Shown: piece after piece, positions 1 to 64,000 of the stretch
How the letters are laid out: each line of letters begins with the position of its first letter
Numbering within the stretch: the first letter of the stretch is position 1
From: a bacterium
GTDB lineage: Bacteria > Hinthialibacterota > Hinthialibacteria > Hinthialibacterales > Hinthialibacteraceae
Direction of reading: 5' to 3'
DNA: 64,000 nucleotides
Assembly: GCA_963663405.2 (NCBI GenBank)
Contig: CAXXSM010000022.1
Span: 1-64,000 of the forward strand
Program-made: the position numbers and the translations under genes
Notes under the pieces: model-generated
Databases searched by the model: none
What the model saw: the letters and a program-made list of their open reading frames with translations, nothing else
What the model was told of the DNA's origin: nothing

Positions 1-2429
1 TATGGATACTATTCATGGCTTTAAGTCTAAAGGCGGCTGAGTATTACGTCTCTCCCGGCGGAGACGGCGCCAATCCAGGAACGAAGAATCAACCATTCAG
101 AACCTTGCGGCAAGCGAGAGACGCGGTTCGAACCACGCTTGCAAAAGAACTCTGTCCAATCACGGTCTATCTGCGTGAGGGCCATTATTTTCTTTCCGAA
201 ATATTAACTTTCACCCCAAACGATTCTGGAACAGACGAATCGCCTGTGATCTATACCGCGTATAAAGATGAAATTCCAATCATCAGTGGAGCCGTGTAGA
301 ATTAAATTTAAAATGGGAACCTTTCAGAGACGGTATTTTTAAGGCCAACGTTGCGAAAGTTGATTTGGTAATCGATCAACTCTTCGTGAATGGGAGACGC
401 CAGCGTATGGCTCGCTTTCCCAATTTCGATCTCCTAGCCAAATTCTTCGGCGGAACATCCGGAACCGCTATCGCCCCGGAACGAGTGAAAACTTGGTCTC
501 ATCCCGAAGGCGGGTATATGCACGCGCTCCATCAAGCGATGTGGGGTAGCAAACACTATCGGATTATAAAAGCCAGTCCGGATGGAGAACTAACGTTCCA
601 AGGCGGCTGGCAGGAAAACCGAGGCGGTGGATTCGATCCCTTTTTCCGGGGTGGATACCACCAAGAATATCTCTTTGTCGAAAACATCTTCGAAGAACTG
701 GACGCTCCGGGAGAATGGTATTTCGACTGGGAAAATAAAACACTGTACATAATACCAGAGGCGGATATTGATCTTTCAAAAGCGGAAATCATCGCGGCGG
801 GTTTGAAACAGTTAATCACCGTCAAAGGCTCGATGGAGAATCCAGTGCGGAACATCCAATTTAAAGGGATTCAATTTAAACATACCTCCCGGATTTTCAT
901 GGAACCATACGAACGGTTGCCTGCGGGGCGATTGGTCGATCGCCCGGCTTGCCGCGATCCATTTTGAAGGCGCCGAGGATTGCTCTGTTCAAGACTGCCT
1001 TTTTGAAGACTTGGGAGGAAACGGTGTAATCATCAGCCGTTACAACCGACGCGTCAATGTGACCGGATGCCGATTCACCCGGTTGGGTGAAAGCGCGATT
1101 TGTCTTGTGGGCGATCTTGGAGCCGTGCGAAGTCCTGCGATTGAATACAGCCGGACACTTCCTCAGGACGAAATCGACCTGACTCCAGGCCCTCAAACTC
1201 CCAATTATCCCGCTCGCTGTGTAATTCATAACAACCTGATTCATCGAATCGGTCTGATCGGCAAACAAGTTGCGGGTGTGTTCATCTCTATGGCGGAAGA
1301 AATCATGGTCAGCCATAATACGATTTATAACATCCCGCGAGCCGCGATCTGTATCAACGACGGTTGCTGGGGCGGGCATCTCATCGAATACAATGACGCG
1401 TTTAACACCGTGCGCGAAAGCGGCGATCATGGACCGTTCAACAGCTGGGGTCGCGACCGCTATTGGAAAACTTCCTACAACGGCGGACGCGATATCGAAC
1501 CGTTCGCCAAAGACCGGTGCCTGCTCGATAACTATAAAACCACTTATATTCGCAACAACCGCTTCGCGCACCCCGGCGGGCATTCATGGGGTATCGACCT
1601 TGATGACGGATCGAGTAACTACCACGTCTACAACAATTTATGCTTAGGCATGGGCGTTAAACTCCGTGAAGGCTTTTTCCGGCGCGTGGAAAATAATGTG
1701 ATCGTAAATGGTTTCGGCGGATTTCATGTCTGGTTTCCCGGTTGTGACGATGTGATCGCTCGAAACATCTTCGTTAGCGAAAAACCCTATCAATTCATCC
1801 GCGCCAATCCGGAATTCGTGAAGGAATTTGACTACAACCTTTTTTATTGCGACGAAGTCGCGCCAACGATCACGGGCGTGGGAGATCCGATGACGCTTGA
1901 GGAATGGAAAGAAAAAGGGTTTGACACGCATTCCCTCTTCGCCGATCCACTATTTATCGATCCCAGCAATGGAAATTATCAGGTCAAACCCGATTCCCCC
2001 GCGATAAAACTTGGATTCAAGAATTTCCCCATGAACCGCTTCGGTGTCCTGAAACCAGAGTTCCAAATCGAAGCGGCAAAAGAATCCCGCGCCTTTCAAC
2101 CCGCTCCAACCATCCAGGAAACCAGCCCTAGTTCGGAATCCTTTACCTGGATGGGAGCCAAAGTCAAAAATCTAACAACGGAAGCGGAAATGTCAGCGGC
2201 GGGAATCGGAAGAAAATCCGGCGTGTTATTCCTGGAAATCCCCCCAGAGAGCCCAGCGGCCCAAACTGGATTCCAATCGGGTGATGTCCTATTGAAAGTA
2301 GGAAGAACGGAGATTCATACCATCCGCGATCTACGACAAGCGATTAAAGAAAACGTGGGGAATATTGTTCCCGTGACTATTCATAACGCCGTCGAACGGA
2401 TAATTCAGATGAATGTCACAGAAAAGTAA
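1..2429 (+). CDS. Secreted right-handed beta-helix protein (GH141/pectin-lyase-like) with C-terminal PDZ domain; 5'-partial, split by two apparent indels
   Basis: ORFs 15-299, 365-967 and 1011-2429 join after removing an extra GT near 294-297 (…GAVELNLKWEPF…) and an extra C near 920-921 (…RLLRGDWSIARLAAIHFEG…). Motifs YYVSPGGD..NPGT..QPF.TL..A, FEELDAPGEWYFD, GIDLDDGSS; PDZ-like SPAAQTGFQSGDVL. Confidence 0.8.
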
Positions 2430-2452
2430 GAGATGATGAATGGAACGCGCAG

Positions 2453-4054
2453 TTACCAGGAACGAAGCGTCTGCGCCAATCGTTTCACATTTCGCACAAT
2501 GGGTTTGTCGGATAAATTCTCCACTTCCGCGATCCGCCAACGGATTTGCTGGACGAACCGGTCTTTGTCAGCCATTGGATTGCCATCCAGGTAGAGAGCG
2601 TTGTATAGATTCACGGCCATCTCTTTTAAAATCCCTGGATTTTCTTTTAGATATTCATCACTGGCCATTTCCATAAGGGATTCTTTAGTAAATCGTTTGC
2701 AATGCCCTAGAATATAGAGACATTCCCAAAACAGGTGGATCGGCTTTTCTTTCGCTTGATACGCGCCTTCACCGGACCGATGCTCGAATTCATCGAGCAA
2801 ACCATCCTCCTGGGCGGCTTTATACAACCGGCAATTCGAATAAAAAGCCAGCGGTCTGTTTTTCACAATCGCGCCGCAGGGGGGCAGATCACAGATCAAA
2901 TCGAGAGTCTCCAAATGATCCTCCTCTGTCTCCCAAGGATTGTTGACGATGTATTCAAACAGCGGCTGGATACCGGCGTTTTCAATTTGGAAGGCCGTTT
3001 CGATCACGCTATCCTTCGAAAAACTATGGCCATAAAGTTTTTCGAGAACGCGCCGGCTTCCGGTGGGAACCCGCATGATCAAAGACTGGAGTCCCGCCGC
3101 CTTCAATGTTTGGAAAACCTCTGGACAACCGGCGCCAGGCCGGGTATAGCCATAAAAGGGCCGCGCGATTTCCGTCGTGTACCGCCCGGCGAACGCTTCC
3201 ACCCATTCTCGATCGAAAGGGAACACTATGTCGTGAAATTCGATCCGCTCGATCGGTTGGGGTGATTCCCGGAGCCGGAGCCGCAGTTCCTCGATCACAC
3301 TATCCACAGACCGAATGCGTGTGGATGGGCTTTCCCCATGTTCCAAACTATCGTGCGCGGAACCGCAGTACGGGCAGGTGAACGGACATTCCCGGCTGGC
3401 CATGACAATCAAGTTTGTATGCAGAGAACTCCGAGGCGGATACGGCGCGGGATCAATCGCGCCTTCTGCTATTACAGTCTGATTCGCCGATTCAAAATCT
3501 GGAAACGGCAAACAATCCAGATTGGTTTCCAAATGAATCATGGGATTCCGGTGTATAATTCCACAATCGTTTGTCCAAATGCTGGGAACATTGTCCGTTT
3601 CCCCACCATTATTCATCGCATCCACAAGAAAACGAATCGGGTATTCCGCTTCGCCGATACAGACCGCGTCCGTATGTTGGATATTTTCCGCCGGATTAAA
3701 CGTCGAATCTTGTCCACCCCACAAAACAGGAACTTTCAACTCCGTTTTGATCGCTTCTGTCAGAAATCGCGCCAATCCAGACGCGGGAGAAGCAAAAAAA
3801 ACCGCCACAAGATTGGGAGATTGTTTTTTTAGAGAAGAAAGTAGAAGGTTTAATTCAACTGGAGAAGCGCAGACGCGCCCATCGTAATAGGCGCCCTCTT
3901 CCCGGTCTTCAGGCGCGGGAACATGGCCGAGACACTCATGCCCTTTGAAGAGGATCATTTGAGTACGATGCCCATCATGCCGCAGCATGGAGGACGCGTA
4001 GCGCGCATCGAGACAATATTCATCGTAAAGTGAGATAAATGAGATGTTTTGCAT
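2453..4054 (-). CDS. B12-binding domain radical SAM protein
   Basis: CPFTCPYC (CxxxCxxC); N-terminal cobalamin-binding-like region (WGG…VCIGEAEYP); paralog of the upstream gene. Confidence 0.85.
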   Translation of the reverse strand: MQNISFISLYDEYCLDARYASSMLRHDGHRTQMILFKGHECLGHVPAPEDREEGAYYDGRVCASPVELNLLLSSLKKQSPNLVAVFFASPASGLARFLTEAIKTELKVPVLWGGQDSTFNPAENIQHTDAVCIGEAEYPIRFLVDAMNNGGETDNVPSIWTNDCGIIHRNPMIHLETNLDCLPFPDFESANQTVIAEGAIDPAPYPPRSSLHTNLIVMASRECPFTCPYCGSAHDSLEHGESPSTRIRSVDSVIEELRLRLRESPQPIERIEFHDIVFPFDREWVEAFAGRYTTEIARPFYGYTRPGAGCPEVFQTLKAAGLQSLIMRVPTGSRRVLEKLYGHSFSKDSVIETAFQIENAGIQPLFEYIVNNPWETEEDHLETLDLICDLPPCGAIVKNRPLAFYSNCRLYKAAQEDGLLDEFEHRSGEGAYQAKEKPIHLFWECLYILGHCKRFTKESLMEMASDEYLKENPGILKEMAVNLYNALYLDGNPMADKDRFVQQIRWRIAEVENLSDKPIVRNVKRLAQTLRSW

Positions 4055-4097
4055 GTGTTTCCTAATTCAATCAATCGCGGTGAGAAACAGTATCCGA

Positions 4098-5690
4098 TTA
4101 CGCCACCAGACTGCGTATCTTCCGATAAGCGCGCAGGATCTTTGAATTCTCTTCCTGGGCCAGGCGTTCCCGAATCCGTTGGATAAACCGCTCTTTGTTC
4201 ACAACGGGATTGCTGTCCTGATAGGTCGCCATATAGAGCGTATCCACATAGGTCCCCAAGACTTCGGGATGAGAGCGTAAATAGGGGTCGTTCACCAATC
4301 CCATAACGTATTCTTTTGAAAATCCTTCGAAATGCCCAAGAAGATACATGTGCCGCCAGAATTCAAGGTCGGGAGTGATTTTCGCCTGCCACGCGTGAAC
4401 GCCGAAGGGGCGTTCCAATTGATCCATGATCCCTTCCTGCTCCGCGATCTTCGTCAATCGGTATCCATCGTAATACGCCATTGGATTGATCTGGATAATG
4501 CCATACCCCCGCGGCAGGTCGCAGATCAATTCAAGGGTTTCAATATTATCCGCATCGTTCATCAGCGGATTGTAACCGATGAAATCGCACAACAGTTTGA
4601 TCTCCGCGTCCATGATGTTCCGCGCGGTATGAATCGTGCGTTCTTTGGTATGCCGCCGGTTGTAATGCTGGATCAAGGTACGCTGGCTGCCCGATTGAAC
4701 ACCCATAATTAAATAATGAATTCCCGCCTCTTTCAGAATGCGGAGATTTTCCGGATCTCCCACGTTGGGATGCGTATATCCGAAAAAGGGCAGCCCGATT
4801 TCCGACGCGTATCGCGGTGAGAATTCACTCAACCATCGATTGTCCAAAGGCAGCACATCGTCATACACTTCGATCCGTTGCAGCGGCCACGGCCAATTCC
4901 GCTTGACCATGTCCAGTTCCCGGATCACATTGTCCACTGATCGGCGGCGCAAGATGTGTTCACCTTGATAGATTTTCCGGTAATGACCACTGCAGCAATA
5001 TGTACAGGAGAAAGGACAACCGCGCGTCGCCATGATCATATAATTTGATCGTAAATGGGTCACCGGCGGCAGAGAGGAAGAGAGAATCTCATTCTGGTGA
5101 ATGACGGTTTTATTCTCCACTCCATAATCGGGAAAGGGATAGGAATCCAGATCCTGAACCAGATTCATAACAGGATTTTGGTAGAGCTGACCGTCTTGCT
5201 TCACCCACATGCTTGGAATCTGGGTAATATCCTTCCCCTGATCCAGCGCGTTGACCAGTTCCCGGATGGGATACTCTCCCTCCCCGACACAAACAATATC
5301 CGTATACTGTATATTTTCTTTGACATTGACGGTCGAATCCACGCCCCCCCAAACTACCGGCGCATCAAAGACTTCTTTAATCTTTTGGGTTAAAAACCGG
5401 GCTAATCCGAAACTGATGGACGAGAACGAAAGGCCGATCAAATGTGGATCCTGGCACCGCAACGTATCCAACAAGAGTTCAACCTCTTTTGGAGACGCAT
5501 ATGTGGCCAGGCTGTAATACCCATCTTCTTCCCGCTTCTCCGGCGGGGGCACATCCGAACGTTCGATACAGGCGACTGATTTGAACAGAATTATATCGAC
5601 ATGATGCCCTTCGTTCTGTAAAACAGAGGACATATACCGAACACCCAGACAATACTCATCGTAGATCGCAACAAAAGAAACTCTTCGCAT
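4098..5690 (-). CDS. B12-binding domain radical SAM protein
   Basis: TRGCPFSCTYC, VWGG, VCVGEGEYP, GVQSGS; start placed at MRRVSF by alignment with the paralog (MQNISF). Confidence 0.88.
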   Translation of the reverse strand: MRRVSFVAIYDEYCLGVRYMSSVLQNEGHHVDIILFKSVACIERSDVPPPEKREEDGYYSLATYASPKEVELLLDTLRCQDPHLIGLSFSSISFGLARFLTQKIKEVFDAPVVWGGVDSTVNVKENIQYTDIVCVGEGEYPIRELVNALDQGKDITQIPSMWVKQDGQLYQNPVMNLVQDLDSYPFPDYGVENKTVIHQNEILSSSLPPVTHLRSNYMIMATRGCPFSCTYCCSGHYRKIYQGEHILRRRSVDNVIRELDMVKRNWPWPLQRIEVYDDVLPLDNRWLSEFSPRYASEIGLPFFGYTHPNVGDPENLRILKEAGIHYLIMGVQSGSQRTLIQHYNRRHTKERTIHTARNIMDAEIKLLCDFIGYNPLMNDADNIETLELICDLPRGYGIIQINPMAYYDGYRLTKIAEQEGIMDQLERPFGVHAWQAKITPDLEFWRHMYLLGHFEGFSKEYVMGLVNDPYLRSHPEVLGTYVDTLYMATYQDSNPVVNKERFIQRIRERLAQEENSKILRAYRKIRSLVA

Positions 5691-5919
5691 CGACACATCC
5701 AATACTAAAGACTTATTTAATCCATAAACAAAACCAAACAACGATTATATTGATCTCATACCGAACTGGAGAACCTTCACCTTCGGCGGATCGAGATATA
5801 ATTCATAGAACCGGTACATTACAGTATACTATTTTTTTATTATATTGGTTTCAACAAAACGGTCTACGCCGTGACGGAGCAAGTTTTCTGGACGTATTTA
5901 AAATTAAATCGAGGCAATC

Positions 5920-6138
5920 ATGGCATATCAAATTAATGAAGGCTGTATTCTATGCGGGATGTGTGTTGATTTTTGTCCAACCGGCGCGATTTCCGGCCAC
6001 GACGCGCCCGGCACAATTGATGGGTATCAATATGTAATCGATCCGGACGCATGCGTCGACTGCGGTGAATGCGCGGAAATCTGCCCAGCCGGGATTATCT
6101 CCGCCCCCGAAGAAGAGAACGTAACGCAAGCAGTTTGA
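5920..6138 (+). CDS. 2[4Fe-4S] ferredoxin
   Basis: CILCGMCVDFCP and CVDCGECAEICP; GAGG RBS upstream. Confidence 0.92.
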   Translation: MAYQINEGCILCGMCVDFCPTGAISGHDAPGTIDGYQYVIDPDACVDCGECAEICPAGIISAPEEENVTQAV

Positions 6139-6142
6139 AAGT

Positions 6143-6172
6143 GTAGGGTGAGTCGCGCTTTATCGACCCACC
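6143..6172 (+). repeat. GTAG-type REP-like palindrome / hairpin between convergent genes
   Basis: GTAG followed by imperfect inverted repeat GGTGAGTCG…CGACCCACC. Confidence 0.45.
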
Positions 6173-6213
6173 GGGATAAATACAAGGGTACAGTAGATTT
6201 ACACCGTTAGATC

Positions 6214-7359
6214 TCAGAACAATCCCCAATCCGAGACCGCCGTGCCGCAATCAAATGGATCCAATTCGTTCTGTGGAGAATAAGCAAATCCAGACAGGAA
6301 CATCCCAAAAATCTCATTGGGCTCTCCAATCCTGCCCTTGAGGATCACAACATCCTCCCAATCCCCACAGTCAAAATCATTCCAGCGAACATCGACTTTT
6401 CCTTCAAAGCCGGTTCCAAGGCGCTCGTTCGCTGTAAAATTCGATAAATCGGTCAAATGGTTTCCGCTGCAATTCAAATGCCCCATGGCGCTTTCAGGAT
6501 CGATAGAGATCCGCAATGAGGTGAGCTGATTGTCATCACAGCGAAACCAATTTAAATAGGTGTTTTGTGAAGCGTCCAAAGCCGTAATCTGGTTGCTGTG
6601 GCAGTCGAACAATTCCAAAATCCCATTGGTGGAGATATCGATCGCCGTCAATTGATTGTCGTAACATTGGAGATGTTCTAATGAAAAGGCCGAAAACACG
6701 TTCAATGAGGTTAGTGCATTGCTGGAACAATTGATGAAACCCAGATTGGAATTAAACGAAAAATCAAGTTCCGTCAACCGGTTGCTGTGACAATCAATGT
6801 AGACCAAAGCGGTGTTCCTCGATGTATCCAAAACCGGCAGAAGATTGTTGAAACAGTAGATATACTCCAAAACTAGATTACTGCTGTTATCCAGAACCGT
6901 CAGTTGATTGCTCGTACAATCAAGAAACCGCAGCGCAGGATTGTGGGAAAGATCGAGTTCGGTCAGATGATTGTTGTCACAATCGAAATACTCCAAATAG
7001 GGATTCATTGACAGATCAATTTCCGTCAGATCGTTTTGATAGCATTTCAAGGTTTTCAAAGCGGTGTTTTGGGAGACATCCAACTCCGTCAGATAATTTT
7101 CGCCACAGTGAAGTTCCGTTAAGCTCATAAAATACTCGATCCCCGTCAGATCGTGAATCTCTTTCCGGCGGCAATCCAGAGCCTTTGTCGCAGACGCCGC
7201 CTCCTCCGCGGTAAACTCTCCTTGTCCGCCCACCCCCATATATTGACCTACGATCTTCCGGAATTGATCGTCAGGAAAGTTTTCAGCGGTATGAATATTC
7301 TGCGCAACCGAATGGGCGCAAACCAAAAACAGTGGGATAAATAGTAAGAATAATTTCAA
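6214..7359 (-). CDS. Secreted leucine-rich-repeat protein
   Basis: Signal peptide, NFPD..FR cap, 21-aa LxxLxCxxNxLTxLDxSxN repeats, C-terminus TAVSDWGLF; TTG start. Confidence 0.88.
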   Translation of the reverse strand: MKLFLLFIPLFLVCAHSVAQNIHTAENFPDDQFRKIVGQYMGVGGQGEFTAEEAASATKALDCRRKEIHDLTGIEYFMSLTELHCGENYLTELDVSQNTALKTLKCYQNDLTEIDLSMNPYLEYFDCDNNHLTELDLSHNPALRFLDCTSNQLTVLDNSSNLVLEYIYCFNNLLPVLDTSRNTALVYIDCHSNRLTELDFSFNSNLGFINCSSNALTSLNVFSAFSLEHLQCYDNQLTAIDISTNGILELFDCHSNQITALDASQNTYLNWFRCDDNQLTSLRISIDPESAMGHLNCSGNHLTDLSNFTANERLGTGFEGKVDVRWNDFDCGDWEDVVILKGRIGEPNEIFGMFLSGFAYSPQNELDPFDCGTAVSDWGLF

Positions 7360-7599
7360 TGTTAATACCCCTTTACAGAGTTACTCTATAACAATCATCT
7401 AACAAAGCGAAACACACCATACGCAGAACAAATGAATCGATAGTATTACATCGTTCCCAGCATAAGTAAATATCAAAGGAGGTTTTTACGGTAAACGCCC
7501 CTTGGGAATTTGATTTTATGAGATATAATTTTTTTCTGTTTTGTCTCCACTACACAATAACAATTTTTAGCCGAATTGTCTCACGGAGGAATATAAAAA

Positions 7600-7785
7600 A
7601 TGGCGCGCGAATGTGAAATTTGTGGAAAAGGACCGGCGGTAGGTAACAATGTCAGCCATGCGCACAACAAAACGAAACGGCGTTTTCTCCCCAACTTACA
7701 ACCGGTCACGATTCATATAAATGGCAGGAAAGAGAGAAAACTGGCGTGTACACGATGTATTCGTTCCGGGAAATATCTCGAATAG
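7600..7785 (+). CDS. rpmB: 50S ribosomal protein L28 (Cys-containing form)
   Basis: [34 protein letters not shown]…CTRCIRSGK; GGAGG RBS. Confidence 0.97.
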
Positions 7786-7932
7786 AATGGGAATTATCCA
7801 ATTTAGGCTGTTCTCTTCCCACGCGGGAATCCCGCTTCTATTCTCTTTCCCAACGGCTTGACACCGCCGCTCCCGCCGCTTAGACTCCAACCGCTTGTTG
7901 AATACCCGATACTCTCAATGTTGGAATTGCAA

Positions 7933-9459
7933 ATGGCGGAAACATTTACGTACGATCTCATCTCCTTTCTTCGCGTTTTGTACCGGCGCCGGTTTTTTAT
8001 TTTAAAGGGAACCGCGGTGGTTACAGTGTTGGTTGTCATCGCGTCGTTGGTTTGGCCGCAAACTTGGCGGGCTGACGCGCGGATTCTGGTTTCAACCCCA
8101 AAATTCAAGGAAAACCTTCAACTGGTTCCCAAACCATTCGATGTGATCGCCTACCAAGGAATCCTGAATGCGGACAGCCTTAAAGGAGAGATCATTACCA
8201 CACTCAAATGGCTGCGGGAAGCCACGCAGGATCTCCAAAGCGAATCGAAAATACAACGGCTGCGCTCCAACTTGGGAGCGAAAGGCGAAACGCTCTCCGC
8301 CTGCCAGCTGATCCAAAACACCACCCGCTCAATCCTCTCGGAATTATTGGTTCCAGAACTGGAACGGGAAAACGAATGGTGGAAAACCCGTATCGTGATT
8401 CTTAGCCAGCTCAGCGCGGAAGAATTGGAATCGGCCCAGAAGTTGGATCCATACCAACTGGATGACCTGACCGTCTTTGATCTTCGTAAAATGCTCAGTT
8501 CCCAAGTCGATAAGGTCATCGAAACGAACCTGGAGACAGTCTATTCTCCCTTGATCCGCTTTTCCGGCGAATTCGACACGGCGGTGAAAGCCAAACTTTT
8601 GACCAACTTATGGCTGGATCTCTTCCTCGCCAAAGCGGAACGAACCGTCCACGACAAAATCACCAGCGAAATCCGTTCCAAAAAACGGCGCGCGGCTGAA
8701 TTAGAGATTCAATTAGCGTCCGCTGAAGTGGAACGAACGGAATACAAAAACCAAGCCCAGCTCAACCTTCTGCGCTCCGAAGCCGCGTCCAAGCAGATTC
8801 TCCTCTACGGCGTCGAGGAATTACGAAGCGTAGAAAACAGCACGGAAGAAGCGTTCGATCTCGAAGAGGAATCCAGCAAACCGTGGTTTATGAAGGAAAA
8901 ACGGAAACAGTTCGATCGTTTAACCTACACAGTCTCTCCTAATTATGAAAACGCGTTGCTGCCTAAATATCAGCGTTTAATAATGGAGGAATCGTTCCTC
9001 AAAGAACGATTGCGCTCCTTAAATGGGCAGGAGAGCCCAGAAGTTGAAGAGTATCATAATAAACTTAAGGATGTGCAGGCGGAACTCGCCGCGGCTAAAG
9101 CGCAAATCGATCAAATTTCCGGTGAGATTACAACGACGATACAAACCATCCGGGATCATGAAGTGAAACTCGCCGCTCTGGAACGGAAAATTCAGCAATG
9201 CCAGAGTTATCTCTCCTCACTCCAGCCGCTTCTCGATGAGGCGGCATTATTGGAGAGCGGCGAGAAAGAGTCCCGCTACGCCGATGTCAGCGCGGACCGC
9301 GCCATCAAACCCGACAAACGGGTCTTTCCAAAGCGGTCGATCATGGTTCTGGCCGGCGCGGCGCTCGCGTTCTTCTTCTTCGTTGGCCTCGCATTCTTCG
9401 CCGATATTTGGAACGAGATAACAAAACCGGAAGAAACTACAGCCGCTCAAGCTGAATGA
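7933..9459 (+). CDS. Wzz/GumC-like polysaccharide chain-length (co-polymerase) protein
   Basis: N-terminal DLISFLRVLYRRR + TM, long coiled coil, C-terminal A..PDKRVFPKR + TM; start placed at MAETF. Confidence 0.75.
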   Translation: MAETFTYDLISFLRVLYRRRFFILKGTAVVTVLVVIASLVWPQTWRADARILVSTPKFKENLQLVPKPFDVIAYQGILNADSLKGEIITTLKWLREATQDLQSESKIQRLRSNLGAKGETLSACQLIQNTTRSILSELLVPELERENEWWKTRIVILSQLSAEELESAQKLDPYQLDDLTVFDLRKMLSSQVDKVIETNLETVYSPLIRFSGEFDTAVKAKLLTNLWLDLFLAKAERTVHDKITSEIRSKKRRAAELEIQLASAEVERTEYKNQAQLNLLRSEAASKQILLYGVEELRSVENSTEEAFDLEEESSKPWFMKEKRKQFDRLTYTVSPNYENALLPKYQRLIMEESFLKERLRSLNGQESPEVEEYHNKLKDVQAELAAAKAQIDQISGEITTTIQTIRDHEVKLAALERKIQQCQSYLSSLQPLLDEAALLESGEKESRYADVSADRAIKPDKRVFPKRSIMVLAGAALAFFFFVGLAFFADIWNEITKPEETTAAQAE

Positions 9460-9463
9460 ACCC

Positions 9464-10931
9464 GTGAACCGGTCTCTCTCCATTCATCTCTGCGGCGGCG
9501 CCGCCGCCCTTGGCTTTGCCTTTCTCTCCTGCTTTTCATTTATCATTGATCCTACGGCGGCGCCGGGAGAAGTTTTCACCTTGCTGGCGATTCTCGCGGG
9601 GATCTCGCTCGCTTATGGATACGCTGTATGGTGTATAGTAAAAAAACGCGCATCGATCCACCTCCACTCGGTTCTTTTATGGGCGGCGCTGTTCCGATTG
9701 TTGCTTGTCCCCAGCCTGCCCATCCTCGAAACGGATTGGAACCGCTATCTCTGGGATGGTTTTGTTTTAACACACGGCGTAAACCCGTATAAATATCCAC
9801 CAGCTCAGTTTATCGATCCGTATCGAGACCAGACGCTCTCAGAAAAAGAACGGGGAGGAAGTCCAATCGATCCGGCGGTATTTGGAAACCTATAAACACG
9901 GCTGGACGATTCTCCACGATGTCAACAACGCGGAAATCAATACGATCTACCCGCCTTTTGTTCAACTCCTATTCTCTGCGTCCTCGTTCTGTTTTCCATT
10001 CTCATTGTACGCCTGGCGGGTGGTGATCCTTGCTTTCGATCTAGTATTAATCCTATGCCTAATATGGCTTCTCCAATATTTTCAGCGCGATCCAGCCTTC
10101 GTGATTGTATATGCATGGTCCCCTTTGATCTTGAAGGAATATATCAATACGCTGCATTTCGATGGCGCCGCAATCTCACTTCTTTTCCTGGCCATCGTTC
10201 TCTCTTTACGATCAAGGATAGTACCATCCGCCCTCGTATTCGCTTTTTCGATACAAACCAAGTTAATTCCAGCCTTTCCATTATTTTTCTGGATCAAAAA
10301 GCTATCATGGAAGGGATTTGTAATAACTTTCGTTACCTGTGTTCTTCTTTTTTTCCCTTTTCTCTTCACCAGCGCTCCACATGGCCTTTCCGGTATGGCG
10401 GTGTTTAGCAATATGTGGGAAAGCAACAGCAGTCTCATCGCCTTTTCTGAAAACATTTACGAATCAATCGGCCTTCCCTCCTGGGGTGAAGGCCCGATCC
10501 TTTTCACACTTTCGGGAACAGATTTTTCCTTCGACGCGTTTTTTGCGGCTAAGATCACTGGATTCTTGATATTTATACTTGTCTTTATCTATTTATTAAT
10601 TACGCTATCGAGAACGAAAGAAGGCGTAGACGAAATGCGGCTTCGTTGTACGTTTGTCTGCATCGCCGTCATTCTCCTCTGCAGCCCGGTCTGTAATCCC
10701 TGGTACATCGCCTGGATCATCCCTTTTCTTTGTTTCTTTCCCCGGATCTCGTGGTTCTACCTTAGTATTTCCTGTTTCATCTACTACACTTTTTTTATTC
10801 CCAATCCAAAAGGATATCCACCTTGGAGCCGGGCTCTGGAATATATTCCCTTTTACGTGCTATGGTGTTGGGAACTCGGTTGGTGGAAACAGAAATATTC
10901 ACCGAAAACAATGGAGGATTGTAATGGTTAA
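9464..10931 (+). CDS. GT-C fold (GT87/DUF2029-like) membrane glycosyltransferase; one apparent indel
   Basis: DWNRYLWDG…GVNPYKYPP and TIYPP, YAWSPL, NPWY motifs on two ORFs that join if one G is removed from the G run near 9852-9855. Confidence 0.72.
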
Positions 10932-11616
10932 GCATATAGGAATCGCCGCATGCAGCGCGGAAGGCGCCGCGCTCTGTTATCGAACCATCTGCCTGGAAGC
11001 GCTGAAAAAGATGGGATCCCACGCGCATCCAGAAATTACGATGCACACACATCCCTTAAGCGAATATATGCGGTTTATCGATCCCGGCGACTGGGAGGGA
11101 GTCGCGGAACTGATGCTCTCTTCCACCCGGAAATTGGAATTGGCGGGCGCGGAGTTTGTCATCTGCCCCGATAACACTATTCATGAAGCGTTTGAGATCG
11201 TGATGGATATATCCCCCCTTCCCTGGCTGCACATTGCGGAAGTCGTGACTTTCGAAGCGGCCCGCCGGAAATTTCAACATCTCGCTGTATTAGGCACACG
11301 GTATTTGATGGAAGGACCGGTTTATCCAGATAAACTAAAACAAGCCGGAATCGATTATTCGATCCCAAACGCCGCCGAACGCGAGAAGATCAATTCCATC
11401 ATTTTTGGTGAACTGACCAACGCCCGGATCAAGGAACCTTCGCTGCATGCCGCCGTCCGGATCATCGACCGTCTCAAAGAAGAAGGCTGTGACGCCGTCA
11501 TTCTCGGCTGTACCGAACTGCCTTTACTGCTAAACGATGATAATTCTCCACTGCCCACACTCGATTCCACCCGCCTGCTGGCCAAAGCGGCCCTCAATTT
11601 CTCTTTGGGGGAATAA
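10924..11616 (+). CDS. Aspartate/glutamate racemase family protein
   Basis: ICPDNTIH, LGTRYLME, ILGCTELP; start MVKHIGI overlaps the upstream stop. Confidence 0.88.
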   Translation: MVKHIGIAACSAEGAALCYRTICLEALKKMGSHAHPEITMHTHPLSEYMRFIDPGDWEGVAELMLSSTRKLELAGAEFVICPDNTIHEAFEIVMDISPLPWLHIAEVVTFEAARRKFQHLAVLGTRYLMEGPVYPDKLKQAGIDYSIPNAAEREKINSIIFGELTNARIKEPSLHAAVRIIDRLKEEGCDAVILGCTELPLLLNDDNSPLPTLDSTRLLAKAALNFSLGE

Positions 11617-11639
11617 TGGAGCGCGGGCGTCTCACCCGC
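11617..11639 (+). repeat. REP-like element TGGAGCGCGGGCGTCTCACCCGC; inverted copy at 31138-31159
   Basis: Short GC-rich palindrome just after a stop codon, with a near-identical reverse copy downstream of tRNA-Sec. Confidence 0.55.
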
Positions 11640-11660
11640 AAAAAAATAGGAACAAATCGA

Positions 11661-12269
11661 ATGAACATCGATGTTAATACGAAAGAATCTCAATACACCA
11701 TCGCCGGCGCCCTATTCACGTTCATAACAAATCCCATCAATGGGCTGCCAACAATCTATAGGCGATTGAATTCGATCCAGGTGATTCTCACGGGAATTCT
11801 TTTTTTCATGATTTACGAGATTTTCTGTTTCACCGGCGCCTGGATAGGAAAATCTCAAATCGATCCATCAGGGCAAGCAATCCCAAACGAATACGTTTTA
11901 TTTTTCACGTTGGGACTTGCGATTCCAGTGATCCTTCTTATGGCGTTGATCGCAATCGTCCGTCTCGTCACTGCAAGCCGGGAATCCTTCGGCGCAGATT
12001 TGTTAATCGCCACGGCGGCGGCGTTACCTATGAGCCTATGGGGAATCGCGGTTTCGATCGTCGGACTTCGCGGATGGACGGTGGATCTCTCTATAATTAT
12101 CGTCCCTCTTTGCCTGTTTCTGATCATTCTCTATTCCGGCATGGCGGGAATCCACCGTATCGCCCGGCCCCTGGCGATCATCATCGTCCCGGTTGTGACA
12201 ATCTTCCTCGGTTGGATACTCCAAACCGCGATTGTCACGATTATTAAAAAAGTCATTGCGGAAGGATAA
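11661..12269 (+). CDS. Hypothetical integral membrane protein (Yip1-like, about 5 TM)
   Basis: Several hydrophobic helices; the upstream ATG at 11616 lies in the REP-like element, so the start was moved to MNIDV. Confidence 0.6.
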   Translation: MNIDVNTKESQYTIAGALFTFITNPINGLPTIYRRLNSIQVILTGILFFMIYEIFCFTGAWIGKSQIDPSGQAIPNEYVLFFTLGLAIPVILLMALIAIVRLVTASRESFGADLLIATAAALPMSLWGIAVSIVGLRGWTVDLSIIIVPLCLFLIILYSGMAGIHRIARPLAIIIVPVVTIFLGWILQTAIVTIIKKVIAEG

Positions 12270-12483
12270 ATGAAACAGTCTTCCATCAATACAAGCGAAA
12301 CCGCATAGTAAGTCTTTTTGTATCATTTCCGGCGCATTCAATTCATCACAATCTATAATAAAGTCGTATCATTCGATAAGAATGGTTGGTCAATTCAAAC
12401 AGTGGGCGCTATGATTTAGGATGAATGCCAATTCAATTGCGCCGTACCGATCGATTACATACCAAATCAAAAAGGAATCAGGA

Positions 12484-13707
12484 ATGAAACTGCATTGTAT
12501 TCTCGTAACAATGATCCTTTCGTCAGCTGGATTCACCTTCTCCCAGAATATCAACACAACAGACAATTTTCCCGATGAGAACATGCGGGCCTATGTGGAA
12601 GAATATATGAAAGTAGAATCCGGCGGAGCGTTCACGGCGGAGGAGGTGGCGGAGGTTACCAAAACGTTCTACTGCATCCGCCGTGGGATCACCGATTTCA
12701 CTGGAATTGAATATTTTACCGGCGTCACAGAAATCATCTGCTCGCAAAATGTACTCACAACATTAGACCTTTCCAATAATCACGCTTTAACGAGCCTTGA
12801 TTGTCAGAGCAATCGAATAGAAAGTTTGGATTTCTCCCAAAACGCCGCGTTAACCTCTCTCTCCTGCCAGAACAACCGGTTAACAAGCGTCAATCTATCC
12901 AACAATATCTTTCTAGAGTTCTTCGAATGCGATAACAATGATTTAACGAGTCTCGATCTTTCCAACAATCGCGAACTCACTTTTATCGACTGCAACAGCA
13001 ACCAACTGGAGAATCTGCAAGTTCCCCACGGGGATGTTCTCGAACAGATCTATTGTTTCAGCAACCAATTAACCAGCCTTGATGTTTCTGACAACACAGT
13101 TTTGTCAATTCTTAATTGTTCGGGGAATCATCTGACACAACTTGATATTTCGAACAATGGTGAACTCACTGATTTAGATTGCCAGAACAATCTATTAACG
13201 GCGTTGGATATCACGACTAACACAGCCCTTTATTTCATGAATTGTTCAAACAATCAATTATTGAATCTGGACATATCTAACAATACAGCGCTGTTCACAC
13301 TCGAATGCCAGAATAACCAGTTGATTAATTTGGATTTATCATCGAACATCGCGTTAACGGCGTTGCTCTGTCAAAACAACCAACTCAACCAATTATCGGT
13401 TTCCAGCAGTGGCGCAAACAACGCTTTATCCTATTTAAACGCCAGCGGCAATCACTTGACGGAAATCATCGATCTGGTTGGATTGCAGAATTTGGGTCAG
13501 GGCATCGGTGGACGGCTTGATTTGCGATACAACGATCTCGATTGTGTAGACTGGGATGACGTGACCGTCCTTTTGGAACACGTTGGAGCCCCTATTTTTT
13601 CTTTTCGGGATCCATCTTTTCTACAATCCGGCTTCGCCTATTCTCCCCAGAACGGGATCGATCCCTTTGAGTGTGAAACGCCTGTGTCCGGCTGGATTGT
13701 ATATTAA
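12484..13707 (+). CDS. Secreted leucine-rich-repeat protein, paralog of 6214-7359
   Basis: AGGA RBS, signal peptide, NFPD cap, 21-aa LRRs, shared tail GFAYSPQN..DPF.C.T.VS.W..[FY]. Confidence 0.88.
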   Translation: MKLHCILVTMILSSAGFTFSQNINTTDNFPDENMRAYVEEYMKVESGGAFTAEEVAEVTKTFYCIRRGITDFTGIEYFTGVTEIICSQNVLTTLDLSNNHALTSLDCQSNRIESLDFSQNAALTSLSCQNNRLTSVNLSNNIFLEFFECDNNDLTSLDLSNNRELTFIDCNSNQLENLQVPHGDVLEQIYCFSNQLTSLDVSDNTVLSILNCSGNHLTQLDISNNGELTDLDCQNNLLTALDITTNTALYFMNCSNNQLLNLDISNNTALFTLECQNNQLINLDLSSNIALTALLCQNNQLNQLSVSSSGANNALSYLNASGNHLTEIIDLVGLQNLGQGIGGRLDLRYNDLDCVDWDDVTVLLEHVGAPIFSFRDPSFLQSGFAYSPQNGIDPFECETPVSGWIVY

Positions 13708-13750
13708 AAAACAAATCCCTCACTTCTGTTTTTCTCAAATCGCCGGAAAC

Positions 13751-13777
13751 AAAAAAGAGGGGAGCGAATCGCTCCCC
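13751..13777 (-). terminator. Rho-independent terminator
   Basis: GGGGAGCG/CGCTCCCC stem with a T-rich tail on the minus strand. Confidence 0.75.
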
Positions 13778-13810
13778 AAAGTAAGTCGATCGATTTCATC
13801 ACACTCAGTT

Positions 13811-15757
13811 TTACGGTGTTTCTGGATCTTCTAATACGCTCCAATCTAACAAACAATCATAGTAACACGCTGGGACTTCAATGATCGTGACTTGCTGTTC
13901 TGCGCCACACCAGACAATAACAGCGACGACATCCCAGGACGTGAATTCGAATTTATCGATTCCAGCGGCGTCGGCAATGACCAAGTTGCGCAGATCGTTG
14001 TTCCAGGTAATAAATCCGCCACGACCCGAAGAGCCCGATATAATGAGTTTCCCTGGCCCACTGCCGCTTTGCCCGACAGATAATAGTTCCCAAATCGCCG
14101 CTTGGATTTCCGTCCAGGTCACGCCAGCGTCATAGTAATACCCCCGGCGAAACTGATTTAGAATATAGTTGACTTTAGCCAGGTTTTCAGAAGTGCCAAT
14201 CAGATTCGACTTTAAGTTTACATCCATATTGGAGGATCCATCCGTGTTGAGCGTACGGTAAAGTTCGACTTCGCCAGCGCCGCCAAACAGAGTCCTGACA
14301 TCCATCATCGTAAAAAGGTCGACACACCAGCCAGGATATTCCGTGGGCGCAAACGTGCTGGGATCCTGGAACCATAAAAACGACCGGAAATAACTTGACG
14401 CTTTGTACGGTGGAAACAGATCATTCAAACCGGGAAAACTGACACTGAACCACGTTCCATATCGAACAAAATCTTCACACGGAAGGCATTCACAACAGAG
14501 ATCGATCAAAATTCCTGTATCTTTAGGAACAATGGCGGATGTTTGAGACTCCCCGTCACTAAAGACCTGGGTGTGTACTAATATCGTATGCAAACCTGGA
14601 GCAACCGTCCCACACGCTTCCCAGCCAATGACTTGTCCACTGGTGTTGTATACCCATTCAAAAGGAGGCAATCCATCATCCGGATTCTTTCCTTCAACTA
14701 TTTTATATGATCCAGTTTTTCCATCGATATAGACAACATGTTGATTAGGTGTATTTAAATTGGTTATTGTAACTCCATCCACACAGAGCACGAGAACGTA
14801 CAGTGTTTCGGTTAGGCAATCGTACTTAATATATAGATTCGATTCGATTGGCTTAGTTGTAGTCTGTCCAGATCGGTGCATAGCGGTGTAAAAATCTTCA
14901 TCCAGATCCCATTCATCGCCTACAATCCCATCGACTCGAACAAAACCATGGTAATCTGGACAAGGTTCGCACCGTTTTTCACAACAGAGATTGATAAGCG
15001 CCCAATATGAATGACACATGAGACTCAGCGAGGGAGGCAGGTCATCGGTGAAATGAGACGGGGTATTCCCTCCTCCACCACTTGCAACCGACATTAAAGC
15101 GTTACTACGCCCACTTGAAGAAGATCCAGTTTCTTCTCCATATCGCGAACCGGGTAAATCATCACGAACAATGATCGACTGGAGATTGTTGTCACTCGTA
15201 TAGGTATGTACCCGAATCGATCGAAGGCCTTCCGGAACAGAGGCCGAGGCTTCCCAGCCTATAGTATTTCCACTGATATCAGTGACCCATTTGAAATCAG
15301 GCGGCGTTCCATCCGGTGGCGTTCCATCCGTTGGCAGCCCATTATCCAAATGGTTCACGACAACATTCAATTTATCGCCTTCATCATCACCGACTTCGAT
15401 ACTATGATCGGCGCTGCCCGTTTTGTCTGTCTTCAATGTATTGTCACCGACACAAAGAACGAGCGCAAATAAGGTCTGTGTTCCACAATCGTAGCGAAGA
15501 TACAGTTCAGCCTTTTTCTCATTCCCTGGTTCACCCCATTGGCTCATATCGGCGTACCAATCATTCGAAAGATCCCACTCGTTTGGATCTCCATCGACTG
15601 TCGCCGATCCCCGTGAGGGAGGCTCAGGTAGTGGTGTGGGAGTAGGAGTAGGCGGTTTTGGTTTTGCAATCGCAGGATTCCCCACATTAAAGCAGGCGAT
15701 GACCAGAATCCCAGCCATCAGGAAAAACGGTATTCGTGAGCGTGTGTGTTTCATCAT
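13811..15757 (-). CDS. Secreted protein with PT linker, two VDG..EWDL domains and a C-terminal thioester (TED/TQXA)-like domain
   Basis: Signal peptide; repeated VDG…WDL…LY.[KR]YDC.T.TL; YPGWCVD…IQAAIW…QQVTIIE. Confidence 0.7.
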   Translation of the reverse strand: MMKHTRSRIPFFLMAGILVIACFNVGNPAIAKPKPPTPTPTPLPEPPSRGSATVDGDPNEWDLSNDWYADMSQWGEPGNEKKAELYLRYDCGTQTLFALVLCVGDNTLKTDKTGSADHSIEVGDDEGDKLNVVVNHLDNGLPTDGTPPDGTPPDFKWVTDISGNTIGWEASASVPEGLRSIRVHTYTSDNNLQSIIVRDDLPGSRYGEETGSSSSGRSNALMSVASGGGGNTPSHFTDDLPPSLSLMCHSYWALINLCCEKRCEPCPDYHGFVRVDGIVGDEWDLDEDFYTAMHRSGQTTTKPIESNLYIKYDCLTETLYVLVLCVDGVTITNLNTPNQHVVYIDGKTGSYKIVEGKNPDDGLPPFEWVYNTSGQVIGWEACGTVAPGLHTILVHTQVFSDGESQTSAIVPKDTGILIDLCCECLPCEDFVRYGTWFSVSFPGLNDLFPPYKASSYFRSFLWFQDPSTFAPTEYPGWCVDLFTMMDVRTLFGGAGEVELYRTLNTDGSSNMDVNLKSNLIGTSENLAKVNYILNQFRRGYYYDAGVTWTEIQAAIWELLSVGQSGSGPGKLIISGSSGRGGFITWNNDLRNLVIADAAGIDKFEFTSWDVVAVIVWCGAEQQVTIIEVPACYYDCLLDWSVLEDPETP

Positions 15758-15782
15758 TTCACCTCGAAAAATGTTTTTTTTT

Positions 15783-15865
15783 CATGGCCGGTTTCACGAC
15801 TCGCTCCCCTTTGCTTCATTCGTGACCAGTTAAAAAACAAAGGATCGACACGTCCACGTTCACTC
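15783..15865 (-). promoter_or_regulatory. Conserved structured 5' leader, copy 1
   Basis: 83-nt segment closely matching 17694-17776, about 25-30 nt upstream of both paralog starts. Confidence 0.55.
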
Positions 15866-16305
15866 ATATGGAAGAAAGGACTAACTTTTTACCCCAACTA
15901 TTGAAGTTACGCCATAATACTATTCAAAGATGTAAAACCAACTCAAAGAAGGAGTTACTTACAGTTTTATTTCTTGAGAAATACACCGATCAGCCTGTAA
16001 TGAATGCAATAAAACATTGCACTGAATAAGAGAAACAGTGAATCTCTCAATTAATTTACTCTAATCTTCGACAATAACCTCCATTTCTAAATAAAAGTAA
16101 TTTTACAATTTTTCAAAAACTCTTAATGTATTTATATATTTAATCGGATTTTCTAGTTTTGTCAACCTATTTTTGTATAATAAATTATCAATAAATAGTA
16201 TTACGTTACATTACACTGCAAAATAATGATTAATTCAATGAAATTTATATTGATTTATGATTTTATATAAAAGTAGGATATATTGATATTTTTGGAAAGA
16301 TAAAG

Positions 16306-16329
16306 AAAGGGGGAGCGCCTCGCTCCCCC
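16306..16329 (-). terminator. Rho-independent terminator
   Basis: GGGGGAGCG/CGCTCCCCC stem, T-rich tail on minus; same stem as 13751-13777. Confidence 0.7.
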
Positions 16330-16363
16330 AAGATAAATCGCTCGTATTCTTCTTTATATTAAC

Positions 16364-17662
16364 TTATAGCGTTGTTCCCTCTTTGATCACTCCCCATTGG
16401 AGTAAACATTCATAATAACAAGCGGGAATTTCGATAATCGTAACTTGTTGTTCAACACCGCACCAAACAATGACGGCGACCACGTCCCAGGGTGTAAAAT
16501 TGAATGTAGTTATAGAAGCGGCGTCGGCGAGAATAGCATCACGTAGATTATTATCCCACGTAATAAATCCTCCACGGCCTATACCACCCGATATGATGAG
16601 GCGGCCTTGTCCTGAGGAGGCCTGTCCGACGGATAAAAGATGCCAGATGGCCGCTTGAATCTCCTTCCAGGTAACGCCCCAAGGATAGTAATATCCACGG
16701 CGGAACTGATTTAAAATATAATTGACTTTCGCCAGGTTTTCCGGAGTCCCAATCAGATTCGCCTTTAAGTTTACGTTTAGATTGGAGGATCCATCAGCAT
16801 TTAGTGTGCGATAGAGTTCGACAATATCGTTTATTCCTCCGTTGAAGTCACCAAACAAATCCTTGACATCCATCATCGTGAAGAGATCGACACACCAACC
16901 AGGATACTGCATGGGATCAACGTTGTTTGGATCTTGCAACCATAAAAACGACTGGAAGTAACTCGACGCGAGGAACGGTGGCGTTAAATCGTTCAATCCT
17001 GGGAAAAGAACTGAGTACCACGTTCCATCTTGAATCAAATCCTCACAATCAGGGCATTCATCGCAACAGATATTAACAGGAAATCCAAATTTCGGCGCGA
17101 CACGGGATGTTCGGTCAGTTTTTACCTGCGCATGAAAATCTATATTCGCATGATAGCCACTAGGGAGTATGCAAGACGCTTCCCAGCCAATAACATCATC
17201 CTCATCATTAACAATTGGCGCAAAATCAGGCGGAATTCCATCATTCCCAGATTTATTTGACACAAGAACAGTTGTCTTTTCGAGTTTGATCCAATTGTTT
17301 TGATCGTCATTGGGATCTGTGTCTTCTAATTCAAAGTCATCTGCACAAAGCACAAGAGCATACAGGGTATTCGTTAGGCAATCGTACTTGAGGTACAAAT
17401 AAGATAAAATATCGTGATCTGTTTTACCCGCCTCATACATATTGGCGTAAAAATCTTCATCTAAATCCCAGTCATCCGCATAATATCCATCGACAAAAGC
17501 GAAGCCTTTTGAGATATCCGAACAGAGAACAACCGTTTGCAAGGAGAAGTCTTTGGTAACACTTGGCGGCGCCGCAAATGTGTTATTGTGCGCTCCAAGG
17601 CTGAGGACGACCAAAACTGCGGCCATAAATACTAATGTAGTACGTGAGCGTACGTGTTTCAT
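16364..17662 (-). CDS. Secreted thioester-domain-like protein, shorter paralog of 13811-15757
   Basis: Signal peptide; one VDG..DWDL domain; YPGWCVD…IQAAIW…QQVTIIE. Confidence 0.7.
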   Translation of the reverse strand: MKHVRSRTTLVFMAAVLVVLSLGAHNNTFAAPPSVTKDFSLQTVVLCSDISKGFAFVDGYYADDWDLDEDFYANMYEAGKTDHDILSYLYLKYDCLTNTLYALVLCADDFELEDTDPNDDQNNWIKLEKTTVLVSNKSGNDGIPPDFAPIVNDEDDVIGWEASCILPSGYHANIDFHAQVKTDRTSRVAPKFGFPVNICCDECPDCEDLIQDGTWYSVLFPGLNDLTPPFLASSYFQSFLWLQDPNNVDPMQYPGWCVDLFTMMDVKDLFGDFNGGINDIVELYRTLNADGSSNLNVNLKANLIGTPENLAKVNYILNQFRRGYYYPWGVTWKEIQAAIWHLLSVGQASSGQGRLIISGGIGRGGFITWDNNLRDAILADAASITTFNFTPWDVVAVIVWCGVEQQVTIIEIPACYYECLLQWGVIKEGTTL

Positions 17663-17693
17663 GATTTTACCTCATTATAAATATTGAATTTTC

Positions 17694-17776
17694 CATGGCC
17701 GGTTTCACGATTCACTCCCCTTTGTCTCATTCGTGACCAATTAGAAAACAAAGGATCGACGCGTCCACTTGCACTC
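17694..17776 (-). promoter_or_regulatory. Conserved structured 5' leader, copy 2
   Basis: Matches 15783-15865. Confidence 0.55.
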
Positions 17777-18047
17777 TTTGTATTTCGAATTCGATTCTCA
17801 CCTCCCATTAACAAAGGTTACACCACAATAACTATAAGCATTGTAAATTCAATTATACAAAAGATTTAATTGTAAAAATTCTTCTGATATCCATCCTGAT
17901 AATCCATCAATGAATGCAACATATCATTACACGAAAATTGGGGAAAATGGGTATTTACCTTTTTTATCCTCTTTCTCTTAACTTTTTCTCCTTCAAATAA
18001 TGTAATATAATCATTGTTTTATTGGAAAATCTGAATGTTTTTTTAAT

Positions 18048-18075
18048 ATAATATCTGAATTCTATCGTTTGTCAA
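18048..18075 (-). promoter_or_regulatory. Putative sigma70 promoter TTGACA-N16-TATTAT
   Basis: About 390 nt upstream of 17662; an equivalent TTGACA-N16-TTAAAT lies at 16138-16165 upstream of the paralog. Confidence 0.45.
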
Positions 18076-18256
18076 GATAAATTGTAATATTAAATTGCTT
18101 CTCATTTTGATATTTTACAACTTCGGTGCATCAATTTGTTAAAAAAAGATTAATTCAACTTGTTTTATATTAATATATAAATATAAAACAAGTTGTTGAT
18201 TTAACATGATTTTAATAAAGAAAGATCATGTTAATCAATCGTGAATGGATTGAATT

Positions 18257-20755
18257 TTAATTATGAATATAAAGATGATTGGAGCGAGTTGTATGAATAC
18301 GGAAGCCTGTTCCGAAGGTCCTTAACTGTACCGTTCCATCACGATCCGTTCGGAGAATATGCGCATAGATAGAGTGGAGGCGTTTCTGCGTTTCTTCGTG
18401 TGGGTGACCATACGAATTGCGGCCAGTCTCGATGATGGCGAATTGGGGATGGATTTCCCGTAGAAATTCGATAGAAGATGAGTATCGGCTTCCATGATGG
18501 GGAACCTTGAGGAGATCAACCGCCCAATTCTCGTACCGATCGCATAATTCCTTCTCCACGGATTTTCCTATATCTCCCGTCAGCAGGAGATCAAAATCGT
18601 GGTATTGAAGCCTTAACACAACCGAATTCTCATTTAGATCCTTTGTGGCAAGCGATTCAGGCGTTGGATGCAGCGTCCAAATCTCCACAGCTGGATCGAT
18701 CTGAATCCGGTCTCCCGCCAAGACGGTTTTCCTTGGTATCCGGCGCTGACGGATTGTTTGAAGAAAAGTTTGATAGACTTGGCTATCACAATCGGTCTTT
18801 CCTTCAATCAACAATCCCACGGGGAAATGGGCCGCCACATCTCCCAGCGCGCCGATATGATCGGATTGAGGATGAGTTAAAACCATGAGATCGATCCGGC
18901 GAATCCCTTGAGCCAATAAAAATTCAGTCAATCTAGAATAACGGCGATTTTCAAGATCATCAGGTTTTGGACCGCCATCCACAAGGATCGTTTTTCCGGA
19001 TGGCGTGCATACGATGTTGCAATCCCCTTGTCCTAAGGAGACACAATCGACTCGCAAAGGCTGGAAAATAGGCGGACAACTATAAATCCAGACCGCCAAG
19101 GCGATCAACGCTAGAGCCGCATGATAATGACGAATCCGATAGGCGCCCCAATGAATGAGAAGACTTTCTTCCCGGCACAACACTAAAAGAATAAGAAATG
19201 GAAATAAAAGCAATGGGAAACCAGGAGAAGCAAGAATCCCCCAAAACATCTCCTTATCTGAAAAAAAGTGAATCAATCCCTGCAGTAATGCCACTAAATA
19301 CGCAACGGCGTATCCAAGAACGTTCGTAAGAGCGGCTAAGGATAGAAAGGAAGAAGCGATCCAGAAGTACGTAAGGGGAAGAAGACATCCAACAATCGGA
19401 ATCGCAAGAAGATTGCCTGGAATCGCGCCCCAACTCCAGATATGAAAATAATGAACGATAAAAGGAAATAAAGCGGCGGTTACAATGAACGAAGCCAATA
19501 GACTACGTGGAATCCAAGCCAGCCAGCGTGGACGAATGCGCTCATCGAGCCATTGACTCATGGGCCGGTGCAGGATCAAGAACAGGACCGCTGTAAAAGA
19601 GAGTTGAAAAGAAGGAAGAAACAATTCTCCTGGACAGATCAATACTAGGACGCAGGCGGCCAGAGCGAGTGAGTTCAGTGGATCGACTTTACGCTGCGCA
19701 AAAAACTGCCCGATAAAAACGAAGGCCATCATGACAGCGCGGAGTGTGGGGATTCTTGCTCCCGTGAAAAGCAAGTAGACAATTCCAAGAAGAATGGTCA
19801 TAGCGCCGGCATGTTTTCTCTTCAGTCCCATCCCTTTAAGCGCATACGCTATAACCAATAAAATCAAACTTACATGAAGACCGCTGATTGATGTTACATG
19901 CGCTAATCCCGACGTGGAAAGCGCAAGTTGCAAATCCACCGGTTCCCCACCCCGAATACCCAAGCATATAGACGAAAGCAAACTCAACCGTTCCTGACGA
20001 TCATGATTCCGGTCGTCCGGCGCACGGAACGAAATTTCAGGTAAGAGATGGTGAATGCGCCGCAATGCGGTGTAAGCGAATCCTCGCAAACGGCCTATCT
20101 GGAAAGAGGACGAAGAGGGAATGGAAACAATGTGTATATCATCATCGATCGAGATTGTTCCATAAATAGAATGGGAAAAACGGTATTCCTGATAATTCAT
20201 CCCCGTAGGAAGGCTGGGCCCTTGTATGGGAACGAGCTGGCCTCGTGTCTGAATTTGATCGCCGGGAAGGAACGAAGCCAATTTCCCAGTGTTTGCGTAC
20301 AGTTCCACTCGGCCGGGAAAAACTTGGTTCCGTTTTCTCTTCTCAAAACGAACATTGGCCAGAACCGCTGACGCTTTCCCACTCCGCAGGATACGGATCT
20401 CTTCAATCGTCCCGGTAAAGAGATGTTCACCGCTATCAGCGATCTCCTTGACAAGTTTGGCGCGCTCGTTCCATTGGCGCAGAAGCGTTTCCATGCGCAA
20501 AGCGCCAATCAGCGCCGTGAGACAGAGAAAAATCCGGAGATGGATCCTCTTATTCTCACCCGGACCGATGTCTCGCGTCAATTTCCACCAAACGGCCAAT
20601 AAAAATAGAAGGCAAACGAACGCGAGAGTGTATTCAAAAGGAAAAAAACGGGCATAGACAATACCACATAAGAAAGAGATACAAATATTGACCATCGGCC
20701 TTGGATAAGGCCGTTTGGAAGGCGTATGCGGATCAACAGACGTTTGCGGGTCCAT
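18257..20755 (-). CDS. comEC: DNA internalization competence protein ComEC/Rec2
   Basis: GLAHVTSISGLHV, PSFQLSF, C-terminal MBL domain (GQGD, THPQSDHIG, KVPHHGS, NSYGHPH). Confidence 0.93.
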   Translation of the reverse strand: MDPQTSVDPHTPSKRPYPRPMVNICISFLCGIVYARFFPFEYTLAFVCLLFLLAVWWKLTRDIGPGENKRIHLRIFLCLTALIGALRMETLLRQWNERAKLVKEIADSGEHLFTGTIEEIRILRSGKASAVLANVRFEKRKRNQVFPGRVELYANTGKLASFLPGDQIQTRGQLVPIQGPSLPTGMNYQEYRFSHSIYGTISIDDDIHIVSIPSSSSFQIGRLRGFAYTALRRIHHLLPEISFRAPDDRNHDRQERLSLLSSICLGIRGGEPVDLQLALSTSGLAHVTSISGLHVSLILLVIAYALKGMGLKRKHAGAMTILLGIVYLLFTGARIPTLRAVMMAFVFIGQFFAQRKVDPLNSLALAACVLVLICPGELFLPSFQLSFTAVLFLILHRPMSQWLDERIRPRWLAWIPRSLLASFIVTAALFPFIVHYFHIWSWGAIPGNLLAIPIVGCLLPLTYFWIASSFLSLAALTNVLGYAVAYLVALLQGLIHFFSDKEMFWGILASPGFPLLLFPFLILLVLCREESLLIHWGAYRIRHYHAALALIALAVWIYSCPPIFQPLRVDCVSLGQGDCNIVCTPSGKTILVDGGPKPDDLENRRYSRLTEFLLAQGIRRIDLMVLTHPQSDHIGALGDVAAHFPVGLLIEGKTDCDSQVYQTFLQTIRQRRIPRKTVLAGDRIQIDPAVEIWTLHPTPESLATKDLNENSVVLRLQYHDFDLLLTGDIGKSVEKELCDRYENWAVDLLKVPHHGSRYSSSIEFLREIHPQFAIIETGRNSYGHPHEETQKRLHSIYAHILRTDRDGTVQLRTFGTGFRIHTTRSNHLYIHN

Positions 20756-21002
20756 AACGCTCTGCTATTATGAATGATTTACAGTTTAGTTTACAAGAAC
20801 GAGACGGTATAAAAGGTCCTGCAAAACCGAACTTAACACTATACTTGAACATATAGGAAATCACGAATTTCATGTAGGGGCGCCGTCCTGATAGTGCTAC
20901 AAAAGAAACTGATACAAGATATGCCCTGTATACAGAATATTATTGAATGATTATCGAAAGGATTGCGTGTCAATCATCATTTCTACCCGTTGGACGGATT
21001 TC

Positions 21003-22109
21003 ATGCGGTTTTCAAAGTGGTTTCACCAATCGAAAGATCAACTATCCGATCCCCGTGGATCGTACCCCGATCCCACGTTGAAGGACCTGATCTTATTTGT
21101 CACCGAACGGTGCAATATGCGCTGCGATCATTGTCTCTTTTGGCGGCGGATCGATCGGCCCGGTCAGGAATTAACCCTCGAACAGCTCCACAGTGTCGCC
21201 GATTCTATTCCACCGTTACGAACTCTCGCCATAACCGGAGGCGAACCGTTTCTCCGCCCCGATTTGCCTGAAATCGTTGAAACATTCTATCAGCGCAATC
21301 ATACCCAGCACATTCAGGTCAACACGAATGGCCTATTGATGGAACGGATGACGGATCTGGTGGAACTGGATCTGGCTTTACGGTTTGAGAAACATCTAAC
21401 CTATCAAGTTAGCGTGGACGGTTTGGAAGATACCCACGACCGGCTTCGCCAGACACCGGGCAGTTTCAAACGGATCATGGAAAACCTGAAACTGTTGGTT
21501 GCATATTCCAAAACACATCCTTTTTTCAGGGTTGTCGTTCTCACCAATGTGAATGGAAGGAATTACGGTGAGATCGATGCGCTAGGGCACTATTTATGGG
21601 AAGAAATCGGTGTTCCACATGTTTACGATCTCGTCCGGGGTGTCAGTTTTTCCTCGTGGGGAATTCCAAAAGAAATCCGGGTGGACGAAGATCCAAGAAA
21701 CTGTGATTTTCCCCCTCTCGATAAATTGGAATCGATTTTAGACATTATTAAAAATATCAACACGCGGGAAGGCGGACAATTTGATCAATGTGTGCGGCAA
21801 TTGGAGATACAGATCGAACAATATTTGGGAAAACCTGCGCCGTTCCGATGCCTGACTGCTGGACGTACGGTTGGAGTTGTCTATAGCGATGGTTCGATCG
21901 CCGCCTGTGAATTCACAACGCCCTTCGCTACACTTTCCGAGTATGATTACGACTTGGGCGTGTTATGGCGATCGCAGGAGGCGGATCAACGGCGTTCACA
22001 AATTACTCGATGCGCCTGTTCACATACATGCTTTGTCTTAACCAGTCTGCAGGAATGGGAAGAACAACGCGAACGCGCCAATATGACGGCGCAAACGGTT
22101 CCAGGATGA
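21003..22109 (+). CDS. Radical SAM protein with C-terminal SPASM/twitch-like Cys region
   Basis: CNMRCDHC, TGGEPFLR, NTNG, SVDG, C.AG…ACE…CACSHTC. Confidence 0.85.
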   Translation: MRFSKWFHQSKDQLSDPRGSYPDPTLKDLILFVTERCNMRCDHCLFWRRIDRPGQELTLEQLHSVADSIPPLRTLAITGGEPFLRPDLPEIVETFYQRNHTQHIQVNTNGLLMERMTDLVELDLALRFEKHLTYQVSVDGLEDTHDRLRQTPGSFKRIMENLKLLVAYSKTHPFFRVVVLTNVNGRNYGEIDALGHYLWEEIGVPHVYDLVRGVSFSSWGIPKEIRVDEDPRNCDFPPLDKLESILDIIKNINTREGGQFDQCVRQLEIQIEQYLGKPAPFRCLTAGRTVGVVYSDGSIAACEFTTPFATLSEYDYDLGVLWRSQEADQRRSQITRCACSHTCFVLTSLQEWEEQRERANMTAQTVPG

Positions 22110-23023
22110 ATCAAGAGTCAACATCCATTGAGCGCCACCCCATGATCTCCGCGGTATTCGTCAATTGGAATCGGCGGGAGCTCCTCCAGAAAGCAATACA
22201 ATCGATCTATCACCAAAATTATAAAAATATAGAGATCATTGTCGTCGATAATGGCTCAACCGATGATTCCATTCAATGGCTGGGTCAACAGAAAGAGATC
22301 CAGTTAATCGAAAACGAGAAAAACCGGGGAGCGAGCGCGGCCCGCAACCAGGGCACACGAATCGCAAAAGGGGATTATATCCTATATATGGATTCGGACG
22401 CCGAATTACGAACGCCGGGGGCGCTCCAGCGGCTTACAAATTATATGGAAACTCATCCAGACACCGCCGGCGTATCCGGTATCTATTATTCTGATGAAGA
22501 ACTGCGTGAATTGTGGTGCTGGTCTCCCTGTATGGATTGGGAAGGCAATCACGATTTACCCGCGTCCTTAACGCCGAAAACCGATCCACCGGTCTTATCC
22601 ACCTGTTTCGTCTTATTTCGGACAGCGGCGCTTGAAAAAACAGGAGGATTTGATGAATTCTATTTCTATCTATATGAAGACGCGGATTTGTGCGAACGGC
22701 TCCGTAAAGAAGGATACCGTTTACATGTCGATCCATCGGTGAAAGTGTATCATCGATATGCGGATCCGGGCCGAACAAAGCGGGATGAGATCGGCTATCA
22801 CTATTACCATGAACGATTGCGGATGTATTTCGTTTTAAAAAACTGGGGATTACGACGATTTATCCGTTCTTGGTGGGAAAAAGTCCGGGCTCCCCTGTTT
22901 TTTTTCAAGCAGTTTCCATATCTACCCCTGTATTGTTACATCGATATATATTATATTCGAACGGTGAGAATGTTATTGTGTTATCCATTGATCCGGAGAA
23001 GACGAAAGAAAAAAACGATTTGA
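22106..23023 (+). CDS. Glycosyltransferase family 2
   Basis: IIVVDNGSTDDS, ARNQG, DSD, GGFDE.F.LYEDADL; ATGA overlap with the upstream gene. Confidence 0.9.
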   Translation: MNQESTSIERHPMISAVFVNWNRRELLQKAIQSIYHQNYKNIEIIVVDNGSTDDSIQWLGQQKEIQLIENEKNRGASAARNQGTRIAKGDYILYMDSDAELRTPGALQRLTNYMETHPDTAGVSGIYYSDEELRELWCWSPCMDWEGNHDLPASLTPKTDPPVLSTCFVLFRTAALEKTGGFDEFYFYLYEDADLCERLRKEGYRLHVDPSVKVYHRYADPGRTKRDEIGYHYYHERLRMYFVLKNWGLRRFIRSWWEKVRAPLFFFKQFPYLPLYCYIDIYYIRTVRMLLCYPLIRRRRKKKTI

Positions 23024-23081
23024 GCCGCGCAAAATTCATTCTGCGCACTCTATTTTGTAGTATAATTTAGTACAAAATAAC

Positions 23082-23110
23082 TTGACATCACCCTAAGCCT
23101 ATCGTATAGT
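23082..23110 (+). promoter_or_regulatory. Near-consensus sigma70 promoter TTGACA-N17-TATAGT
   Basis: Direct sequence match about 190 nt upstream of 23304. Confidence 0.7.
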
Positions 23111-23303
23111 TAAGGTTGGTAATGCTGTAATTGTGCTATTTATTGGTAAAAAACTAGGATTTCGAATGGATAGAAAACAGGAAATACAGGTTGAACTCGT
23201 TGTAAAGAGAAAGGAGGCATGTCCCCAAATAAACGATTTGCTCCTCTAGAAAATGGTGAAGAATCACCAAAAAATCTATCCCTTAGAAAGGGGGAAAAAT
23301 CGT

Positions 23304-24854
23304 ATGAGAAAGGTGCCGATTCTTACAGTAATTGGTATGCTGGCGTTGTTTGCTACAAGCGCTAGCGCGGGAACGTGCACAGCACAGGATGGTCCGGATG
23401 TCGTTTTGGCTCCGGGTGAAGCAGGTGATGCCGCGGCTATCGACCTGTCTGATTTCTTGTGTGGCGATGCCACTCCATCAGGCGCCATCAATGCCTCTGG
23501 CGTCCCAACGGGCGGCGCCGCAGCTGGCGTGAGCGACTATTCTGCCACAGATGGCAGCGCCACAGTGAGTGGTGTTGTTCAGATTTCCGATTTCGTAATC
23601 GGAAACGCCCCGGATCCGGCCAACGGAATGGTTGGCGCTTCGGGCAACCCATTCATTAATGGTGTTGTTCCTGGTGGATCCATTTCTTCTGTGGTTGCGC
23701 TGACTGGTCTGCCTTCCGGTGGCGCTGCCGGTACTGATGGCGCTGGAACTGGTGCGGCTGCTCTATTGACCTCCGTCGCCCAAGTCACGCTTCAGGACTG
23801 TGATGGCTGTGGTGACTGCTGCGTCATGCGCGCTCGCAGCGCCGATCTGGTTGATGGCTCCGGTCTGACCCCAGTATTGAACGCGGATGGAACCTATTCC
23901 GTCGCGGCTTCGGCTGATTTCACAGGCGCGTACGTCGTCACACTGGGCGCGAGCTCTGGCGCCAGTGAAGATGCGGTTCATCTCGTCGCGGCTCAAGCCG
24001 TTAACATGGATCTCGCCAATGTAACCACCGTTCCTGCTGGTGGTGATGCGGCAGCCGTTGCTAATGGCGTTGTGACCGCTGGCGCTGGCCAGGGTATTCT
24101 GGTCGTCTCCAACGCTCCTGTGGCTGTTGGCGGACTCTGCACAGTTAGCTTGAACTACAACACCGATTCCACAGCCGTGAACATCGCCGTTATCGGTTTT
24201 GATGGTGGCTTGGATGGAAGCGTCGTTAATTACAGCAACCCGACAGCTGGAAACATCGAAGCGGGCGTGACCAAGACTCTCTCCGTCTCCTTCGCCTCCC
24301 AATCCGGTTCTGTTCTTCCGGCCTTCCAGGTGTACAATGGTGGGACAGCCGCCGCGACCGTCACGATTTCCAACGTACAAGTCCTCATGGCTGGTCCAGT
24401 AACCGATTACGCCTTAGATCCGAACGCGAGTGTGGATCTTAGCGCAGTTGCTTGGACTCCCGATCCACTCGGACAGGGCGCTGTCGCTCCTGTAGTGGAT
24501 GGCTGCAATGTCGCGTTGAATGGTGAAGGCGGACTTTCCAACGCTGCTCTCATTCTTCCGGTCGCCGCTGGTTGCTATGCGCTCGAATGTACAGTCGAGA
24601 AAACTGGCTCCGCCGATGGCACAGTCGTCCTTACGCTTGTTGACGCTGGTGGTTCCGCTTCCGCCGCTTCATTCGTAAACACCGCAAGTTTGAGTGGCGC
24701 TGCGAAAGTTACATGCTCCGTCGACCTGAGTGTTGATTTGGCGCAAGCCTTTATCGTCATTCAGTCCGCGGGCGCCAACGTCACTGTCAGCAATCTTTGC
24801 CTCCGCGAATATGCTGACGCTGCCGCTTGGGCTGACTTGGATCTGCTTCCGTAA
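23304..24854 (+). CDS. Secreted Ala/Gly/Val-rich acidic protein, candidate S-layer/major surface protein
   Basis: Signal peptide MRKVPIL…ASA; very few Lys/Arg; codon usage rich in GCT/GGT/AAC/TCC; own promoter and terminator. Confidence 0.6.
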   Translation: MRKVPILTVIGMLALFATSASAGTCTAQDGPDVVLAPGEAGDAAAIDLSDFLCGDATPSGAINASGVPTGGAAAGVSDYSATDGSATVSGVVQISDFVIGNAPDPANGMVGASGNPFINGVVPGGSISSVVALTGLPSGGAAGTDGAGTGAAALLTSVAQVTLQDCDGCGDCCVMRARSADLVDGSGLTPVLNADGTYSVAASADFTGAYVVTLGASSGASEDAVHLVAAQAVNMDLANVTTVPAGGDAAAVANGVVTAGAGQGILVVSNAPVAVGGLCTVSLNYNTDSTAVNIAVIGFDGGLDGSVVNYSNPTAGNIEAGVTKTLSVSFASQSGSVLPAFQVYNGGTAAATVTISNVQVLMAGPVTDYALDPNASVDLSAVAWTPDPLGQGAVAPVVDGCNVALNGEGGLSNAALILPVAAGCYALECTVEKTGSADGTVVLTLVDAGGSASAASFVNTASLSGAAKVTCSVDLSVDLAQAFIVIQSAGANVTVSNLCLREYADAAAWADLDLLP

Positions 24855-24890
24855 TCGCAGATTTCCATATCTTACGTATTGATTCTTATG

Positions 24891-24922
24891 AAGGGCGGGA
24901 TCTTTGGATCCTGCCCTTTTTT
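24891..24922 (+). terminator. Rho-independent terminator
   Basis: AAGGGCGGGATC-TTTG-GATCCTGCCCTT + T run. Confidence 0.85.
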
Positions 24923-25022
24923 AGTGTGGGACTCCCCCCGGCGTTTGCTTTTTTTTATCCCTTCTTGTATCGTACCCTAAAGCTGGATTTACCCGGTATG
25001 AAAACGATATTAGGAGAAACAG

Positions 25023-28000
25023 ATGTTGTTTATTTTCAGAATTCTTTGTCTAATCGTGTTTCTGACCGCACTGAATTTTGTTGATGGAAACGCGGAAAGC
25101 GTTTTGATGGATTTGAATCACGCTAACGATTGGCGTTCATTGCATCATACGGATTCCTTTCAAGATACTGAAAATGGTTTTTCATTCAACAGTCTCGGTC
25201 ACGATCCATACATTCTCTCTAAGCCACTTCAATTCTCCACCACGCAATACACCGGATTCGAGATTGAAATGCGCGTCACCGCTGGTTCAAAAGGCCAAAT
25301 ATTTTGGACAACAGATCAAAATCCAAATACATCTGAACCACAGAGTGTCCGTTTTGATCTCATCGCGGATGGGCGATTTCATACATACCGGCTCACCTGT
25401 ATGAACCACGAATTTTGGAAGGGAGAGATACAGCATATCCGGCTCGATCCCACAGATTCCGAAGCGCTTGTAGAAATCAGAGGTTTCCGCATCATCGACC
25501 GGCTGGGGCCGGATATCCGGCCGATCCGCTTCTCTCCCAAAAAACCTTTTGCTCAACCGGGGGAGGAGATTCCCGTTTCGATTCGATTTGCGAACGTGGG
25601 GGACCTGCAGGCGGAGATGGAACTGCGTCTGGTTATACCATTTGATTCGATCGTCAACGATCCCCATTCACTCAACAAAACAATCTTCATCCCACCTGGT
25701 GGAGAGGGAGAAGCCGTTTGGGTATTGAAATCGGAAGAAGAAGGCGCCTATCCGGCCGTTTGTAAGTGGGAGACATGCAATGCGCGGCCGCATACGGCCA
25801 AGATCGGATCCCGTTCCACTCTTGCGCAGTTTATCAACTCAGAAAATCAAGAGAATCGAATTGTTCTGAAAATCTTCCAAGGACGAGTGACATTTCTGCA
25901 AACGTCTATGGGATACGGCCCAGTCCGGATGGAAGCGCGCAAGGGTGAAAAATACCATGACGCGGCGTGGATGGCGCGATTGGGGACAGTACGAATTCAG
26001 CTCAACAATGGAGAGATGGAAACCTGGCCGGTGTTTTCAAAATCGTATGAAAAACGCGGAGATGGTTCAGTTCTCTTCGATCAAACATGGAAAGACCGCG
26101 ATGGCCGCCAATGGACTTTCGAACTCACCGCCTCGCCTGGCGTTATAACAGACACGCTAGGATTGACATACCGCCTTACGGGAGAGGGAGGAAAACTCCT
26201 GCATTTTTCCGGACCGGAATTATACGTTGGTGAATCCAGTTTCGGCCGCCGGAAAGATCTTGCGGTGTTTCCCGGCATTGAATACATCGATCGAGAAGCG
26301 GTTTCGTCCAGTGACGCGGTCGCGCATCCCCCAGTCCGGGATCATTATATGCCGCATCCCTACAAAGTGACCGTGCCTTATATGGCGTTGACACAGGATG
26401 AAATCTTAGTCGCCTTACTCTGGCCGCCCCTCGCTTCCTGGGCCCGCGGAGAATGCGCATTATCACCCAAATTCGCCGTTCCAAACCGGATTGACGGGCA
26501 GGAAAATCATCTGATGGGGCTCTTTGTTCCTCCGGTTCCTCACTATACCCATGAGAATGAAGAGACCGCGTATGAACCGTATATTCTGCAACCGGGTGAA
26601 ACCGTGGAAATCAAGTGCGCCGTCTATCTTGCGCAAAGTTCTGATCCAAACGACGCTTTGAACAAATGGCTGTTACTATACTCACGGGATAAGGTTCCCG
26701 ATCCGGAACCCAGCCCACGCAGTTATGAAGAATCCATCGCGCTGAGCCGGCAAGCGTACCTCTCTTCATGCTGGGATGAAAACGTAAAAGGCTGGGGGCA
26801 CTGTGTGGGGTGGGACGCGCATCCATCGGGAGGTATGTTGGCTCTGCTCTCCATCGATGAATTTCTCTGCAATAATGAGGAAGCCAAAAAAATCCTTCAA
26901 GAGCGGATTCATTTGGTCAAAGAAACAATATTAAAAACAGAAGGCCCCGCAGGATTGGGAAATCCATCCGGATGTCATGTCATGACCTTTGAACCTGCGT
27001 TCTATTGGGGAGTAAGTGAGTACAAACTACCGCATTGGCGCCGTCAAGCCCAGAATTATGTCCAAAGCCAGAATCCAGATGGAAGTTGGGGATTTCATCC
27101 ATCAAGAGAGATTCAAAAACCGCTTGGAAAAGAAGGGGAAGTGGTCTCGGGAACGATTTCCCCCTATGCGATGTTTCTCATGCGTTTTGCGCGAATTACC
27201 GGCGATCCAACTGCGACGGAAGGTGGATTGAAAGCGCTGGAAGCCTTAAACGCGCGCACGGTTCCACGCGGCGCGCAAGGATGGGAATGTCCCCTCGCGG
27301 CGGCGGATATACTCGTATCAGGACACGGCGCCCGCGCCAATCTGGACGCGTACCGGATCACCGGTGATTATCAATATTTAGAGAAAGCGGTCTATTGGGC
27401 GCGGTCTGGAATCGTCTTTCATTATTTATGGAATCTGGAAGACCGCCCTTTGCAAAAGTACGCCACGATCCCGATCTTTGGCACGACATTCTTCTCCCAT
27501 TCTTGGAGAGGCGTTCCCGTGCAATGGTGTGGATTGGTGTACGCCTACGCCCTGCAGGAACTGGCGCCATACGACGATAGCCAGCCCTGGGAGACAAGCG
27601 CGCGGGCGATCGTCCGTAACGGCCGAACCTCCGAAAATTTGAAGCGGAATCAAAAAAAGTGGGAGACCATCGCGCGGGGGATCGTCAATAGCGCTCTTTG
27701 GCAGCAACTCACCGAAGGAGAACTGATTGGAACGCTCCCGGATAGTTATGGTGATTACTGTCTCACCGCGCGGGGAGCGTTTATCAATCCAGAAAACATC
27801 ATGACAAACCTTCACGCGCTGGAAGGAAACAGTTTAAATATACGCACAGCTTTTGTTGAATCACCCGGGATACAATCTCTCCGTGTCAGCGCCAACGCGG
27901 ATATACAAATCACTGGCGCCAGCGATCCGCTTCAATTCAACCTGACTTCGAAGAAAGGACGGCTCACCGAAGCGTTGATCGCTCCACTGCGAAAAAAACC

Positions 28001-28154
28001 GGGAAGCGTTTCGGTCACTGACGGTCCCGGTCTGAATGAGATGGAGACACTCTATAGTCAATCGTTCGGTTGGCGATATTTAGAAGAGTATCAAACACTT
28101 TTAATTCATGCCGTTCATGATAAGAAACAAATTGGAATTACTATTCAGGAATAA
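25023..28154 (+). CDS. Large secreted protein: CBM-like N-terminus, Ig-like domain, C-terminal alpha/alpha-toroid (putative glycoside hydrolase)
   Basis: Signal peptide; DPY…W.G.I..IRLDP; QNPDGSW; AYRITGD..YLE.A.YW. Confidence 0.6.
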   Translation: MLFIFRILCLIVFLTALNFVDGNAESVLMDLNHANDWRSLHHTDSFQDTENGFSFNSLGHDPYILSKPLQFSTTQYTGFEIEMRVTAGSKGQIFWTTDQNPNTSEPQSVRFDLIADGRFHTYRLTCMNHEFWKGEIQHIRLDPTDSEALVEIRGFRIIDRLGPDIRPIRFSPKKPFAQPGEEIPVSIRFANVGDLQAEMELRLVIPFDSIVNDPHSLNKTIFIPPGGEGEAVWVLKSEEEGAYPAVCKWETCNARPHTAKIGSRSTLAQFINSENQENRIVLKIFQGRVTFLQTSMGYGPVRMEARKGEKYHDAAWMARLGTVRIQLNNGEMETWPVFSKSYEKRGDGSVLFDQTWKDRDGRQWTFELTASPGVITDTLGLTYRLTGEGGKLLHFSGPELYVGESSFGRRKDLAVFPGIEYIDREAVSSSDAVAHPPVRDHYMPHPYKVTVPYMALTQDEILVALLWPPLASWARGECALSPKFAVPNRIDGQENHLMGLFVPPVPHYTHENEETAYEPYILQPGETVEIKCAVYLAQSSDPNDALNKWLLLYSRDKVPDPEPSPRSYEESIALSRQAYLSSCWDENVKGWGHCVGWDAHPSGGMLALLSIDEFLCNNEEAKKILQERIHLVKETILKTEGPAGLGNPSGCHVMTFEPAFYWGVSEYKLPHWRRQAQNYVQSQNPDGSWGFHPSREIQKPLGKEGEVVSGTISPYAMFLMRFARITGDPTATEGGLKALEALNARTVPRGAQGWECPLAAADILVSGHGARANLDAYRITGDYQYLEKAVYWARSGIVFHYLWNLEDRPLQKYATIPIFGTTFFSHSWRGVPVQWCGLVYAYALQELAPYDDSQPWETSARAIVRNGRTSENLKRNQKKWETIARGIVNSALWQQLTEGELIGTLPDSYGDYCLTARGAFINPENIMTNLHALEGNSLNIRTAFVESPGIQSLRVSANADIQITGASDPLQFNLTSKKGRLTEALIAPLRKKPGSVSVTDGPGLNEMETLYSQSFGWRYLEEYQTLLIHAVHDKKQIGITIQE

Positions 28155-28166
28155 AGGGGCAGAGCC

Positions 28167-29291
28167 ATGCCGGAATTCGAAGGTCCGATAACGATTGAAG
28201 AAAAAGATCACAAGGAATTGATTGATCTTTTGAACGCCGTGTTTCGTCCGGACGGAGGATGTATGCTGGCGGATTACCCCCGTCATCTTGGATTGAATAA
28301 CCAAGAGAACATCCGTGTCATTAAAATGGATGGCCGGATCATGGCGCATGTGGCGACGAGTATCCGCTCAGTCGCGCTAGGTGGGATTCACACGGAAGTG
28401 GCGGGGATTGGCGCCGTGGCGACACATCCTGACGCGCGGGGTATGCAGCTTGCGTCAAAATTGATGCAGGATGCGGTCACCCGAAGCGCCGACCAAGGCG
28501 CGGACATCATGTTGATTTCAGGAGACCTGGGCATTTACCGCCGCATGAACGCAACGGATTGTGGCCGGTATCCCGTTGTCCGTGTTCAAAAAAGCGATTT
28601 AGCGCCAGATGGAAAAAGTCTGAAGTTGGAAAAAGCAGGAAAAAAAGATATCAGTTCCATCGTCGCTCTGCGCGAATCCTTGGCGATCCGCTATCAACTG
28701 CCACGGGAAGACTTGGAAGCGCTTCTCGAATGTGGCAAAGCGATGGACGTTCCATCGGATTGGTGGATGGTTATTGATGAAGGTGAAACAGTTGGATTCG
28801 GCGTGATTCACCAAAAGGGATCCGAACTGACGCTGATTGATTGGGCCGGTCACGTGAACGCGCTGGAAGGCGCGGTGATTGGATGGATGAATGAATATGG
28901 GGTGGAGACGCTTCATTACACCTGCGCGGACCGGTCTATGCTCCCCCTTTCCTGGCGTCCCTATATCCAGAAAGAACGAGGTTTTGATGGCACTGTCCTG
29001 GTGATCCACGCGCGAAGATTTTTAAGACGCGCGAAAGGTTTTTTAACGGAGCGGATCGGAGAGAATTTTTTAGAATATTTACGAATCGGCGCTTCCGGTC
29101 AACAGGCAAAGTTTGCGATGGGTTCGGATGAGGTCGAATTCTCCAATGGGGGTGAACTCGCGGATTTCTTCTTCGGCGCTGTTGGAAAAGACATCCTTGC
29201 GGAAAAAATCTCTAAAGACACCGAACTCTATAAAGTGCTTTCCTGCGCGTTCCCCGTTCCATTGGTTTGGTATGGGATTGGGTATGTGTAG
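28167..29291 (+). CDS. GNAT family (Eis-like) acetyltransferase
   Basis: GIGAVATHPDARGMQLASKLM acetyl-CoA-binding motif. Confidence 0.8.
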   Translation: MPEFEGPITIEEKDHKELIDLLNAVFRPDGGCMLADYPRHLGLNNQENIRVIKMDGRIMAHVATSIRSVALGGIHTEVAGIGAVATHPDARGMQLASKLMQDAVTRSADQGADIMLISGDLGIYRRMNATDCGRYPVVRVQKSDLAPDGKSLKLEKAGKKDISSIVALRESLAIRYQLPREDLEALLECGKAMDVPSDWWMVIDEGETVGFGVIHQKGSELTLIDWAGHVNALEGAVIGWMNEYGVETLHYTCADRSMLPLSWRPYIQKERGFDGTVLVIHARRFLRRAKGFLTERIGENFLEYLRIGASGQQAKFAMGSDEVEFSNGGELADFFFGAVGKDILAEKISKDTELYKVLSCAFPVPLVWYGIGYV

Positions 29292-29456
29292 AAGAACGAA
29301 CAGAACAATCCGATTAAAAATCGATATCCCACCAACTTTATCCAAGAATCTATAAAAAATCGAGACGGATGTCCTTCTCATTCGTTCTACTCAGACTACA
29401 ATAATACGCCGCCGTTTTGCGCGTTCGAACCTCAATCCATCCCGAAAGGATTTCCT

Positions 29457-30776
29457 ATGATGAAAACAATACTCTCCCGCCTTCATTCAGTGTACTGGCT
29501 CATCGCGGTCCTCGCGGTTGTATTCCCTTTGGTTTCATCCGCCGAAGTCAATGTAACGGTCACTCCGGATCACACTGACTGGCAATACGCGATCGCCGAA
29601 CCGATTATCTTCACAATTTCCGCTCAGAAAGACGGTGAACCAGTCATGGACGCTGACGTGTCGTGGGAGATCGGCCCAGAGAAAATGGAGCCCTTTGCGA
29701 AAGGCTCATCCTCCCTAAAAGAAGGCAAACTCACGCTCCACTCACCTGGCATGAACCGCCCTGGATTCCTGCGCTGTACAGCCCGGTTGTCTCTCGACGG
29801 ACAGGTTTACTCCGGTCTTGCCACAGGCGGTTATGAACCTTTGCGTATTGAACCCACAACCCCCATGCCCGATGATTTCCAAACATACTGGTCTGGGGAA
29901 ATCGCGCGGTTGAAAGAGGTTCCTCTAGATCCAATTCTCGAGCCGGTGGAAGATATTTCATCCGATCAATACGAGGCGTTTCATGTCAGTTTCACTTGCG
30001 GTCCAGAAGCATGGAGAGGCGCCCCCCGCATTTACGGGATGCTTTCCGTCCCGAAAGGTGAAGGCCCGTTTCCCGCGTTGCTGCAGGTTCCTGGCGCGGG
30101 CGTCCGCCCTTATCGTCCAAGTTCGTTTTGGCCGGAACAAGGCGTGATTCATCTCACAATCGGTATCCATGGGATCCCGGTAAATTTGCCGGACCAGCTG
30201 TATACGGATCTAGGAACCGGCGCGCTGAGTAATTATTACAAAGCCAACTTGGACAATCGTGATCGGTACTATTATCACCGCGTCTTTCTCGGCTGCGTCC
30301 GTGCGGTGGACTTTCTTTTTACCCTCAAACAATTCGATGGGGAAACATTAGGGATTCATGGTGGCAGCCAAGGAGGGGCGCTTTCAATCATCACAGCGGG
30401 ATTGGATAAACGGATCAAATTCCTGGTCTCGACATTCCCAGCGATGTGCGATCATTACGGATATCTCCACGACCGCGCGGGTGGATGGCCGCATCTGTTC
30501 CAGAACTTGAACCTCGATTACTGCACACCGGACAAAATCGAAACGGCGGCGTATTACGATGTTGTCAACTTCGCACGGATTCTTGAAGTTCCCGTTCTGA
30601 TGGGATTAGGATACAATGACCAAACCTGCCCACCCACATCCATGTTCTCCGCATACAACGCGATCCCCAGCCCAAAGAAGATTCAGATCATCCCCCGAAT
30701 GGGTCATGGAACGCTGCCTGAGCATAGTGAACACGCCAACGCCTGGTTGTTGGAACATTTGAAGCCGTCGAATTGA
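29457..30776 (+). CDS. Acetyl xylan esterase / cephalosporin-C deacetylase (CE7) family
   Basis: PDDFQTYW, GGSQGG nucleophile motif, YYDVVNFA, D.TCPP, GH. Confidence 0.88.
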   Translation: MMKTILSRLHSVYWLIAVLAVVFPLVSSAEVNVTVTPDHTDWQYAIAEPIIFTISAQKDGEPVMDADVSWEIGPEKMEPFAKGSSSLKEGKLTLHSPGMNRPGFLRCTARLSLDGQVYSGLATGGYEPLRIEPTTPMPDDFQTYWSGEIARLKEVPLDPILEPVEDISSDQYEAFHVSFTCGPEAWRGAPRIYGMLSVPKGEGPFPALLQVPGAGVRPYRPSSFWPEQGVIHLTIGIHGIPVNLPDQLYTDLGTGALSNYYKANLDNRDRYYYHRVFLGCVRAVDFLFTLKQFDGETLGIHGGSQGGALSIITAGLDKRIKFLVSTFPAMCDHYGYLHDRAGGWPHLFQNLNLDYCTPDKIETAAYYDVVNFARILEVPVLMGLGYNDQTCPPTSMFSAYNAIPSPKKIQIIPRMGHGTLPEHSEHANAWLLEHLKPSN

Positions 30777-30859
30777 CGAAAGTGATTTAATCCTTGACAA
30801 GCGAAGTGATTTTAAGTTATTTTTATTTAGATAGCGCGTTATAAGTGTAAGATTCCTTT

Positions 30860-30958
30860 CCCAAACTGGAGGGGATTAGGAGTCAGCGCTTACGTCGGAG
30901 CATTAAGAGGTGTGATTCACTAAAACGCAACCCCCACTAACTCCCCCCAGACTTGGGG
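30860..30958. repeat. Long imperfect inverted repeat upstream of tRNA-Sec
   Basis: CCCAAACTGGAGGGGATTAG … CTAACTCCCCCAGACTTGGG arms. Confidence 0.5.
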
Positions 30959-30978
30959 GGAGGATTATATCTTCAATC

Positions 30979-31074
30979 GGAGGTGACGGGGGCCCGGTGG
31001 CTCCTGCGGTCTTCAAAACCGTTATGTCGCGTTGTCGCGTGATGGGTGGGTTCGACTCCCATTCACCTCCGCCA
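30979..31074 (+). tRNA. selC: tRNA-Sec (anticodon UCA)
   Basis: 8-bp acceptor GGAGGTGA/TCACCTCC, G discriminator + CCA, long D stem, anticodon loop CT-TCA-AA (TCA at 31013-31015), long variable arm, T arm GTGGG-TTCGACT-CCCAT; 96 nt; close to selA/selD. Confidence 0.96.
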
Positions 31075-31231
31075 TTCCCTTTCCTTCATAGCATTATTCA
31101 ATGCAAAAAAAATTGATTACATAGAATTTGTCTTTCATGGGCGTGACGCCCGCGCTCCATTCTGAAATAAACTTATACGGCTTTCGTATCGTTTAATCAA
31201 TGAATTCAATATCTCTTTTTCCGGTATATTC

Positions 31232-33262
31232 ATGAAACACTTAATCTCATTACTGACCGCGTTCATTCTTTCTCTCACATTCACTGAATTTCCTTTATGC
31301 GCGTTGGGGGATGGGGGGCGTTTGACGTTCTCGGAATCCATCTCCTCTTCCACGCAGATTGTTCTGCCGCTCCGAAGATCACGTCTCTATAGTTCCAAAC
31401 AAGCCGCGTTTCAGTTGGATGGAGATGTACCCGTCCCTGGATATTACATCACAAAAGACGATGACGCGCTGATCCAGATGTTCGTCTCTAAGGAAAATCC
31501 CAACCGATTGTTCAGCGATTTAAACCGCGACGCTCAATGTCAATCCAATGAATTATTCACACCGGTGGAATCAGTTCCCCCCTATAATACATATGACAGT
31601 TACCTTTTCGATTCCGCCCGGACGCTCATTCAAGCAGGGGATTGTATAGTGACAATCCAAATTCGAGCGGTAGTAATCAACTACAGCGATTTTGTTACAC
31701 TCTATATCGACCGTATTTACAGCCATTATAAAGGTTCCCTGCAGATTGATGGGAAAGACTATCCCGCTGTACTCGCATTCCAATCTCCTTCTCCCACTGA
31801 CAAAAAGAACAATGAAATCATCATCCTGGATACAAATGGAGACGGTATCTACGATCGTAATGTAGACCAGTGGTTCTCAAGCCAGGGATTCGCTTATATT
31901 GACAGCGCGCCGTGGAGTGTGAAAACCCTCTTTACCCAGGGCGAAGCGCAAGTCACTCTCGAACCATATACCGGGCCTGTTGGAACAGTGAAAATCGAGG
32001 GAGAAGGTGTCCAACGATTTACACTCTCCCGGCGCAAGGAAGTGGATTCCGAAATTCCACAACATAGTATTGGATTAAAGGGTGAGCCTGGGTTGAGTTA
32101 TATGCTCCCCGCTGGGATATATGATGTTCGCGAAGCGTGGTTGCAATCGATAAATCAACCCGGCGATATCGTTTTCAAACTGCACGATGAATATAACAAT
32201 TATGGATTGGATGAATACTCCAGCGGTTTTAAAGCGCAATATTTTAAAAGCGTTGATCCAGGAGAAACCACCGTATTCCACCTCGGCGGGCCTTTGAAGG
32301 AAACGATTGAAGCCAACGCCCCTCCTCTTTCAATGGAGGTGAATGTCGAATATAGATATTTTGAAAATAAAGATGGCTTGATTTTCGACATCCTAAAAAT
32401 CAATGATCCAGCGGCGGAATATCCCTATTCAAATCCCCCATTTTTCATTGCCGATCAAAATAAACGGATAATCGCTTCCAATCAATTTCATGCGTGGATT
32501 GGTGGAACCGCTGAGGGAGGCATCCATTACGGCGCCGTCCGGATGCCGTTTTTCGCTTATGGAACGTATACCGCGACTGTCGCGTCAGACTACGATATTG
32601 TCCAAACCGAACCGGTTTCTTTTACCTTCTATCCCCTAGGCGCGCTCTCATGGAGTATCATTACACTGTTTTGTGGAGGAGCGATCGTGTTTTCCCGCAT
32701 GAGCGCGGATCGTGTGACAAGATCGAGAGCCTGGGTGTTTGTTCCTGGATTGATCGGATTGATCACGTTTCTGTTTGTGGACCGGTTCTGGATGCCTGCG
32801 GCGATATTTTTAGAGGTTGTGACAATGACGTTCCTTGTATGGGGATGGAGTGGAATCCGGTCTATCGGAAAGTTTTCGTTCATAGCTCTACTCGTCAGTG
32901 TTTTGATTCTCGGCTTGAATTATACATGGGCGGGGATGATCGACGAATCAAATCTATTACACGCGATTCTCTACCTGTTGGGATTGGTCATTCCTCTCAT
33001 CGCCATCCGCATTTCGGTTCAAAAACGGATATCTACCGGTCGATTGATCGCCGGCGTCTTGATTGGGATCACAATTCCCCTTCTTGGCATAATCGCCCAG
33101 CCGGAGAGGCAATGGGCGCCGTGGTGGTTTCTCGCGTATTCACTTGGTTTCTTCTCTCTCTGCGCCATGCCTTTCGCCATTCTCCTACGTTGGAATCTCT
33201 GGGCGGGAAGAAACTCCGGACTTGTCACGGCGCCGTTTCATCACGATGAATCATTAGGTTAA
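31232..33262 (+). CDS. Membrane protein whose extracytoplasmic domain resembles the UGA-containing family but lacks Sec; C-terminal multi-TM region
   Basis: Colinear motif similarity with the 44423-49347 proteins (see findings); signal peptide; about 7 C-terminal hydrophobic helices. Confidence 0.65.
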   Translation: MKHLISLLTAFILSLTFTEFPLCALGDGGRLTFSESISSSTQIVLPLRRSRLYSSKQAAFQLDGDVPVPGYYITKDDDALIQMFVSKENPNRLFSDLNRDAQCQSNELFTPVESVPPYNTYDSYLFDSARTLIQAGDCIVTIQIRAVVINYSDFVTLYIDRIYSHYKGSLQIDGKDYPAVLAFQSPSPTDKKNNEIIILDTNGDGIYDRNVDQWFSSQGFAYIDSAPWSVKTLFTQGEAQVTLEPYTGPVGTVKIEGEGVQRFTLSRRKEVDSEIPQHSIGLKGEPGLSYMLPAGIYDVREAWLQSINQPGDIVFKLHDEYNNYGLDEYSSGFKAQYFKSVDPGETTVFHLGGPLKETIEANAPPLSMEVNVEYRYFENKDGLIFDILKINDPAAEYPYSNPPFFIADQNKRIIASNQFHAWIGGTAEGGIHYGAVRMPFFAYGTYTATVASDYDIVQTEPVSFTFYPLGALSWSIITLFCGGAIVFSRMSADRVTRSRAWVFVPGLIGLITFLFVDRFWMPAAIFLEVVTMTFLVWGWSGIRSIGKFSFIALLVSVLILGLNYTWAGMIDESNLLHAILYLLGLVIPLIAIRISVQKRISTGRLIAGVLIGITIPLLGIIAQPERQWAPWWFLAYSLGFFSLCAMPFAILLRWNLWAGRNSGLVTAPFHHDESLG

Positions 33263-33378
33263 TGTAAACGAACCACCCCGCTCAACCGTTGATTTTAAAA
33301 AGAGGATCAACGAAACTGAACGAGAAAAGGTGGGGCGTTCGGCGCCGCAAACAACAAATTAATCACATCAATAAAACA

Positions 33379-34749
33379 ATGAATAAATCACCTGATCCAC
33401 GAAGTCTGCTGCCTTCCGTCGATCGTGTCTTGAACAGCATGAGCGCGGCGCCGGATATGGAGCGTTTTTCCCATCAGCAAAAAGTTGACGCCACTCGGTT
33501 GGTTTTAAACCAGATGAGGGTGGATTGGAGCGGCGAGACAGGTCCATCCAGCGAAGAAATCGCTCAGAAAGCCGCGTCTCTCTTAAAAGCGCGGGACCGG
33601 TCCGGTATCCGGCGCGTCGTGAACGGCGCCGGAATCATTTTGCATACAGGCCTGGGCCGGGCCGTCGTTCCCCGCGAGGCGATGGACGCGATCGCGGAAC
33701 TGGATGGATACTGCAGCCTGCAGATCAATTTAGAAGATGGTTCACGCGGCCGGCGCGACGCTGTGATTGAGGAAATCTTACAAACGATAACAGGAGCTGA
33801 AGCGGCCACGGTGGTGAATAACAACGCGGCGGCGACGCTGCTTGTATTGGCGGCGTTATGCCAGGGGAAAGAACTGATCGTCTCGCGCGGGCAATTGATT
33901 GAGATCGGCGGCTCATTCCGCCTGCCTGATGTGATCGCGCAAAGCGGGACGGTGATGGTGGAGGTGGGAACGACCAATAAAACCCATCTGCGGGATTACG
34001 CCAACGCGATCACGGAAGAAACGCGCGTCCTGCTGCGCGTCAATCCGAGCAATTACCGCATCATCGGTTTCAGCCAATCCATCTCAACCGCTGAGCTGGT
34101 GACGTTGAAAGAAGGGCGGGATCTGATTGTCGTAGACGATCTTGGCTGTGGCGCGCTGGTTGATCTAAGCCTGTATGGACTGCCGAAAGAACCTACCGTG
34201 CAGGATAGTATCGCGGCGGGCGCGGACGTGGCGCTGTTCAGTGGGGATAAACTGATTAGCGGACCACAATCCGGGATTATTGTGGGTAAGAAAGAATACA
34301 TCGCCAAAATTCGGAAACATCCCTTAGCGAGGGCGATGCGGGTGGGTAAATTCACCATCGCGGCGCTGGAAGCGACTTTGAAATTGTTCCTCAATCCCGA
34401 TACATTGGTGGAAAACCATCCCACTTTACGCATGATCTCCATGAAACTTCCCACCTTGCGTCAGAAAGCGCAGTTTCTCGCGCAACGGCTTTCTTCCATT
34501 ATTCCATGCCAGGTCATCGAGGAACAAAGCGCCTGCGGGGGCGGCTCGCTGCCGGACTGCCCGCTCGATACCGCGGTTGTATCCATGCGTCATGAACGGC
34601 TGAATGCGGCTGAATTCGCGCAGCGCCTGCGCATGGGAGAGCCATCCATCATCACCCGCGTTCAGAATGAGGCTGTTCTGATTGATGTACGGACATTGCA
34701 GGATGGCGACGAAGAGCGAATTGAAGCCGCGATCAAAAAACTCAAATGA
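33379..34749 (+). CDS. selA: L-seryl-tRNA(Sec) selenium transferase
   Basis: LPSVD, VVNGAGIILHTGLGRA, VNNNAAA, SRGQLIEIGGSFRLPD, EVGTTNKTH, FSGDKL (PLP Lys). Confidence 0.97.
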   Translation: MNKSPDPRSLLPSVDRVLNSMSAAPDMERFSHQQKVDATRLVLNQMRVDWSGETGPSSEEIAQKAASLLKARDRSGIRRVVNGAGIILHTGLGRAVVPREAMDAIAELDGYCSLQINLEDGSRGRRDAVIEEILQTITGAEAATVVNNNAAATLLVLAALCQGKELIVSRGQLIEIGGSFRLPDVIAQSGTVMVEVGTTNKTHLRDYANAITEETRVLLRVNPSNYRIIGFSQSISTAELVTLKEGRDLIVVDDLGCGALVDLSLYGLPKEPTVQDSIAAGADVALFSGDKLISGPQSGIIVGKKEYIAKIRKHPLARAMRVGKFTIAALEATLKLFLNPDTLVENHPTLRMISMKLPTLRQKAQFLAQRLSSIIPCQVIEEQSACGGGSLPDCPLDTAVVSMRHERLNAAEFAQRLRMGEPSIITRVQNEAVLIDVRTLQDGDEERIEAAIKKLK

Positions 34750-34782
34750 AGCATTATTTTTTTTAAAGGGAAAGGGAGCGAA

Positions 34783-35994
34783 ATGAATTCAGATTGCTCT
34801 GGAAATCCACCTCAACCACAACCATCCGAATGCTGTCAAACGAAGTCCACCTGCGCGCAAAGCCCGATAGCGCGTTTTGAAAACATGATCCCCAACGCGC
34901 TGGCGTTCGCGCAGGACGCCAAAGCCAAGGGGCAGAAAATCGCGGGGATCTTCTGTGAATATGCGCCGCGTGAATTGTTCTTCGCCGCCGGGATGGTTCC
35001 TATTTGCATGTGCGGAGGACAACAATCCACCATTCCCGAAGCGGAGACGGAACTTCCCAGCAATCTCTGTCCAGTGATTAAATCCAGCTATGGCCACCAT
35101 CTCAAAAAATCCAATCCTTTCTTGGAAATGTCCGATCTCATCGTCGCGGAAACGACATGCGACGGGAAGAAGAAAATGTATGAGTTGATGAGCCACGGCC
35201 GCAACATCCACGTCATGGAATTACCCCAAAAACCAGATGAACAAACCGCCTTCAATCATTGGCTCAACGAACTCCATCTTTTGAAAGAGAAGATCGAAGA
35301 AGTAACAGGAAAGACAATCGATCGGGAAGCGTTATTAAGCGCGATTGAGAGAATGAATGAAGAACGCGATCTGCGGCGGGAAATCGCCTATCTAGCCTCT
35401 GAGAATCCACCCTTGGTCACTGGCAAAGAAGCGCTGCTCGCGAAAAGCAGCGTCTCGCTGATCCCCTGTGACATAGCGGGATACAAGAAAATTCTCGAAT
35501 GGGCGAAAAACCGGCCCAGCCCCTACAATGGACAGCTCCGGATTTTAATGACAGGCGTTCCCCATCCGCACGGAGCCGAGAAAGTGATGGAGATCGTGGA
35601 GGAGTGTGGCGGCGCGATCGTCGCGCAGGAAAACTGCACAGGACTCAAACCGATCATGGACAACGTAGTTACCGACAGCGATCTAATGGAAAATCTCGCC
35701 CGGAAGTATTTTGATCTGCCCTGCTCCTGTATGACCCCCAATCAAGGACGAACCGATTTGCTCAACCGGCTTATAAATGATTTTAAACCGGATGGTATGA
35801 TCGATCTTGTTTGGCAGGCCTGTCATACCTACAACATCGAAGCGGAATTGATCCGCCGGGAAGCGCGGACACGCTGGAATCTTCCCTATCTGAAATTAGA
35901 AACCGATTATTCCCCCTCCGACCGGGCGCAGTTAACAGTGCGTGTGGAGGCGTTTTTGGAATTATGCCGGTCGAATGGATCGAAGAAATCTTGA
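34783..35994 (+). CDS. 2-hydroxyacyl-CoA dehydratase family / double-cubane cluster (DCCP-like) protein
   Basis: GIFCEY.P.E, CMCGG, NLCPVIKSSY, ETTCDGKKKMYE, ENCTG, CSCMTPN, QACHTYNIE, ETDYS. Confidence 0.85.
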   Translation: MNSDCSGNPPQPQPSECCQTKSTCAQSPIARFENMIPNALAFAQDAKAKGQKIAGIFCEYAPRELFFAAGMVPICMCGGQQSTIPEAETELPSNLCPVIKSSYGHHLKKSNPFLEMSDLIVAETTCDGKKKMYELMSHGRNIHVMELPQKPDEQTAFNHWLNELHLLKEKIEEVTGKTIDREALLSAIERMNEERDLRREIAYLASENPPLVTGKEALLAKSSVSLIPCDIAGYKKILEWAKNRPSPYNGQLRILMTGVPHPHGAEKVMEIVEECGGAIVAQENCTGLKPIMDNVVTDSDLMENLARKYFDLPCSCMTPNQGRTDLLNRLINDFKPDGMIDLVWQACHTYNIEAELIRREARTRWNLPYLKLETDYSPSDRAQLTVRVEAFLELCRSNGSKKS

Positions 35995-36188
35995 GCTAAG
36001 TTCATCGTTTGATTTGACAGTTTTGTGGATTTACGCCAGGGCAGAAAAAAGCCTTGCCCTGGGCGCCCGCGCCCATGGAAAAGGGAATGCTGGATATGGC
36101 GTAATTCGGAATAATACCAAAATGAACTAATACCTTGTTCTTGGCGCTCGTTTAGAACGAATGAGCAAAAGAGAGTTGGAGAGAATAT

Positions 36189-37841
36189 ATGCGGTTTCCT
36201 GAAAAACGTAAAACCATTATGGCGCGATCGATCGCGTTGGGGCATTGCGTCTGCAATCCGAAATTGAAATGCCCCTGCCCATCACTGATTAATGAAAACT
36301 TATGTCCCTGCGCGGGGGAACGGCGCGATCCCCCGAAAGGCCCGGTCCGTCTGACCGAATATGTGCGCAAGGTTGGCTGCGCGTCGAAAATCAATCACCG
36401 CGATCTGCATACCGTCTTGGCGCAGCTGCCCACATTTGACGATCCCCATGTAATCTTAGGTGTAGCGGCGGGCGATGACGCCGGTGTCTACGACATTGGC
36501 GGCGATTACAACATCGTTCAGACGGTTGACGTTTTCTCGCCGGTGATTGATGACGCGTATACGTTTGGGCAGATCTGCGCCGCCAATTCTGTCAGTGATA
36601 TTTACGCGATGGGAGGGCGGCCGGTCTGCGCGCTATCGATCATCGGCTTTCCCATTGAGGATCTGCCCCATGAGGTGATGGCCGAAATCCTGCGCGGCGG
36701 GATTGAGACGCTGCGGGAAGCGAATGTCAGCGTGATCGGCGGACACAGTATCAACGATGAAGAAATCAAAGGCGGCTTCGCAGTAACAGGATTGATCAAC
36801 GGCGGCGGAAGCGTAACGGTCAGCGGCGCGCGTCCAGGCGACCGGCTCGTTCTCACCAAACCTATTGGCACAGGCGTCATCGCTTTTGCCAACCAGATCG
36901 CCCGCGCGTCAGAAGACGCCCTTAAATTGATCGGTCAAATCATGGCCGGACTCAACAAAGACGCGGCGGAACTCATGATCGCGCATGGCGCGCATGCCTG
37001 CACCGACGTGACAGGCTTCAGCCTGTTAGGTCATCTTACCGAAATGACACGCCACAGCGGCGTGAGCGCCCGAATCGACACCGCCACCATACCATTCCTC
37101 GCCGAAGCGATCGGGGGCGCCCGGCAGGGAATCATTCCCGGCGCGATCGAACGCAACAAAGAAGCGTTCTCACAAGGCATTTCCACCGATGGCGAAGAGG
37201 ATGCGCTGCTCAATCTACTCTATGACGCTCAAACCTCCGGCGGTCTTTTAATCGCTTTGCCAGAAGAGGGAGTGGGGCCTTTTATCAAAGCGATGCGGTC
37301 ACGCGGTCATGAAGCGGTTTCGGAAATCGGAACCATCGTGGAACCAGAAGAATCACTCATTCATGTCACCCTTAACGAATCCACAAATCTCGTGGGTGTC
37401 TATCAAGAGATCCCCCCGAAAGAAAAACCGGAACCCATTCAACCCAGCGCCGAACCACTCGCCTGTTGTGAGAATCCTCCCAGCGCGGAGGTTAAAAAAT
37501 CCGTTACAGATAGCGCCTCAAAACCGTCCCTATCTATGGCGCTTGGATCTCCCTCCGCGGAGCAAACGGCATCCAGCGAAGCGTTTAAACAATTCATGAA
37601 AAGCGTCAATACGCCAGGGAGCCTCGATGCGCGGATGAAGCGGTTGTTGAACGTCGCCTTAGCCACAGCGCAGCGGTGCGAACAATGCCTGCAGATCCAT
37701 ATCGAACACGCGTTGTCTGAAGGGATCTCCCGCGGCGAGATCGATGAAGCCGCCTGGCTGGGTATTTCATTCGCTGGCGCCCCGGCGAAATTGTTCTACG
37801 AAGAAACATGGCGGGAATTGGATAGGAAAGATAAGTCATAA
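36189..37841 (+). CDS. selD: Selenophosphate synthetase (Cys-type) with N-terminal Cys-rich module and C-terminal AhpD/CMD-like domain
   Basis: LTEYVRKVGCASKI, DDAGVY, QTVDVFSPVIDD, AANSVSDIYAMGG, GGHSI, LTKPIGTG, TDVTGFSLLGHL, DAQTSGGLL. Confidence 0.95.
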   Translation: MRFPEKRKTIMARSIALGHCVCNPKLKCPCPSLINENLCPCAGERRDPPKGPVRLTEYVRKVGCASKINHRDLHTVLAQLPTFDDPHVILGVAAGDDAGVYDIGGDYNIVQTVDVFSPVIDDAYTFGQICAANSVSDIYAMGGRPVCALSIIGFPIEDLPHEVMAEILRGGIETLREANVSVIGGHSINDEEIKGGFAVTGLINGGGSVTVSGARPGDRLVLTKPIGTGVIAFANQIARASEDALKLIGQIMAGLNKDAAELMIAHGAHACTDVTGFSLLGHLTEMTRHSGVSARIDTATIPFLAEAIGGARQGIIPGAIERNKEAFSQGISTDGEEDALLNLLYDAQTSGGLLIALPEEGVGPFIKAMRSRGHEAVSEIGTIVEPEESLIHVTLNESTNLVGVYQEIPPKEKPEPIQPSAEPLACCENPPSAEVKKSVTDSASKPSLSMALGSPSAEQTASSEAFKQFMKSVNTPGSLDARMKRLLNVALATAQRCEQCLQIHIEHALSEGISRGEIDEAAWLGISFAGAPAKLFYEETWRELDRKDKS

Positions 37842-37971
37842 CTTGAAACTCAATCGCTCGATCCGTCGTATTAGTAAGAGTAAGGGCGGGCAAATCGATT
37901 TGAATGCCCCATTCCTGTTTGGGAATGATAAAACCAAGTGGTTACTCTTAAATCGAAATGGAGGAAAGCGG

Positions 37972-39849
37972 ATGTACAATCGAGTGAGTGTCTTGTATGT
38001 AATTACAGTTATGAGTTTTTGTCTTGCGGGTGGAGCCGTTCTCTTGATGGCGGCTTCGGATGTAGAAACAGTAACGATAGGGGCAACGGTTCCAGACATT
38101 GAAGCGGATAGTATTGAAGGGCTTCCAGTCTCTTTCCGTCCGCCGGAGGGAAAGATTCTGCTCGTTCAGTTTATGGATTCAAGCGCAGATCAAGCCGATG
38201 AATCCATCCGGGATCTAATCATTCTCTATGGACGTTTCCGTGAGAGCGGTTTACATCTTTTAAATGTGTTTATGGATACTAACGAGGATCAAGTCATCCG
38301 TTTTTCAACACGGTGGCAGGTCCCCTGGGCGCAGGTGTTGGACGCGGATATGGAAGGCGAAAGAGCCTCTCAAGTTTTCGGCGTTAAAGAATTCCCCTGC
38401 AATTTCCTGCTCGATTCAGATGGCAAGATTCTCGCATTAAATCTCACTGGAGAGAACGCGCACAACTTAATCGCCGAACAGCTGAACGTCTCACTCGATT
38501 CCCTGCCAATGCCCGAAGCGCCCACACCGATCTCCGAAGGAGGATCGAGCAACCGGGATGCGATAATCGCTACGGCGTCCCGCGTTCCAACAATTAATCT
38601 GCTGGGCACGAAACAAGAACGCGAAGAAGTGGAAGCCTGTAAAGAATACCTTCGGAAAATCAGCCTCGCTCTCACGGCTTACAAGCAGGATCATGATGGG
38701 GAGCCGCCGAATTGGCTTCACGAACTGTTTCCCAAATACCTCCAAGATGAGAAAATTCTTATATGCCCTTGCCCTTTGGCTAGATCCGTCCAGACACAAT
38801 TAAAACTCGATCCAGAGATGAGATGCAGTCATTTATACGAATTTGCTCCATCGGAATTGACCGGGGGAGAGTATTCATCCTATAGGGAATGGAAAAAATC
38901 TCAACTTAACCAGTTTGGAGACAAAACGCCTATTGTGCGTTGTCTGTACCATTCGAGACCTTTGAGTTTATCGTATGGAGGCGAAATCTATTTCAGTTCG
39001 CAGGTTTGGGAAAATGATTTTCCGCAGGGCTGCAGCATCCATGATCCTGACGCGAAAACTCGAAAAGCAATGATGGACATCGCGCTCGCGCTGGATCGAT
39101 ACAAGAAAGAGAATAACACGATACCAGATGAACTTAGGGATCTTTATCCGAAATACATCCGAAACGAGACATTTTACCTCTGTCCCAGCACTGAACAGCC
39201 ATTTTCCTATCAGTTTTCGAAAAAATCCGGTTTGCGGGAATGGAAAACAGAACAGCTAAAGATCTACGGCGGTTATGTGCCCATCGTCCGGGCTCGGGGG
39301 GTTCTTAGAAACGGGAATGTCATCAATCTGGCGTACAATGGCGAGATCTACGAAAGCCCCAGTGTTTGGGAGACTCTCTTCATTCGTGACAGAGCCGCGA
39401 TACTGAAATCAACGGCCGCCGATCGAAAAGCCATTTCCGCACAATCCCCAGAAATAAGCAAGGCGGAAATAGATATGCGTTCGTTATCGGTCGCGCTCGA
39501 ATCCTTTTTTATTGATAACAATACCTACCCTCTTCCACTAGAAGGGCAGTCCATCGACAAAGTAGGGATTAAAACCAGTTCCAGAACGATTCGTCTGACT
39601 ACACCCGTCCGGTACATCACTAAAATACCCAAAGATCCGTTTTCGAAAGAATCCGGTTACTACCATTATCACAGTGATGGGAAAAATTTTTACATTCTGG
39701 CCTCTGACGGCCCCGATCAGAAGCCGGATTTCGATGTGAAACAATACGATCCGGGCAAAGGTTCGAAGAAAAATGATCTCAAAACCTTTACCTACGATCC
39801 CTCAAACGGATTAAACAGCCGAGGTGACCTTTTCAAAGTAGGACCTTAA
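37972..39849 (+). CDS. Membrane-anchored protein: CxxC-less redoxin-like domain, two pseudopilin-like repeats, GspG-C-like domain (paralog 1)
   Basis: GGAGG RBS; IGATVPDI…GKILLVQF…FP.NFLLDSDGKI; C..YLRKI..AL..Y..DH.G..P..L..L.PKYL; TTPVRYI..IPKDPF…ASDGPD…YDPSNG..S.GD. Confidence 0.65.
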   Translation: MYNRVSVLYVITVMSFCLAGGAVLLMAASDVETVTIGATVPDIEADSIEGLPVSFRPPEGKILLVQFMDSSADQADESIRDLIILYGRFRESGLHLLNVFMDTNEDQVIRFSTRWQVPWAQVLDADMEGERASQVFGVKEFPCNFLLDSDGKILALNLTGENAHNLIAEQLNVSLDSLPMPEAPTPISEGGSSNRDAIIATASRVPTINLLGTKQEREEVEACKEYLRKISLALTAYKQDHDGEPPNWLHELFPKYLQDEKILICPCPLARSVQTQLKLDPEMRCSHLYEFAPSELTGGEYSSYREWKKSQLNQFGDKTPIVRCLYHSRPLSLSYGGEIYFSSQVWENDFPQGCSIHDPDAKTRKAMMDIALALDRYKKENNTIPDELRDLYPKYIRNETFYLCPSTEQPFSYQFSKKSGLREWKTEQLKIYGGYVPIVRARGVLRNGNVINLAYNGEIYESPSVWETLFIRDRAAILKSTAADRKAISAQSPEISKAEIDMRSLSVALESFFIDNNTYPLPLEGQSIDKVGIKTSSRTIRLTTPVRYITKIPKDPFSKESGYYHYHSDGKNFYILASDGPDQKPDFDVKQYDPGKGSKKNDLKTFTYDPSNGLNSRGDLFKVGP

Positions 39850-40156
39850 AAATAATAATTGAAATAGATCAAAGCCTTTTCCTTAATAAATTGTATCAAA
39901 ATACGAACAACGATAGTAACATTCAGGTAAACAGATAGAGATCACTAAACAGCGTGATTGTTTTACTCGTTAATTAATAATGAATAAGCGCCTTTCTGTT
40001 CGCATCGAAACCGCCTTTCTCAGGCCGGTTCGATTTGGAATGGCGTCTCATGAAAGTTGAAAAAAAAACAATAAAATAAGGGGAATTATTTCAATTCTCT
40101 TTCGTATATTCTTGAGAGACATTGTCTTGATTCCCAAAAACGGCGAATTCACATCG

Positions 40157-40250
40157 AAACCATCATAATTGAGATTACAACTGCAGATGAAAATGAGTTG
40201 CGAGAGTAATCACGAACGAGAAAGTCTCGGAAACTCATTTAAATATAAAA
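40157..40250 (+). repeat. ~95-nt dispersed structured repeat, copy 1
   Basis: AAACCATCATAATTGAGAT…AAATGAGTT…AACTCATTT; copies at 54056 and 56307. Confidence 0.8.
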
Positions 40251-40263
40251 TGGAGAAAAATGG

Positions 40264-42174
40264 ATGAGTAAACGAATTAGTGTTTTTTATACGGTCACAG
40301 TTCTAAGTCTCTTTCTCTCAGGCGCCGCGGTTTTATTGATCTCGGCGCAGGATATGGAAACAGTATCCATTGGCTCAACGGTTCCCGATATTGAGGCCTA
40401 TAGTATTGAAGGGCTTCCGGTCTCTTTCCACCCACCGGAGGGAAAGATTCTTCTCGTTCAATTTATGAAATCAAGCGATGAACAGGCGGATGAATGCATC
40501 CGGGACCTAATCGTCCTTTATGGGCGTTTCCGGGAAAGTGGTTTGCTTTTATTGTGCGTGTTTATGGATACGGATGAAGACCAGGTAGTCCGTTTTTCAA
40601 CCCGATGGCAAGTCCCCTGGCCGCAGGTGTTGGACTCAGATGTGGATGAAGAGAGACCATCACAAGTTTTTGGTGTCAAAGAATTCCCTGCCAATTTCCT
40701 GCTTGATTCCACTGGAAAGATTCTTGCGTTGAATTTGACTGGTGAGAGCGCCCATAATGCGATCGCCGAACAACTGAATGTTTCCCTCGACTCTCTGCCG
40801 GTTCCTGAAGCGCCTTCCCCCATTTCCGAAGGAGGGCCGGGAAGCCGGAATGTGGTTATGACAACAGCTCCATCCGTTCCAAGCGTTCCAAAAGTGAATC
40901 TGCTGGGCACAAAAAAGGAGCGTGAAGAAGCGGAAGCCTGCAAAGAAAACCTCCGGAAAATCAGCCTTGCGATTACGGCCTACAAACAAGATCACAACGG
41001 GGAGCCGCCAAACTGGCTGCATGAACTGTTTCCTCAATACCTTCAGGATGAAAACGTTCTCTTATGTCCAAGCGATCCCACGCATGAAACCCGCTTTGCG
41101 TATTTGATCGATAAAAAAATGAAGTGCGGCTATTTATACGAATTCGCACCCGCCCCCAATTCGACGGGATGGAATAATCAGCCCTGGCGGGATTGGAAGA
41201 AATCTCAACTCCATGAGTATGGTGACAAAACGCCACTCGTCGGCTGTTATCATCATTCCCGCAAATTGAATCTATCGTATGGCGGAGAGATCTATTTCAG
41301 TTCCGAGGTCTGGGAAAATGATTTTCCACAGGGTAGCACAATCAATGATCCCGACGCAAAAACCCGGAAGAAACTGATGGACATCGCAGTTGCGCTGGAT
41401 CGATATAAAAAAGAGAAGAAAACCGTTCCCGATGAGCTGAAGGACCTTTATCCAAAATACATCCGAAACGAGACTTTTTACCTCTGCCCGGCCACTAATG
41501 AGTCCTTCTCCTATCAATTTTCGAAACAATCAGGATTGCGGGATTGGAAAAAAGAACAGTTGAAGATCTACGGCGGTTACGTGCCTATCGTCCGCGCGCG
41601 CGGAGCGCTTAAAAACGGGAACGTCATTAACTTGGCGTATAATGGGGAGATCTACGAAAGCCCCAGTGTCTGGGAGACTTTATTCATTCGTGACAGCGCC
41701 GCGATACCAAAAACGACGGCGGCTGATCGAAAAACCACTTCTACACGATCCACACGAACCATGGAAATTGCCCGCACGGAAGCGGAAATGCGCATATTAT
41801 CAAACGCGCTGGAATGTTTCTTCATCGATAACAATACATACCCATTTCCACTGGAAGGGCAAACGATCGATAAGGCCGGTATAAAAATCGGTTCCGGTTC
41901 GAGAGCGAGATATCTTCGCTTAACCACACCCGTCGCTTACATCTCAACAATACCCAAAGATCCATTCTCGAAAGAGTCCAACGCCTACCGCTATCACAGC
42001 GATGGGAAGAATTATTACATCCTGGCCTCTGACGGCCCGGACCGGAAAATCGATTTCGATCTGAAGAAATTTGATCTCAGCAAAGGATCAAAAAACGACG
42101 ATCTCACACCCTTTACCTATCATCCCTCGAATGGATTGACCAGCCAGGGGGATCTTTTCCGGGTTGGACCGTGA
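40264..42174 (+). CDS. Redoxin-like/pseudopilin-like multidomain protein (paralog 2)
   Basis: Colinear and highly similar to 37972-39849; ends TGA TAG. Confidence 0.7.
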   Translation: MSKRISVFYTVTVLSLFLSGAAVLLISAQDMETVSIGSTVPDIEAYSIEGLPVSFHPPEGKILLVQFMKSSDEQADECIRDLIVLYGRFRESGLLLLCVFMDTDEDQVVRFSTRWQVPWPQVLDSDVDEERPSQVFGVKEFPANFLLDSTGKILALNLTGESAHNAIAEQLNVSLDSLPVPEAPSPISEGGPGSRNVVMTTAPSVPSVPKVNLLGTKKEREEAEACKENLRKISLAITAYKQDHNGEPPNWLHELFPQYLQDENVLLCPSDPTHETRFAYLIDKKMKCGYLYEFAPAPNSTGWNNQPWRDWKKSQLHEYGDKTPLVGCYHHSRKLNLSYGGEIYFSSEVWENDFPQGSTINDPDAKTRKKLMDIAVALDRYKKEKKTVPDELKDLYPKYIRNETFYLCPATNESFSYQFSKQSGLRDWKKEQLKIYGGYVPIVRARGALKNGNVINLAYNGEIYESPSVWETLFIRDSAAIPKTTAADRKTTSTRSTRTMEIARTEAEMRILSNALECFFIDNNTYPFPLEGQTIDKAGIKIGSGSRARYLRLTTPVAYISTIPKDPFSKESNAYRYHSDGKNYYILASDGPDRKIDFDLKKFDLSKGSKNDDLTPFTYHPSNGLTSQGDLFRVGP

Positions 42175-42229
42175 TAGAATGCGCTGTCAAGAACAATCAC
42201 ATCACAACGAGAGATGAGGTTTTCCAAAC

Positions 42230-44278
42230 GTGGTTTCTTACAGAACACTATTCATCCGGACGGCGGTCCTTCTTTTCCTAACCAATGGATTTTTTAGTTC
42301 AATGGAACTCTTTGGACAGGAAGGAAATTTGAAGGTGGGGGATATTTTCCCCGAATTTGATGTCGAGAGCATCGAAGGGCTTCCTATTTCCTTCCGTCCG
42401 CCGGATGGAAGTCTGTTACTGGTTATCATCTGGGATACCAATTCTCCACGGGCTGAAGACGCGGCCCGCGATACAATTGTTCTCTATAAACGGTTTCACG
42501 ATTCGGGATTCGATGTTGTTGGCATCTGTACCAATCTATCGGAAGGAGGTGTGGAGGAATTCTCCACACTCTGGACAATTCCCTGGCCCCAGGCGATGAA
42601 CGAGGATATCGAAGGGGCGGATACAACCGAACAACTCGGTATCCTCGAACTGCCCATCACGTATCTGCTCGATTCAGACGGGCGGATCCTCGCGATCTCA
42701 CCAAAGGGTGACCGGGCGCATGCGGCCATCGCCGGTTATCTTGGAGTATCACTCGACGATCTCCCCAAACCTGCGATGCCCGCAAAACGGACCAAACCAT
42801 CATTTGAACCGAGTGGAATGACACAAACACCTAGAGAAGGCGCGTATTCACTCTTGGGATCATTGGAAGAGCGTGAACGGGTAGAACCATGCCGGAGCAA
42901 TCTACGGCAAATTGGAATCGCGCTGACGAGTTATCAACTCGATCATGAAGGGGAATGGCCTAACTGGCTGTCGGACCTGTATCCAAAGTATCTGCAGGAT
43001 GAATCAATTCTGCTCTGCCCCAATCATCCCTCCGCCACTGTGTATCGGGGATTGATCGATCCCAAAATGAAATGCAGTTATGTCTACGAATTCGCGCCGA
43101 TTGAGTGGGATGGCGCCATTTACCGGGATATCCAAAAAGCGAAATTGGAAATCTATGGGGATAAAGTTCCCGTCGTGCGGTGCCTCAAATGCCTTGAAGA
43201 CGGGCGCGCGCTCAACTTGAGCTACGGCGGTGAGATCTATTTAAGCGGAGAGATTTGGGAAGACGATATGCCGACGGACAACGACCTCGAAGACGCCGCC
43301 TCCGAGATTCGTCAGCAGTTTCGCCAAATCGCCGCCGTCATCCATCGCTACAAGAAAGAACACGGGAAAATCCCGGATGAACTGGACACGCTTCATCCCG
43401 ATTACATCCCGGATGTAAAAACACTATCCAATCCCGTCACGGGTTGGATCTATTCCTATGAATTCAGCCCGAACATCCCCAATCCATATACGGAGGATGG
43501 TGAAACGCTTTTTGATTACCGGACGAAACAGATGGAAGAATTCGGCGGGTATGTGCCCATGATCCGCGCCGCGGGTATCCTCGACAAGCAGAATGTGATC
43601 AATCTGTCGTATCATGGAGAAGTCTGGCAAAGCACGATGAATTGGGAAGGAGATCTTCATTCCAGCACGGGACCAATGGTCTGGCTGCCAGGTGATCCAC
43701 CGGGAAAACAGATCGATCCCGATCATCAACTGGAAAACTGGCGCGGGAATGTGGCCAGAGGAACCATAACGATTCAAAAAGATGAGCAGATCCGCTCAAT
43801 CTGCGGCTCGTGGCAGATGGATAAGGAGATGATCCAGCAAACGGATATTCACGCCAAACCTGCGGCCTTGATCTTTGAACCGGTTATCGAAAAAGGAGAA
43901 ATCCGGCTTCGCGCCCGTGTAATGGATGGAAAGAACGGATTCCGGATTGTGTTTGGATACAAACCGACAGAAGAACACTACGCCTGGACCATCGGCGGAC
44001 AAGAGAACAAAGTCAACACATTGGATAAACGCTCTACCCTGCGGGAGATCAAATTTTACAATGTTCTGAATGATCCGGAGCCCTACAACGTCCAACAGAA
44101 AATTTGGTATACAATCCGTTTGCTAGTCGATGCGGATAAGCGCACAGTGGTAGGTTATCTGAACGGAGAGAAACGATTGTCTATTACACTGGAGGAAGAA
44201 ACGTTGAAAGGCCGGTTCGGCCTGACGGTCAATGAAACTATCGCCGAATTCGACCAGATTTCCATAACCGGAAAATAA
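42230..44278 (+). CDS. Redoxin-like/pseudopilin-like protein with a different C-terminal beta-sandwich (DUF1080-like) domain (paralog 3)
   Basis: Shares SIEGLPISFRPP, PITYLLDSDGRI, CRSNLRQIGIAL..Y..DH, LNLSYGGEIY; GTG start. Confidence 0.62.
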   Translation: MVSYRTLFIRTAVLLFLTNGFFSSMELFGQEGNLKVGDIFPEFDVESIEGLPISFRPPDGSLLLVIIWDTNSPRAEDAARDTIVLYKRFHDSGFDVVGICTNLSEGGVEEFSTLWTIPWPQAMNEDIEGADTTEQLGILELPITYLLDSDGRILAISPKGDRAHAAIAGYLGVSLDDLPKPAMPAKRTKPSFEPSGMTQTPREGAYSLLGSLEERERVEPCRSNLRQIGIALTSYQLDHEGEWPNWLSDLYPKYLQDESILLCPNHPSATVYRGLIDPKMKCSYVYEFAPIEWDGAIYRDIQKAKLEIYGDKVPVVRCLKCLEDGRALNLSYGGEIYLSGEIWEDDMPTDNDLEDAASEIRQQFRQIAAVIHRYKKEHGKIPDELDTLHPDYIPDVKTLSNPVTGWIYSYEFSPNIPNPYTEDGETLFDYRTKQMEEFGGYVPMIRAAGILDKQNVINLSYHGEVWQSTMNWEGDLHSSTGPMVWLPGDPPGKQIDPDHQLENWRGNVARGTITIQKDEQIRSICGSWQMDKEMIQQTDIHAKPAALIFEPVIEKGEIRLRARVMDGKNGFRIVFGYKPTEEHYAWTIGGQENKVNTLDKRSTLREIKFYNVLNDPEPYNVQQKIWYTIRLLVDADKRTVVGYLNGEKRLSITLEEETLKGRFGLTVNETIAEFDQISITGK

Positions 44279-44422
44279 CCGAATTTGTTAGACAAGGAAC
44301 ATAAAAACTGTTATAGACGACGAATAATGGCGCAGATTAAAAAGGAGTGTATAATAGGCTGGAGAAAAGATCGATTCTATCCTATTTACACCGTTAATAT
44401 TTTCGAAAGGAGGACAAAGCCT

Positions 44423-45949
44423 ATGAAGTGTGCCAAGTCTTCCCTCCTGGGATTGGTTTTCATCGCCGCCTCCGCGTTTCTCTTCGCGGATACCGCCTCC
44501 GCGGTTTCCTGCAAACTGGAGTTGAAACGGCTTGAAGATAAATCTTCAATGGTACGGAGCGCGCAGGATGAGGACTATATCCTGCGGAGGGTAAGCAGAC
44601 AGTACTTTTCATGGCGTCCGGACCGGGATACCATTCCCGAATTTACAAACGCTGTGAAAAAAGAACCGCCGAAGTATGAGTATGAAAATCCTTACAAAGG
44701 CGTGATGACGTTGGGTTCCGATAAATACTTATTTGTATTGGATTCGAGCGATATCAACACGAAAGGATTTCATAAACTCTACTTCGACCGCAATCTCAAC
44801 GGCGATTTGACGGATGATTCCGTCATTGAAGCCATGGCGCTGCCAACCGGCGTTAACTTCGGCCCCGGCTCGATGCGCCGGGAATTTCCCCGGCAGGACC
44901 TGATGGTGAACGTGGATGGCAAGAAGCATGATTATTCGGTCTTTTTCGAAGCCTATTCCGACACACGGGATGGAGGAAATCTTCGGTACGCCTACACGCA
45001 AGCCGGCGCCGGCGCCTATCGCAAGGGAGAAGTGGAATTGGAGGGCAAAACGCATTCCATTTTCCTGCTCGATTTCAACAGCAACGGCCGTTTTGACGAT
45101 GTGACGACTGTAAACGAAAATGTCCAATACAGCAATGGCCGGATTTATCCTTCGCAGGGCGACCGGATCTTGCTTGATTTTAGCGCGCAGAACACCGATC
45201 CCTCGTATTACAATCTGACGGGCCGTAAAGACCGTGTGCCTGTCGCCAAACTGGTTTTCGTGAATGGGAAGTATTACGAGATGACGGTCTCTCCCTCCGG
45301 AGATTCCATCGAACTCACCCCATCCACAACGCCAACCGGTTCGATTGAGAACTCGAACGATGTGTTTGACGTCGCCCTTTACAACAAAGAGGGCGTGCTC
45401 AAACTGAACGGCAAGAAAGGCGACAAAATTTCTGTGCCGGAAGGTGAATGGAAGCTGCTCGAATATACGATCGATCTAACCGACTCCTCCAACACATCTG
45501 GACGGCAAGGCTGGACTTTGATCGCCGCTTCCGGAACGAAGAATTGCCCAACCGTGAAAGTAGAGAAAGGGAAAACCGTTGAATTTCCCTTCGGCAGCCC
45601 CTTCAAACCTCTCGTTCAGACGCAGCCCATGGGCCGCTCGAACGGTCAGGTGGAACAAGTGCGGCTGAGTCTGGAATTTACAGACTGTTCCGGCGCGATC
45701 TGCACGAATCTCTACGTCAACGGAAACCGCCCTCCCGATCCCACCTTCGCGATCGCCACACCCAGCAATGAAATCGTGGAGCGCGGCAAGTTTGAATATG
45801 GCTGAGGCTTTACCTGTTCGTACACATGGCGTGTACCTTCTAAACTGCAAGATGAATACCGCGTCCATGTCCGCATGAATGCAGGACCTTTCAAAGTCGA
45901 TAAAAAAGCATACAGCGTGATCAAATCATCAACACTGAAAGGATTGTAA
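44423..45949 (+). CDS. Putative secreted selenoprotein, paralog 1 (508 aa; Sec461 at TGA 45803-45805; FEYG-U-GFTC)
   Basis: AGGAGG RBS, signal peptide; the frame continues past TGA as GFTCSYTWRVPSKLQDEYRVHVRMNAGPFKVDKKAYSVIKSSTLKGL-TAA; SECIS-like hairpin; lies between selD and selB. Confidence 0.88.
45820..45836 (+). promoter_or_regulatory. Putative bacterial SECIS hairpin (paralog 1)
   Basis: GTACAC-ATGGC-GTGTAC starting after a 14-nt spacer from the UGA. Confidence 0.8.
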
Positions 45950-45992
45950 GCGCCTCTTTCAGCAGGACTTACCTATGCGCGGAATAATCATA

Positions 45993-46021
45993 ACGGGGCG
46001 GGACTTGAAATCCCGCCCCGT
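45993..46021 (+). terminator. Terminator-like hairpin
   Basis: ACGGGGCGGGA/TCCCGCCCCGT stem 44 nt after the read-through stop; weak T tail. Confidence 0.65.
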
Positions 46022-46120
46022 GTTCTCTCACAGGTGAGGAAATATGGTATTAGGGAAAGACGAAATACCAACCGAATCCAAATCGAAAAGTCAATTCGAT
46101 AGAAAGGACGGTTAGAGATT

Positions 46121-47650
46121 ATGAACTCCTGCAAGCGTTCCCTCTTTGGATTCGTTCTCATCCTTGGCGCCCTGTTTCTCATCCTTGATCCCGCACACGG
46201 TGCGACCTTCAAACTGGAGTTGAAACGGTTTGAAGATAAATCTTCACTCATACTAAGTAATGAAGAGGAAAGAATTCTTCAAAAAGTAAAAACCCAGTAT
46301 TTACCGTGGGATCAAGAGCGTTCTATGACACCGGCTTTCATAAAAGCCGTAAAAAAAGAACCCACTGTATATGAATCGAATACACTGTACAGAGGTGTGA
46401 TCCAATTCGGATCGGATCAATATGGTTTTGTATTGGATTCAAGCAATATCAAAAGGGAAGGTTTCAACAAACTCTATTTCGACCGCAATCTCAATGGCGA
46501 TTTGACGGACGATCCCATTATCGAAGCCAAGGCTTTGCCAAAAGGCGTACATTTTGGTTCTGGTATAATACTGCGGGAATTTCCCCGTCAGGATCTTACG
46601 GTGAACGTAGGAGGGAAATCGTACGATTATTCATTCTTTTTGACTGTATCATCCGATGAACGAGGTCCAATCCGGGGATCGCTGCAACACGCCCGCGCCT
46701 ACATCACCCCCGGCGCCTATCGCATGGGGAAAGTCGTATTGAATGGCAAAACGCATTCCATTTGCCTGCTTGATTTCAACAGCAACGGCCGTTTTGATGA
46801 TGTTACGGTAATACATGATAGAGTCAATAAAAGAACTAGCCGGATTTATTACACGCCTGGGGACCGGCTTCTACTCGATTTCAACCCGAAGAACGCCGAT
46901 CCTTCCTATTACAATCTGACGGGACGCGAAGACCGGGTTCCCGTTGCCAAGTTACTGTTCGTGGACGGGAAATATTATGAGATGACGGTCTCTCCATCGG
47001 GAGATTCTATCGAACTTATCCCCTCCACGGCGCCCACCGGTTTTATTCAGAACTCAAACGAAGTGTATGACGCCGCTCTCTACGGCGATCAGGGGATTCT
47101 CAAATTGACAGGGAAAAAAGGCGATCGAATTCCCATCCCGGCAGGAGAATGGAAACTATTGGAATATACGATTGATCTGACCGATCCAGAGAAAAGATTC
47201 CGGATCCCACACGCTTTGACGCTGATCTCCGCTGCAGGGACAAAGAACTGTCCATCGGTAAAAGTAGAGAAAGGTAAAACCGTCGAATTCCCATTTGGCG
47301 GCCCCTATAAACCTCTCGTCCAGGTGAGTTCTGTCGGTTTTGGAACAGCCATCCCCCAAGCGCGGTTGAGTCTGGCATTCACGGACTGCGCCGGCGCGAT
47401 TTGTACGAATCTATATGTAAAAGGAAACCGGCCGCCCAATCCATCGTTTACAATCGCTACGCCTAGCAATGAAATCGTGGAGCGCGGCAAGTTTGAATAT
47501 GGCTGAGGCTTCACCTGCGCGTACATATGGAATGTACCATTAAAACTTCATGATGAATACCACTTCCATGTCCAAATGAAAGCGGGACCATTTGAAGTCG
47601 ATAAAAATTCATACAGCGTGATTAAATCCTCAATGCTGAAAAGGAAGTAG
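46121..47650 (+). CDS. Putative secreted selenoprotein, paralog 2 (509 aa; Sec462 at TGA 47504-47506)
   Basis: Continues as GFTCAYIWNVPLKLHDEYHFHVQMKAGPFEVDKNSYSVIKSSMLKRK-TAG. Confidence 0.86.
47521..47537 (+). promoter_or_regulatory. Putative bacterial SECIS hairpin (paralog 2, compensatory U-A pair)
   Basis: GTACAT-ATGGA-ATGTAC at the same spacing. Confidence 0.8.
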
Positions 47651-47817
47651 GTTTCTATTTCATGAAGAGGAAACAATGCAAGTATTACTCAAATGGGACT
47701 CAATTTTAATTCCCATTACATCTCCACCCTCAGGCAGGAGAGTATATAATAGGAAAGGTCATACAACCAGCCGTTCCTATCGAAACATCAATCCAATCGA
47801 AAGGATGGTAAAAATTC

Positions 47818-49347
47818 ATGAAGTTCGGCAAACGAATCTTTTTAGGATTCTTTCTCCTTCTCGTCGCTGCGTTTCTCTTCACGGATACTGCGAACGCAGT
47901 GACCTGTAAATTGGAATTGAAACGGTTTGAAGACAAATCATCAATGTATGAGACCGCTGGAGATGAAGAACCAATCCTGCGGAGAGTGAGAGGGCAGTAC
48001 CTGCGATGGCGGCGAGATCAGGCCACGACGGCGGATTTCGTCGAAGCCGTTAAAAAAGAACCGAAGTATGAGTCAGATATCCTGTACCGGGGTGTGATTA
48101 CCTTAGGTTCGGATCAATACGGTTTCGCGTTAGATTCAAGCGATATCATAAAAAATGGATTTCACAAATTCTATTTCGACCGCAATCAAAATGGTGATCT
48201 GACAGACGACGCCGTCATCGAAGCCATGCCATTGCCAAAAGGCGTCAACTTCGGTCCCGGCTTTATGCAACGCGAATTCCCCCGGCAGGACATGACAGTT
48301 AACACCGATGGCAAGAAGTATGATTATTCATTCTTCTTACTTGTGTATTCCGACACGCAGGGACAATCCGATGGATCACTGCGATACGCCTCCGCGCAGC
48401 TCAGCACAGGCGTGTATCGAAAAGGGGAAGTGGAACTCGACGGCCAACAACATACCATTCACTTGCTCGATTTCAATTGCAACGGCCGTTTCGATGATTC
48501 AACCACAATACGCGACGATATCCGGAACGATAATGGACGGATCTATCAAACACACGGCGATCGAATCATGCTTGATTTCAATGTTGAAAACGCCGATCCC
48601 GCGTATTACAATCTGACGGGACGGAAAGACCGTCTCCCCGTTGAAAAACTGTTATTCGTCAATGGGAAATATTATGATCTGACGGTTTCTCCATCGGGCG
48701 AATCTCTTGAATTCACTCCATCCAAGGCGCCACTCGGTTCGATTCAAAACAAGAACGAAGTGTTTGAATTCGCCCTCTACAACGATCAGAGTGTGCTCAA
48801 ACTGTCTGGCAAGAAAGACGATCCAATTCCCATCCCAGAAGGGGAATGGAAACTGCTTGAATACACAATCAATCTCACCGATCCAGCAAAAAGTTCCCAG
48901 GGCCGGCGATCGTGGACATTGCTCTCCGCCGCAGGGACCACGAACTGCAAACCGGTGAAAGTGGAGAAAGGGAAAACAGTTGAATTCCCCTTTGGCGGTC
49001 CCTACAAACCTCTAGTGCGGGTAAATCCGATGGGTTCAAACAACCAAGTGGATCAAGCGCGAGTAAGTCTAGAATTTATTGACAATGTAAGCGCGATCTG
49101 CACCAATCTCTACGTCAACGGAGACCGGCCGCCTGATCCAACTTTCGTCATCGCCACGCCCAATAATGAAATCGTGGAGCGCGGCAAGTTTGAATATGGC
49201 TGAGGCTTTACCTGTTCGTACACATGGCGTGTACCGACAAAACTTGAAGATGAATACCGTGTTCACGTTCGCATGAAAGCAGGGCCTTTTGAAGTTGATA
49301 AAAAAGCCTATAGCGTTATCAAACCTTCGATGCTTAAATTCAACTAA
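47818..49347 (+). CDS. Putative secreted selenoprotein, paralog 3 (509 aa; Sec462 at TGA 49201-49203)
   Basis: Continues as GFTCSYTWRVPTKLEDEYRVHVRMKAGPFEVDKKAYSVIKPSMLKFN-TAA. Confidence 0.88.
49218..49234 (+). promoter_or_regulatory. Putative bacterial SECIS hairpin (paralog 3)
   Basis: GTACAC-ATGGC-GTGTAC, extendable by TGTT/GACA below a C-C mismatch. Confidence 0.8.
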
Positions 49348-49385
49348 GTTCTTATTTCATAAGGACCAAGCTATACGCGTGTAAC

Positions 49386-49422
49386 AAAACGGGGCGGGAT
49401 TGAAAATCCCACCCCGTTTTTT
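49386..49422 (+). terminator. Rho-independent terminator
   Basis: AAAACGGGGCGGGATT-GAA-AATCCCACCCCGTTTTTT; homologous to 45993-46021. Confidence 0.8.
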
Positions 49423-49478
49423 AATCCGAATGAAAAACCGGCGAATAGAATCCTTCCCACAGGAGAATTCTCAAAACG

Positions 49479-51432
49479 ATGAAAACAGGCAAACGAAAAC
49501 CATTCAAACCTGCCCGCAATCTCCCCCCACCCCTCAACGTCACCATTGGTGTGGCCGGTCATATTGATCATGGGAAGACCGAATTGGTGAAAATGTTAAC
49601 CGGCTGCGACACCGACCGGTTGAAGGAGGAAAAAGAACGGGGCATGTCCATCGAACTGGGATACGCGCCCCTGTCATGTCGGCGCCAACCGGGTGGGGAT
49701 CGTGGATGTGCCGGGTCATGAGCGTTTTATCCGCAACATGGTCGCCGGGGCCACCGGGATGGACATCACGTTGCTGGTCATCGCCGCTGATGACGGCGTG
49801 ATGCCGCAAACTCGCGAGCATCTCGATATCGCGCAACTCCTTGGCGTTCAGCGTGTGATCACAGCGATTACGAAAACCGATCTCGTCTCCCCGGATCGGA
49901 TTGAAGAAGTCCGGCGGCAAATTGAAACATTCTTAGAAGCGACCCGGTACGCAGGGGCTTCTATCACTCCCTGTTCATCCGTAACCGGTGAAGGATTGAC
50001 TGAACTGCGTCAACAGATGGACGCGGCGGTTCAAGCTGTCGAACGGAAAAAAACCAGTGGAATGTTCCGGCTGCCAATTGACCGGATCTTCACTTCCGAG
50101 GGGCATGGTGTTGTCGTTACGGGTATCGCGATTTCCGGCAGCGTGAAAGCCGGTGAGATGGTAGACCTGCTTCCATCTGGAAAAACCGGCCGTGTGCGCA
50201 GTTTGCAGGTTTATCTCGGCGATGCGGAAGAAGGCATCGCCGGACAATGTGTGGCGCTCAACTTGACGCAAATCGGAAAGGACGAATTCACACGCGGCGA
50301 CGTTCTCGCATCTCCAGGACGGTTCTCCGCTTATTATCGTTTTACCGCGCGGGTGCAATCTTCGCTCTTTTTAGAATCTCCGCTGCGGAATTCCGCCCGG
50401 ATCCGATTTCATACGGGAACATCGGAAACACGGGGAAAATTGCGGCTGATGAACGATGACTCCCTCGAACCGGGTCAAGAGACATTCGCTCAGATCGAGT
50501 TGGATGAACTCGTTCCTGCGTTTCTTCACGACCGGTTCATCATCCGGCTGGAATCGCCGCCCCGCACCGTCGCGGGTGGAACCATAATCGAATGCGGAGG
50601 TTTTCGCCGTAAACGTTTTCATGAGCCTGTTTTGCGTCAACTGCGGAATCGCTGGGACGCGTTATGTAATAATACCAAGTTAATTGAGATTCTGCTTGAA
50701 GAGACGCCGTTCCACTCTCAATCGATCGAAGAACTCGCGAAAGCGATAGGCGTCCCCAATTCTGAAGCGCAACAGTTGGTTCAAACGATTATCCAGAAAC
50801 AGAACGCGATCACGTTGAAAGAGAACCGTATTGTCTCATCTTCAGGATTGCGGAAAGCCGCTAATTATACGCTGGACACGTTGAAAAAACTGCACACCGC
50901 CCATCCCACCCGCTTTGCGTTTACAAAAGACGAAATCCGCGCCGGGATGCAAGAAGGTGAGGACCTGATTGACCCGGCTCTCGCGCGGCTTCTTAATGAA
51001 CACCGCGCGATTCTCTCCGGCTCTTCATACCGTGACGCCGAAGCGGTTGACGCGGATCCCCAAACGCTCGCGCTGGCGAAGCAAATCGAACGTCTTCTCT
51101 TCGAAGAGAAATTTAAAACTTCCTCCCCCGCGCAACTGGCGGAGAAACTGAGACGCCCTGTGGCCGCCATCGAATCCACATTCAAATATCTTGTTGAAAA
51201 AGGCGCCGCGATCCGGCTGGCAGAAACGGTCTATTTGCACAACAAGCATGTGGAATGGGCGAAAGAACAACTTATCAAAGCCATTCAACGGGATGGATTT
51301 TTTGAAACGCACCTTTTCAAAACCGTCATCGGAAGCAGCCGGAAATACGCGATCCCCCTATTGGATCATTTCGACGCCACGGGAGTCACCCGCCGCATTG
51401 GCGGCAAGCGTTATTTACAAGAGAAGAAATAA
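49479..51432 (+). CDS. selB: Selenocysteine-specific elongation factor SelB; one apparent +1 indel in the C run at 49668-49671
   Basis: [66 protein letters not shown]-terminal [17 protein letters not shown] winged helix. Confidence 0.93.
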
Positions 51433-51533
51433 TCCACCCTTCTCCCTTATCCCGCCTTGTGGCGCTGCTCTTATAGAAATTCCATTACCAGCCATCAGGT
51501 AAATAATAGATACATAACACTCTTGGAAGACAA

Positions 51534-51565
51534 TAAAGGGATGCCCAACTGCAGGCATCCCTTTA
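51534..51565. terminator. Bidirectional terminator between convergent genes
   Basis: TAAAGGGATGCC-N8-GGCATCCCTTTA. Confidence 0.75.
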
Positions 51566-51590
51566 ATAAACATACTATTTCTCTCTGCCT

Positions 51591-53646
51591 TTAGAAGAGC
51601 GTCCAATCCGACACATCAGTCTCCACATCGATTGAGACGTTATCAATCGCCCACCACCAATCGTTTCCGGCTTCAAACATAATCCAAGAAATCATCATGG
51701 TTGACGCGCCTCCAGGATTGTCAATCGAAATGTTGATTGTTTCATTTGTGGCGTCTGGTTTGAATGTCGCATCGCTGGCGTTCGAGGTCCAGCGTAAGAG
51801 TTCCACTGGATCTCCGTCATCAAAGGAAACTTCCACACGCGCTTTTTGGTCATCTTCAGGACGCCAGCTGGAATCAAAGGCTAACCGAACGGAATTCGCG
51901 GCAACGCCATCCAACAAAATAGGAGGCGTGCTGAGAATCGTATTAAATGTGCCTTCATCGTGATCCGTATCATCCCATTCATCTGGATCGGCTACGGCCA
52001 CTGTGCCAGAAGCGTTGGTGAATTGCGTGCGTTCTTGATCTTCCGCCGCGGTAGCCCAGGCGTTGAAATCGGCGAAGGACCAACCTCTCCATTCCGGTAC
52101 ACCGCCCGCGGGAACGCCACTATCATCAACGGTCCAACCTCCAGGAGGTGTTTTGGTCCAGTCCGTTCCATCGCCGCCTACTGTTTCCACAACAAAAGCT
52201 CGTAACGGAAGACCTTCGAAATCTTCAAACACAGGAAGCGAGACCGGTTGGACTTGCGGTTCGCGGGAAGTGTCCACCACTCGAATGTTGTCAATCGCCC
52301 ACCACCAATCATTTCCGGCGTCAAGCATTTCAAAGCTGAGTACCAATTCCGACGCGCCCTCAGGATTTTGAAGATTGTACGTCAATGTATCATTGGTTGA
52401 ATTGTCATCTTTAAAGTTGGGATCATTGGCGTCAGAAACCCAAACGAAGATTTCAACAGGCGTTCCGCCATCATAAATGGCGTTCAACCGGGCTTTTTGA
52501 AAGTCTTCAGGCCGCCAGCTGGAATCAAAAGACACTTCAATGGAATTCGGAGCGGCTTCGGAGACGTCTAACGGAGGCGTCATTAAAAAGGCATTGTACG
52601 TGCCATTGTTCCCTGGGCTTCCGATATCGTCCCACTCATCCGGATCCACAATCGCAACGACTCCCGTTCCCTTTGTGAATTCAAAACGGCGCTGATCCCC
52701 TGCGACAGTGGCCCAAGCGTCTTTAATAGCAAAGGACCAACCTCTCCATTCGGTGACTCCCCCCTCAGGCGCGTCAAATTCTAAGGTCCAGTTTTCAGGC
52801 GGGAAGCCGTCCAAACCTGATCGGCATTTATTTCGGAAATACCTTCTGGGAGATTTTCATCTTGGAAGGGCCCTAGATCCAGACCTTCGAAATCTTCCGT
52901 AAACAAGACTTCATCGCCTGCAGTCACCTTAACATTATCGATCGCCCACCACCAATCATTGCCGGCGTCAAACATTTCAAAACTGAAAACCATTGTGGAA
53001 GCGCCGCTCGGATTCTCCAATTCAAAGATCAAAGTATCATTCGTTGAATTGTCATCTTTAAAAACGGATCGCCCTCCGTTGAAGTCCAAAAGAACACATC
53101 ACTCGGCGCGCCGCCATCGTAGGAAACCGTTACCGCGGCGGCCTGATTGTCTTCCGGTCTCCAACTAGAGTCGAATTGAAACACGACTGTGTTCGCTTCG
53201 ACTCCCGTTAAAGATATGGGAGGAGTTTGCATAAAGGAATTGAAAGTGCCTGGATCATGATCGAGATCGTCCCACTCATCGGGATCGACAATCGCGACTG
53301 TGCCTTGCCCTTTGGTAAATTCACTTCGGCGCTGATCGCCCGCGACAAATGACCAAGCGGCTTTATTCGCAAAAGACCACGCTCTCCAATCTCGTACGCC
53401 CCCCAGGGGAGTCACATCTTCTACGACCCAGCCTTCTGGAGGCACATTCGTCCAAACCTGATTGACATCGATTGCTCCCGGATCTTCATAGACCTCATCC
53501 ACAAATGGCCCAAGGTCCAATCCTTCAAAATCTTCATCCAGCAACACAACTTGTGAATGAAGAGGCGCCGTGAAAAACAAGGAGACGATCGCCAGCGTAA
53601 AAACTACGAGATGTTTTTTATCCATTTCTCTTCCTTTGAAATACAA
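51591..53646 (-). CDS. Secreted acidic Trp-rich protein with three tandem ~215-aa beta-domain repeats; two apparent indels
   Basis: Three ORFs join (missing base in the A run 53060-53064 and the G run 52801-52803); repeats EDFEGL…GGV.[ED]WR.WSFA…DPDEWDD…FDSSWRPED…AGNDWWWAIDN; ends TDVSDWTLF. Confidence 0.75.
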
Positions 53647-54055
53647 GATGTGCGATTAGGCAATTCCAATTACCCAAATTATTTTTTGATTATTGATTAT
53701 TAGTCAAGGGATAATTACCAACGTACCCTTAGATTAAACAAAAAATAATGCTACATAAAAAAACATCAAATATTACTATCGATTTTTATCCTTCGTAATA
53801 GCGCGTCCAAAACAATCCAATTCGGCTGTATTGTATGCCGATCTTGTTGAAAATTCAAATCCTCTTAGCTCATTTCCCGTTTTTTTATAAGGATTTAATA
53901 ATAATGGACTCCATTGTCGCATAGACTTTGCCGCCATTTCTCCTTCATAGAGAGTTTTATGAATATTTCTCACCGTGCAAGATGAAGTCCTTCCTTCACC
54001 CAAAGACACAGAAAGGGCTTTTACTTCCCTGATTCACACCTTACCTGGCACATAT

Positions 54056-54149
54056 AAACCATCATGATCGAGATCACAACTGCAAATGAAAATGAGTTGC
54101 GGGAGAAATCTTGAATGAGTAAATCTCGGAAACTCATTTTCACATAAAA
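54056..54149 (+). repeat. ~95-nt dispersed structured repeat, copy 2
   Basis: TGAAAATGAGTT…AACTCATTTTCA inverted arms. Confidence 0.8.
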
Positions 54150-54233
54150 AAGTGGCGGTTATAAAATAACCGCCAAAGGGAAAGAATATGAAACAAGCCG
54201 ATCTTAACGATCGGACTTGGTCTCGCGTTTTGA

Positions 54234-55709
54234 TTAGCGAATAGAACGTGGAGTAGGCGCCCAATCCGCATGATTTCCGATCAGGTCGATTTCTTTGAAT
54301 AACTGATCGATCTCATCCTGGAAATCCGGTTGGAATGATTTCTGATTCCTTTCGCGAATCTCAGTTTGTTTGTCACGATCCAATCCAGCGCGCATCCCTC
54401 TTGGACCTCTCTCCATATCGCGTCGGAAGCCACGGCCCATTCCTGCGCGCATACCTTCGGGTCCTTCTCCTTGGCCTCTAAAACCGCGCCGCATACCTGG
54501 ACGCATTCCTTGCGGACCTCTCTCCACATCGCCCCGGAAACCACGGCCCATTCCTGCGCGCATACCTTCGGGACCTTCGCCTTGGCCTCGGAATCCACGC
54601 CGCATCGCCAAGCGCTTTCCTTGTGGACCTCTCTCCACATCGCCCCGGAAGCCACGGCCCATTCCTGCGCGCATACCTTCGGGACCTTCGCCTTGGCCTC
54701 TAAAACCGCGCCGCATACCTGGACGCATTCCTTGTGGACCGCTCTCCACATCGCCCCGGAAACCACGGCCCATTCCTGCGCGCATACCTTCGGGACCTTC
54801 GCCTTGGCCTCTAAAACCGCGCCGCATACCTGGACGCATTCCTTGTGGACCGCTCTCCACATCGCCCCGGAAACCACGGCCCATTCCTGCGCGCATACCT
54901 TCGGGACCTTCGCCTTGGCCTCTAAAACCGCGCCGCATACCTGGACGCATTCCTTGTGGACCGCTCTCCATATCGCCCTGGAAACCACGGCCCATTCCTG
55001 CGCGCATACCTTCAGGACCAGCGCCTTGGCCTCTAAAACCGTGTCTCATACCTGGACTCATTCCTCGCGGACCGCCGTCTTTGGCGCTCTGGAAACCGCG
55101 CCGTATTCCTGGTCTCTCTTTGTTCAACGCTGCCTTTAATCCAGCTTGGAAACCACGTTGATAAGCGGCGGCTAGAACATGTTTAATCTTGTTTTTCAGA
55201 CTTACGGACCATGTGTCCTTCTTCACTTCATTCTCTCTGTCTTCCGCGCTGAATTGGGGACCTTTATCCGCGCCGGGACGTTCCTGCATTCTCGCTCTGC
55301 GGCTAGGACCTCTCGGTTCATCCATCTCAGGATTCTCATCAGAGGCGCCGCGCCGCATCCGAAATCGTGGTCCATCCAAATCATCTTCCGCGGCGCCACG
55401 TCCGCCTCGTCTCATTCCAACAGGAGGATTGTCAGGATTCTCACCGTCTCCTCGCTGGAAGCTTCGTCCTCTTCCAACGCGGGGAGCGTCTGTCTCTTCA
55501 TCTTCCGCATTCCAGAAGCCACGCATAAAACCTCTATGGCCGGCGCCAGCGCCCCATCCGGCGCCAGGCCCCCGGCGGGGGGATTCCTGTTTTACTTGCG
55601 GCGCCGGATCCTCTTGACTCTTCAATTCCTGCGCCTGACCACTCAGCGTCAACGCGCCAATGACTGTTGCGCTTACAAACAGTGTCTTATATATAGGTAT
55701 GACCTTCAT
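54234..55709 (-). CDS. Secreted low-complexity Gly/Arg/Met-rich tandem-repeat protein
   Basis: GAGG RBS, signal peptide (…LSGQAQE), six 37-aa repeats. Confidence 0.72.
   Translation of the reverse strand: MKVIPIYKTLFVSATVIGALTLSGQAQELKSQEDPAPQVKQESPRRGPGAGWGAGAGHRGFMRGFWNAEDEETDAPRVGRGRSFQRGDGENPDNPPVGMRRGGRGAAEDDLDGPRFRMRRGASDENPEMDEPRGPSRRARMQERPGADKGPQFSAEDRENEVKKDTWSVSLKNKIKHVLAAAYQRGFQAGLKAALNKERPGIRRGFQSAKDGGPRGMSPGMRHGFRGQGAGPEGMRAGMGRGFQGDMESGPQGMRPGMRRGFRGQGEGPEGMRAGMGRGFRGDVESGPQGMRPGMRRGFRGQGEGPEGMRAGMGRGFRGDVESGPQGMRPGMRRGFRGQGEGPEGMRAGMGRGFRGDVERGPQGKRLAMRRGFRGQGEGPEGMRAGMGRGFRGDVERGPQGMRPGMRRGFRGQGEGPEGMRAGMGRGFRRDMERGPRGMRAGLDRDKQTEIRERNQKSFQPDFQDEIDQLFKEIDLIGNHADWAPTPRSIR
54385..55075 (-). 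repeat. Coding tandem repeat, 111-nt period, about 6 copies
   Basis: For example CCACATCGCCCCGGAAACCACGG at 54746 and 54857. Confidence 0.92.
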
Positions 55710-55844
55710 TGTTTTTTACCTCACAAATTTAATTTACCAACAATGGCCATCGTTGTATGTTTCTGTTGAGTAAAACGAATTGAGTTTGAATTTATTGAGG
55801 GGATTGAAAAAAATACGAAAAAGAGATATGGAGGGAAGCGTTCA

Positions 55845-56288
55845 CTAGATCATCGGCACAATCACACCGGGACCAGGCGATACTTTGATAAGGGATTCCG
55901 CATAGCCCTTATTGTTTTTCCGGTCGATGACTTCCAACGTATAGCGATGCAGACCGTATTCGGTATCACCATTGAACTCATGCTCAATCGCCAACGAATT
56001 ATTGATCTCCAGCGGGATGGTTTTTCCATCGACCCGCAGCACAACGGATTTAATCCCGTCTGGATCGTTGATATAAACATACATTTTATATGGATCGTTC
56101 CCACTCAGTTCCCGCCGTTGGCTGATCAGTTTCGTAATCGCATAGATAAACGGATTCATCTGCTTTCCGCGAATGGTTTGCGCGTCTAGAAATTCCACCG
56201 TGCAATAGGGTTTGGCGAACCACAATTGCAACGCGAAAATACACGCGGCAATGATGATCACAGTAAAAGCGATTTTCTTGATTTTCAT
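55845..56288 (-). CDS. Hypothetical membrane-anchored protein with Ig-like C-terminus
   Basis: AAGGAG RBS, N-terminal TM, DPDGIKSVVLRVDG…GLHRYTLEVID..NN. Confidence 0.65.
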   Translation of the reverse strand: MKIKKIAFTVIIIAACIFALQLWFAKPYCTVEFLDAQTIRGKQMNPFIYAITKLISQRRELSGNDPYKMYVYINDPDGIKSVVLRVDGKTIPLEINNSLAIEHEFNGDTEYGLHRYTLEVIDRKNNKGYAESLIKVSPGPGVIVPMI

Positions 56289-56306
56289 TGATTCACTCCT
56301 TCATAA

Positions 56307-56401
56307 AAACCATCATAATTGAGATCACAACATGCAAATGAAAATGAGTTGCGGGAGAAATCTCGAACGAGTCAGTCTCAAAAACTCATTTTCATATAAA
56401 A
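56307..56401 (+). repeat. ~95-nt dispersed structured repeat, copy 3
   Basis: ATGAAAATGAGTT…AACTCATTTTCAT arms with inner CTCG-AA-CGAG. Confidence 0.8.
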
Positions 56402-56677
56402 GAAACAACTCTCCGCGTTCTCAAGATAACATAAAATATAAAAGAACGCGATCTGTTTTTGTATAGAAATGTAAAACCTAAATCCTATCCAATTACACAA
56501 ACTTCAATCGAATACTAATTTATAAATAAACTAACACGGCGGCGTCTTATCCTGCCTATTCATATTATACTTAAAAAAATCATACGCTCTCTATAGAATC
56601 ACAATTATATAAAAAACATGAGACGTAGATCTAGAGAAAAAAACGAGATTCACAGCCATCCATACAATCATCATTGA

Positions 56678-56706
56678 TTGACGAAAGCGCAAAGCGGGCG
56701 TACTCT
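56678..56706 (+). promoter_or_regulatory. Putative sigma70 promoter TTGACG-N17-TACTCT
   Basis: Direct match about 40 nt upstream of the symporter start. Confidence 0.5.
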
Positions 56707-56747
56707 GTCAAAACGGAATTGCATGAATGAAGAAAAAGGATAGGGGA

Positions 56748-58475
56748 ATGACGCTAGCCGTTATCGATATAGCGATTTTGATCCTGTATATGGTGGGGAT
56801 TGTCTCACTGGGGATCTATTTACGGCGCCGGGCTTCGGGGAGTGTAGAGGATTATTTTCTCGCAGGACGCCGCGTGCATTGGCTTTGGATCTCCATGTCG
56901 GGCAGTGTGACTACATTCGATATCACCGGCACGCTGTGGATCGTGGCCATGTTTTATGAGATGGGTCTCAAGGGGATGTGGATTCATTGGACGTGGGGTT
57001 TTCTGATGCCCGCCGCGTTCTTCGCGTTCACGGGCAAGTGGGTGCGGCGCTCGAACGTTGTCACCGGCGCCCAGTGGCTCGAAACCCGTTTCGGAACTGG
57101 ACTTGACGCACGGATCGCCCGCCTGATGTACGCGGTCATGTCGATCATTTTTACAGTGGGCATGATCGGTTACGCGTTCCAAGGAATCGGAAAATTCGTC
57201 TCCGTCTATTTCCCGATTTCCGAACACGCAGGAGCGTTGTTGATCATAGGCGTCACCTCGATTTACGTGATCCTCGGCGGCATGTACAGCGTTATATTCA
57301 CGGACGTAGTACAAACATTGATCCTGACAGTCGCCGCGTTTTGGGTGACTTATATCGGCTTTCACGAAATTACATATGAAGGTCTCGCCGCCGCCGCGCC
57401 GAGAGGCTGGCTGGAGATATGGCCCTCCTGGGAACCGGCACATTTAGCGGGGAGCGAAAATTTTCAATTCTTCGGCGCGCTCTGTATCGCCTGGGTGTTA
57501 AAAGGCCTGTTTCTGAATGCGGGCGGACCAGGACAGTTGACAGATTTCCAGCGATTCCTCTCCACCCGCTCCGCGCGTGACGCCAGTAAGGTCGGCGCGG
57601 GATGGTGCTTCTTTCTCATTAGCCGTTGGGGAATGTGCATGGCGATCACCGTACTGGCGATGATTGGAATTGAGGGCGTGACTGATCATGAAAAAGTCCT
57701 TCCGCTTGTTTTGAATAACTACCTTCCTATGGGAATCAAAGGCCTTGTGCTCGCCGGTTTTCTCGCGGCGTTTATGTCAACGTTCGATTCCACGATCAAC
57801 ACCGGCGCGTCCTACGTCGTGCAGGACATTTACCGGGCGCATATCAAACCAAACGCGGGACCGAAGGAATTGACCTGGGCCGGATATATCGCTTCGCTTC
57901 TCATTGTTGGATCAGGGTTGCTCGTCGGTTTTCAAGCGCAATCCGTTCAAAGTATCTGGAATTGGCTGATGATGGTGTTCGGCGCGGGATTCTGCGTTCC
58001 CAACGCGCTGCGCTGGTATTGGCGCCGGTTCAACGCCTGGGGCACGGTGATCTCATTGGGCGCGGGGATGGCGCTCTGTTTCGGACTTACCGCTTTCTAT
58101 CCTGATGCCCGCACGGATATCGCGTTCTATGTGATCGTCGGCGGCAGTCTCATCGCCGGAATCGCCGCGGCTCTCCTCACAGCTCCTACAGACAAAACCG
58201 TGCTTCAAAACTTTTACAACCACGTCCGTCCCGGCGGTTTCTGGGGCCCCGAACGCGCCGCGGCGAAAGACGATCCTTCCGCCATTCCCGAAGAATCGTT
58301 CGCTTTCGACCTCCTGAACGCCTTCATTGGAATGATTGTAGTAACCTGTATCTATCTCACACCGATTTACGCCGTGATCCACCGCCTGGATGTTGTTAAA
58401 TGGCTGTCATTGGCCATCTCCGTGTGTCTTGTTATTCTATGGCGGACCTGGTATTGCCGGCTACCTAACGACTAA
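56748..58475 (+). CDS. Sodium:solute symporter (SSS) family protein
   Basis: SVEDYFLAGR, LETRFG, LGGMYSVIFTDVVQ, GFLAAFMSTFDS; many TM helices. Confidence 0.92.
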   Translation: MTLAVIDIAILILYMVGIVSLGIYLRRRASGSVEDYFLAGRRVHWLWISMSGSVTTFDITGTLWIVAMFYEMGLKGMWIHWTWGFLMPAAFFAFTGKWVRRSNVVTGAQWLETRFGTGLDARIARLMYAVMSIIFTVGMIGYAFQGIGKFVSVYFPISEHAGALLIIGVTSIYVILGGMYSVIFTDVVQTLILTVAAFWVTYIGFHEITYEGLAAAAPRGWLEIWPSWEPAHLAGSENFQFFGALCIAWVLKGLFLNAGGPGQLTDFQRFLSTRSARDASKVGAGWCFFLISRWGMCMAITVLAMIGIEGVTDHEKVLPLVLNNYLPMGIKGLVLAGFLAAFMSTFDSTINTGASYVVQDIYRAHIKPNAGPKELTWAGYIASLLIVGSGLLVGFQAQSVQSIWNWLMMVFGAGFCVPNALRWYWRRFNAWGTVISLGAGMALCFGLTAFYPDARTDIAFYVIVGGSLIAGIAAALLTAPTDKTVLQNFYNHVRPGGFWGPERAAAKDDPSAIPEESFAFDLLNAFIGMIVVTCIYLTPIYAVIHRLDVVKWLSLAISVCLVILWRTWYCRLPND

Positions 58476-58478
58476 TTC

Positions 58479-59864
58479 TCACCCAGCGGGCCGCAGTCCG
58501 TATTTCTTCATCAATTCCTGCAGATGGCGGCGGCTGATGCCGGCCATCTGTGCGGATTGGGTTACGTTCTCCTCATTCGCCGCTAGGAGTTCTTTTAAAT
58601 ACGTCTGCTCAAACAATTCACGCGCTTCATGAAAAGTCAAGCGGACGGGATCGAAGACCGTTCCCGTCTCCCCGCCGCTCGTAGACGATAGGGTGGATGG
58701 CAGATCGTCTACTTGAATGATCCCATTCTCGCGCAGCACCATACAGCGCTGAATCACGTTCTCCAATTCCCGCACATTTCCCCGCCAATTGTATTCAATC
58801 ATGACTCGCATCGCTTCTGGATCGACGCCTTCAATGGACCGGTTCATCTTTTTATTTAATAACGAAATAAAATGCTCGGTTAACAACGGAATATCATCCC
58901 TCCGTTCCCGGAGAGGAGGCAGGTGAAGATCCATGATCGACAGCCGGTAAAAAAGATCTTCCCGAAACAATCCTTCCTCCACTTTTTCTTTTAAGTGCTG
59001 GTTGGTTGCGGCGATCACACGGGCGTCAATCGCTTTCGCCTGTACGCTGCCTACACGGCGAATCTCTTTTTGTTCCAACACCCGGAGAAGTTTGACCTGC
59101 AATTCGAGAGGCAGATCCCCAATCTCATCGAGAAAGAGCGTTCCCCCATCCGCCGCTTCAAATACACCGATTTTCTGTTTATGCGCGCCGGAGAACGCGC
59201 CTTTTTCATGGCCGAACAGTTCACTTTCGATTAACTCTTTCGGCAGCGCGGCGCAATTGATCGCCAAAAAATTCGCTTTCTTCCGGTTGGATTGTTTGTG
59301 AATGGCGCGCGCGACAAGTTCTTTCCCGGAACCGCTTTCACCCAAAATAAGAACCGTACTATCTGTGGGGGCGACTTTTTCAATCATCGTAAACAGTTCC
59401 TGCATGGGCTCGCTTTTCCCCACCATGTCTTCCAACCGGTCTCGTTCTTCCAACGCGCGTGTGAGATACCGGTTGCGGTCCAGCAGGCGCTTTCTTTCAA
59501 CGGCGTTGCCGATGATGTGGACGACTTCATCGTTGTTGAACGGTTTGGTGATGTATTCATACGCGCCCTGTTTCATCGCGGTGACGGCGGTCTCGACGGT
59601 TCCATACGCCGTCATCATCACCACTGAAGTATCGGGCGAATCCCGCCGGATGATTCCCAATAATTCGAGTCCGTCCATACCCGGCATGCGGATATCCAGC
59701 ATGGCGGCGTCATACATTTCTTTCGCCAAACACTTAAGCGCTTCTTCCCCCGACAGCGCCGTATCCACATGATATCCCTTGTCAGATAACAAGCGTTTCA
59801 GAATATGACACATCCCTTTTTCATCATCGACGATCAAGATATTGCCAAGACTTCCAGAACTCAT
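58479..59864 (-). CDS. Sigma54-dependent NtrC/AtoC-family response regulator
   Basis: Receiver (IVDDE, DIRMPGMDG), GESGSGKELVA, ESELFGHEKGAFSGA, FLDEIG, WRGNVRELEN, Fis-type HTH. Confidence 0.95.
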   Translation of the reverse strand: MSSGSLGNILIVDDEKGMCHILKRLLSDKGYHVDTALSGEEALKCLAKEMYDAAMLDIRMPGMDGLELLGIIRRDSPDTSVVMMTAYGTVETAVTAMKQGAYEYITKPFNNDEVVHIIGNAVERKRLLDRNRYLTRALEERDRLEDMVGKSEPMQELFTMIEKVAPTDSTVLILGESGSGKELVARAIHKQSNRKKANFLAINCAALPKELIESELFGHEKGAFSGAHKQKIGVFEAADGGTLFLDEIGDLPLELQVKLLRVLEQKEIRRVGSVQAKAIDARVIAATNQHLKEKVEEGLFREDLFYRLSIMDLHLPPLRERRDDIPLLTEHFISLLNKKMNRSIEGVDPEAMRVMIEYNWRGNVRELENVIQRCMVLRENGIIQVDDLPSTLSSTSGGETGTVFDPVRLTFHEARELFEQTYLKELLAANEENVTQSAQMAGISRRHLQELMKKYGLRPAG

Positions 59865-60170
59865 CGTTTCCTCATTACAGATGGATTAGACCGGTCCAGA
59901 ATCAAACTGAATCCGCCACGATTCTTATCCAGTCTAAAGTCGAACGGATGGAAAAACCAGTGCCGGTTGATTTCCATGAATCAAAGCGGTTCAGAGGAAC
60001 TCCATATCTCTCTTATGGCGACGGTCAACAGTCAAGCGCCTTTAACCAACCTTCTACACGATTCATTTCCACTATACAGTATTCATCATTGTATGTATGG
60101 CGCTCACACGGCGTGGGGATCCCTTACTAAAGCCGTAGCGCCCATGTTCTTTTTCGCTGGGAGAATGACT

Positions 60171-61358
60171 ATGATGCAAAACCGTATGCGCTTGTTTCTC
60201 GCTAGCTGCGCCGCCCTTGTCACGACGGGGATGATCCTCATTATCCGGGGCGATATCAGCAGTCAGGTTGAAACCGCCTTTCAACTCACTCACGAACAAT
60301 ATGGCTTCATTTCCTCCATGGCCTTTTATGGTGTCGCCGCTTCCGTGCTGTTCGTTTCTCCTTTATTGGATTTAATGGGGATGCGCAATCTTCTCTATAT
60401 CGCCTTTGTTCTTCACGTTGGCGGAATCATTGGATTTATCACAGCGCCATCGTATACGGTTTTATACCTTTCCATGCTTTTCGCGGGTTTTGGCAATGGA
60501 TTGGTCGAGGTGGTTATTAATCCGCTCTGCACGAGTGTCTACGCGGAAGAAAAGACACGCCGGTTGAATATTCTCCACGCCTGGTGGCCTGGTGGTTTGA
60601 TCATTGGAGGAATTCTTTCGGTGCTAATGGGGAAACTTGGATGGGAATGGCAAACGCAAATGGGGATTGTGCTTATCCCAACATTCGCGTACGGCGCGCT
60701 CATCTTTGGTCAGAAATTTCCCGTCACCGAACGGGTGGAAGCAGGCGTGTCGTACAACGAAATGATCAAAGAAATTCTGCGGCCGGGTTTCCTGCTTCTA
60801 TTGGGTTGCATGATGCTGACCGCCGCGACCGAAGTAGCGCCCAGTCAGTGGGTCGAATCCGTTTTACGAAACACGGCGAACATGTCGGGAACCATGATTT
60901 TTGTGTACGGAAGCGCGATCATGTTTGTCCTGCGTTTCTTCGCCGGTCCCATTGCGAAACGGATTTCCCCGGTCGGTATCTTATGGGTGTCGGTCTTCGT
61001 CAGCGCAATTGGGCTGTATTTGTTAAGCGGTGTTTCATCGATTGGATCGGCGTATCTCATGGCGACGATCTTCTACGCAGGCGTCTGTTTTCTCTGGCCG
61101 ACCATGCTCGCCGTGACCTCCGAACGCTTTCCAAAAGGGGGCGCGCTGCTGCTGGGTTTGATGGTCTTCGCCGGGAATTTCTCGATCGGAACCATCGTAT
61201 ATAAAATGGGGAGTGTGTATGATAACTGGGGCGCCGCCGCCGCGTTCCGGTTCGTCTCGCTCTTCCCCGCCATCCTCTTTTTTGTGTTCGGAGCCTGGTG
61301 GATTAGAGATTACCTCGGCGGCGGCTACCGCGCAGTCAAACTATCCAATGAAGACTAA
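60171..61358 (+). CDS. MFS transporter
   Basis: About 12 TM; GFGNGLVE..INPL, LHAWWPGG, WPTML…ERFPKGG. Confidence 0.88.
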   Translation: MMQNRMRLFLASCAALVTTGMILIIRGDISSQVETAFQLTHEQYGFISSMAFYGVAASVLFVSPLLDLMGMRNLLYIAFVLHVGGIIGFITAPSYTVLYLSMLFAGFGNGLVEVVINPLCTSVYAEEKTRRLNILHAWWPGGLIIGGILSVLMGKLGWEWQTQMGIVLIPTFAYGALIFGQKFPVTERVEAGVSYNEMIKEILRPGFLLLLGCMMLTAATEVAPSQWVESVLRNTANMSGTMIFVYGSAIMFVLRFFAGPIAKRISPVGILWVSVFVSAIGLYLLSGVSSIGSAYLMATIFYAGVCFLWPTMLAVTSERFPKGGALLLGLMVFAGNFSIGTIVYKMGSVYDNWGAAAAFRFVSLFPAILFFVFGAWWIRDYLGGGYRAVKLSNED

Positions 61359-61465
61359 CATTCCATTCATTCTATACTCATCCATGGAGAATACTGAACA
61401 CATTACTATCACAATTCAAGCATCGTCTTCCATCTTGCCACCTGTCCATTCATCATGGCAAGGAT

Positions 61466-64000
61466 TTACATTTCTTCGAATTCATCTTTATAGGAACCAC
61501 GAGAAGAGGATGCGAATTCCTTTTTCTCTTTCGGACTCCAAGCAGGAAGAGAGTGAACCGGCTCACTGACTTTCACACGAGTAACAGTCTTTTCTTCCAT
61601 TTTGGAAGACAATTCAACTGAACGATCCCCGTCAATCCGAAACTGCGAGAGCAATTCTTGCAGCGAGATCGCTTGGGAAGAGAGTTCTTCACTGGCTGAA
61701 GCGAGTTCCTCCGAGCTCGATGAATTTTCCTGCGTCACCTGATCAAGACGCATAATCGCTTGATTGATTTGACTGGCGCCGGTCGCCTGTTCGGTACAAG
61801 CAAGCGTGATGCCTTCCACAAGCGAGGCGGTTTTTTCGATCTGTAGGACTTGTTCTTGGTTCGATTCCGTCACATTACGTATAGTCTCGGAGACTTGCAT
61901 AATACTCTCCATGATCTTGCCTAGCCCCTTGCCCGATTGGTTCGCAAGGTCGACCCCATCATCGATCTGCCGTACGCTATTAATGATCATCTCGGAGATT
62001 TCACGGGCCGCTTGTTGACTGCGCTCGGCCAGTTTCCGCACCTCCACCGCCACCACGGCGAATCCCTTACCCATATCCCCGGCGCGAGCCGCCTCTATCG
62101 CCGCATTAAGAGCCAACAAGTTGGTTTGATCGGCGATATCGTCGATTACTTTGATAATTTCAGAGATTTTTTTGGAACTATCAGAAATCTCATTCATTGA
62201 ATCCACCATTTTATTCACTGCTTCCTCACCTTCTTTGGCCTGTGTCACAGCTTGTCCGCATATCTCATTGGCTTTTTTCGTCAGGACTAAGGTTTCTTTC
62301 ACTGTAGACGCCGTTCCATCGGCGATTTTGTTCGTCTCTTTAGCGTTTTTGGAGTTCTCTTCGATCGAGGAGGTTAGTTCCTCGATCGACGCCGTTGTTT
62401 CTTCTAGAGAAGCCGCTTGTTCAGTGGCGCAGGACGCTAAGGTCTGCGCCGTCGAAGAGAGTTCTTCCGCACTCGCCGCCACCTGTTCGGTCGCGCTCTG
62501 AATACCACCCATTACATTTCGGAGTTTTAACGCCATCGAATTTACGGAATCAGCCAGATCCCCTGTTTGGTCGACGGATTGAGTCAGATCCCCATCCGAA
62601 ACATTCGCTAACGTTACACCGACTTCCCGGATATTTGTAATCATGGTGTTGAGCGCATTCGCCAACATGCCCATTTCTTCTTTGGTGTCTATATTGATTT
62701 GAACGGACAGATTGCCATCCGCCACTTGCCGGGCCGCGTCAACTCCCAACGCCAATGGTTTTGTGATTGAGCGGGTAATAAATATACCAAGCAGAATTCC
62801 GATTACGACCGCCATGACAATAAATACGACGAAATACAAATTCGCAAATTGGATCGCGCTTTCCATTTTGTTTTTTTGATCCGCCCGGAGAGCATTACAT
62901 TCTTGCTCCAATGATCTAGCCGCATCCACCATCGCATCTTCTTCCACCTTTTTCTGCGCTTCAGCGGTCACCCAAGCGTTAAAGGCTGTTTCATACTGTT
63001 CCACTGAGTTCCGGACTTTGACCAATTGAGACTTATTCGCTTGATCTTGAAATCGGACATTCAGATCGTCACAAAGAGCAAAAATATCTTTTAACTTCGT
63101 TTGGAGTCTATCAATATACTGTTGATCCCCCCGCAGTATGTAGTTCTTTTCTTCCCGCCGAAGTTCCAGCGTAAATTTGATCAGCCGGTTCGCGTCATCG
63201 GCTTTGATCATTCGATCATCGATTTTTTTGCGTCCTTCTTCAATCGCTGTGGCCAGTTTAGTCTTTTGATCAGCGCGCATCGCCACGCATTCATCATTAA
63301 ACGCTCTGGCTTGGTCAACCATTTCTTTTTCCAGGTTTTGTAGGACGACGTCCGTTTGCTCCTCTTTTTTAGCTTTACACCAATCGTCAAAGGCCTTCTT
63401 GTACGCGGCGGCGGCCTGGATCGCCCGTTGCGCCTGTTCTTTATTGACGGTATCGTTAAAGCGATCGATCATCTCCGCAGCCAACGTATTGATCTCTTTA
63501 AATGCGCTTTCCAATTCAATGATATATTTTGTATCGTTTCGCAGCATAAAATTCTTCTCATTGATCCGGCAATCCTGCGCGAGTTTAATGAGCCGGTTGG
63601 CGGCATCCGCCTTCCAGAGACGATCCACCCGCGCGGTTTCTACATCGTTCTGGTTTTGAACCAGTTTGTCCTTTTGGTCTTTGCGCATTTGCTCGCATTC
63701 CTTGATTAATTCCTGCGCATTGGTGAGTAGATCTTGTTCCAACTTTTGCTGTTGTTCGTTCAACCGCATCCAGGAAGCGAAACTCTTTTCGTATTTCTCC
63801 GTCTCCTCCTTCACCTTATCAATCTGGTCAATATTAACCTGATTCTTAAATTTCGCCCGCGTCGTTTCGATCTGGGCGTACATATCCTTGACCAGCTTCG
63901 CTTGTTCTTTTTTCGAGTTTTCATCCTTTCGAAGCATGAAATTTTTCTCTTGCCGCCGGGCCTCCAAGTTGAATTTAATCAACCGGTTTCCATCGTCGGC
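61466..64000 (-). CDS. Methyl-accepting chemotaxis protein (5'-partial) with repeated helical sensor region
   Basis: TM + HAMP (SITKPL…EMGMLA) + [20 protein letters not shown]…[16 protein letters not shown]. Confidence 0.93.

Follow-up and report, generated by a model that had tools for sequence, protein, structure and literature searches.

A putative selenocysteine island combining Sec-decoding genes with a candidate family of exported U-x3-C selenoproteins in the Hinthialibacterota

Genes for selenocysteine (Sec) decoding have been described beside client genes: fdhA lies next to selAB in the Proteobacteria, and several selenoproteins are encoded together in the SAO and Tso operons (PMC13188914). 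The window analysed here is a stretch of 64,000 nucleotides from a bacterium of the Hinthialibacterota (contig CAXXSM010000022.1; genome assembly 82 % complete). It contains a cluster that is like these operons in that machinery and several candidate selenoprotein genes occur together, the latter as paralogues in tandem. Unlike them, it holds the full set of four machinery genes, selA, selB, selC, and selD, its client is an exported protein of unassigned role and not a formate dehydrogenase, and no Pfam or NCBIfam (20.0) model matches the client family.

A first-pass annotation of the window had proposed a gene order running from selC to selB. Every element that it named was located, in that order and on the + strand, within a cluster of ~20 kb (Table 1). 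As assembled, selB carries a 1-nt frameshift and is read in two frames, the CCCC run at 49668-49671 having one C too many. This run is CCC in independent contigs: the contig from run X3 is one base shorter at 49668, and the X5 contig implies the same one-base loss. These contigs are of low depth (about 4); the frameshift is probably an assembly artefact.

Table 1. Features of the cluster, with positions in the window and the profile scores obtained
Feature	Position	Strand	Evidence and remarks
selC, tRNA-Sec, anticodon TCA	30979..31074	+	ARAGORN; Rfam RF01852, 69.2 bits (gathering score 47)
TM676, 676-aa ORF	31232..33262	+	B-type (membrane-anchored) subfamily, without Sec; from profile alignment
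selA, selenocysteine synthase	33289..34749	+	TIGR00474, 530.6 bits (cut-off 267.9); likely start ATG at 33379
Double-cubane-cluster protein (DCCP)-type anaerobic reductase	34783..35994	+	NF040772, 413.6 bits (cut-off 350); PF06050, 1.4e-100
Three-part SelD, SelD::AhpD fusion	36189..37841	+	TIGR00476, 340 bits (cut-off 125); CMD/AhpD domain PF02627, 51.7 bits (cut-off 23)
TrxPil1	37972..39849	+	AhpC-TSA PF00578, 31.1 bits (cut-off 26); PF08334, 34.4 bits; start from alignment
TrxPil2, paralogue of TrxPil1	40264..42174	+	PF00578, 26.4 bits (cut-off 26); 73 % identity to TrxPil1
TrxPil3	42230..44278	+	PF00578, 26.5 bits (cut-off 26)
Family paralogue 1 (A-type)	44423..45949	+	TGA 45803-45805; SECIS hairpin 45820-45836
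Family paralogue 2	46121..47650	+	TGA 47504-47506; hairpin 47521-47537
Family paralogue 3	47818..49347	+	TGA 49201-49203; hairpin 49218-49234
selB, two frames	49479..51432 (49479-49721, 49693-51432)	+	TIGR00475, N-terminal piece 64.5 bits; remainder 248.4 bits (cut-off 242.25)

Each of the three UGA paralogues has one in-frame TGA followed by a conserved continuation of 47 codons, and the TGA lies in the motif F-E-Y-G-U-G-F-T-C within the C-terminal Ig-like domain. When 74 related loci and the window were searched in six frames for F-x-[YFWD]-G-(any)-G-x-x-C, 97 matches were obtained, 96 of them with TGA at the free position, which is far beyond chance, and none of the 96 close family members had a Cys codon there. 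The peptide after the TGA (GFTCxYSWRVP...) is conserved across two phyla, and the window copies share 92 % mean column identity over 128 nt, from 30 nt before to 95 nt after the TGA. Among the database matches listed, 115 out of 120 homologues end right after F-x-Y-G and none of the 120 reads through the TGA. Five Cys forms with C-x3-C (P0147, P0149, P0167, P0179, and P0220) were found among 40 hits read of the 150 that span the site; these are distant homologues and are translated straight through the Sec position. Some other distant relatives have neither Cys nor Sec at the site. TGA also serves as an ordinary stop in selA, the DCCP gene, TrxPil2, and an esterase gene.

A 6-bp hairpin starts 14 nt after the UGA and has a GUGGC or AUGGC loop (RNAalifold, 73 sequences). 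In these sequences compensatory changes occur in four of the six pairs, and 437 of 438 cells pair, with one broken; one such change, C-G to U-A, is found in paralogue 2 itself. No Rfam family matches the hairpin. The constraint on it is so strong that the encoded peptide, Y-S/T-W-R-V-P, is fixed by the hairpin, and UGA would be decoded via this hairpin with its (G/A)UGGC loop. The new UGA family of the first-pass annotation is upheld by the TGA position, the covarying hairpin, and the Cys homologues, and the three paralogues, in which signal peptides are visible, are supported by sequence comparison as a real unannotated selenoprotein family.

The paralogues consist of a beta-rich ectodomain of ~460 aa that closes in the Ig-like domain. 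In paralogue 3, Sec462 and Cys466 lie on one turn of this domain (G-U-G-F-T-C); to our knowledge, classical redox pairs are not spaced as U-x3-C. The AF2 model of this protein is all-beta (pLDDT 91.5), with residues 394-509 forming a C-terminal Ig/FN3-like sandwich, and acidic loop motifs are invariant in the family. VIA-align of the Sec domain returned generic Ig/FN3-like sandwiches, the best being 7ptp_A (Z 8.1, rmsd 3.3, 91 residues aligned), and no DsbD chain among the 50 matches listed. No tie to a known oxidoreductase was detected by Pfam, NCBIfam, or fold search. DsbD_N (PF11412) had no hmmscan match in the three paralogues at E up to 0.01; the same Pfam library detects it in another candidate from the genome (C117). 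Structural neighbours in the ESM Atlas join the same scaffold to Thioredoxin, AhpC-TSA, or Redoxin domains (TM 0.46-0.52), which is a lead only.

In the membrane-anchored subfamily the same Sec turn is followed by about seven TM helices of no recognisable family, and the B-type and A-type profiles align with a probability of 99.5 % (E 9e-23) and with their Sec positions matched. TM676 has a signal peptide, a beta-rich ectodomain of ~430 aa, and seven predicted TM helices (469-654 in the AF2 model, pLDDT 71.4). It matches nothing in Pfam or NCBIfam; hhalign places it on the B-type profile with a probability of 95.7 % (E 8.4e-9, 320 columns). Its site reads FHAW-I-GGTA where relatives have FEYG-U-GGxC, and its orthologues L095 and L083 have TGA there. 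Judged from these alignments, TM676 belongs to a membrane-anchored subfamily that contains Sec but is itself a copy without it, in agreement with its earlier description as a Sec-less homologue. The family scaffold can work without redox chemistry, because some distant relatives and TM676 lack both Cys and Sec at the site; these proteins count against a redox reading.

The SelD protein has an N-terminal 6-Cys motif (HCxC-x6-CPC-x10-CxC) before the SelD core and, at the C-terminus, an AhpD/CMD domain that carries CxxC..H. The earlier reading of Cys, not Sec, in its GCASK motif is seen in the translation and recurs in 32 out of 32 fusions. All 32 likewise retain the CxxC of the AhpD domain as Cys rather than Sec, and 51 of 52 have the 6-Cys motif. 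The gene called DCCP-like lies above the curated NF040772 cut-off. A DCCP occurs in 13 of 74 family loci, many with two HGD-D paralogues and a BcrAD-type activase, which adjoins the DCCP in relatives. No activase was found in the window's genome by tblastn with a relative's BcrAD-type query (E 1e-4), in the 82 % complete assembly.

In TrxPil1, a signal anchor is combined with DUF1559/pseudopilin-like domains and with a TlpA/ResA-like thioredoxin fold that lacks CxxC. The pseudopilin T2SSG match is confined to TrxPil1 and TrxPil2; the C-terminal domain of TrxPil3 differs and resembles that of the selenoprotein candidate C76. Against ResA (NF002854) the three proteins score 38.8-43.9 bits, far under the cut-off of 170. 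There is no CxxC at the site, which reads FMDSSADQ, FMKSSDEQ, and IWDTNSPR, nor in nine out of nine homologues read from relatives. TlpA/ResA-type oxidoreductases were considered for TrxPil1-3 and rejected on the active-site CxxC, the match being one of fold only. Their first description as redoxin/pseudopilin-like paralogues therefore holds for the thioredoxin fold, but not for redox cysteines or, in TrxPil3, for a pseudopilin match.

Comparisons of related loci give the distribution of the family that carries this Sec-coding signature, and show that it is linked to selC, selA, selD::ahpD, and selB and mostly to a NapH/MauN-like ferredoxin. Of 74 family loci, 28 (in 27 of 60 assemblies) have a gene of the Sec machinery no more than 10 kb away, as do 19 of the 34 loci of at least 18 kb. 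tRNA-Sec is present in 24 of the 74; the other 46 loci are without any sel gene over that distance. Linkage unique to this assembly, the case that the first-pass annotation held against its own proposal, did not occur. Searching in the opposite direction, from SelD::AhpD, gave 17 loci of at least 10 kb, which include the family in 12, the NapH-like gene in 11, selA in 13, selB in 13, and selC in 10. In the window's own phylum, where near-identical synteny is observed, the family is found in nine of 35 genomes: nine of the 11 selA-positive and none of the 24 selA-negative. In the tree, own-phylum and Planctomycetota sequences are intermixed within one supported set of 19 rows, which is consistent with transfer between phyla.

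The most constant neighbour outside the machinery is the NapH-like gene (21 of 74 loci in the cluster analysis, as well as 11 of the 17 long SelD-fusion loci). In the window's genome it is unlinked, on contig C123 in an unrelated neighbourhood. The proteins from relatives and from C123 have dicluster motifs and a Fer4_5 domain that passes its cut-off (50.8 and 60.7 bits against 22); TIGR02163 gives 49.2 and 53.6 bits (E 4.8e-13 and 2.2e-14), below its cut-off of 213. From this similarity, the neighbour may work like NapH.

An inventory of other selenoproteins, as the first-pass annotation suggested, added at least two UxxC candidates to the three paralogues, both exported and of thiol-disulfide type. 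In the C117 candidate, a Sec-Trx protein is joined to a DsbD_N domain. The genome yielded no molybdopterin enzyme with Sec, the single PF00384 match having no in-frame stop. The family may be a main consumer of Sec locally, as three of at least five candidates are encoded here, but not in the Planctomycetota, where it occurs in nine and selA in 221 of 301 sampled genomes. The description of the locus as self-contained fails, because the NapH-like gene is on another contig, a DCCP activase was not found, and the TrxPil proteins are free of redox cysteines.

With slightly better than even confidence, the cluster is read as a selenocysteine island, in which a Sec-decoding set and exported U-x3-C clients serve an extracytoplasmic redox or electron relay. 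selC, selA, the specialised SelD, and selB would stay beside the genes needing Sec decoding, namely three recently duplicated exported paralogues. After export, the U-x3-C pair would alternate between selenol/thiol and selenenylsulfide as an oxidoreductase or electron relay, a logic comparable to that of DsbD with its Ig-like N-terminal domain. Electrons could cross the membrane through the NapH-like protein or the TM domain of the anchored form, and the cysteine-free TrxPil proteins would be binding partners or scaffolds without catalysis. The family itself is most likely an extracytoplasmic selenol/thiol redox protein. The unusual spacing of the pair, the unlinked NapH-like gene in this genome, and the frameshift in selB as assembled count against this reading. 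Linkage to sel genes alone is no indicator of this chemistry, because co-inheritance of client and machinery also gives it. As the pairing recurs in many environmental bacteria, it would point to a selenium-dependent chemistry beyond the cell membrane that is as yet unexplored.

That the TGA simply stops translation, leaving 47 codons that are non-coding, a separate small ORF, or a decayed gene, is very improbable and already disfavoured. Gene callers do end at the TGA in 115 of the 120 entries listed, and selB is frameshifted as assembled; however, the tail peptide is kept across two phyla, the hairpin co-varies, Cys forms translate past the position, the family is confined to selA-positive genomes in its own phylum, and the selB frameshift is gone in independent contigs. 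It is also rather improbable that the family is a co-inherited surface or periplasmic protein with a structural, adhesive, or ligand-binding role, in which Sec and Cys ligate metal or crosslink and adjacency to sel genes comes only from island-wise transfer of machinery and client. The invariant acidic motifs and Ca-binding-like D-x-N-x-N-G-D-L-T-D-D loops would fit such a role, as would a multi-domain Ig-like fold resembling adhesins and S-layer proteins (best match 7ptp_A), the paralogue arrays with several dispersed copies per genome, the many loci distant from sel genes (46 of 74), and the mixing of phyla in the set of 19 rows. Set against it are the near-total preference for Sec over Cys (0 of 96 Cys) with a partner Cys four residues on, typical of a catalytic redox pair, and the electron-transfer protein that is the most constant non-machinery neighbour.

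Selenium acquisition is an unlikely though conceivable purpose. Exported Sec proteins would capture or reduce selenite, Se(0), or organic selenium as an Se-Se or Se-S adduct and pass it to the NapH-like protein or to the membrane-anchored form; inside the cell, the SelD active site would receive selenide through the ATP-driven DCCP together with the AhpD and Cys-rich parts of the SelD fusion, so that the island both supplies and consumes selenium. The island SelD is always of the specialised three-part form (CxxC in 32/32, 6-Cys motif in 51/52), the family accompanies it in 12 of 17 long loci, a DCCP adjoins SelD in 13 of 74 family loci, often with HGD-D paralogues and activase, and the island has no other obvious conserved enzyme that would define a substrate. 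Proximity to SelD is nevertheless expected, since SelD is required for any use of Sec. The DCCP occurs in only three of the 17 long SelD-fusion loci and is missing between selA and selD in the close relative G021, none of the known families of selenium transporters or carriers was detected, and the literature search found no paper linking double-cubane proteins with selenophosphate synthetase or tRNA-Sec.

Among known SelD fusions, the NADH-oxidoreductase/SelD-related proteins (TIGR04369) and the AhpD-like selenoproteins are comparable in joining a SelD core to a redox domain or in having an AhpD-type CxxC..H. The island protein differs from the former in its order (6-Cys motif, SelD, AhpD) and in scoring as a true SelD (340 against 125) with only 126 bits to TIGR04369 (cut-off 700), and from the latter in the Cys of its AhpD domain (32/32). 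The DCCP resembles reductases that work with HgdC/BcrAD-type activases, passing NF040772 and having relatives that carry an activase and two HGD-D paralogues; it differs in its association with SelD and tRNA-Sec, for which the literature search found no precedent, and in the activase not found in the assembly. Like the NapH/MauN/NosR ferredoxins, the NapH-like neighbour has Fer4_5, dicluster motifs, and weak similarity to TIGR02163; unlike them, it lies far under the cut-off (49-54 bits against 213) and has no NapG, NapA, MauA, or NosZ partner, its constant partner being the candidate selenoprotein family.

A functional parallel may exist with the DsbD, TlpA/ResA, and CcdA relays. Unlike DsbD, the family matches neither PF11412 nor any DsbD model in sequence, carries U-x3-C in place of the cysteine pair of nDsbD, and has in its B-type members a TM domain of ~7 helices of no recognisable family; the neighbouring Trx folds, unlike those of DsbD/TlpA-type relays, have no CxxC. 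Shared with these relays are a redox-type residue pair on an Ig-like periplasmic domain and thioredoxin-fold proteins as neighbours. As in DsbD, this domain is fused in B-type proteins to a membrane domain of several helices, and the same genome encodes a candidate Sec-Trx protein with a genuine DsbD_N domain.

The three UGA-containing paralogues are, on comparative grounds, a genuine selenoprotein family that had escaped annotation and that lies within a conserved Sec island. Every element that the first-pass annotation had named in this locus was found on the forward strand and in the same order, from selC to selB (see table). The paralogues are 65-69% identical to one another, and the assembly (8.44 Mb, 82% complete) has no further copies of the family. 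An Rfam scan of positions 29000-53000 (E up to 0.1) returned tRNA-Sec alone and no SECIS family, and in 31700-51650 predicted promoters (17 vs 21.6 in shuffles) and terminators (26 vs 24.5) did not stand out from the shuffled expectation.

Components of the Sec island and additional selenoprotein candidates of the genome
Feature	Position	Strand	Evidence
tRNA-Sec (selC)	30979-31074	+	ARAGORN; Rfam RF01852, 69.2 bits vs 47
TM676, 676-aa ORF	31232-33262	+	Without Pfam or NCBIfam family
selA	33289-34749	+	TIGR00474, 530.6 bits vs cut-off 267.9
Double-cubane-cluster reductase (DCCP)	34783-35994	+	NF040772, 413.6 vs 350
SelD + CMD/AhpD fusion, Cys form GCASK	36189-37841	+	TIGR00476, 340 vs 125; PF02627, 51.7 vs 23
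TrxPil1, AhpC-TSA/ResA-like domain	37972-39849	+	PF00578, 31.1 bits vs 26
TrxPil2, AhpC-TSA/ResA-like domain	40264-42174	+	PF00578, 26.4 bits vs 26
TrxPil3, AhpC-TSA/ResA-like domain	42230-44278	+	PF00578, 26.5 bits vs 26
Family paralogue 1, single in-frame TGA	44423-45949	+	
Family paralogue 2, single in-frame TGA	46121-47650	+	
Family paralogue 3, single in-frame TGA	47818-49347	+	
selB	49479-51432	+	TIGR00475
C76 candidate, 611 aa, exported	C76:129983-131815 (= L092:5984-7816)	+	PF00578 spans TGA, E 2.8e-21
C117 candidate, 391 aa, exported	C117:12130-13302 (= L093:6131-7303)	-	AhpC-TSA + DsbD_N

Similar GC-rich palindromes (ACGGGGCGGGA...TCCCGCCCCGT) lie 3′ of family paralogues 1 and 3, at 45993-46021 and 49384-49425; the latter is followed by a T run and resembles an intrinsic terminator between paralogue 3 and selB. 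Upstream of selC, 25023-30776 encodes a 1043-aa protein without family, a GNAT acetyltransferase and an AXE1-type esterase, which lie outside the island in relatives. Downstream of selB, two reverse-strand ORFs (51591-52814 and 53029-53646) share repeat blocks (...VAIVDPDEWDD...SSWRPED...NDWWWAIDN...) and have no family match above cut-off, PF18336 being sub-threshold (17.1 bits vs 25.9).

Reading continues for 47 codons past the TGA and is conserved among the three paralogues. When 5.8 billion proteins were searched by word index, 122 matched; among the 120 listed, 115 end right after F-x-Y-G, none reads through and the remaining 5 are fragments, therefore gene callers halt at the same codon everywhere. 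In GTDB species genomes, a scan detected no fewer than 221 stretches that encode the family, and 74 loci were kept. Six-frame translations of these loci and the window contain 97 matches to F-x-[YFWD]-G-(any)-G-x-x-C, with TGA at the free position in 96; the other is a spurious AAG, and a Cys codon occurs at the Sec position in none. The peptide downstream of Sec, G-F-T-C-x-Y-S-W-R-V-P, is conserved. RNAalifold, applied to 73 sites, gave a 6-bp hairpin starting 14 nt after the UGA with a GUGGC or AUGGC loop; pairing is standard in 437 of 438 cells, and compensatory double changes occur in 4 of the 6 pairs. These stem changes alter the encoded residues (S..R to L..Q; S to T in the window), therefore the RNA structure constrains the protein.

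More distant relatives supply the Sec/Cys pairs. When 1.84 billion representatives were searched exhaustively by HMMER with the C-terminal domain (394-509, with U as C), most of the 150 matches stop at the residue preceding U. Among the 40 read that run past it, five are C-x3-C forms with 30-34% identity (P0147, P0149, P0167, P0179 and P0220); in some of the others the Sec position is occupied by W, G, R or S, and further ones have lost the motif. With conserved readthrough, a SECIS, Sec/Cys pairs and a genome that encodes the Sec machinery, the family bears the classical hallmarks of selenoproteins. A reassigned genetic code is excluded, as selA, DCCP, TrxPil2 and the upstream esterase gene all use TGA as a normal stop. 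It is very improbable that the UGA paralogues are anything other than selenoproteins.

The family proteins begin with a signal peptide, for example MKFGKRIFLGFFLLLVAAFLFTDTANA. The AlphaFold2 model of paralogue 3, from a 57-row alignment, is a confident all-beta, multi-domain structure (pLDDT 91.5, pTM 0.88). Foldseek against the PDB found no whole-chain relative of this model (TM-score no higher than 0.15 by query length, 0.30 by target), and with VIA-align only the last domain (394-509) matches, to generic Ig/FN3-like sandwiches, of which the top match is 7ptp_A (Z 8.1, rmsd 3.3, 91 residues aligned). Sec462 and Cys466 are placed between strands 452-457 and 466-471, and the N-terminal half carries the invariant acidic loops D-x-N-x-N-G-D-L-T-D-D and N-S-N-G-R-F-D-D.

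Besides this A-type form, a membrane-anchored B-type subfamily was identified, with eight examples in the loci. Its proteins have approximately 150-200 aa homologous to the last two A-type domains, then FEYG-U-GG(V/T)C-x-x-SWRVP and approximately 300 aa of transmembrane helices. In hhalign the two types match with a probability of 99.5% (E 9e-23) and their Sec positions align. TM676 likewise matches the B-type profile (probability 95.7%, E 8.4e-9, 320 columns), with FHAW-I-GGTA opposite FEYG-U-GGxC, and its nearest full-length relatives, in loci L095 (30% identity) and L083 (28.6% over 528 residues), contain the TGA; therefore the earlier description of TM676 as a Sec-less homologue was correct, in that it belongs to the anchored group and has I where relatives carry U. 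In one relative, the motif is lost from a tandem copy. The AlphaFold2 model of TM676 (pLDDT 71.4) combines a beta ectodomain with seven helices that span 469-654, and VIA-align with it was uninformative on the transmembrane domain.

The family loci were surveyed with up to 10 kb on each side. Among the 74, tRNA-Sec was called in 24 (9 further calls in these loci were other tRNAs), the SelD::AhpD fusion in 15-16, DCCP in 13, selA in 6 and selB in 5. At least one of selC, selD, selA and selB is present in 28 of the 74 loci and in 19 of the 34 that reach 18 kb; by assembly, the count is 27 of 60; 46 loci are without any sel gene, partly because of dispersed extra copies and short contigs. The usual order in Planctomycetota starts, in some loci, with a methyltransferase, DCCP, two HGD-D paralogues and a BcrAD-type activase, followed by a B-type gene (some loci), selD::ahpD, selC, a NapH/MauN-like membrane ferredoxin and an A-type gene. 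When SelD::AhpD was used as the query against metagenome contigs, 39 loci were found, and the 17 of 10 kb or more contain selA (13), selB (13), the family (12), the NapH-like gene (11), selC (10) and DCCP (3). The ORF clusters c2, c4 and c13 of the locus comparison were rejected as antisense shadows, and cluster c7 overlaps tRNA-Sec. On a Planctomycetia contig, ARAGORN called a tRNA-Pyl with anticodon CTA (L008:18641-18726, reverse strand), which may be spurious.

Across 35 species genomes of the own phylum, Hinthialibacterota, the family is present in 9 and selA in 11; all 9 carriers are selA-positive and none of the 24 selA-negative genomes has the family, which is a pattern and not a statistic, the kin not being independent. 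Gene order was compared in regions from six of the eight other carriers. The order is selC..selA-DCCP-selD-TrxPil-TrxPil-family in G011, selA-selD-TrxPil x3-family x2 in G021, TrxPil-family-selB..NapH-like..TM676-like, selC, TM676-like, selA in G009, NapH-like..selB-family x2-TrxPil in G004, family-selC-NapH-like-selA-selD-selB in G001 and TrxPil-family x2 in G023. The proposed association of the family with sel genes therefore extends beyond this assembly, to own-phylum carriers and to other loci.

Of 301 sampled Planctomycetota species, 221 have selA at E up to 1e-30 (219 above the curated cut-off; G036-G335), which suggests that Sec decoding is very common across the phylum. The family is present in 9, of which 3 are strong matches (E of 1e-140 or lower), 7 are selA-positive and 5 have the family within approximately 10 kb of selA. 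It is a minor Sec client in this sample.

In a quick, midpoint-rooted maximum-likelihood tree of 91 A-type sequences, which gives no direction, the three window copies form one clade with support of 100, indicating recent duplication. Own-phylum sequences are intermixed with those of Planctomycetota in a set of 19 rows that has branch support; on the tree, four changes of the own-phylum label are required, at least two of them forced by supported branches, a pattern compatible with transfer between the phyla. Family members were also seen on contigs labelled Spirochaetia and Candidatus Nealsonbacteria (L058, L010 and L018). L058 pairs in the tree with a Planctomycetaceae sequence as its sister (branch lengths 0.19 and 0.16), which suggests mis-binning or recent transfer.

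At the ResA W-C-x-x-C site, TrxPil1-3 read FMDSSADQ, FMKSSDEQ and IWDTNSPR, and the site cysteines are likewise missing in all nine TrxPil homologues read from relatives. The TrxPil proteins are conserved thioredoxin folds that, lacking the catalytic pair, are unable to act as CxxC oxidoreductases. They lie directly upstream of the family in the own phylum and in only 3 of the 74 GTDB loci. In SelD, all 32 of 32 fusions retain the CxxC..H motif of AhpD. The core is preceded by a conserved extension, R-K-x-V-M-x-R-S-x-x-L-G-H-C-x-C-x6-C-P-C-x10-C-x-C-A-G-E (36189-36350 in the window; 51 other SelD genes in loci L003-L131), which was present in 51 of the 52 N-termini read, the lone exception looking spurious. 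This Cys-rich extension has no Pfam match, even at E up to 1, and may be a metal or Fe-S site.

The NapH-like gene of this genome is on another contig, C123, with 39% identity to a relative's copy, and its neighbours are unrelated (a PAS kinase, a DNA-alkylation repair gene and a TIR-NB-ARC-TPR gene). The last of these encodes a 978-aa protein (L091, C123:10779-13715, reverse strand). No BcrAD-type activase or extra HGD-D paralogue was found by tblastn in this 82% complete assembly.

Searches reading through stops in the same genome, an incomplete inventory, gave two further candidates. The C76 protein has a DUF2092 domain, an AhpC-TSA domain with G-U-P-A-C (TGA at C76:130967) and a TrxPil3-like C-terminal domain, and is a candidate thioredoxin-fold UxxC-type selenoprotein. 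In the C117 protein, a second candidate, an AhpC-TSA domain with W-W-U-L-Y-C is fused to a DsbD_N domain. No stop was found in matches to PF00384 (one match), PF02627, PF00085 or PF07610, and PF10262 had no match. A genome-wide scan for TGA-interrupted ORFs gave 15223 candidates, of which 997 passed a codon-usage filter before a within-genome Sec/Cys test. Most candidates from this test were antisense or repeat artefacts, leaving C76 alone, confirmed by Pfam; the scan is insensitive, since the known paralogues score only approximately 0.10 per codon in their tails. All five candidate selenoproteins are predicted to be exported. The suggestion that the family is a main consumer of Sec therefore holds in this genome, where it provides three of at least five candidate genes, but not in Planctomycetota.

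selB is read in two frames due to one extra C in the CCCC run at 49668-49671. A 2395-nt contig from sequencing run X3 spans the site with one base fewer at 49668, restoring the frame; this run is from another study, and the contig has a depth of 4.15 and 9 other differences over 601 nt. Contigs from run X2 are identical to the window and break precisely at 49669/49670, and a contig from X5 starts at 49669, its loose end implying CCC. Because of these contigs, and because the client genes and their SECIS elements are intact, an assembly error is the likeliest explanation, though at this low depth it is probable rather than certain.

The first-pass annotation had suggested that the locus may be a self-contained extracytoplasmic selenium/redox system; what it observed was confirmed, and the interpretation is supported in part, the function being putative. 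Beyond what is shown (Sec coding, export signals, fold class, two subfamilies and a conserved island), the preferred reading, slightly more likely than not, is that the U-x3-C turn would be a selenol/thiol redox pair outside the cytoplasmic membrane. Electrons would reach this pair from the NapH-like ferredoxin or from the transmembrane domain of the anchored form, and the cysteine-less thioredoxin folds would act as partners. In the ESM Atlas, stored homologue P0005 belongs to unnamed clusters only, and its structure neighbours combine a similar scaffold with Thioredoxin, AhpC-TSA or Redoxin domains (TM 0.46-0.52), a lead consistent with the redox reading rather than evidence for it. A non-redox surface role, linked to the Sec machinery by co-inheritance only, is improbable.

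A selenium-harvesting system, in which selenium is passed via DCCP and the SelD accessory domains into selenophosphate, is unlikely, though less so than a non-redox role. The exported and anchored Sec proteins would then bind or reduce environmental selenium through Se-Se chemistry, with electrons from the NapH-like ferredoxin and the ATP-driven double-cubane reductase, and the three-part SelD (6-Cys motif, kinase and AhpD domain) would channel selenide into selenophosphate. The island as a complete, transferable selenium-utilization module with its own extracytoplasmic harvesting branch is similarly doubtful. If true, no dedicated selenium-assimilation pathway coupled to Sec synthesis would have been described before this one, and a DCCP would gain its first physiological role. 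In the literature searched, no paper joined double-cubane proteins to selenophosphate synthetase, and nothing relevant tied selenoproteins, SelD, NapH and AhpD together.

No model of the selenoprotein family exists in Pfam (2025 copy) or NCBIfam 20.0. The 2025 models of Haft and Tolstoy should be part of NCBIfam 20.0, which gave no family match. Bacterial selenoprotein discovery relies on Sec/Cys pairs, and the 96 close members of this family examined have no Cys codon at the Sec position. The family has been invisible despite hundreds of public copies, because gene callers truncate it.

A search for selenocysteine or selenoproteins in Planctomycetota returned unrelated papers only. In the parts of the selenoprotein literature consulted, including those of deep-Sep (PMC12013277) and BSepDB (PMC13326102), nothing was found that describes the family, its anchored subfamily, the three-part SelD or the island. 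The family table of a 2026 selenoprotein review contains neither "Planctomyc" nor a UxxxC motif (PMC13188914). Excerpts of a paper on Porphyra planctomycetes describe fdhA and fmdB selenoproteins, with an unusual sel operon in one strain (PMC4807772). The present family adds a class of exported selenoproteins that have an Ig fold and carry U-x3-C, together with its membrane-anchored sister class, a specialized three-part SelD and a recurring NapH-like partner. Because its clients adjoin selC, selA, selD and selB, the island is a compact, testable unit for asking why some lineages retain Sec decoding and whether bacteria have a dedicated selenium supply route.

What the first reader, a model, noticed from the sequence alone, without database searches (positions are those of the whole stretch)
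44423..49347. Three tandem secreted proteins with a conserved in-frame UGA (FEYG-U-GFTC): probable unannotated selenoprotein family
Seen: all three ORFs stop at the same position (ERGKFEYG-TGA at 45803, 47504, 49201). Each frame then stays open for exactly 47 more codons that are conserved at protein level with many synonymous changes (GFTC[SA]Y.W.VP.KL.DEY..HV.M.AGPF.VDK..YSVIK.S.LK) and ends in TAA/TAG. Terminator hairpins lie after these later stops, not after the UGA. Known: SelA, SelB, SelD and tRNA-Sec recode UGA to Sec, and all four flank these genes. Inference: these are ~509-aa exported selenoproteins with a UxxxC redox or metal-binding site near the C-terminus and DxNxNG-type Ca-binding-like loops (DRNLNGDLTDD, DFNSNGRFDD). 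I do not recognise them as any classic bacterial selenoprotein family; standard gene callers would truncate them at FEYG.
Basis: partly seen in the sequence, partly recalled or inferred. Interest (0 to 1): 0.95.

Follow-up and report, generated by a model that had tools for sequence, protein, structure and literature searches.

The report
Unannotated exported selenoprotein family, three copies
Three neighbouring genes encode exported proteins whose apparent stop codon is almost certainly read as selenocysteine, and they belong to a large, widespread protein family that databases cut short at that codon and that I could not find among described selenoprotein families.

Summary
Three tandem paralogs each carry one in-frame TGA (45803, 47504, 49201), followed by 47 conserved codons.

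The selenocysteine reading is strongly supported:
- In 96 loci from relatives, 125 of 125 alignments covering the site have TGA there, and homology continues downstream.
- 228 of 242 database homologs end exactly at that point.
- Three natural full-length homologs have Cys in the Sec column.
- A hairpin starting 14-15 nt after the UGA is kept by compensatory changes.
- dN/dS after the UGA is 0.11-0.34.
- TGA is an ordinary stop elsewhere in the window.
- tRNA-Sec, SelA, SelD and SelB flank the genes.
- 47 of 48 other carrier genomes and 8 of 8 in the window's phylum have SelA.

No Pfam or NCBIfam model matches. No row of a 2026 inventory of 119 families fits.

The protein is an all-beta exported chain. 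Its last domain, like a macroglobulin MG2 domain, carries an invariant G-U-G-x-x-C loop. In Planctomycetota the family often follows SelD and a NapH-like iron-sulfur membrane protein.

Function is inferred only: a redox or chalcogen-carrier site outside the cytoplasm.

The parts
44423..45949 (+). Gene A: 508-aa exported protein, Sec codon TGA 45803-45805 (residue 461), true stop TAA
   Evidence: signal-peptide-like N-terminus read from the sequence (inference)
46121..47650 (+). Gene B: 509-aa paralog, Sec codon TGA 47504-47506 (residue 462), true stop TAG
   Evidence: AlphaFold2 model with mean pLDDT 91.9 and pTM 0.89
47818..49347 (+). Gene C: 509-aa paralog, Sec codon TGA 49201-49203 (residue 462), true stop TAA
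45820..45836 (+). SECIS-type hairpin of gene A: 6-pair stem with apical AUGGC, inside the coding sequence (codons for S-Y-T-W-R-V-P)
   Evidence: alignment columns 18-34
47521..47537 (+). SECIS-type hairpin of gene B: one stem pair changed on both sides relative to A and C (C-G to U-A)
49218..49234 (+). SECIS-type hairpin of gene C
30979..31074 (+). tRNA-Sec (anticodon tca)
31232..33262 (+). Remote homolog of the family without Sec: exported beta-rich part, then a multi-pass membrane tail
   Evidence: hhalign against the family alignment: probability 95.4%, E 1.9e-8, 300 columns; sequence; no Pfam match
33289..34749 (+). SelA (selenocysteine synthase); ends at an ordinary TGA stop
   Evidence: PF03841 E 4.2e-137, model positions 1-366 of 367; stop codon
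36189..37841 (+). SelD, Cys type, with an N-terminal Cys-rich extension and a C-terminal CMD/AhpD-like domain
49479..51432 (+). SelB, in two frames in this assembly (49479-49721 and 49693-51432); the C-run 49668-49671 is one base longer than in a related contig

Best explanation
The three genes are tandem paralogs of a large selenoprotein family that I could not find described.

Shown here:
- The in-frame UGA is conserved across the family.
- It is followed, 14-15 nt later and inside the coding sequence, by a hairpin kept by compensatory changes.
- The codons after the UGA are under purifying selection.
- Cys homologs exist.
- The genes sit among tRNA-Sec, SelA, SelD and SelB.

Inferred from established knowledge of bacterial Sec decoding:
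- SelB carrying Sec-tRNA(Sec) binds the hairpin and inserts selenocysteine at the UGA. This gives a protein of 508-509 aa instead of the roughly 461-aa product that gene callers report.

Inferred from sequence and models:
- The protein is exported through an N-terminal signal peptide.
- It is a chain of beta-sandwich domains.
- Its last domain resembles a macroglobulin MG2 domain.
- It displays the invariant motif G-U-G-x-x-C on a loop between two strands.

Proposed function, weakest step, about 0.35: the selenol-thiol pair is a redox or covalent chalcogen-carrier site outside the cytoplasm. In Planctomycetota it would be kept reduced by the NapH-like iron-sulfur membrane protein encoded just upstream.

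The confidence given is for the selenoprotein call, not for the function.
For: Conservation of the UGA:
- 125 of 125 tblastn alignments covering the site have TGA, and homology continues about 40-47 residues beyond it. Four further alignments do not reach the site. The 96 loci include overlaps; 113 distinct 180-nt contexts remain, three of them the window's own.

Truncated database entries:
- Of 242 homologs returned end in F-x-[YFW]-G.
- Eleven more end at the same place with variant residues.
- Twelve read on.
- Two are fragments or unrelated tails.

Cys homologs:
- P0132, P0180 and P0189 have Cys in the Sec column.

Hairpin (alignment A3, 112 distinct sequences):
- 93.1% of cells are paired, against a shuffled mean of 85.7%.
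- Five of 8 pairs show changes on both sides, in 41 cells against a shuffled mean of 3.6.
- The covariation score is 0.196 against 0.069; 0 of 500 shuffles reach it.
- Sliding the partners by 1-3 columns gives 21-56% paired.
- Amino acids co-vary to keep the stem: Y..V, H..V with GUG, A..G, S..R and L..Q.

Published bacterial SECIS model (Fig. 2 legend, read as a passage of PMC13188914):
- The hairpin's spacing of 21 nt and stem of 6-8 pairs fit it.

Other evidence:
- Selection: dN/dS after the UGA is 0.11-0.34.
- Not a changed code: 8 of 29 long ORFs in the window, including SelA, end at TGA. In relatives the family's own final stop is TGA in 52 of 111 genes.
- Machinery.
- Co-occurrence in the phylum (35 genomes): 8 carry the family and all 8 have a strong SelA match; none of the 24 without one carries the family. 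Elsewhere 47 of 48 carrier genomes have SelA.
- Architecture: full model pLDDT 91.9, all-beta. The C-terminal 126-aa model has pLDDT 89.7. Its best fold matches are Ig-like sandwiches: an MG domain (2p9r), CARDB (3idu) and C3 MG domains, TM 0.45-0.49. Pfam MG2 matches 6 of 52 C-terminal domains, best E 2.9e-6.
- Motif: G, U, G, C and W of G-U-G-x-x-C-x-x-x-W are invariant in 52 sequences.
- Neighbours: in 33 of 92 loci a Fer4_5 (NapH-like) membrane protein lies next to the family gene, upstream on the same strand in all but L009 and L021. In 14 loci a SelD-CMD fusion stands beside these genes, upstream in 13.
Against: - No direct evidence of selenium in the protein.
- The window's own three hairpins are weak. 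Each has 6 pairs, folding energies are no better than shuffled sequence (z 0.69, -0.02, -0.34), and the closing pair is A.C or A.A. The apical loop then reads A-UGG-C/A, with no G in its first two positions, so one rule of the published model is not strictly met. It is met in the 92 of 112 sequences that have the G-C closing pair.
- The hairpin overlaps conserved codons, so part of its conservation is protein-level. The sequences are related, so the shuffle control overstates significance.
- SelB is frameshifted in this assembly.
- One carrier genome (G079) gave no SelA match. It showed only a SelB-like N-terminal piece below the cut-off and no tRNA-Sec above the gathering score. It is a fragmented MAG of several hundred contigs.
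- Nine natural full-length homologs have neither Sec nor Cys at the site, so the residue is not indispensable to the fold.
- Against the functional step: fold searches found only generic Ig-like folds, none at E <= 0.001 for the C-terminal domain. The window itself has no NapH-like gene; the best tblastn hit has E 0.22.
Confidence: 0.9

Rival explanations
1. Same selenoprotein, different role: the family, its membrane-anchored relatives, the NapH-like protein and the SelD-AhpD fusion form a dedicated selenium acquisition or trafficking system. The G-U-G-x-x-C loop would capture selenium outside the cytoplasm as a Se-Se/S adduct. Electrons from the NapH-like protein would reduce it, and it would then be handed inward to SelD.
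For: - A SelD-CMD fusion stands beside these genes in 14 of 92 loci. In 13 of them it is upstream, giving the order SelD, NapH-like gene, family gene; L065 has SelD and the family gene only.
- Three of five genomes checked show one intact SelD over the cut-off, and the other two only a broken hit.
- SelD here carries extra Cys-rich and AhpD-like CxxC domains.
- Membrane-anchored forms carry the same Sec module next to a multi-pass domain. A non-Sec relative lies next to tRNA-Sec in the window.
- The Gly-flanked reactive residue recalls carrier arms such as SoxY's (recalled). SoxZ (1v8h) appears among the weak fold hits, TM 0.36-0.41, E 0.055.
- The 2026 review states that no specific high-affinity selenium transport system is known in prokaryotes (passage of PMC13188914).
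Against: - sel genes often sit beside their main client gene without any role of that client in selenium supply (established knowledge; the fdhA case is mentioned in PMC4807772).
- About half of the loci with the NapH-like gene show no SelD within the 3-kb flank.
- A system that needs selenium to acquire selenium has a bootstrapping problem.
- The SoxZ resemblance is at the level of any Ig-like sandwich.
Confidence: 0.12
2. Same selenoprotein, but the Sec-Cys pair is a soft-metal site outside the cytoplasm (for example Cu, Hg, Zn or Cd), used for sequestration, sensing or handing metal on.
For: - Sec and Cys four residues apart on a loop.
- The NapH family includes CcoG, reported as a cupric reductase (recalled, not checked here).
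- The top fold hits include a CARDB domain solved with two metal ions (3idu).
- Several known selenoprotein families are metal-binding (Table 1 of PMC13188914).
Against: - I saw no metal transporter, chaperone or resistance gene in the window or among the recurrent neighbours.
- The upstream Cys in GE-x-C is not invariant, leaving only two ligands.
- The Cys-form homologs lose the second Cys.
Confidence: 0.15
3. The UGA is a true stop. The conserved tail would then be a separate small gene or a conserved 3' RNA element, or the genes are decaying pseudogenes.
For: - Gene callers end the proteins there.
- The hairpin energies in the window are unremarkable.
- SelB is broken in this assembly.
Against: - The tail is always in frame, begins directly after the TGA with no start codon, has dN/dS 0.11-0.34, and its other frames are closed.
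- Twelve natural homologs are continuous through the site, three of them with Cys there.
- TGA, never TAA or TAG, stands there in 125 of 125 alignments. That is not how pseudogenes or ordinary stops behave.
- A related contig has an intact SelB.
Confidence: 0.02
4. The UGA is read through as something other than Sec: a reassigned code (Trp or Gly) or near-cognate readthrough.
For: One natural homolog (P0037) has Gly at or next to the Sec position. By eye it aligns with the Sec column, but the MAFFT alignment puts a gap there.
Against: - TGA ends 8 of 29 long ORFs in the window, including full-length SelA, and 52 of 111 family genes in relatives.
- tRNA-Sec and the sel genes are adjacent, and SelA is present in 47 of 48 other carrier genomes.
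- Among the nine natural full-length homologs that were aligned, Cys is the only residue occurring more than twice in the Sec column: 3 Cys, 2 Arg, 1 Val, 1 Pro, 1 Gly and 1 gap.
Confidence: 0.02

Closest known systems
Computationally predicted bacterial selenoprotein families, as inventoried in Table 1 of PMC13188914 (2026; 119 families and subfamilies)
   Same: - One in-frame UGA.
- A SECIS hairpin in the coding sequence just downstream.
- Cys-containing homologs.
- Truncated database entries.
- Occurrence limited to genomes with the sel genes.
- A nearby Cys partner, as in UxxC and CxxU families.
   Different: - No homology to any of them that I could detect. Pfam and NCBIfam scans of the three proteins, of 64 family members and of 52 C-terminal domains gave no selenoprotein model.
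- No table row has the motif G-U-G-x-x-C or the spacing U-x3-C.
- Most known families have a thioredoxin-like fold, according to the review's text. This one is a roughly 500-aa exported chain of beta-sandwich domains.
DUF1573 (PF07610) selenoproteins with a UGC motif
   Same: DUF1573 is listed as a selenoprotein family in Table 1. That it is a small beta-sandwich domain of exported proteins common in Planctomycetota is recalled, not tested. Both place Sec close to a Cys.
   Different: - PF07610 matched none of the 52 C-terminal domains at E <= 10 and none of the 64 full-length members at E <= 1.
- The motifs and spacing differ: U-G-C against U-G-x-x-C.
Macroglobulin MG2 and CARDB-type Ig-like domains
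   Same: - The Sec-bearing last domain matches Pfam MG2 in 6 of 52 members, best E 2.9e-6.
- Its model resembles MG and CARDB domains, TM 0.45-0.49.
   Different: - Those domains are structural or binding modules with no Sec or reactive Cys loop.
- The similarity is fold-level only; no fold hit reaches E <= 0.001.
SoxY/SoxZ sulfur-carrier proteins
   Same: An Ig-like sandwich in the periplasm. SoxY carries its substrate on a Cys flanked by glycines (recalled), and here the Sec is flanked by invariant glycines. SoxZ (1v8h) is among the weak fold hits.
   Different: - There is no sequence relationship.
- The carrier Cys of SoxY lies at the C-terminus, not in an internal loop (recalled).
- No sox genes were seen nearby.
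- This is an analogy for a mechanism, not a claim of membership.
NapH / CcoG-type membrane polyferredoxins with their periplasmic partners
   Same: A Fer4_5 membrane protein is encoded directly upstream of the family in 31 of 92 loci and beside it in two more. This is the usual gene position for an electron donor to a periplasmic partner (inference).
   Different: - No NapG, NapA or cytochrome oxidase genes were seen.
- The partner here is a selenoprotein with no cofactor-binding motif.
- The window's own locus has no such gene.

Membership tests
Bacterial selenoprotein (UGA recoded to Sec through a SECIS) | In-frame UGA conserved at the same aligned position across homologs, with the coding sequence continuing downstream | tested here: met
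   125 of 125 alignments covering the site have TGA; tails are mostly 39-71 codons; dN/dS after the UGA is 0.11-0.34
Bacterial selenoprotein (UGA recoded to Sec through a SECIS) | Homologs with Cys aligned to the Sec position | tested here: met
   P0132, P0180 and P0189 have Cys in the Sec column; nine other natural full-length homologs have neither Sec nor Cys
Bacterial selenoprotein (UGA recoded to Sec through a SECIS) | Stem-loop downstream of the UGA fitting the bacterial SECIS model: 4-16 pair stem, 3-9 nt loop, 16-37 nt spacing (passage of PMC13188914) | tested here: met
   Stem of 6-8 pairs, loop of 3-5 nt, 21 nt between UGA and loop. 93.1% of cells are paired, 5 of 8 pairs change on both sides, and 0 of 500 shuffles reach the score
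Bacterial selenoprotein (UGA recoded to Sec through a SECIS) | [quoted passage not shown] | tested here: inconclusive
   - Met in the 92 of 112 sequences with a G-C closing pair, where the loop is UGG.
- In the window's three copies the closing pair is A.C or A.A, so the loop reads A-UGG-C/A.
- The 60-nt folds give -8.6, -8.1 and -11.0 kcal/mol, but no better than shuffles.
Bacterial selenoprotein (UGA recoded to Sec through a SECIS) | Sec machinery (tRNA-Sec, SelA, SelB, SelD) in the same genome | tested here: met
   All four lie within 20 kb. SelB has a one-base frameshift in this assembly that a related contig lacks. SelA is present in 8 of 8 carrier genomes of the phylum and in 47 of 48 others
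Bacterial selenoprotein (UGA recoded to Sec through a SECIS) | Selenium shown in the polypeptide | not testable with these tools
   Needs 75Se labelling or mass spectrometry
Any of the curated selenoprotein families (NCBIfam, TIGRFAM or Pfam ids in Table 1 of PMC13188914) | Match to the family's profile model | tested here: not met
   - No NCBIfam family at E <= 1 for the three proteins.
- Only seven single-member matches among 64 members, best E 0.033.
- No selenoprotein Pfam family.
- Rows identified only by cd or PTHR ids were not searchable here.
MG2 (PF01835) macroglobulin-type domain | Profile match and fold of the C-terminal domain | tested here: inconclusive
   Six of 52 C-terminal domains match, best E 2.9e-6, but the window's own three do not. 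The fold is Ig-like, with TM 0.47 to 2p9r
DUF1573 (PF07610) selenoproteins | Profile match; UGC motif | tested here: not met
   No match at E <= 10 or E <= 1; the motif here is U-G-x-x-C

The most novel reading that the evidence does not exclude
The family is the exported arm of a dedicated selenium or chalcogen handling system, made up of:
- SelD fused to an AhpD-like domain;
- a NapH-like iron-sulfur membrane protein;
- a membrane-anchored protein carrying the same G-U-G-x-x-C module;
- one to three soluble copies of this family.

The system would capture and reduce selenium outside the cytoplasm and feed it to selenophosphate synthesis. That would be the specific prokaryotic selenium uptake route that the 2026 review says has not been identified.
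Probability: 0.12. Interest if true: 0.9.

Novelty: new member of a known kind. Interest (0 to 1): 0.7.

Why it matters
If the call is right, more than a thousand database clusters of 'hypothetical proteins' are annotated about 45 residues short (1203 representatives at 50% identity), and they lack their most reactive residue. The listed homologs and loci come mostly from Planctomycetota.

Surveys that search only for known families, as BSepDB's methods passage describes for 64,000 genomes, would miss what may be a principal user of selenocysteine in these lineages. The genes are often tandemly multiplied and sit beside the only intact SelD found in the genomes where I checked.

The family would also widen the range of selenoprotein chemistry. 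It is an exported beta-sandwich protein with a Gly-flanked Sec, whereas most known families are thioredoxin-like. Its SelD and NapH-like neighbours give a concrete, testable lead to selenium- or sulfur-linked redox chemistry outside the cytoplasm.

Tried and rejected
Searches that led nowhere:
- Fold search of the full model found only generic multi-domain Ig/FN3 proteins, TM <= 0.16.
- Fold search of the C-terminal domain gave nothing at E <= 0.001.
- A profile of 64 members against PDB sequences gave no hit at E <= 1.
- Rfam at gathering thresholds found no SECIS family in the window, only tRNA-Sec and a riboswitch.
- Single-sequence folding of the three UGA regions was uninformative, with z-scores from -0.85 to 0.69. 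Only the comparative test was decisive.
- The ESM Atlas search, with the database homolog P0040, returned only unnamed 'hypothetical protein' clusters, mostly Planctomycetota.
- tblastn of the NapH-like neighbour against the window found nothing better than E 0.22.
- I looked for further Sec codons in neighbouring genes. The three AhpC/TSA-fold genes have no Cys or in-frame UGA at the usual active site. Extensions after the other TGA stops are 0-29 residues, except after SelA, where the frame simply runs into the next gene.

Reads:
- All four runs are held as contigs, so they give no expression level.
- A contig from an RNA library (X4, 451 nt, 22 differences) spans gene A's UGA. Transcription is not proven, because DNA can be present in such libraries.
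- Parts without cover prove nothing.

G079, the carrier genome without a SelA match:
- Follow-up was inconclusive.

Literature searched for an earlier description:
- PMC13188914: section 7 parts 1-2 and passages.
- Passages only of PMC12013277, PMC13326102, PMC4807772, PMC4561486 and the Omnitrophota preprint 10.64898/2026.06.07.730766.
- Haft and Tolstoy 2025 (PMC12013261) is not held. Its families are the NF04xxxx rows of Table 1, which the NCBIfam library should cover.
- Supplementary tables are closed. These include S9 of PMC4807772 (selenoprotein candidates in two Planctomycetes) and Table S2 of BSepDB, either of which could list a member.

Not used: complex prediction, because I do not claim a shown interaction.

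Full report
1. THE OBSERVATION

Three + strand ORFs of about 461 codons end at TGA after the same peptide...NEIVERGKFEYG. The TGAs are at 45803, 47504 and 49201. Read through, each continues for exactly 47 codons. Gene A (44423-45949) ends in TAA, gene B (46121-47650) in TAG and gene C (47818-49347) in TAA.

The paralogs are 65% identical in protein. The tails are conserved mainly through synonymous change: dN/dS is 0.34, 0.11 and 0.12. The 60 codons before the UGA give 0.22-0.25. The other two frames of the tail are closed.

A 44-nt stretch across the UGA is identical in all three copies (alignment A1 columns 28-71). Relatives vary synonymously in that stretch, so I read the identity as gene conversion between the tandem copies.

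2. THE SAME UGA ACROSS A LARGE FAMILY

Two protein searches were run:
- A word-indexed search found 419 relatives at E <= 0.001 among the 8000 candidates scored.
- An exhaustive HMMER search of 50%-identity representatives found 1203, of which 252 have E <= 1e-30.

The endings of the 242 proteins listed by the two searches are:

| Ending | Proteins |
|---|---|
| F-x-[YFW]-G | 217 |
| Same place, variant residues (for example FSYG, LEYG) | 11 |
| Read on past the site | 12 |
| Fragments or unrelated tails | 2 |

At DNA level I collected 96 loci:
- 17 came from the window's own small phylum.
- 79 came from other genomes. They are mostly labelled Planctomycetota (Pirellulales, Thermoguttaceae, Planctomycetaceae, Phycisphaerae). 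A few are labelled Omnitrophota, Hydrogenedentales or unclassified.

A tblastn of the last 109 residues gave 129 alignments. Of these, 125 cover the Sec position and all 125 have TGA there, followed by G-F-T-C-x-Y-S-W-R-V-P and about 35 more conserved residues. After removing duplicates, 113 distinct sequence contexts remain, three of them the window's own.

Among the twelve natural proteins that read on:
- P0132, P0180 and P0189 have Cys in the Sec column.
- The nine others have neither Sec nor Cys there. Of the nine natural full-length proteins that were aligned, only P0037 keeps the second Cys.

3. THE RECODING SIGNAL

In 112 distinct 54-nt stretches starting at the UGA, which aligned without gaps, columns 17-24 pair with columns 28-35.

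| Measure | Observed | Control |
|---|---|---|
| Cells forming a standard pair | 93.1% | 85.7% shuffled mean |
| Pairs (of 8) with changes on both sides | 5 | 2.4 shuffled mean |
| Cells with changes on both sides | 41 | 3.6 shuffled mean |
| Covariation score | 0.196 | 0.069; 0 of 500 shuffles reach it |
| Cells paired with partners slid 1-3 columns | 93.1% (not slid) | 21-56% |

The stem is kept even at the cost of coordinated amino-acid changes: UAC...GUA, CAC...GUG, GCC...GGC, UCG...CGA, UUG...CAA and ACA...UGU.

The geometry fits the published bacterial SECIS model as quoted in the 2026 review: 21 nt from the UGA to the loop, a stem of 6-8 pairs and a UGG loop.

There are caveats:
- The window's own copies have only six pairs and an A.C or A.A closing pair.
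- Their folding energies are unremarkable.
- The stem lies in conserved codons.
- The sequences are related, so the shuffle control overstates significance.

4. NOT ANOTHER GENETIC CODE, AND THE MACHINERY IS PRESENT

- TGA ends 8 of 29 long ORFs in the window, including SelA, whose Pfam match is complete.
- In relatives the family's own final stop is TGA in 52 of 111 genes.
- tRNA-Sec, SelA and SelD lie upstream and SelB lies directly downstream.

SelB is split by one extra base in a C-run at 49668-49671. A contig of a run from a different study, with 10 other differences over 1.1 kb, lacks that base, which restores the frame. The contigs of the best-holding run break exactly there. I therefore read the frameshift as an assembly error or a strain variant.

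In the window's phylum (35 species genomes):
- Eight genomes carry the family and all eight have a strong SelA match.
- Eleven genomes have such a match in all.
- None of the 24 genomes without one carries the family.
- In five of the eight carriers the family lies on the same contig as SelA, 2-12 kb away.

Outside the phylum, 47 of 48 carrier genomes tested have SelA. The exception is a fragmented MAG, and follow-up was inconclusive.

5. WHAT THE PROTEIN IS

The N-terminus looks like a Sec-pathway signal peptide: basic residues, a hydrophobic run and a small-x-small site. This is read by eye, so it is inference.

AlphaFold2 with a 64-row alignment gives a confident all-beta model, pLDDT 91.9 and pTM 0.89. 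No solved structure resembles it as a whole, with TM <= 0.16. A family profile finds no PDB sequence.

The last 126 residues model as an Ig-like sandwich, pLDDT 89.7. The closest folds are macroglobulin MG and CARDB domains, TM 0.45-0.49, none at E <= 0.001. Pfam MG2 matches 6 of 52 such domains.

The Sec sits in a loop between two strands (452-457 and 466-471). Model confidence is lower there, 81 for residues 461-470. The models were built with Cys in place of Sec.

Across 52 diverse members, G-U-G-x-x-C-x-x-x-W is invariant at G, U, G, C and W.

The DxNxNGDLTDD and DFNSNGRFDD motifs are conserved. They match only the GEVED domain, and only weakly.

6. CONTEXT

In the window the order is:
- tRNA-Sec
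- a remote homolog of the family without Sec, carrying a membrane tail (hhalign probability 95.4%)
- SelA
- an HGD-D-like gene
- SelD
- three AhpC/TSA-fold plus pseudopilin-like genes that lack active-site Cys
- the three selenoprotein genes
- SelB

In 33 of 92 loci a Fer4_5 (NapH-like) membrane iron-sulfur protein lies next to the family gene. It is upstream on the same strand in all but L009 and L021. These loci are mostly Planctomycetota.

In 14 loci a SelD with the same C-terminal CMD/AhpD-like fusion as the window's stands beside these genes, upstream in 13. One to three family copies follow.

In five large genomes checked, three show a single intact SelD over the family cut-off and the other two only a broken hit.

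The same Sec module also occurs in a different architecture: a short exported domain, then FEYG-U-GGTC, then a multi-pass membrane domain.

7. MECHANISM

Recoding by SelB at a coding-region hairpin is the well-supported part.

Function is inferred. An exposed selenol next to a thiol, on an exported beta-sandwich whose gene follows a NapH-like electron-transfer protein, suggests a redox or covalent carrier site outside the cytoplasm, at about 0.35.

Rivals for the role are selenium acquisition or trafficking (0.12) and soft-metal binding (0.15). A true stop, another code or pseudogenes are each at or below 0.02.

8. NOVELTY

- No Pfam or NCBIfam (release of June 2026) model matches the three proteins or 64 relatives.
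- Table 1 of the May 2026 review lists 119 families. None has this motif or architecture.
- NCBI and JGI call the relatives 'hypothetical protein' at the truncated length. ESM Atlas clusters are unnamed.
- Four full-text searches found no paper that pairs selenocysteine with the two planctomycete lineage names searched, Pirellulales and Thermoguttaceae.
- Limits: Haft and Tolstoy 2025 is not held, supplements are closed, and families identified only by cd or PTHR ids were not searchable.

Noticed in passing
window 49479-51432 (C-run 49668-49671): SelB is split over two frames by one extra C in a run of four. A contig from another study's run has three Cs and an intact frame, and the best-holding run's contigs break at this spot.
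   Followed up: partly
window 36189-37841; also L065:769-2409 and 13 other loci: SelD is Cys-type, with an N-terminal Cys-rich extension and a C-terminal CMD/AhpD-like CxxC domain. The passages I read of Mariotti et al. 2015 (PMC4561486) describe only N-terminal SelD fusions.
   Followed up: partly
window 31232-33262: The ORF next to tRNA-Sec is a remote homolog of the family without Sec. It has an exported beta-rich part, ends ...FHAW where the family has FEYG, and is fused to a multi-pass membrane tail.
   Followed up: partly
L045:905-2446, L043:486-1976, L074:1537-2760, L031:165-1637, L037:4635-6356: A second architecture in Planctomycetota: a short exported domain, the same Sec module (FEYG-U-GGTC or GGVC), then about 290-400 residues of membrane domain. 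It often lies between the NapH-like gene and the family genes. A form of about 600 aa with MPFG-U-GGTC also occurs (L036:4636-6489, L074:4743-6548).
   Followed up: partly
window 37744-39849, 40264-42174, 42230-44278: Three paralogous genes combine an AhpC/TSA (thioredoxin-fold) domain that lacks Cys at the usual active site with T2SSG/DUF1559-like pseudopilin regions. They lie between SelD and the selenoprotein genes.
   Followed up: no
window 34783-35994: A gene resembling the 2-hydroxyglutaryl-CoA dehydratase D-component, with a Cys-rich N-terminus, sits between SelA and SelD.
   Followed up: no
window 15777-15864 (-): A c-di-GMP-II-GAG riboswitch match barely over the gathering score (40.3 against 40 bits), just upstream of ORF 13811-15757 on the minus strand.
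   Followed up: no
window 45767-45810, 47468-47511, 49165-49208: 44 nt spanning the UGA are identical in all three paralogs, although relatives vary synonymously there. This is probably gene conversion between the tandem copies. Logan contigs break at these repeats.
   Followed up: partly

Follow-up and report, generated by a model that had tools for sequence, protein, structure and literature searches.

The window (the whole stretch of DNA that was analysed, 64,000 nucleotides) carries on its forward strand a selenocysteine (Sec) island, in which the genes for tRNA-Sec, SelA, SelB and SelD all lie together with three tandem paralogs of one protein family, each of them containing an in-frame UGA codon and, shortly after it, a putative SECIS hairpin:

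30979..31074, + strand: tRNA-Sec gene (anticodon TCA), found with ARAGORN
33289..34749, + strand: selA, L-seryl-tRNA(Sec) selenium transferase (Pfam SelA, E = 4e-137)
36189..37841, + strand: selD fused to an AhpD/CMD-like domain (Pfam AIRS, AIRS_C and CMD; NCBIfam TIGR00476 selD)
37744..44278, + strand: three ResA/TlpA-like thiol-disulfide oxidoreductase genes (37744-39849, 40264-42174 and 42230-44278), directly upstream of the paralogs
44420..45949, + strand: paralog 1 of the UGA-containing family, with a frame that continues past the UGA at 45803 and ends in a TAA stop
45803..45805, + strand: predicted Sec-UGA of paralog 1 (motif KFEYG-U-GFTC)
45820..45836, + strand: putative SECIS hairpin of paralog 1 (GUACAC-AUGGC-GUGUAC), 14 nt past the UGA, covering the codons (S)-Y-T-W-R-V-(P)
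46121..47650, + strand: paralog 2 (509 aa including U462)
47504..47506, + strand: predicted Sec-UGA of paralog 2 (in-frame TGA, from sequence and translation)
47521..47537, + strand: putative SECIS hairpin of paralog 2 (GUACAU-AUGGA-AUGUAC; loop-closing pair U-A, codons Ile and Asn)
47818..49347, + strand: paralog 3 (509 aa including U462)
49201..49203, + strand: predicted Sec-UGA of paralog 3 (in-frame TGA, from sequence and translation)
49218..49234, + strand: putative SECIS hairpin of paralog 3 (GUACAC-AUGGC-GUGUAC)
49479..51432, + strand: selB, Sec-specific elongation factor (Pfam GTP_EFTU, Beta-barrel_SelB and SelB-wing_3), directly downstream of the paralogs

As assembled, selB is split by a 1-nt frameshift in a CCCC run (49668-49671), and it is intact in a close relative's contig (from another study) that has one base fewer at 49668. 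The gene also adjoins members of the paralog family at the loci of G012 and G017 and in L022 and L062, and 4 genomes from the phylum of the window, together with 2 other loci, have neighbours of the ResA/TlpA-like type next to family genes; two of the three ResA/TlpA-like genes in the window include a GspG-like part. Otherwise TGA is a normal stop in this genome, where it ends 1322 of the 3494 open frames of at least 300 codons. Translated with TGA as U, paralog 1 probably starts at MKCAKSS..., contains one in-frame TGA and is 69% identical to paralog 3. The hairpin geometry (14-nt spacer, 6-bp stem, 5-nt loop) is the same in all three paralogs, and the UGA codons and the stem and loop letters that an earlier note on this DNA had reported for each of them can be read directly from the window. 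The change of the closing pair from C-G to U-A in paralog 2, accompanied by Thr (ACA) to Ile (ATA) and Arg (CGT) to Asn (AAT), is likewise as that note described it; its 'identical 14-nt spacer' holds for length but not for sequence, with 3 of the 14 positions in paralog 2 unlike those in paralogs 1 and 3 (GGCTTCACCTGCGC vs GGCTTTACCTGTTC).

Members of the family are widely distributed among Planctomycetota-type MAGs, and P0001-P0003 matched 0 families in Pfam (Pfam-A 2025) and NCBIfam (r20), both at E <= 0.01. As is looked for in a selenoprotein gene, conserved coding sequence is found on both sides of the in-frame UGA: the C-terminal extension past this codon (~47 codons) is conserved as protein across two phyla, the residues Y, W, V, P, P and F following U are invariant in 48 aligned C-terminal domains, and a Cys recurs near the Sec with the spacing U-x-x-x-C. 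Homologs with an aligned Cys, a further mark of such genes, exist though they are rare (in P0206 a Cys aligns with U462, P0213 being similar), and 301 genomes of one order held 1 full-length stop-free Cys-form gene. The AlphaFold2 model of paralog 3 (pLDDT 88.9, pTM 0.86) predicts a protein that is all-beta, with a signal-like helix at its N-terminus; in this model the tail joins the same beta-sandwich as the residues preceding the UGA (tail pLDDT 91), and the predicted place of the Sec is a loop that links strands of an Ig-like beta-sandwich at the C-terminus. The family protein looks extracytoplasmic.

These observations bear on the possibility that the UGA is a true stop, in which case the hairpin would be regulatory or terminator-like and the downstream frame untranslated or a separate small gene. 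In its favour, the genes are annotated in all databases as ending at the UGA, and TGA is often used as a stop in this genome; F-x-[YFW]-G is the very end of 114 of 120 database homologs among the matches listed and of 107 among 119 additional cluster representatives, so that they are annotated as stopping at the UGA. However, the tail is conserved as protein in frame with the preceding sequence, can be aligned to the C-terminal end of Cys-form homologs of full length (Cys facing U) and is predicted to fold with what precedes it, the Sec machinery is adjacent, and no U-run follows the stem within the 40 nt after the UGA in each context, which makes a true stop very improbable.

The comparison of homologs comprised 141 distinct contexts from 175 loci (motif [FWYLIVM]x[YFWDH]G-[U/C]-GxxC), and in these UGA occupies the site in 141/141 and Cys in 0/141. 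All six pairs of the stem are intact in 133 of the 141 contexts vs 7.0 expected from codon resampling, in which the amino acids stayed the same and every codon was chosen anew according to the codon usage of the gene concerned. By the same procedure the rare Val codon GUA occurs 124 times (8.9 expected), and the codon preceding Tyr has G at its third position 139 times (46.7 expected); the Gly codon before the UGA, a conserved neighbour, varies freely at its third position. The covariation check that the earlier note had proposed came out in favour of a conserved stem: on 104 sequences RNAalifold returned exactly the 6-bp stem, with compensatory double changes at 5 of the 6 pairs and no second conserved helix within 45 nt after the UGA, and the covariation score was 0.158 vs a shuffled mean of 0.093 (0/500 shuffles reach 0.158) and 0.018-0.108 in slid controls. 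Part of the stem swaps are synonymous (Arg CGU/CGA/CGG, Val GUA/GUG, Leu UUG/CUG, Gln CAA/CAG) and part alter two amino acids (Thr/Arg to Ile/Asn, Ser/Arg to Leu/Gln, Tyr/Val to Cys/Ala), with partner codons switching jointly with the opposite arm (ACA/CGU, UCR/CGA, CCG/CGG, CUG/CAG). In a tree of 121 genes, based on the upstream part of the protein, at least 21 changes of stem state are needed, a count that depends on the FastTree topology; the compared sequences are kin, and sequence counts overstate independent events. Spacer (14 nt) and arm (6 nt) add up to a UGA-to-loop distance of 20 nt, from which only two of the 137 main-family contexts depart, by register shifts (L129 and L172), and the loop is R-U-G-G-C in most relatives (GUGGC in 116/141) and A-U-G-G-C/A in the window. 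A distant subfamily (G-U-GGTCxASVRMP, 4 sequences) fits solely with a bulged stem and has an invariant hairpin region, so that it provides no test. At the level of sequence comparison, these patterns show a stem maintained by selection on the sense-strand RNA.

One alternative is that the inverted repeat is a by-product of the peptide Y-x-W-x-V-P and codon bias, with the RNA itself unselected. In its favour, the family keeps Y, W, V and P without exception, five non-Sec homologs (P0142, P0203, P0206, P0213 and P0215) share Y-x-W-x-[VL]-P, and the UGG of the loop, and with it the U of 'AUGG', is simply the Trp codon of the paralog family. Against this stand the excess of fully paired stems with amino acids fixed, the overuse of GUA, the synonymous partners that switch with the opposite arm and the freely varying Gly codon, and we hold such a by-product to be extremely unlikely. 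The only Cys-form gene found as DNA (L075 = L109 = L116), a natural control with n = 1, also speaks against it, since it lacks a clean hairpin (4/6 positions pairable, wobbles counted). A DNA-level palindrome (a protein-binding site) or a gene-conversion artefact among the tandem paralogs has next to no chance of accounting for the repeat: GTAC...GTAC is palindromic and a 44-nt block spanning the UGA (alignment columns 65-108) is identical in 3/3 paralogs, but among the 133 fully paired stems there are 9 with a G·U pair, which on the other strand would be an A-C mismatch, and the stem covaries across genomes from two phyla, beyond the reach of conversion among three copies. The G·U pairs point to selection on the sense-strand RNA.

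Folding energy is a poorer guide. The 63-nt windows (UGA + 60 nt) of paralogs 1, 2 and 3 have minimum free energies of -9.1, -8.1 and -11.0 kcal/mol and centroid energies of -6.9, -6.6 and -10.2, the centroids comprising little besides the hairpin. In the folding check named in the earlier note, the energies lie within the bSECIS limit, but there is no gain over shuffled sequence (z = 0.98, 0.13 and 0.09; 172, 105 and 97 of 200 shuffles each fold at least equally well in paralogs 1, 2 and 3). Thermodynamics alone fails to set the hairpin apart from shuffled sequence, whereas the homolog comparison does. In a scan of both strands of the genome (6 bp with at most one G-U pair and a 5-nt loop at spacer 14) such a stem follows 421 of 323,058 TGA triplets, with an NNGGN loop in 26 of the 421, and by this count the hairpin is beyond chance.

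Published descriptions of bacterial SECIS elements accommodate the hairpin incompletely. The bSECISearch consensus, as given in the Fig. 2 legend of PMC13188914, has a loop of 3-9 nt, an upper stem of 4-16 bp, a UGA-to-loop distance of 16-37 nt, an MFE <= -7.5 kcal/mol and a G at loop position 1 or 2, or at both. The loop (5 nt), stem (6 bp), UGA-to-loop distance (20 nt) and MFE (at or below -8.1 kcal/mol) of all three paralogs fall within these ranges, and the GUGGC of most homologs agrees with the rule on G (G at position 1; alternatively a UGG triloop if G1 and C5 pair). The AUGGC/AUGGA pentaloops of the window, in contrast, have their Gs at positions 3-4, outside the first two, and fit the rule only if positions 1 and 5 form a non-canonical closing pair around a UGG triloop. 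The E. coli fdhF SECIS (here after PMC8659212) has an 11-nt spacer, a stem from nt 15, a bulged U17 and the loop G23/U24; its minimal upper stem-loop is similar in its 17 nt, in its place within the coding region just 3' of the Sec-UGA and in its loop G, which is essential there. In both hairpins the presumed binder is the C-terminal domain of SelB. These fdhF-type features (11-nt spacer, bulged U17, G23-U24) are absent from the window hairpins, in which the spacer is 14 nt, the stem starts at nt 18 and is bulge-free, and the loop N-U-G-G-N takes the place of the G-U step, with its Gs at nt 26-27, one codon further out. In Rfam release 15 no SECIS family was matched (cmscan of 44000-50000, E <= 10; three chance-level hits).

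The earlier proposal that the hairpin could serve as a search pattern succeeded in that further UGA genes were found, but the AUGG loop was too strict and NNGGN was needed. A scan for N-UGG-N loops recovered the three paralogs and, as the next-best row, a candidate on contig C118: a conserved UGA-containing 91-aa membrane protein with UGA-containing homologs in 3 other genomes, whose family has hairpin loops UUGGC/UGGGC and, by way of a synonymous change in a Gly codon, C-G in place of an A-U pair. The scan missed two TlpA-like UxxC selenoprotein genes, on C76 (site 'GUPAC', loop AGGGA) and C117 (site 'WULYC', loop CAGGG). Like these two, the paralog family has the hairpin layout and a nearby Cys; it differs from UxxC thioredoxin-fold (TlpA/ResA/Prx-like) selenoproteins in having no thioredoxin fold and in the rarity of its Cys forms, which are common among the latter. 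The paralog family and the C76, C117 and C118 genes have in common an NNGGN pentaloop on a stem that begins 13-14 nt past the UGA; as at least three other UGA genes have this layout, UGA-N13/14-stem-NNGGN is most likely what the lineage's SelB recognises.

A selected RNA structure with another role (ribosome pausing or mRNA stability), the SelB-binding element lying elsewhere, would be in keeping with the departure of the window loops from the G-in-first-two-positions rule, and SelB binding to the hairpin is a prediction only. We nonetheless regard this as improbable: in the first 45 nt past the UGA RNAalifold detects no further conserved helix, three unrelated UGA genes of this genome carry a GG-looped hairpin equally far from their UGA, and spacing and size are inside the published bSECIS ranges. 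Taken together, the invariant UGA, the RNAalifold stem, the retention of its pairs and the Sec genes nearby favour the identification made in the earlier note, and we consider that the hairpin is, with a probability of roughly 90%, the bacterial SECIS of a selenoprotein family for which neither Pfam nor NCBIfam has a matching model. By analogy with E. coli, and with a gene adjacent for a SelB that has a C-terminal winged-helix domain, a complex of SelB, GTP and Sec-tRNA(Sec) would dock on the apical loop as the ribosome approaches; with the UGA in the A site, the tethered complex would deliver Sec in competition with the release factor, and the ribosome would then melt the hairpin and translate S/A-Y-T-W-R-V-P and ~40 more residues. 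RNA and protein co-evolve because the element sits within the conserved protein motif Y-x-W-x-V-P.

More tentatively, and with more doubt than confidence, we suggest that the window's phylum and the Planctomycetota sharing the family use a mode of SelB recognition other than that of E. coli, serving a secreted beta-sandwich protein that is near-obligate in its Sec. Here the target of SelB would be an N-G-G triplet at the apex of a 5-7 bp stem that has no bulge; the G-U step and the bulged U would both be missing, and the stem would lie farther from the UGA by exactly one codon, starting at nt 18 and with the Gs at nt 26-27. The protein served would have a G-U-G-x-x-C site with no known chemistry, for which the adjacent TlpA-like oxidoreductases are possible partners. 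If this distinct mode is true, UGA-N13/14-stem-NNGGN would be a lineage-specific selenoprotein finder.

With the hairpin read as a SECIS, more than 100 database entries of the family ('hypothetical protein' or unnamed) would end ~47 residues early, at the Sec codon. Furthermore, the same 17 nucleotides would act as an RNA element and a protein motif that co-evolve, a clean natural example in which the cost of compensatory changes is met by synonymous codons or by paired amino-acid replacements. The 13-14 nt spacing and GG loop common to four unrelated gene families suggest a simple SECIS rule for the lineage, which has already given one new small membrane selenoprotein family (the C118 candidate) and may offer a handle for studying variation in SelB-SECIS recognition beyond the E. 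coli and Moorella models.

The three tandem genes of the unnamed secreted-protein family (paralogs 1-3; proteins P0001-P0003) lie on a contig from a genome of 8.44 Mb (170 contigs, 82% complete) and, translated with TGA read as selenocysteine (U), encode about 509 aa each:

44420-45949, + strand, paralog 1 (Sec-UGA 45803-45805; hairpin 45820-45836)
46121-47650, + strand, paralog 2 (Sec-UGA 47504-47506; hairpin 47521-47537)
47818-49347, + strand, paralog 3 (Sec-UGA 49201-49203; hairpin 49218-49234)

Each protein has a hydrophobic, signal-like N-terminus and only one U, within the motif KFEYG-U-GFTC(S/A)Y(T/I)W(R/N)VP, which is followed by 47 further codons before the stop. The earlier note had placed a hairpin after each UGA, and all three are present exactly there, 14 nt downstream, as GUACAC-AUGGC-GUGUAC in paralogs 1 and 3 and as GUACAU-AUGGA-AUGUAC in paralog 2. 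Its claim of an identical spacer holds for length but not for sequence (paralog 2 differs at three positions), while the stem change of paralog 2 does alter two amino acids (T/I and R/N in the motif) with the pairing kept. With RNAfold the 6-bp stem appeared in both the MFE and the centroid structure of every paralog, but the fold energies did not surpass those of dinucleotide shuffles (z = 0.98, 0.13 and 0.09 for paralogs 1-3), so that the single-sequence fold proves nothing.

We also observed that a block of 44 nt, made up of the UGA with 36 nt ahead of it and 5 nt behind, is identical in all three paralogs (45767-45810, 47468-47511 and 49165-49208), despite the proteins being only 65-69% identical. 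This points to gene conversion or to some additional constraint ahead of the UGA; in other genomes the block varies at synonymous sites. Contigs from a metatranscriptomic library (run X4), 90-95% alike, cover 44413-45925, including the UGA and tail of paralog 1; we rejected them as evidence of transcription or read-through, as they represent a relative's copy and show presence only.

For the comparison across homologs, distinct 150-nt stretches with the motif [FWYLIVM]x[YFWDH]G-[U/C]-GxxC were collected from 175 loci, leaving out exact duplicates and contexts for which the locus ended within 60 nt on the upstream or 90 nt on the downstream side; 141 contexts remained, and all 141 have UGA. When the first 104 contexts were aligned without gaps and folded with RNAalifold, precisely the 6-bp stem was predicted and no further structure, with both-sides changes in five of the six pairs (columns of this alignment, 104 rows):

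Columns 31/45: U-A 90, U-G 7, C-G 3, unpaired 4
Columns 32/44: A-U 96, G-U 3, G-C 1, unpaired 4
Columns 33/43: C-G 100, U-A 4
Columns 34/42: U-A 91, A-U 9, C-G 3, U-G 1
Columns 35/41: C-G 96, U-A 8

The covariation score (computed with an 8-pair version of the structure) was 0.158 against a shuffled mean of 0.093 and was reached by none of 500 shuffles; slid-partner controls gave 0.018-0.108. The codon combinations found for each peptide indicate that pairing is kept either by one-arm synonymous change or by two amino-acid changes, paralog 2 being a case of the latter:

YTWRV: ACA with CGU
YSWRV: UCR with CGA
YPWRV: CCG with CGG
YLWQV: UUG with CAA, or CUG with CAG
H-x-W-x-V: CAC with GUG
CSWRA: UGC with GCA

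The compared sequences are related and their counts overstate independence; on a tree of the upstream protein part (FastTree, 121 genes, hairpin codons not used) the stem state changed at least 21 times. It was built without 20 of the 141 contexts, which either offered under 200 codons upstream or duplicated another upstream protein sequence.

Constraint on the protein was controlled for by fixing the amino acids and redrawing the seven codons from each gene's own usage (mean 534 codons per gene, pooled pseudocounts). All six pairs were observed in 133 of the 141 contexts, against 7.0 expected; similarly, Val was encoded as GUA in 124 (8.9 expected), G occupied the third position of the codon before Tyr in 139 (46.7 expected) and a purine the first loop base in 137 (59.5 expected). 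The eight exceptions to full pairing are four members of a distant subfamily (G-U-GGTCxASVRMP), to which only a bulged stem would fit and which are invariant, two loci with one terminal or internal mismatch each (L029 and L122) and two that retain the hairpin with its register shifted (the loop being 4 nt in L129 and 3 nt in L172). The G·U pairs found in 9 of the 133 paired stems argue for a sense-strand RNA rather than a DNA palindrome. Taken together, the retention of the stem and its covariation provide strong comparative evidence for the role that the earlier note had assigned to the hairpin, and its identification as the bacterial SECIS of the main family (the selenoprotein family of paralogs 1-3) is, on these sequence comparisons, strongly supported.

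The bSECIS consensus, as given in PMC13188914 (Fig. 2 legend), comprises a loop of 3-9 nt on a stem of 4-16 bp, 16-37 nt from UGA to loop, an MFE of at most -7.5 kcal/mol and a G within the first two loop positions. In these terms the main-family hairpin agrees in size, distance (20 nt) and energy. The common GUGGC loop of the family has such an early G; the AUGGC and AUGGA loops of the window have one only if positions 1 and 5 are taken as a closing pair. In the E. coli fdhF element, as described in PMC8659212, 11 nt separate the UGA from a 17-nt upper stem-loop (nt 15-31) in which U17 is bulged and G23/U24 lie in the loop; in contrast, the main-family stem starts at nt 18, is unbulged and has its Gs at nt 26-27, one codon further out. 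Rfam yielded no matching family and no SECIS match.

The paralogs form part of a selenocysteine island, which is ordered as follows:

30979-31074, tRNA-Sec
31232-33262, 676-aa ORF without Pfam or NCBIfam match, an unexplained member of the island
33289-34749, selA
34783-35994, homolog of a double-cubane-cluster anaerobic reductase (NF040772)
36189-37841, selD fused to a C-terminal AhpD/CMD-like domain
37744-44278, three ResA/TlpA-like genes
44420-49347, paralogs 1-3
49479-51432, selB, with GTP_EFTU, beta-barrel and SelB-wing_3 domains

Elsewhere in the genome TGA is an ordinary stop, ending 1322 of the 3494 open frames of at least 300 codons. As assembled, selB has a 1-nt frameshift inside a CCCC run (49668-49671). 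This is probably an assembly error, and at most a strain-level lesion, since one base at 49668 is absent from a contig of another study (run X2), which shows 20 further differences in 2.1 kb, and contigs of the best-matching run break at 49669/49670, where depth is 2.

The earlier note had further proposed the hairpin as a search pattern for other selenoproteins of the lineage. A literal scan of the genome (TGA, 8-21 nt, a stem of at least 6 bp, N-TGG-N loop) gave 322 raw matches, 48 of them with open frames; it recovered the three paralogs, the only ones clearly coding by score, with a site on contig C118 ranking next. Seven Pfam families were checked for Sec genes (PF00384, PF00578, PF00255, PF13905, PF00085, PF02627 and, via the selD of the window, AIRS), and two UGA-containing AhpC/TSA (ResA/TlpA-like) genes were found among the 18 PF00578 matches. 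The candidate selenoprotein genes outside the island are:

C76:130799-131500, + strand, TlpA/ResA-like, 'FRAG-U-PAC'
C117:12748-13095, - strand, TlpA/ResA-like, 'AWW-U-LYC'
C118:151038-151310 (L210:339-611), - strand, 91-aa predicted membrane protein, ...FILRPG-U-GSPIRYLGGI...

The first two have U at the first position of a CxxC motif, one being fused to DUF2092 and the other to DsbD_N, and carry hairpins exactly 14 nt after the UGA (C76 GGAGAU-AGGGA-GUCUCC, C117 GCAACU-CAGGG-AGUUGC); in a C76 ortholog from another genome (52% identical) the hairpin is unchanged while the spacer shows synonymous changes. The C118 protein matched no Pfam or NCBIfam family. Its gene occurs in 4 of the phylum's 35 species genomes in the collection searched, ours included, the homologs with one in-frame TGA being in G020 (two), G001 and G012. 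The C118 hairpin begins 13 nt after the UGA, and those of its family (GGUACC-UUGGC-GGUAUC versus AUCCC-UUGGC-GGGAU and AUCCC-UGGGC-GGGAU) differ by an A-U to C-G swap through a synonymous Gly change.

A refined scan (TGA, 13-15 nt, 6 bp including no more than one G-U, NNGGN loop) gave 74 raw matches, 18 with open frames, and the six best coding scores belonged to the three paralogs, C76, C118 and C117; a relaxed scan ranked the same six, with one unverified candidate site on C148 among them. As background, an NNGGN-loop stem at spacer 14 follows 26 of 323,058 TGAs, at a rate that is flat across spacers 8-21. These scans, the three additional hairpins and the low background point to a rule shared by these six genes: a stem of 5-7 bp that starts 13-14 nt downstream of the UGA and carries a pentaloop whose positions 3-4 are GG. 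The proposed pattern thus finds candidate selenoproteins once generalised to NNGGN, but its literal AUGG loop is specific to the main family, UGG being the Trp codon. Generic whole-genome coding-potential screens for read-through TGAs were discarded as too noisy (2194 and 551 candidates, mostly spurious).

The main family matches no curated model (no Pfam or NCBIfam model for P0001-P0003), and its database entries are truncated. In a search over 5.8 billion proteins, none of the 120 matches listed spans more than 91% of the query, 114 of these 120 stop exactly at F-x-[YFW]-G (the other six end elsewhere or are fragments) and none of them has Cys at the U position. An exhaustive search of cluster representatives gave 1136 proteins at E <= 1e-3, and 107 of the 119 newly listed representatives again terminate at this motif. 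Whole-genome searches located UGA-containing copies in 9 of 61 related genomes (our genome counted), and another 74 loci stem from database records whose titles mostly name Planctomycetota MAGs (Pirellulales, Thermoguttaceae, Planctomycetaceae, Phycisphaerae). Full-length non-Sec homologs are few: in P0206 a Cys aligns with U462, so that a Sec/Cys pair exists; one full-length no-stop form was found among 301 genomes of one order, and a metagenome scan returned the same single sequence, leaving a natural control of n = 1. A G009 match 'with 1 TGA' (contig C66) was rejected as a Sec gene, being a Cys-form whose TGA is an ordinary stop.

Two related types were observed beside the main one. A divergent paralog type of Thermoguttaceae-labelled MAGs (...ALQYG-U-G[IP]ACR[YC]SRRVP, Arg replacing Trp) preserves the same stem with a GCGUC or GCGGC loop, and a subtype FEYG-U-GG[VT]C..SWRVP with a different tail (...G.GPL.) lies next to main-type copies of its own locus and shares their hairpin:

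L027:2621-2680, L028:2576-2635, L039:2582-2641, L057:2525-2584, ALQYG-U type
L037:199-258, L041:4012-4071, L057:5367-5426, L069:101-160, L093:1328-1387, GG[VT]C..SWRVP subtype

The distant, longer subfamily (L011, L017, L019 and L020; open frames of ~550-710 aa, motif FEYG-U-GGTCxASVRMP) has a possible bulged hairpin, GGCUUC-CGUGC-GAA(U)GCC, also 14 nt from the UGA; the region is identical in all four, without variation to show covariation.

In the literature searched there was no description of the family; by term search, 'UxxxC' and 'Planctomycet' are absent from PMC13188914 and PMC12013277 returned no family description. Among the entries of Table S9 in PMC4807772 is a single planctomycete selenoprotein candidate, unnamed, labelled 'hypothetical' and given without sequence.

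AlphaFold2 produced a confident all-beta model of paralog 3 (pLDDT 88.9, pTM 0.86), in which two strands of the final domain flank U462; this domain reaches pLDDT 91.2 when folded alone. Foldseek found no convincing match for the whole model (TM <= 0.15 normalised by query length), and the C-terminal domain matched only generic Ig-like, macroglobulin or FN3-like beta-sandwiches (VIA Z <= 8.2, rated as common by the tool; Foldseek E >= 1.4e-3). TlpA-like genes adjoin members of the family in four of the phylum's genomes and at two other loci; from these and the signal-like N-terminus only, we would guess that the U-x-x-x-C site serves in redox chemistry or metal handling outside the cytoplasm. 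Judged by sequence, the hairpin very probably belongs to an established class of element, and the selenoprotein family that carries it has no curated model, its proteins being listed by the databases as truncated at the Sec codon.
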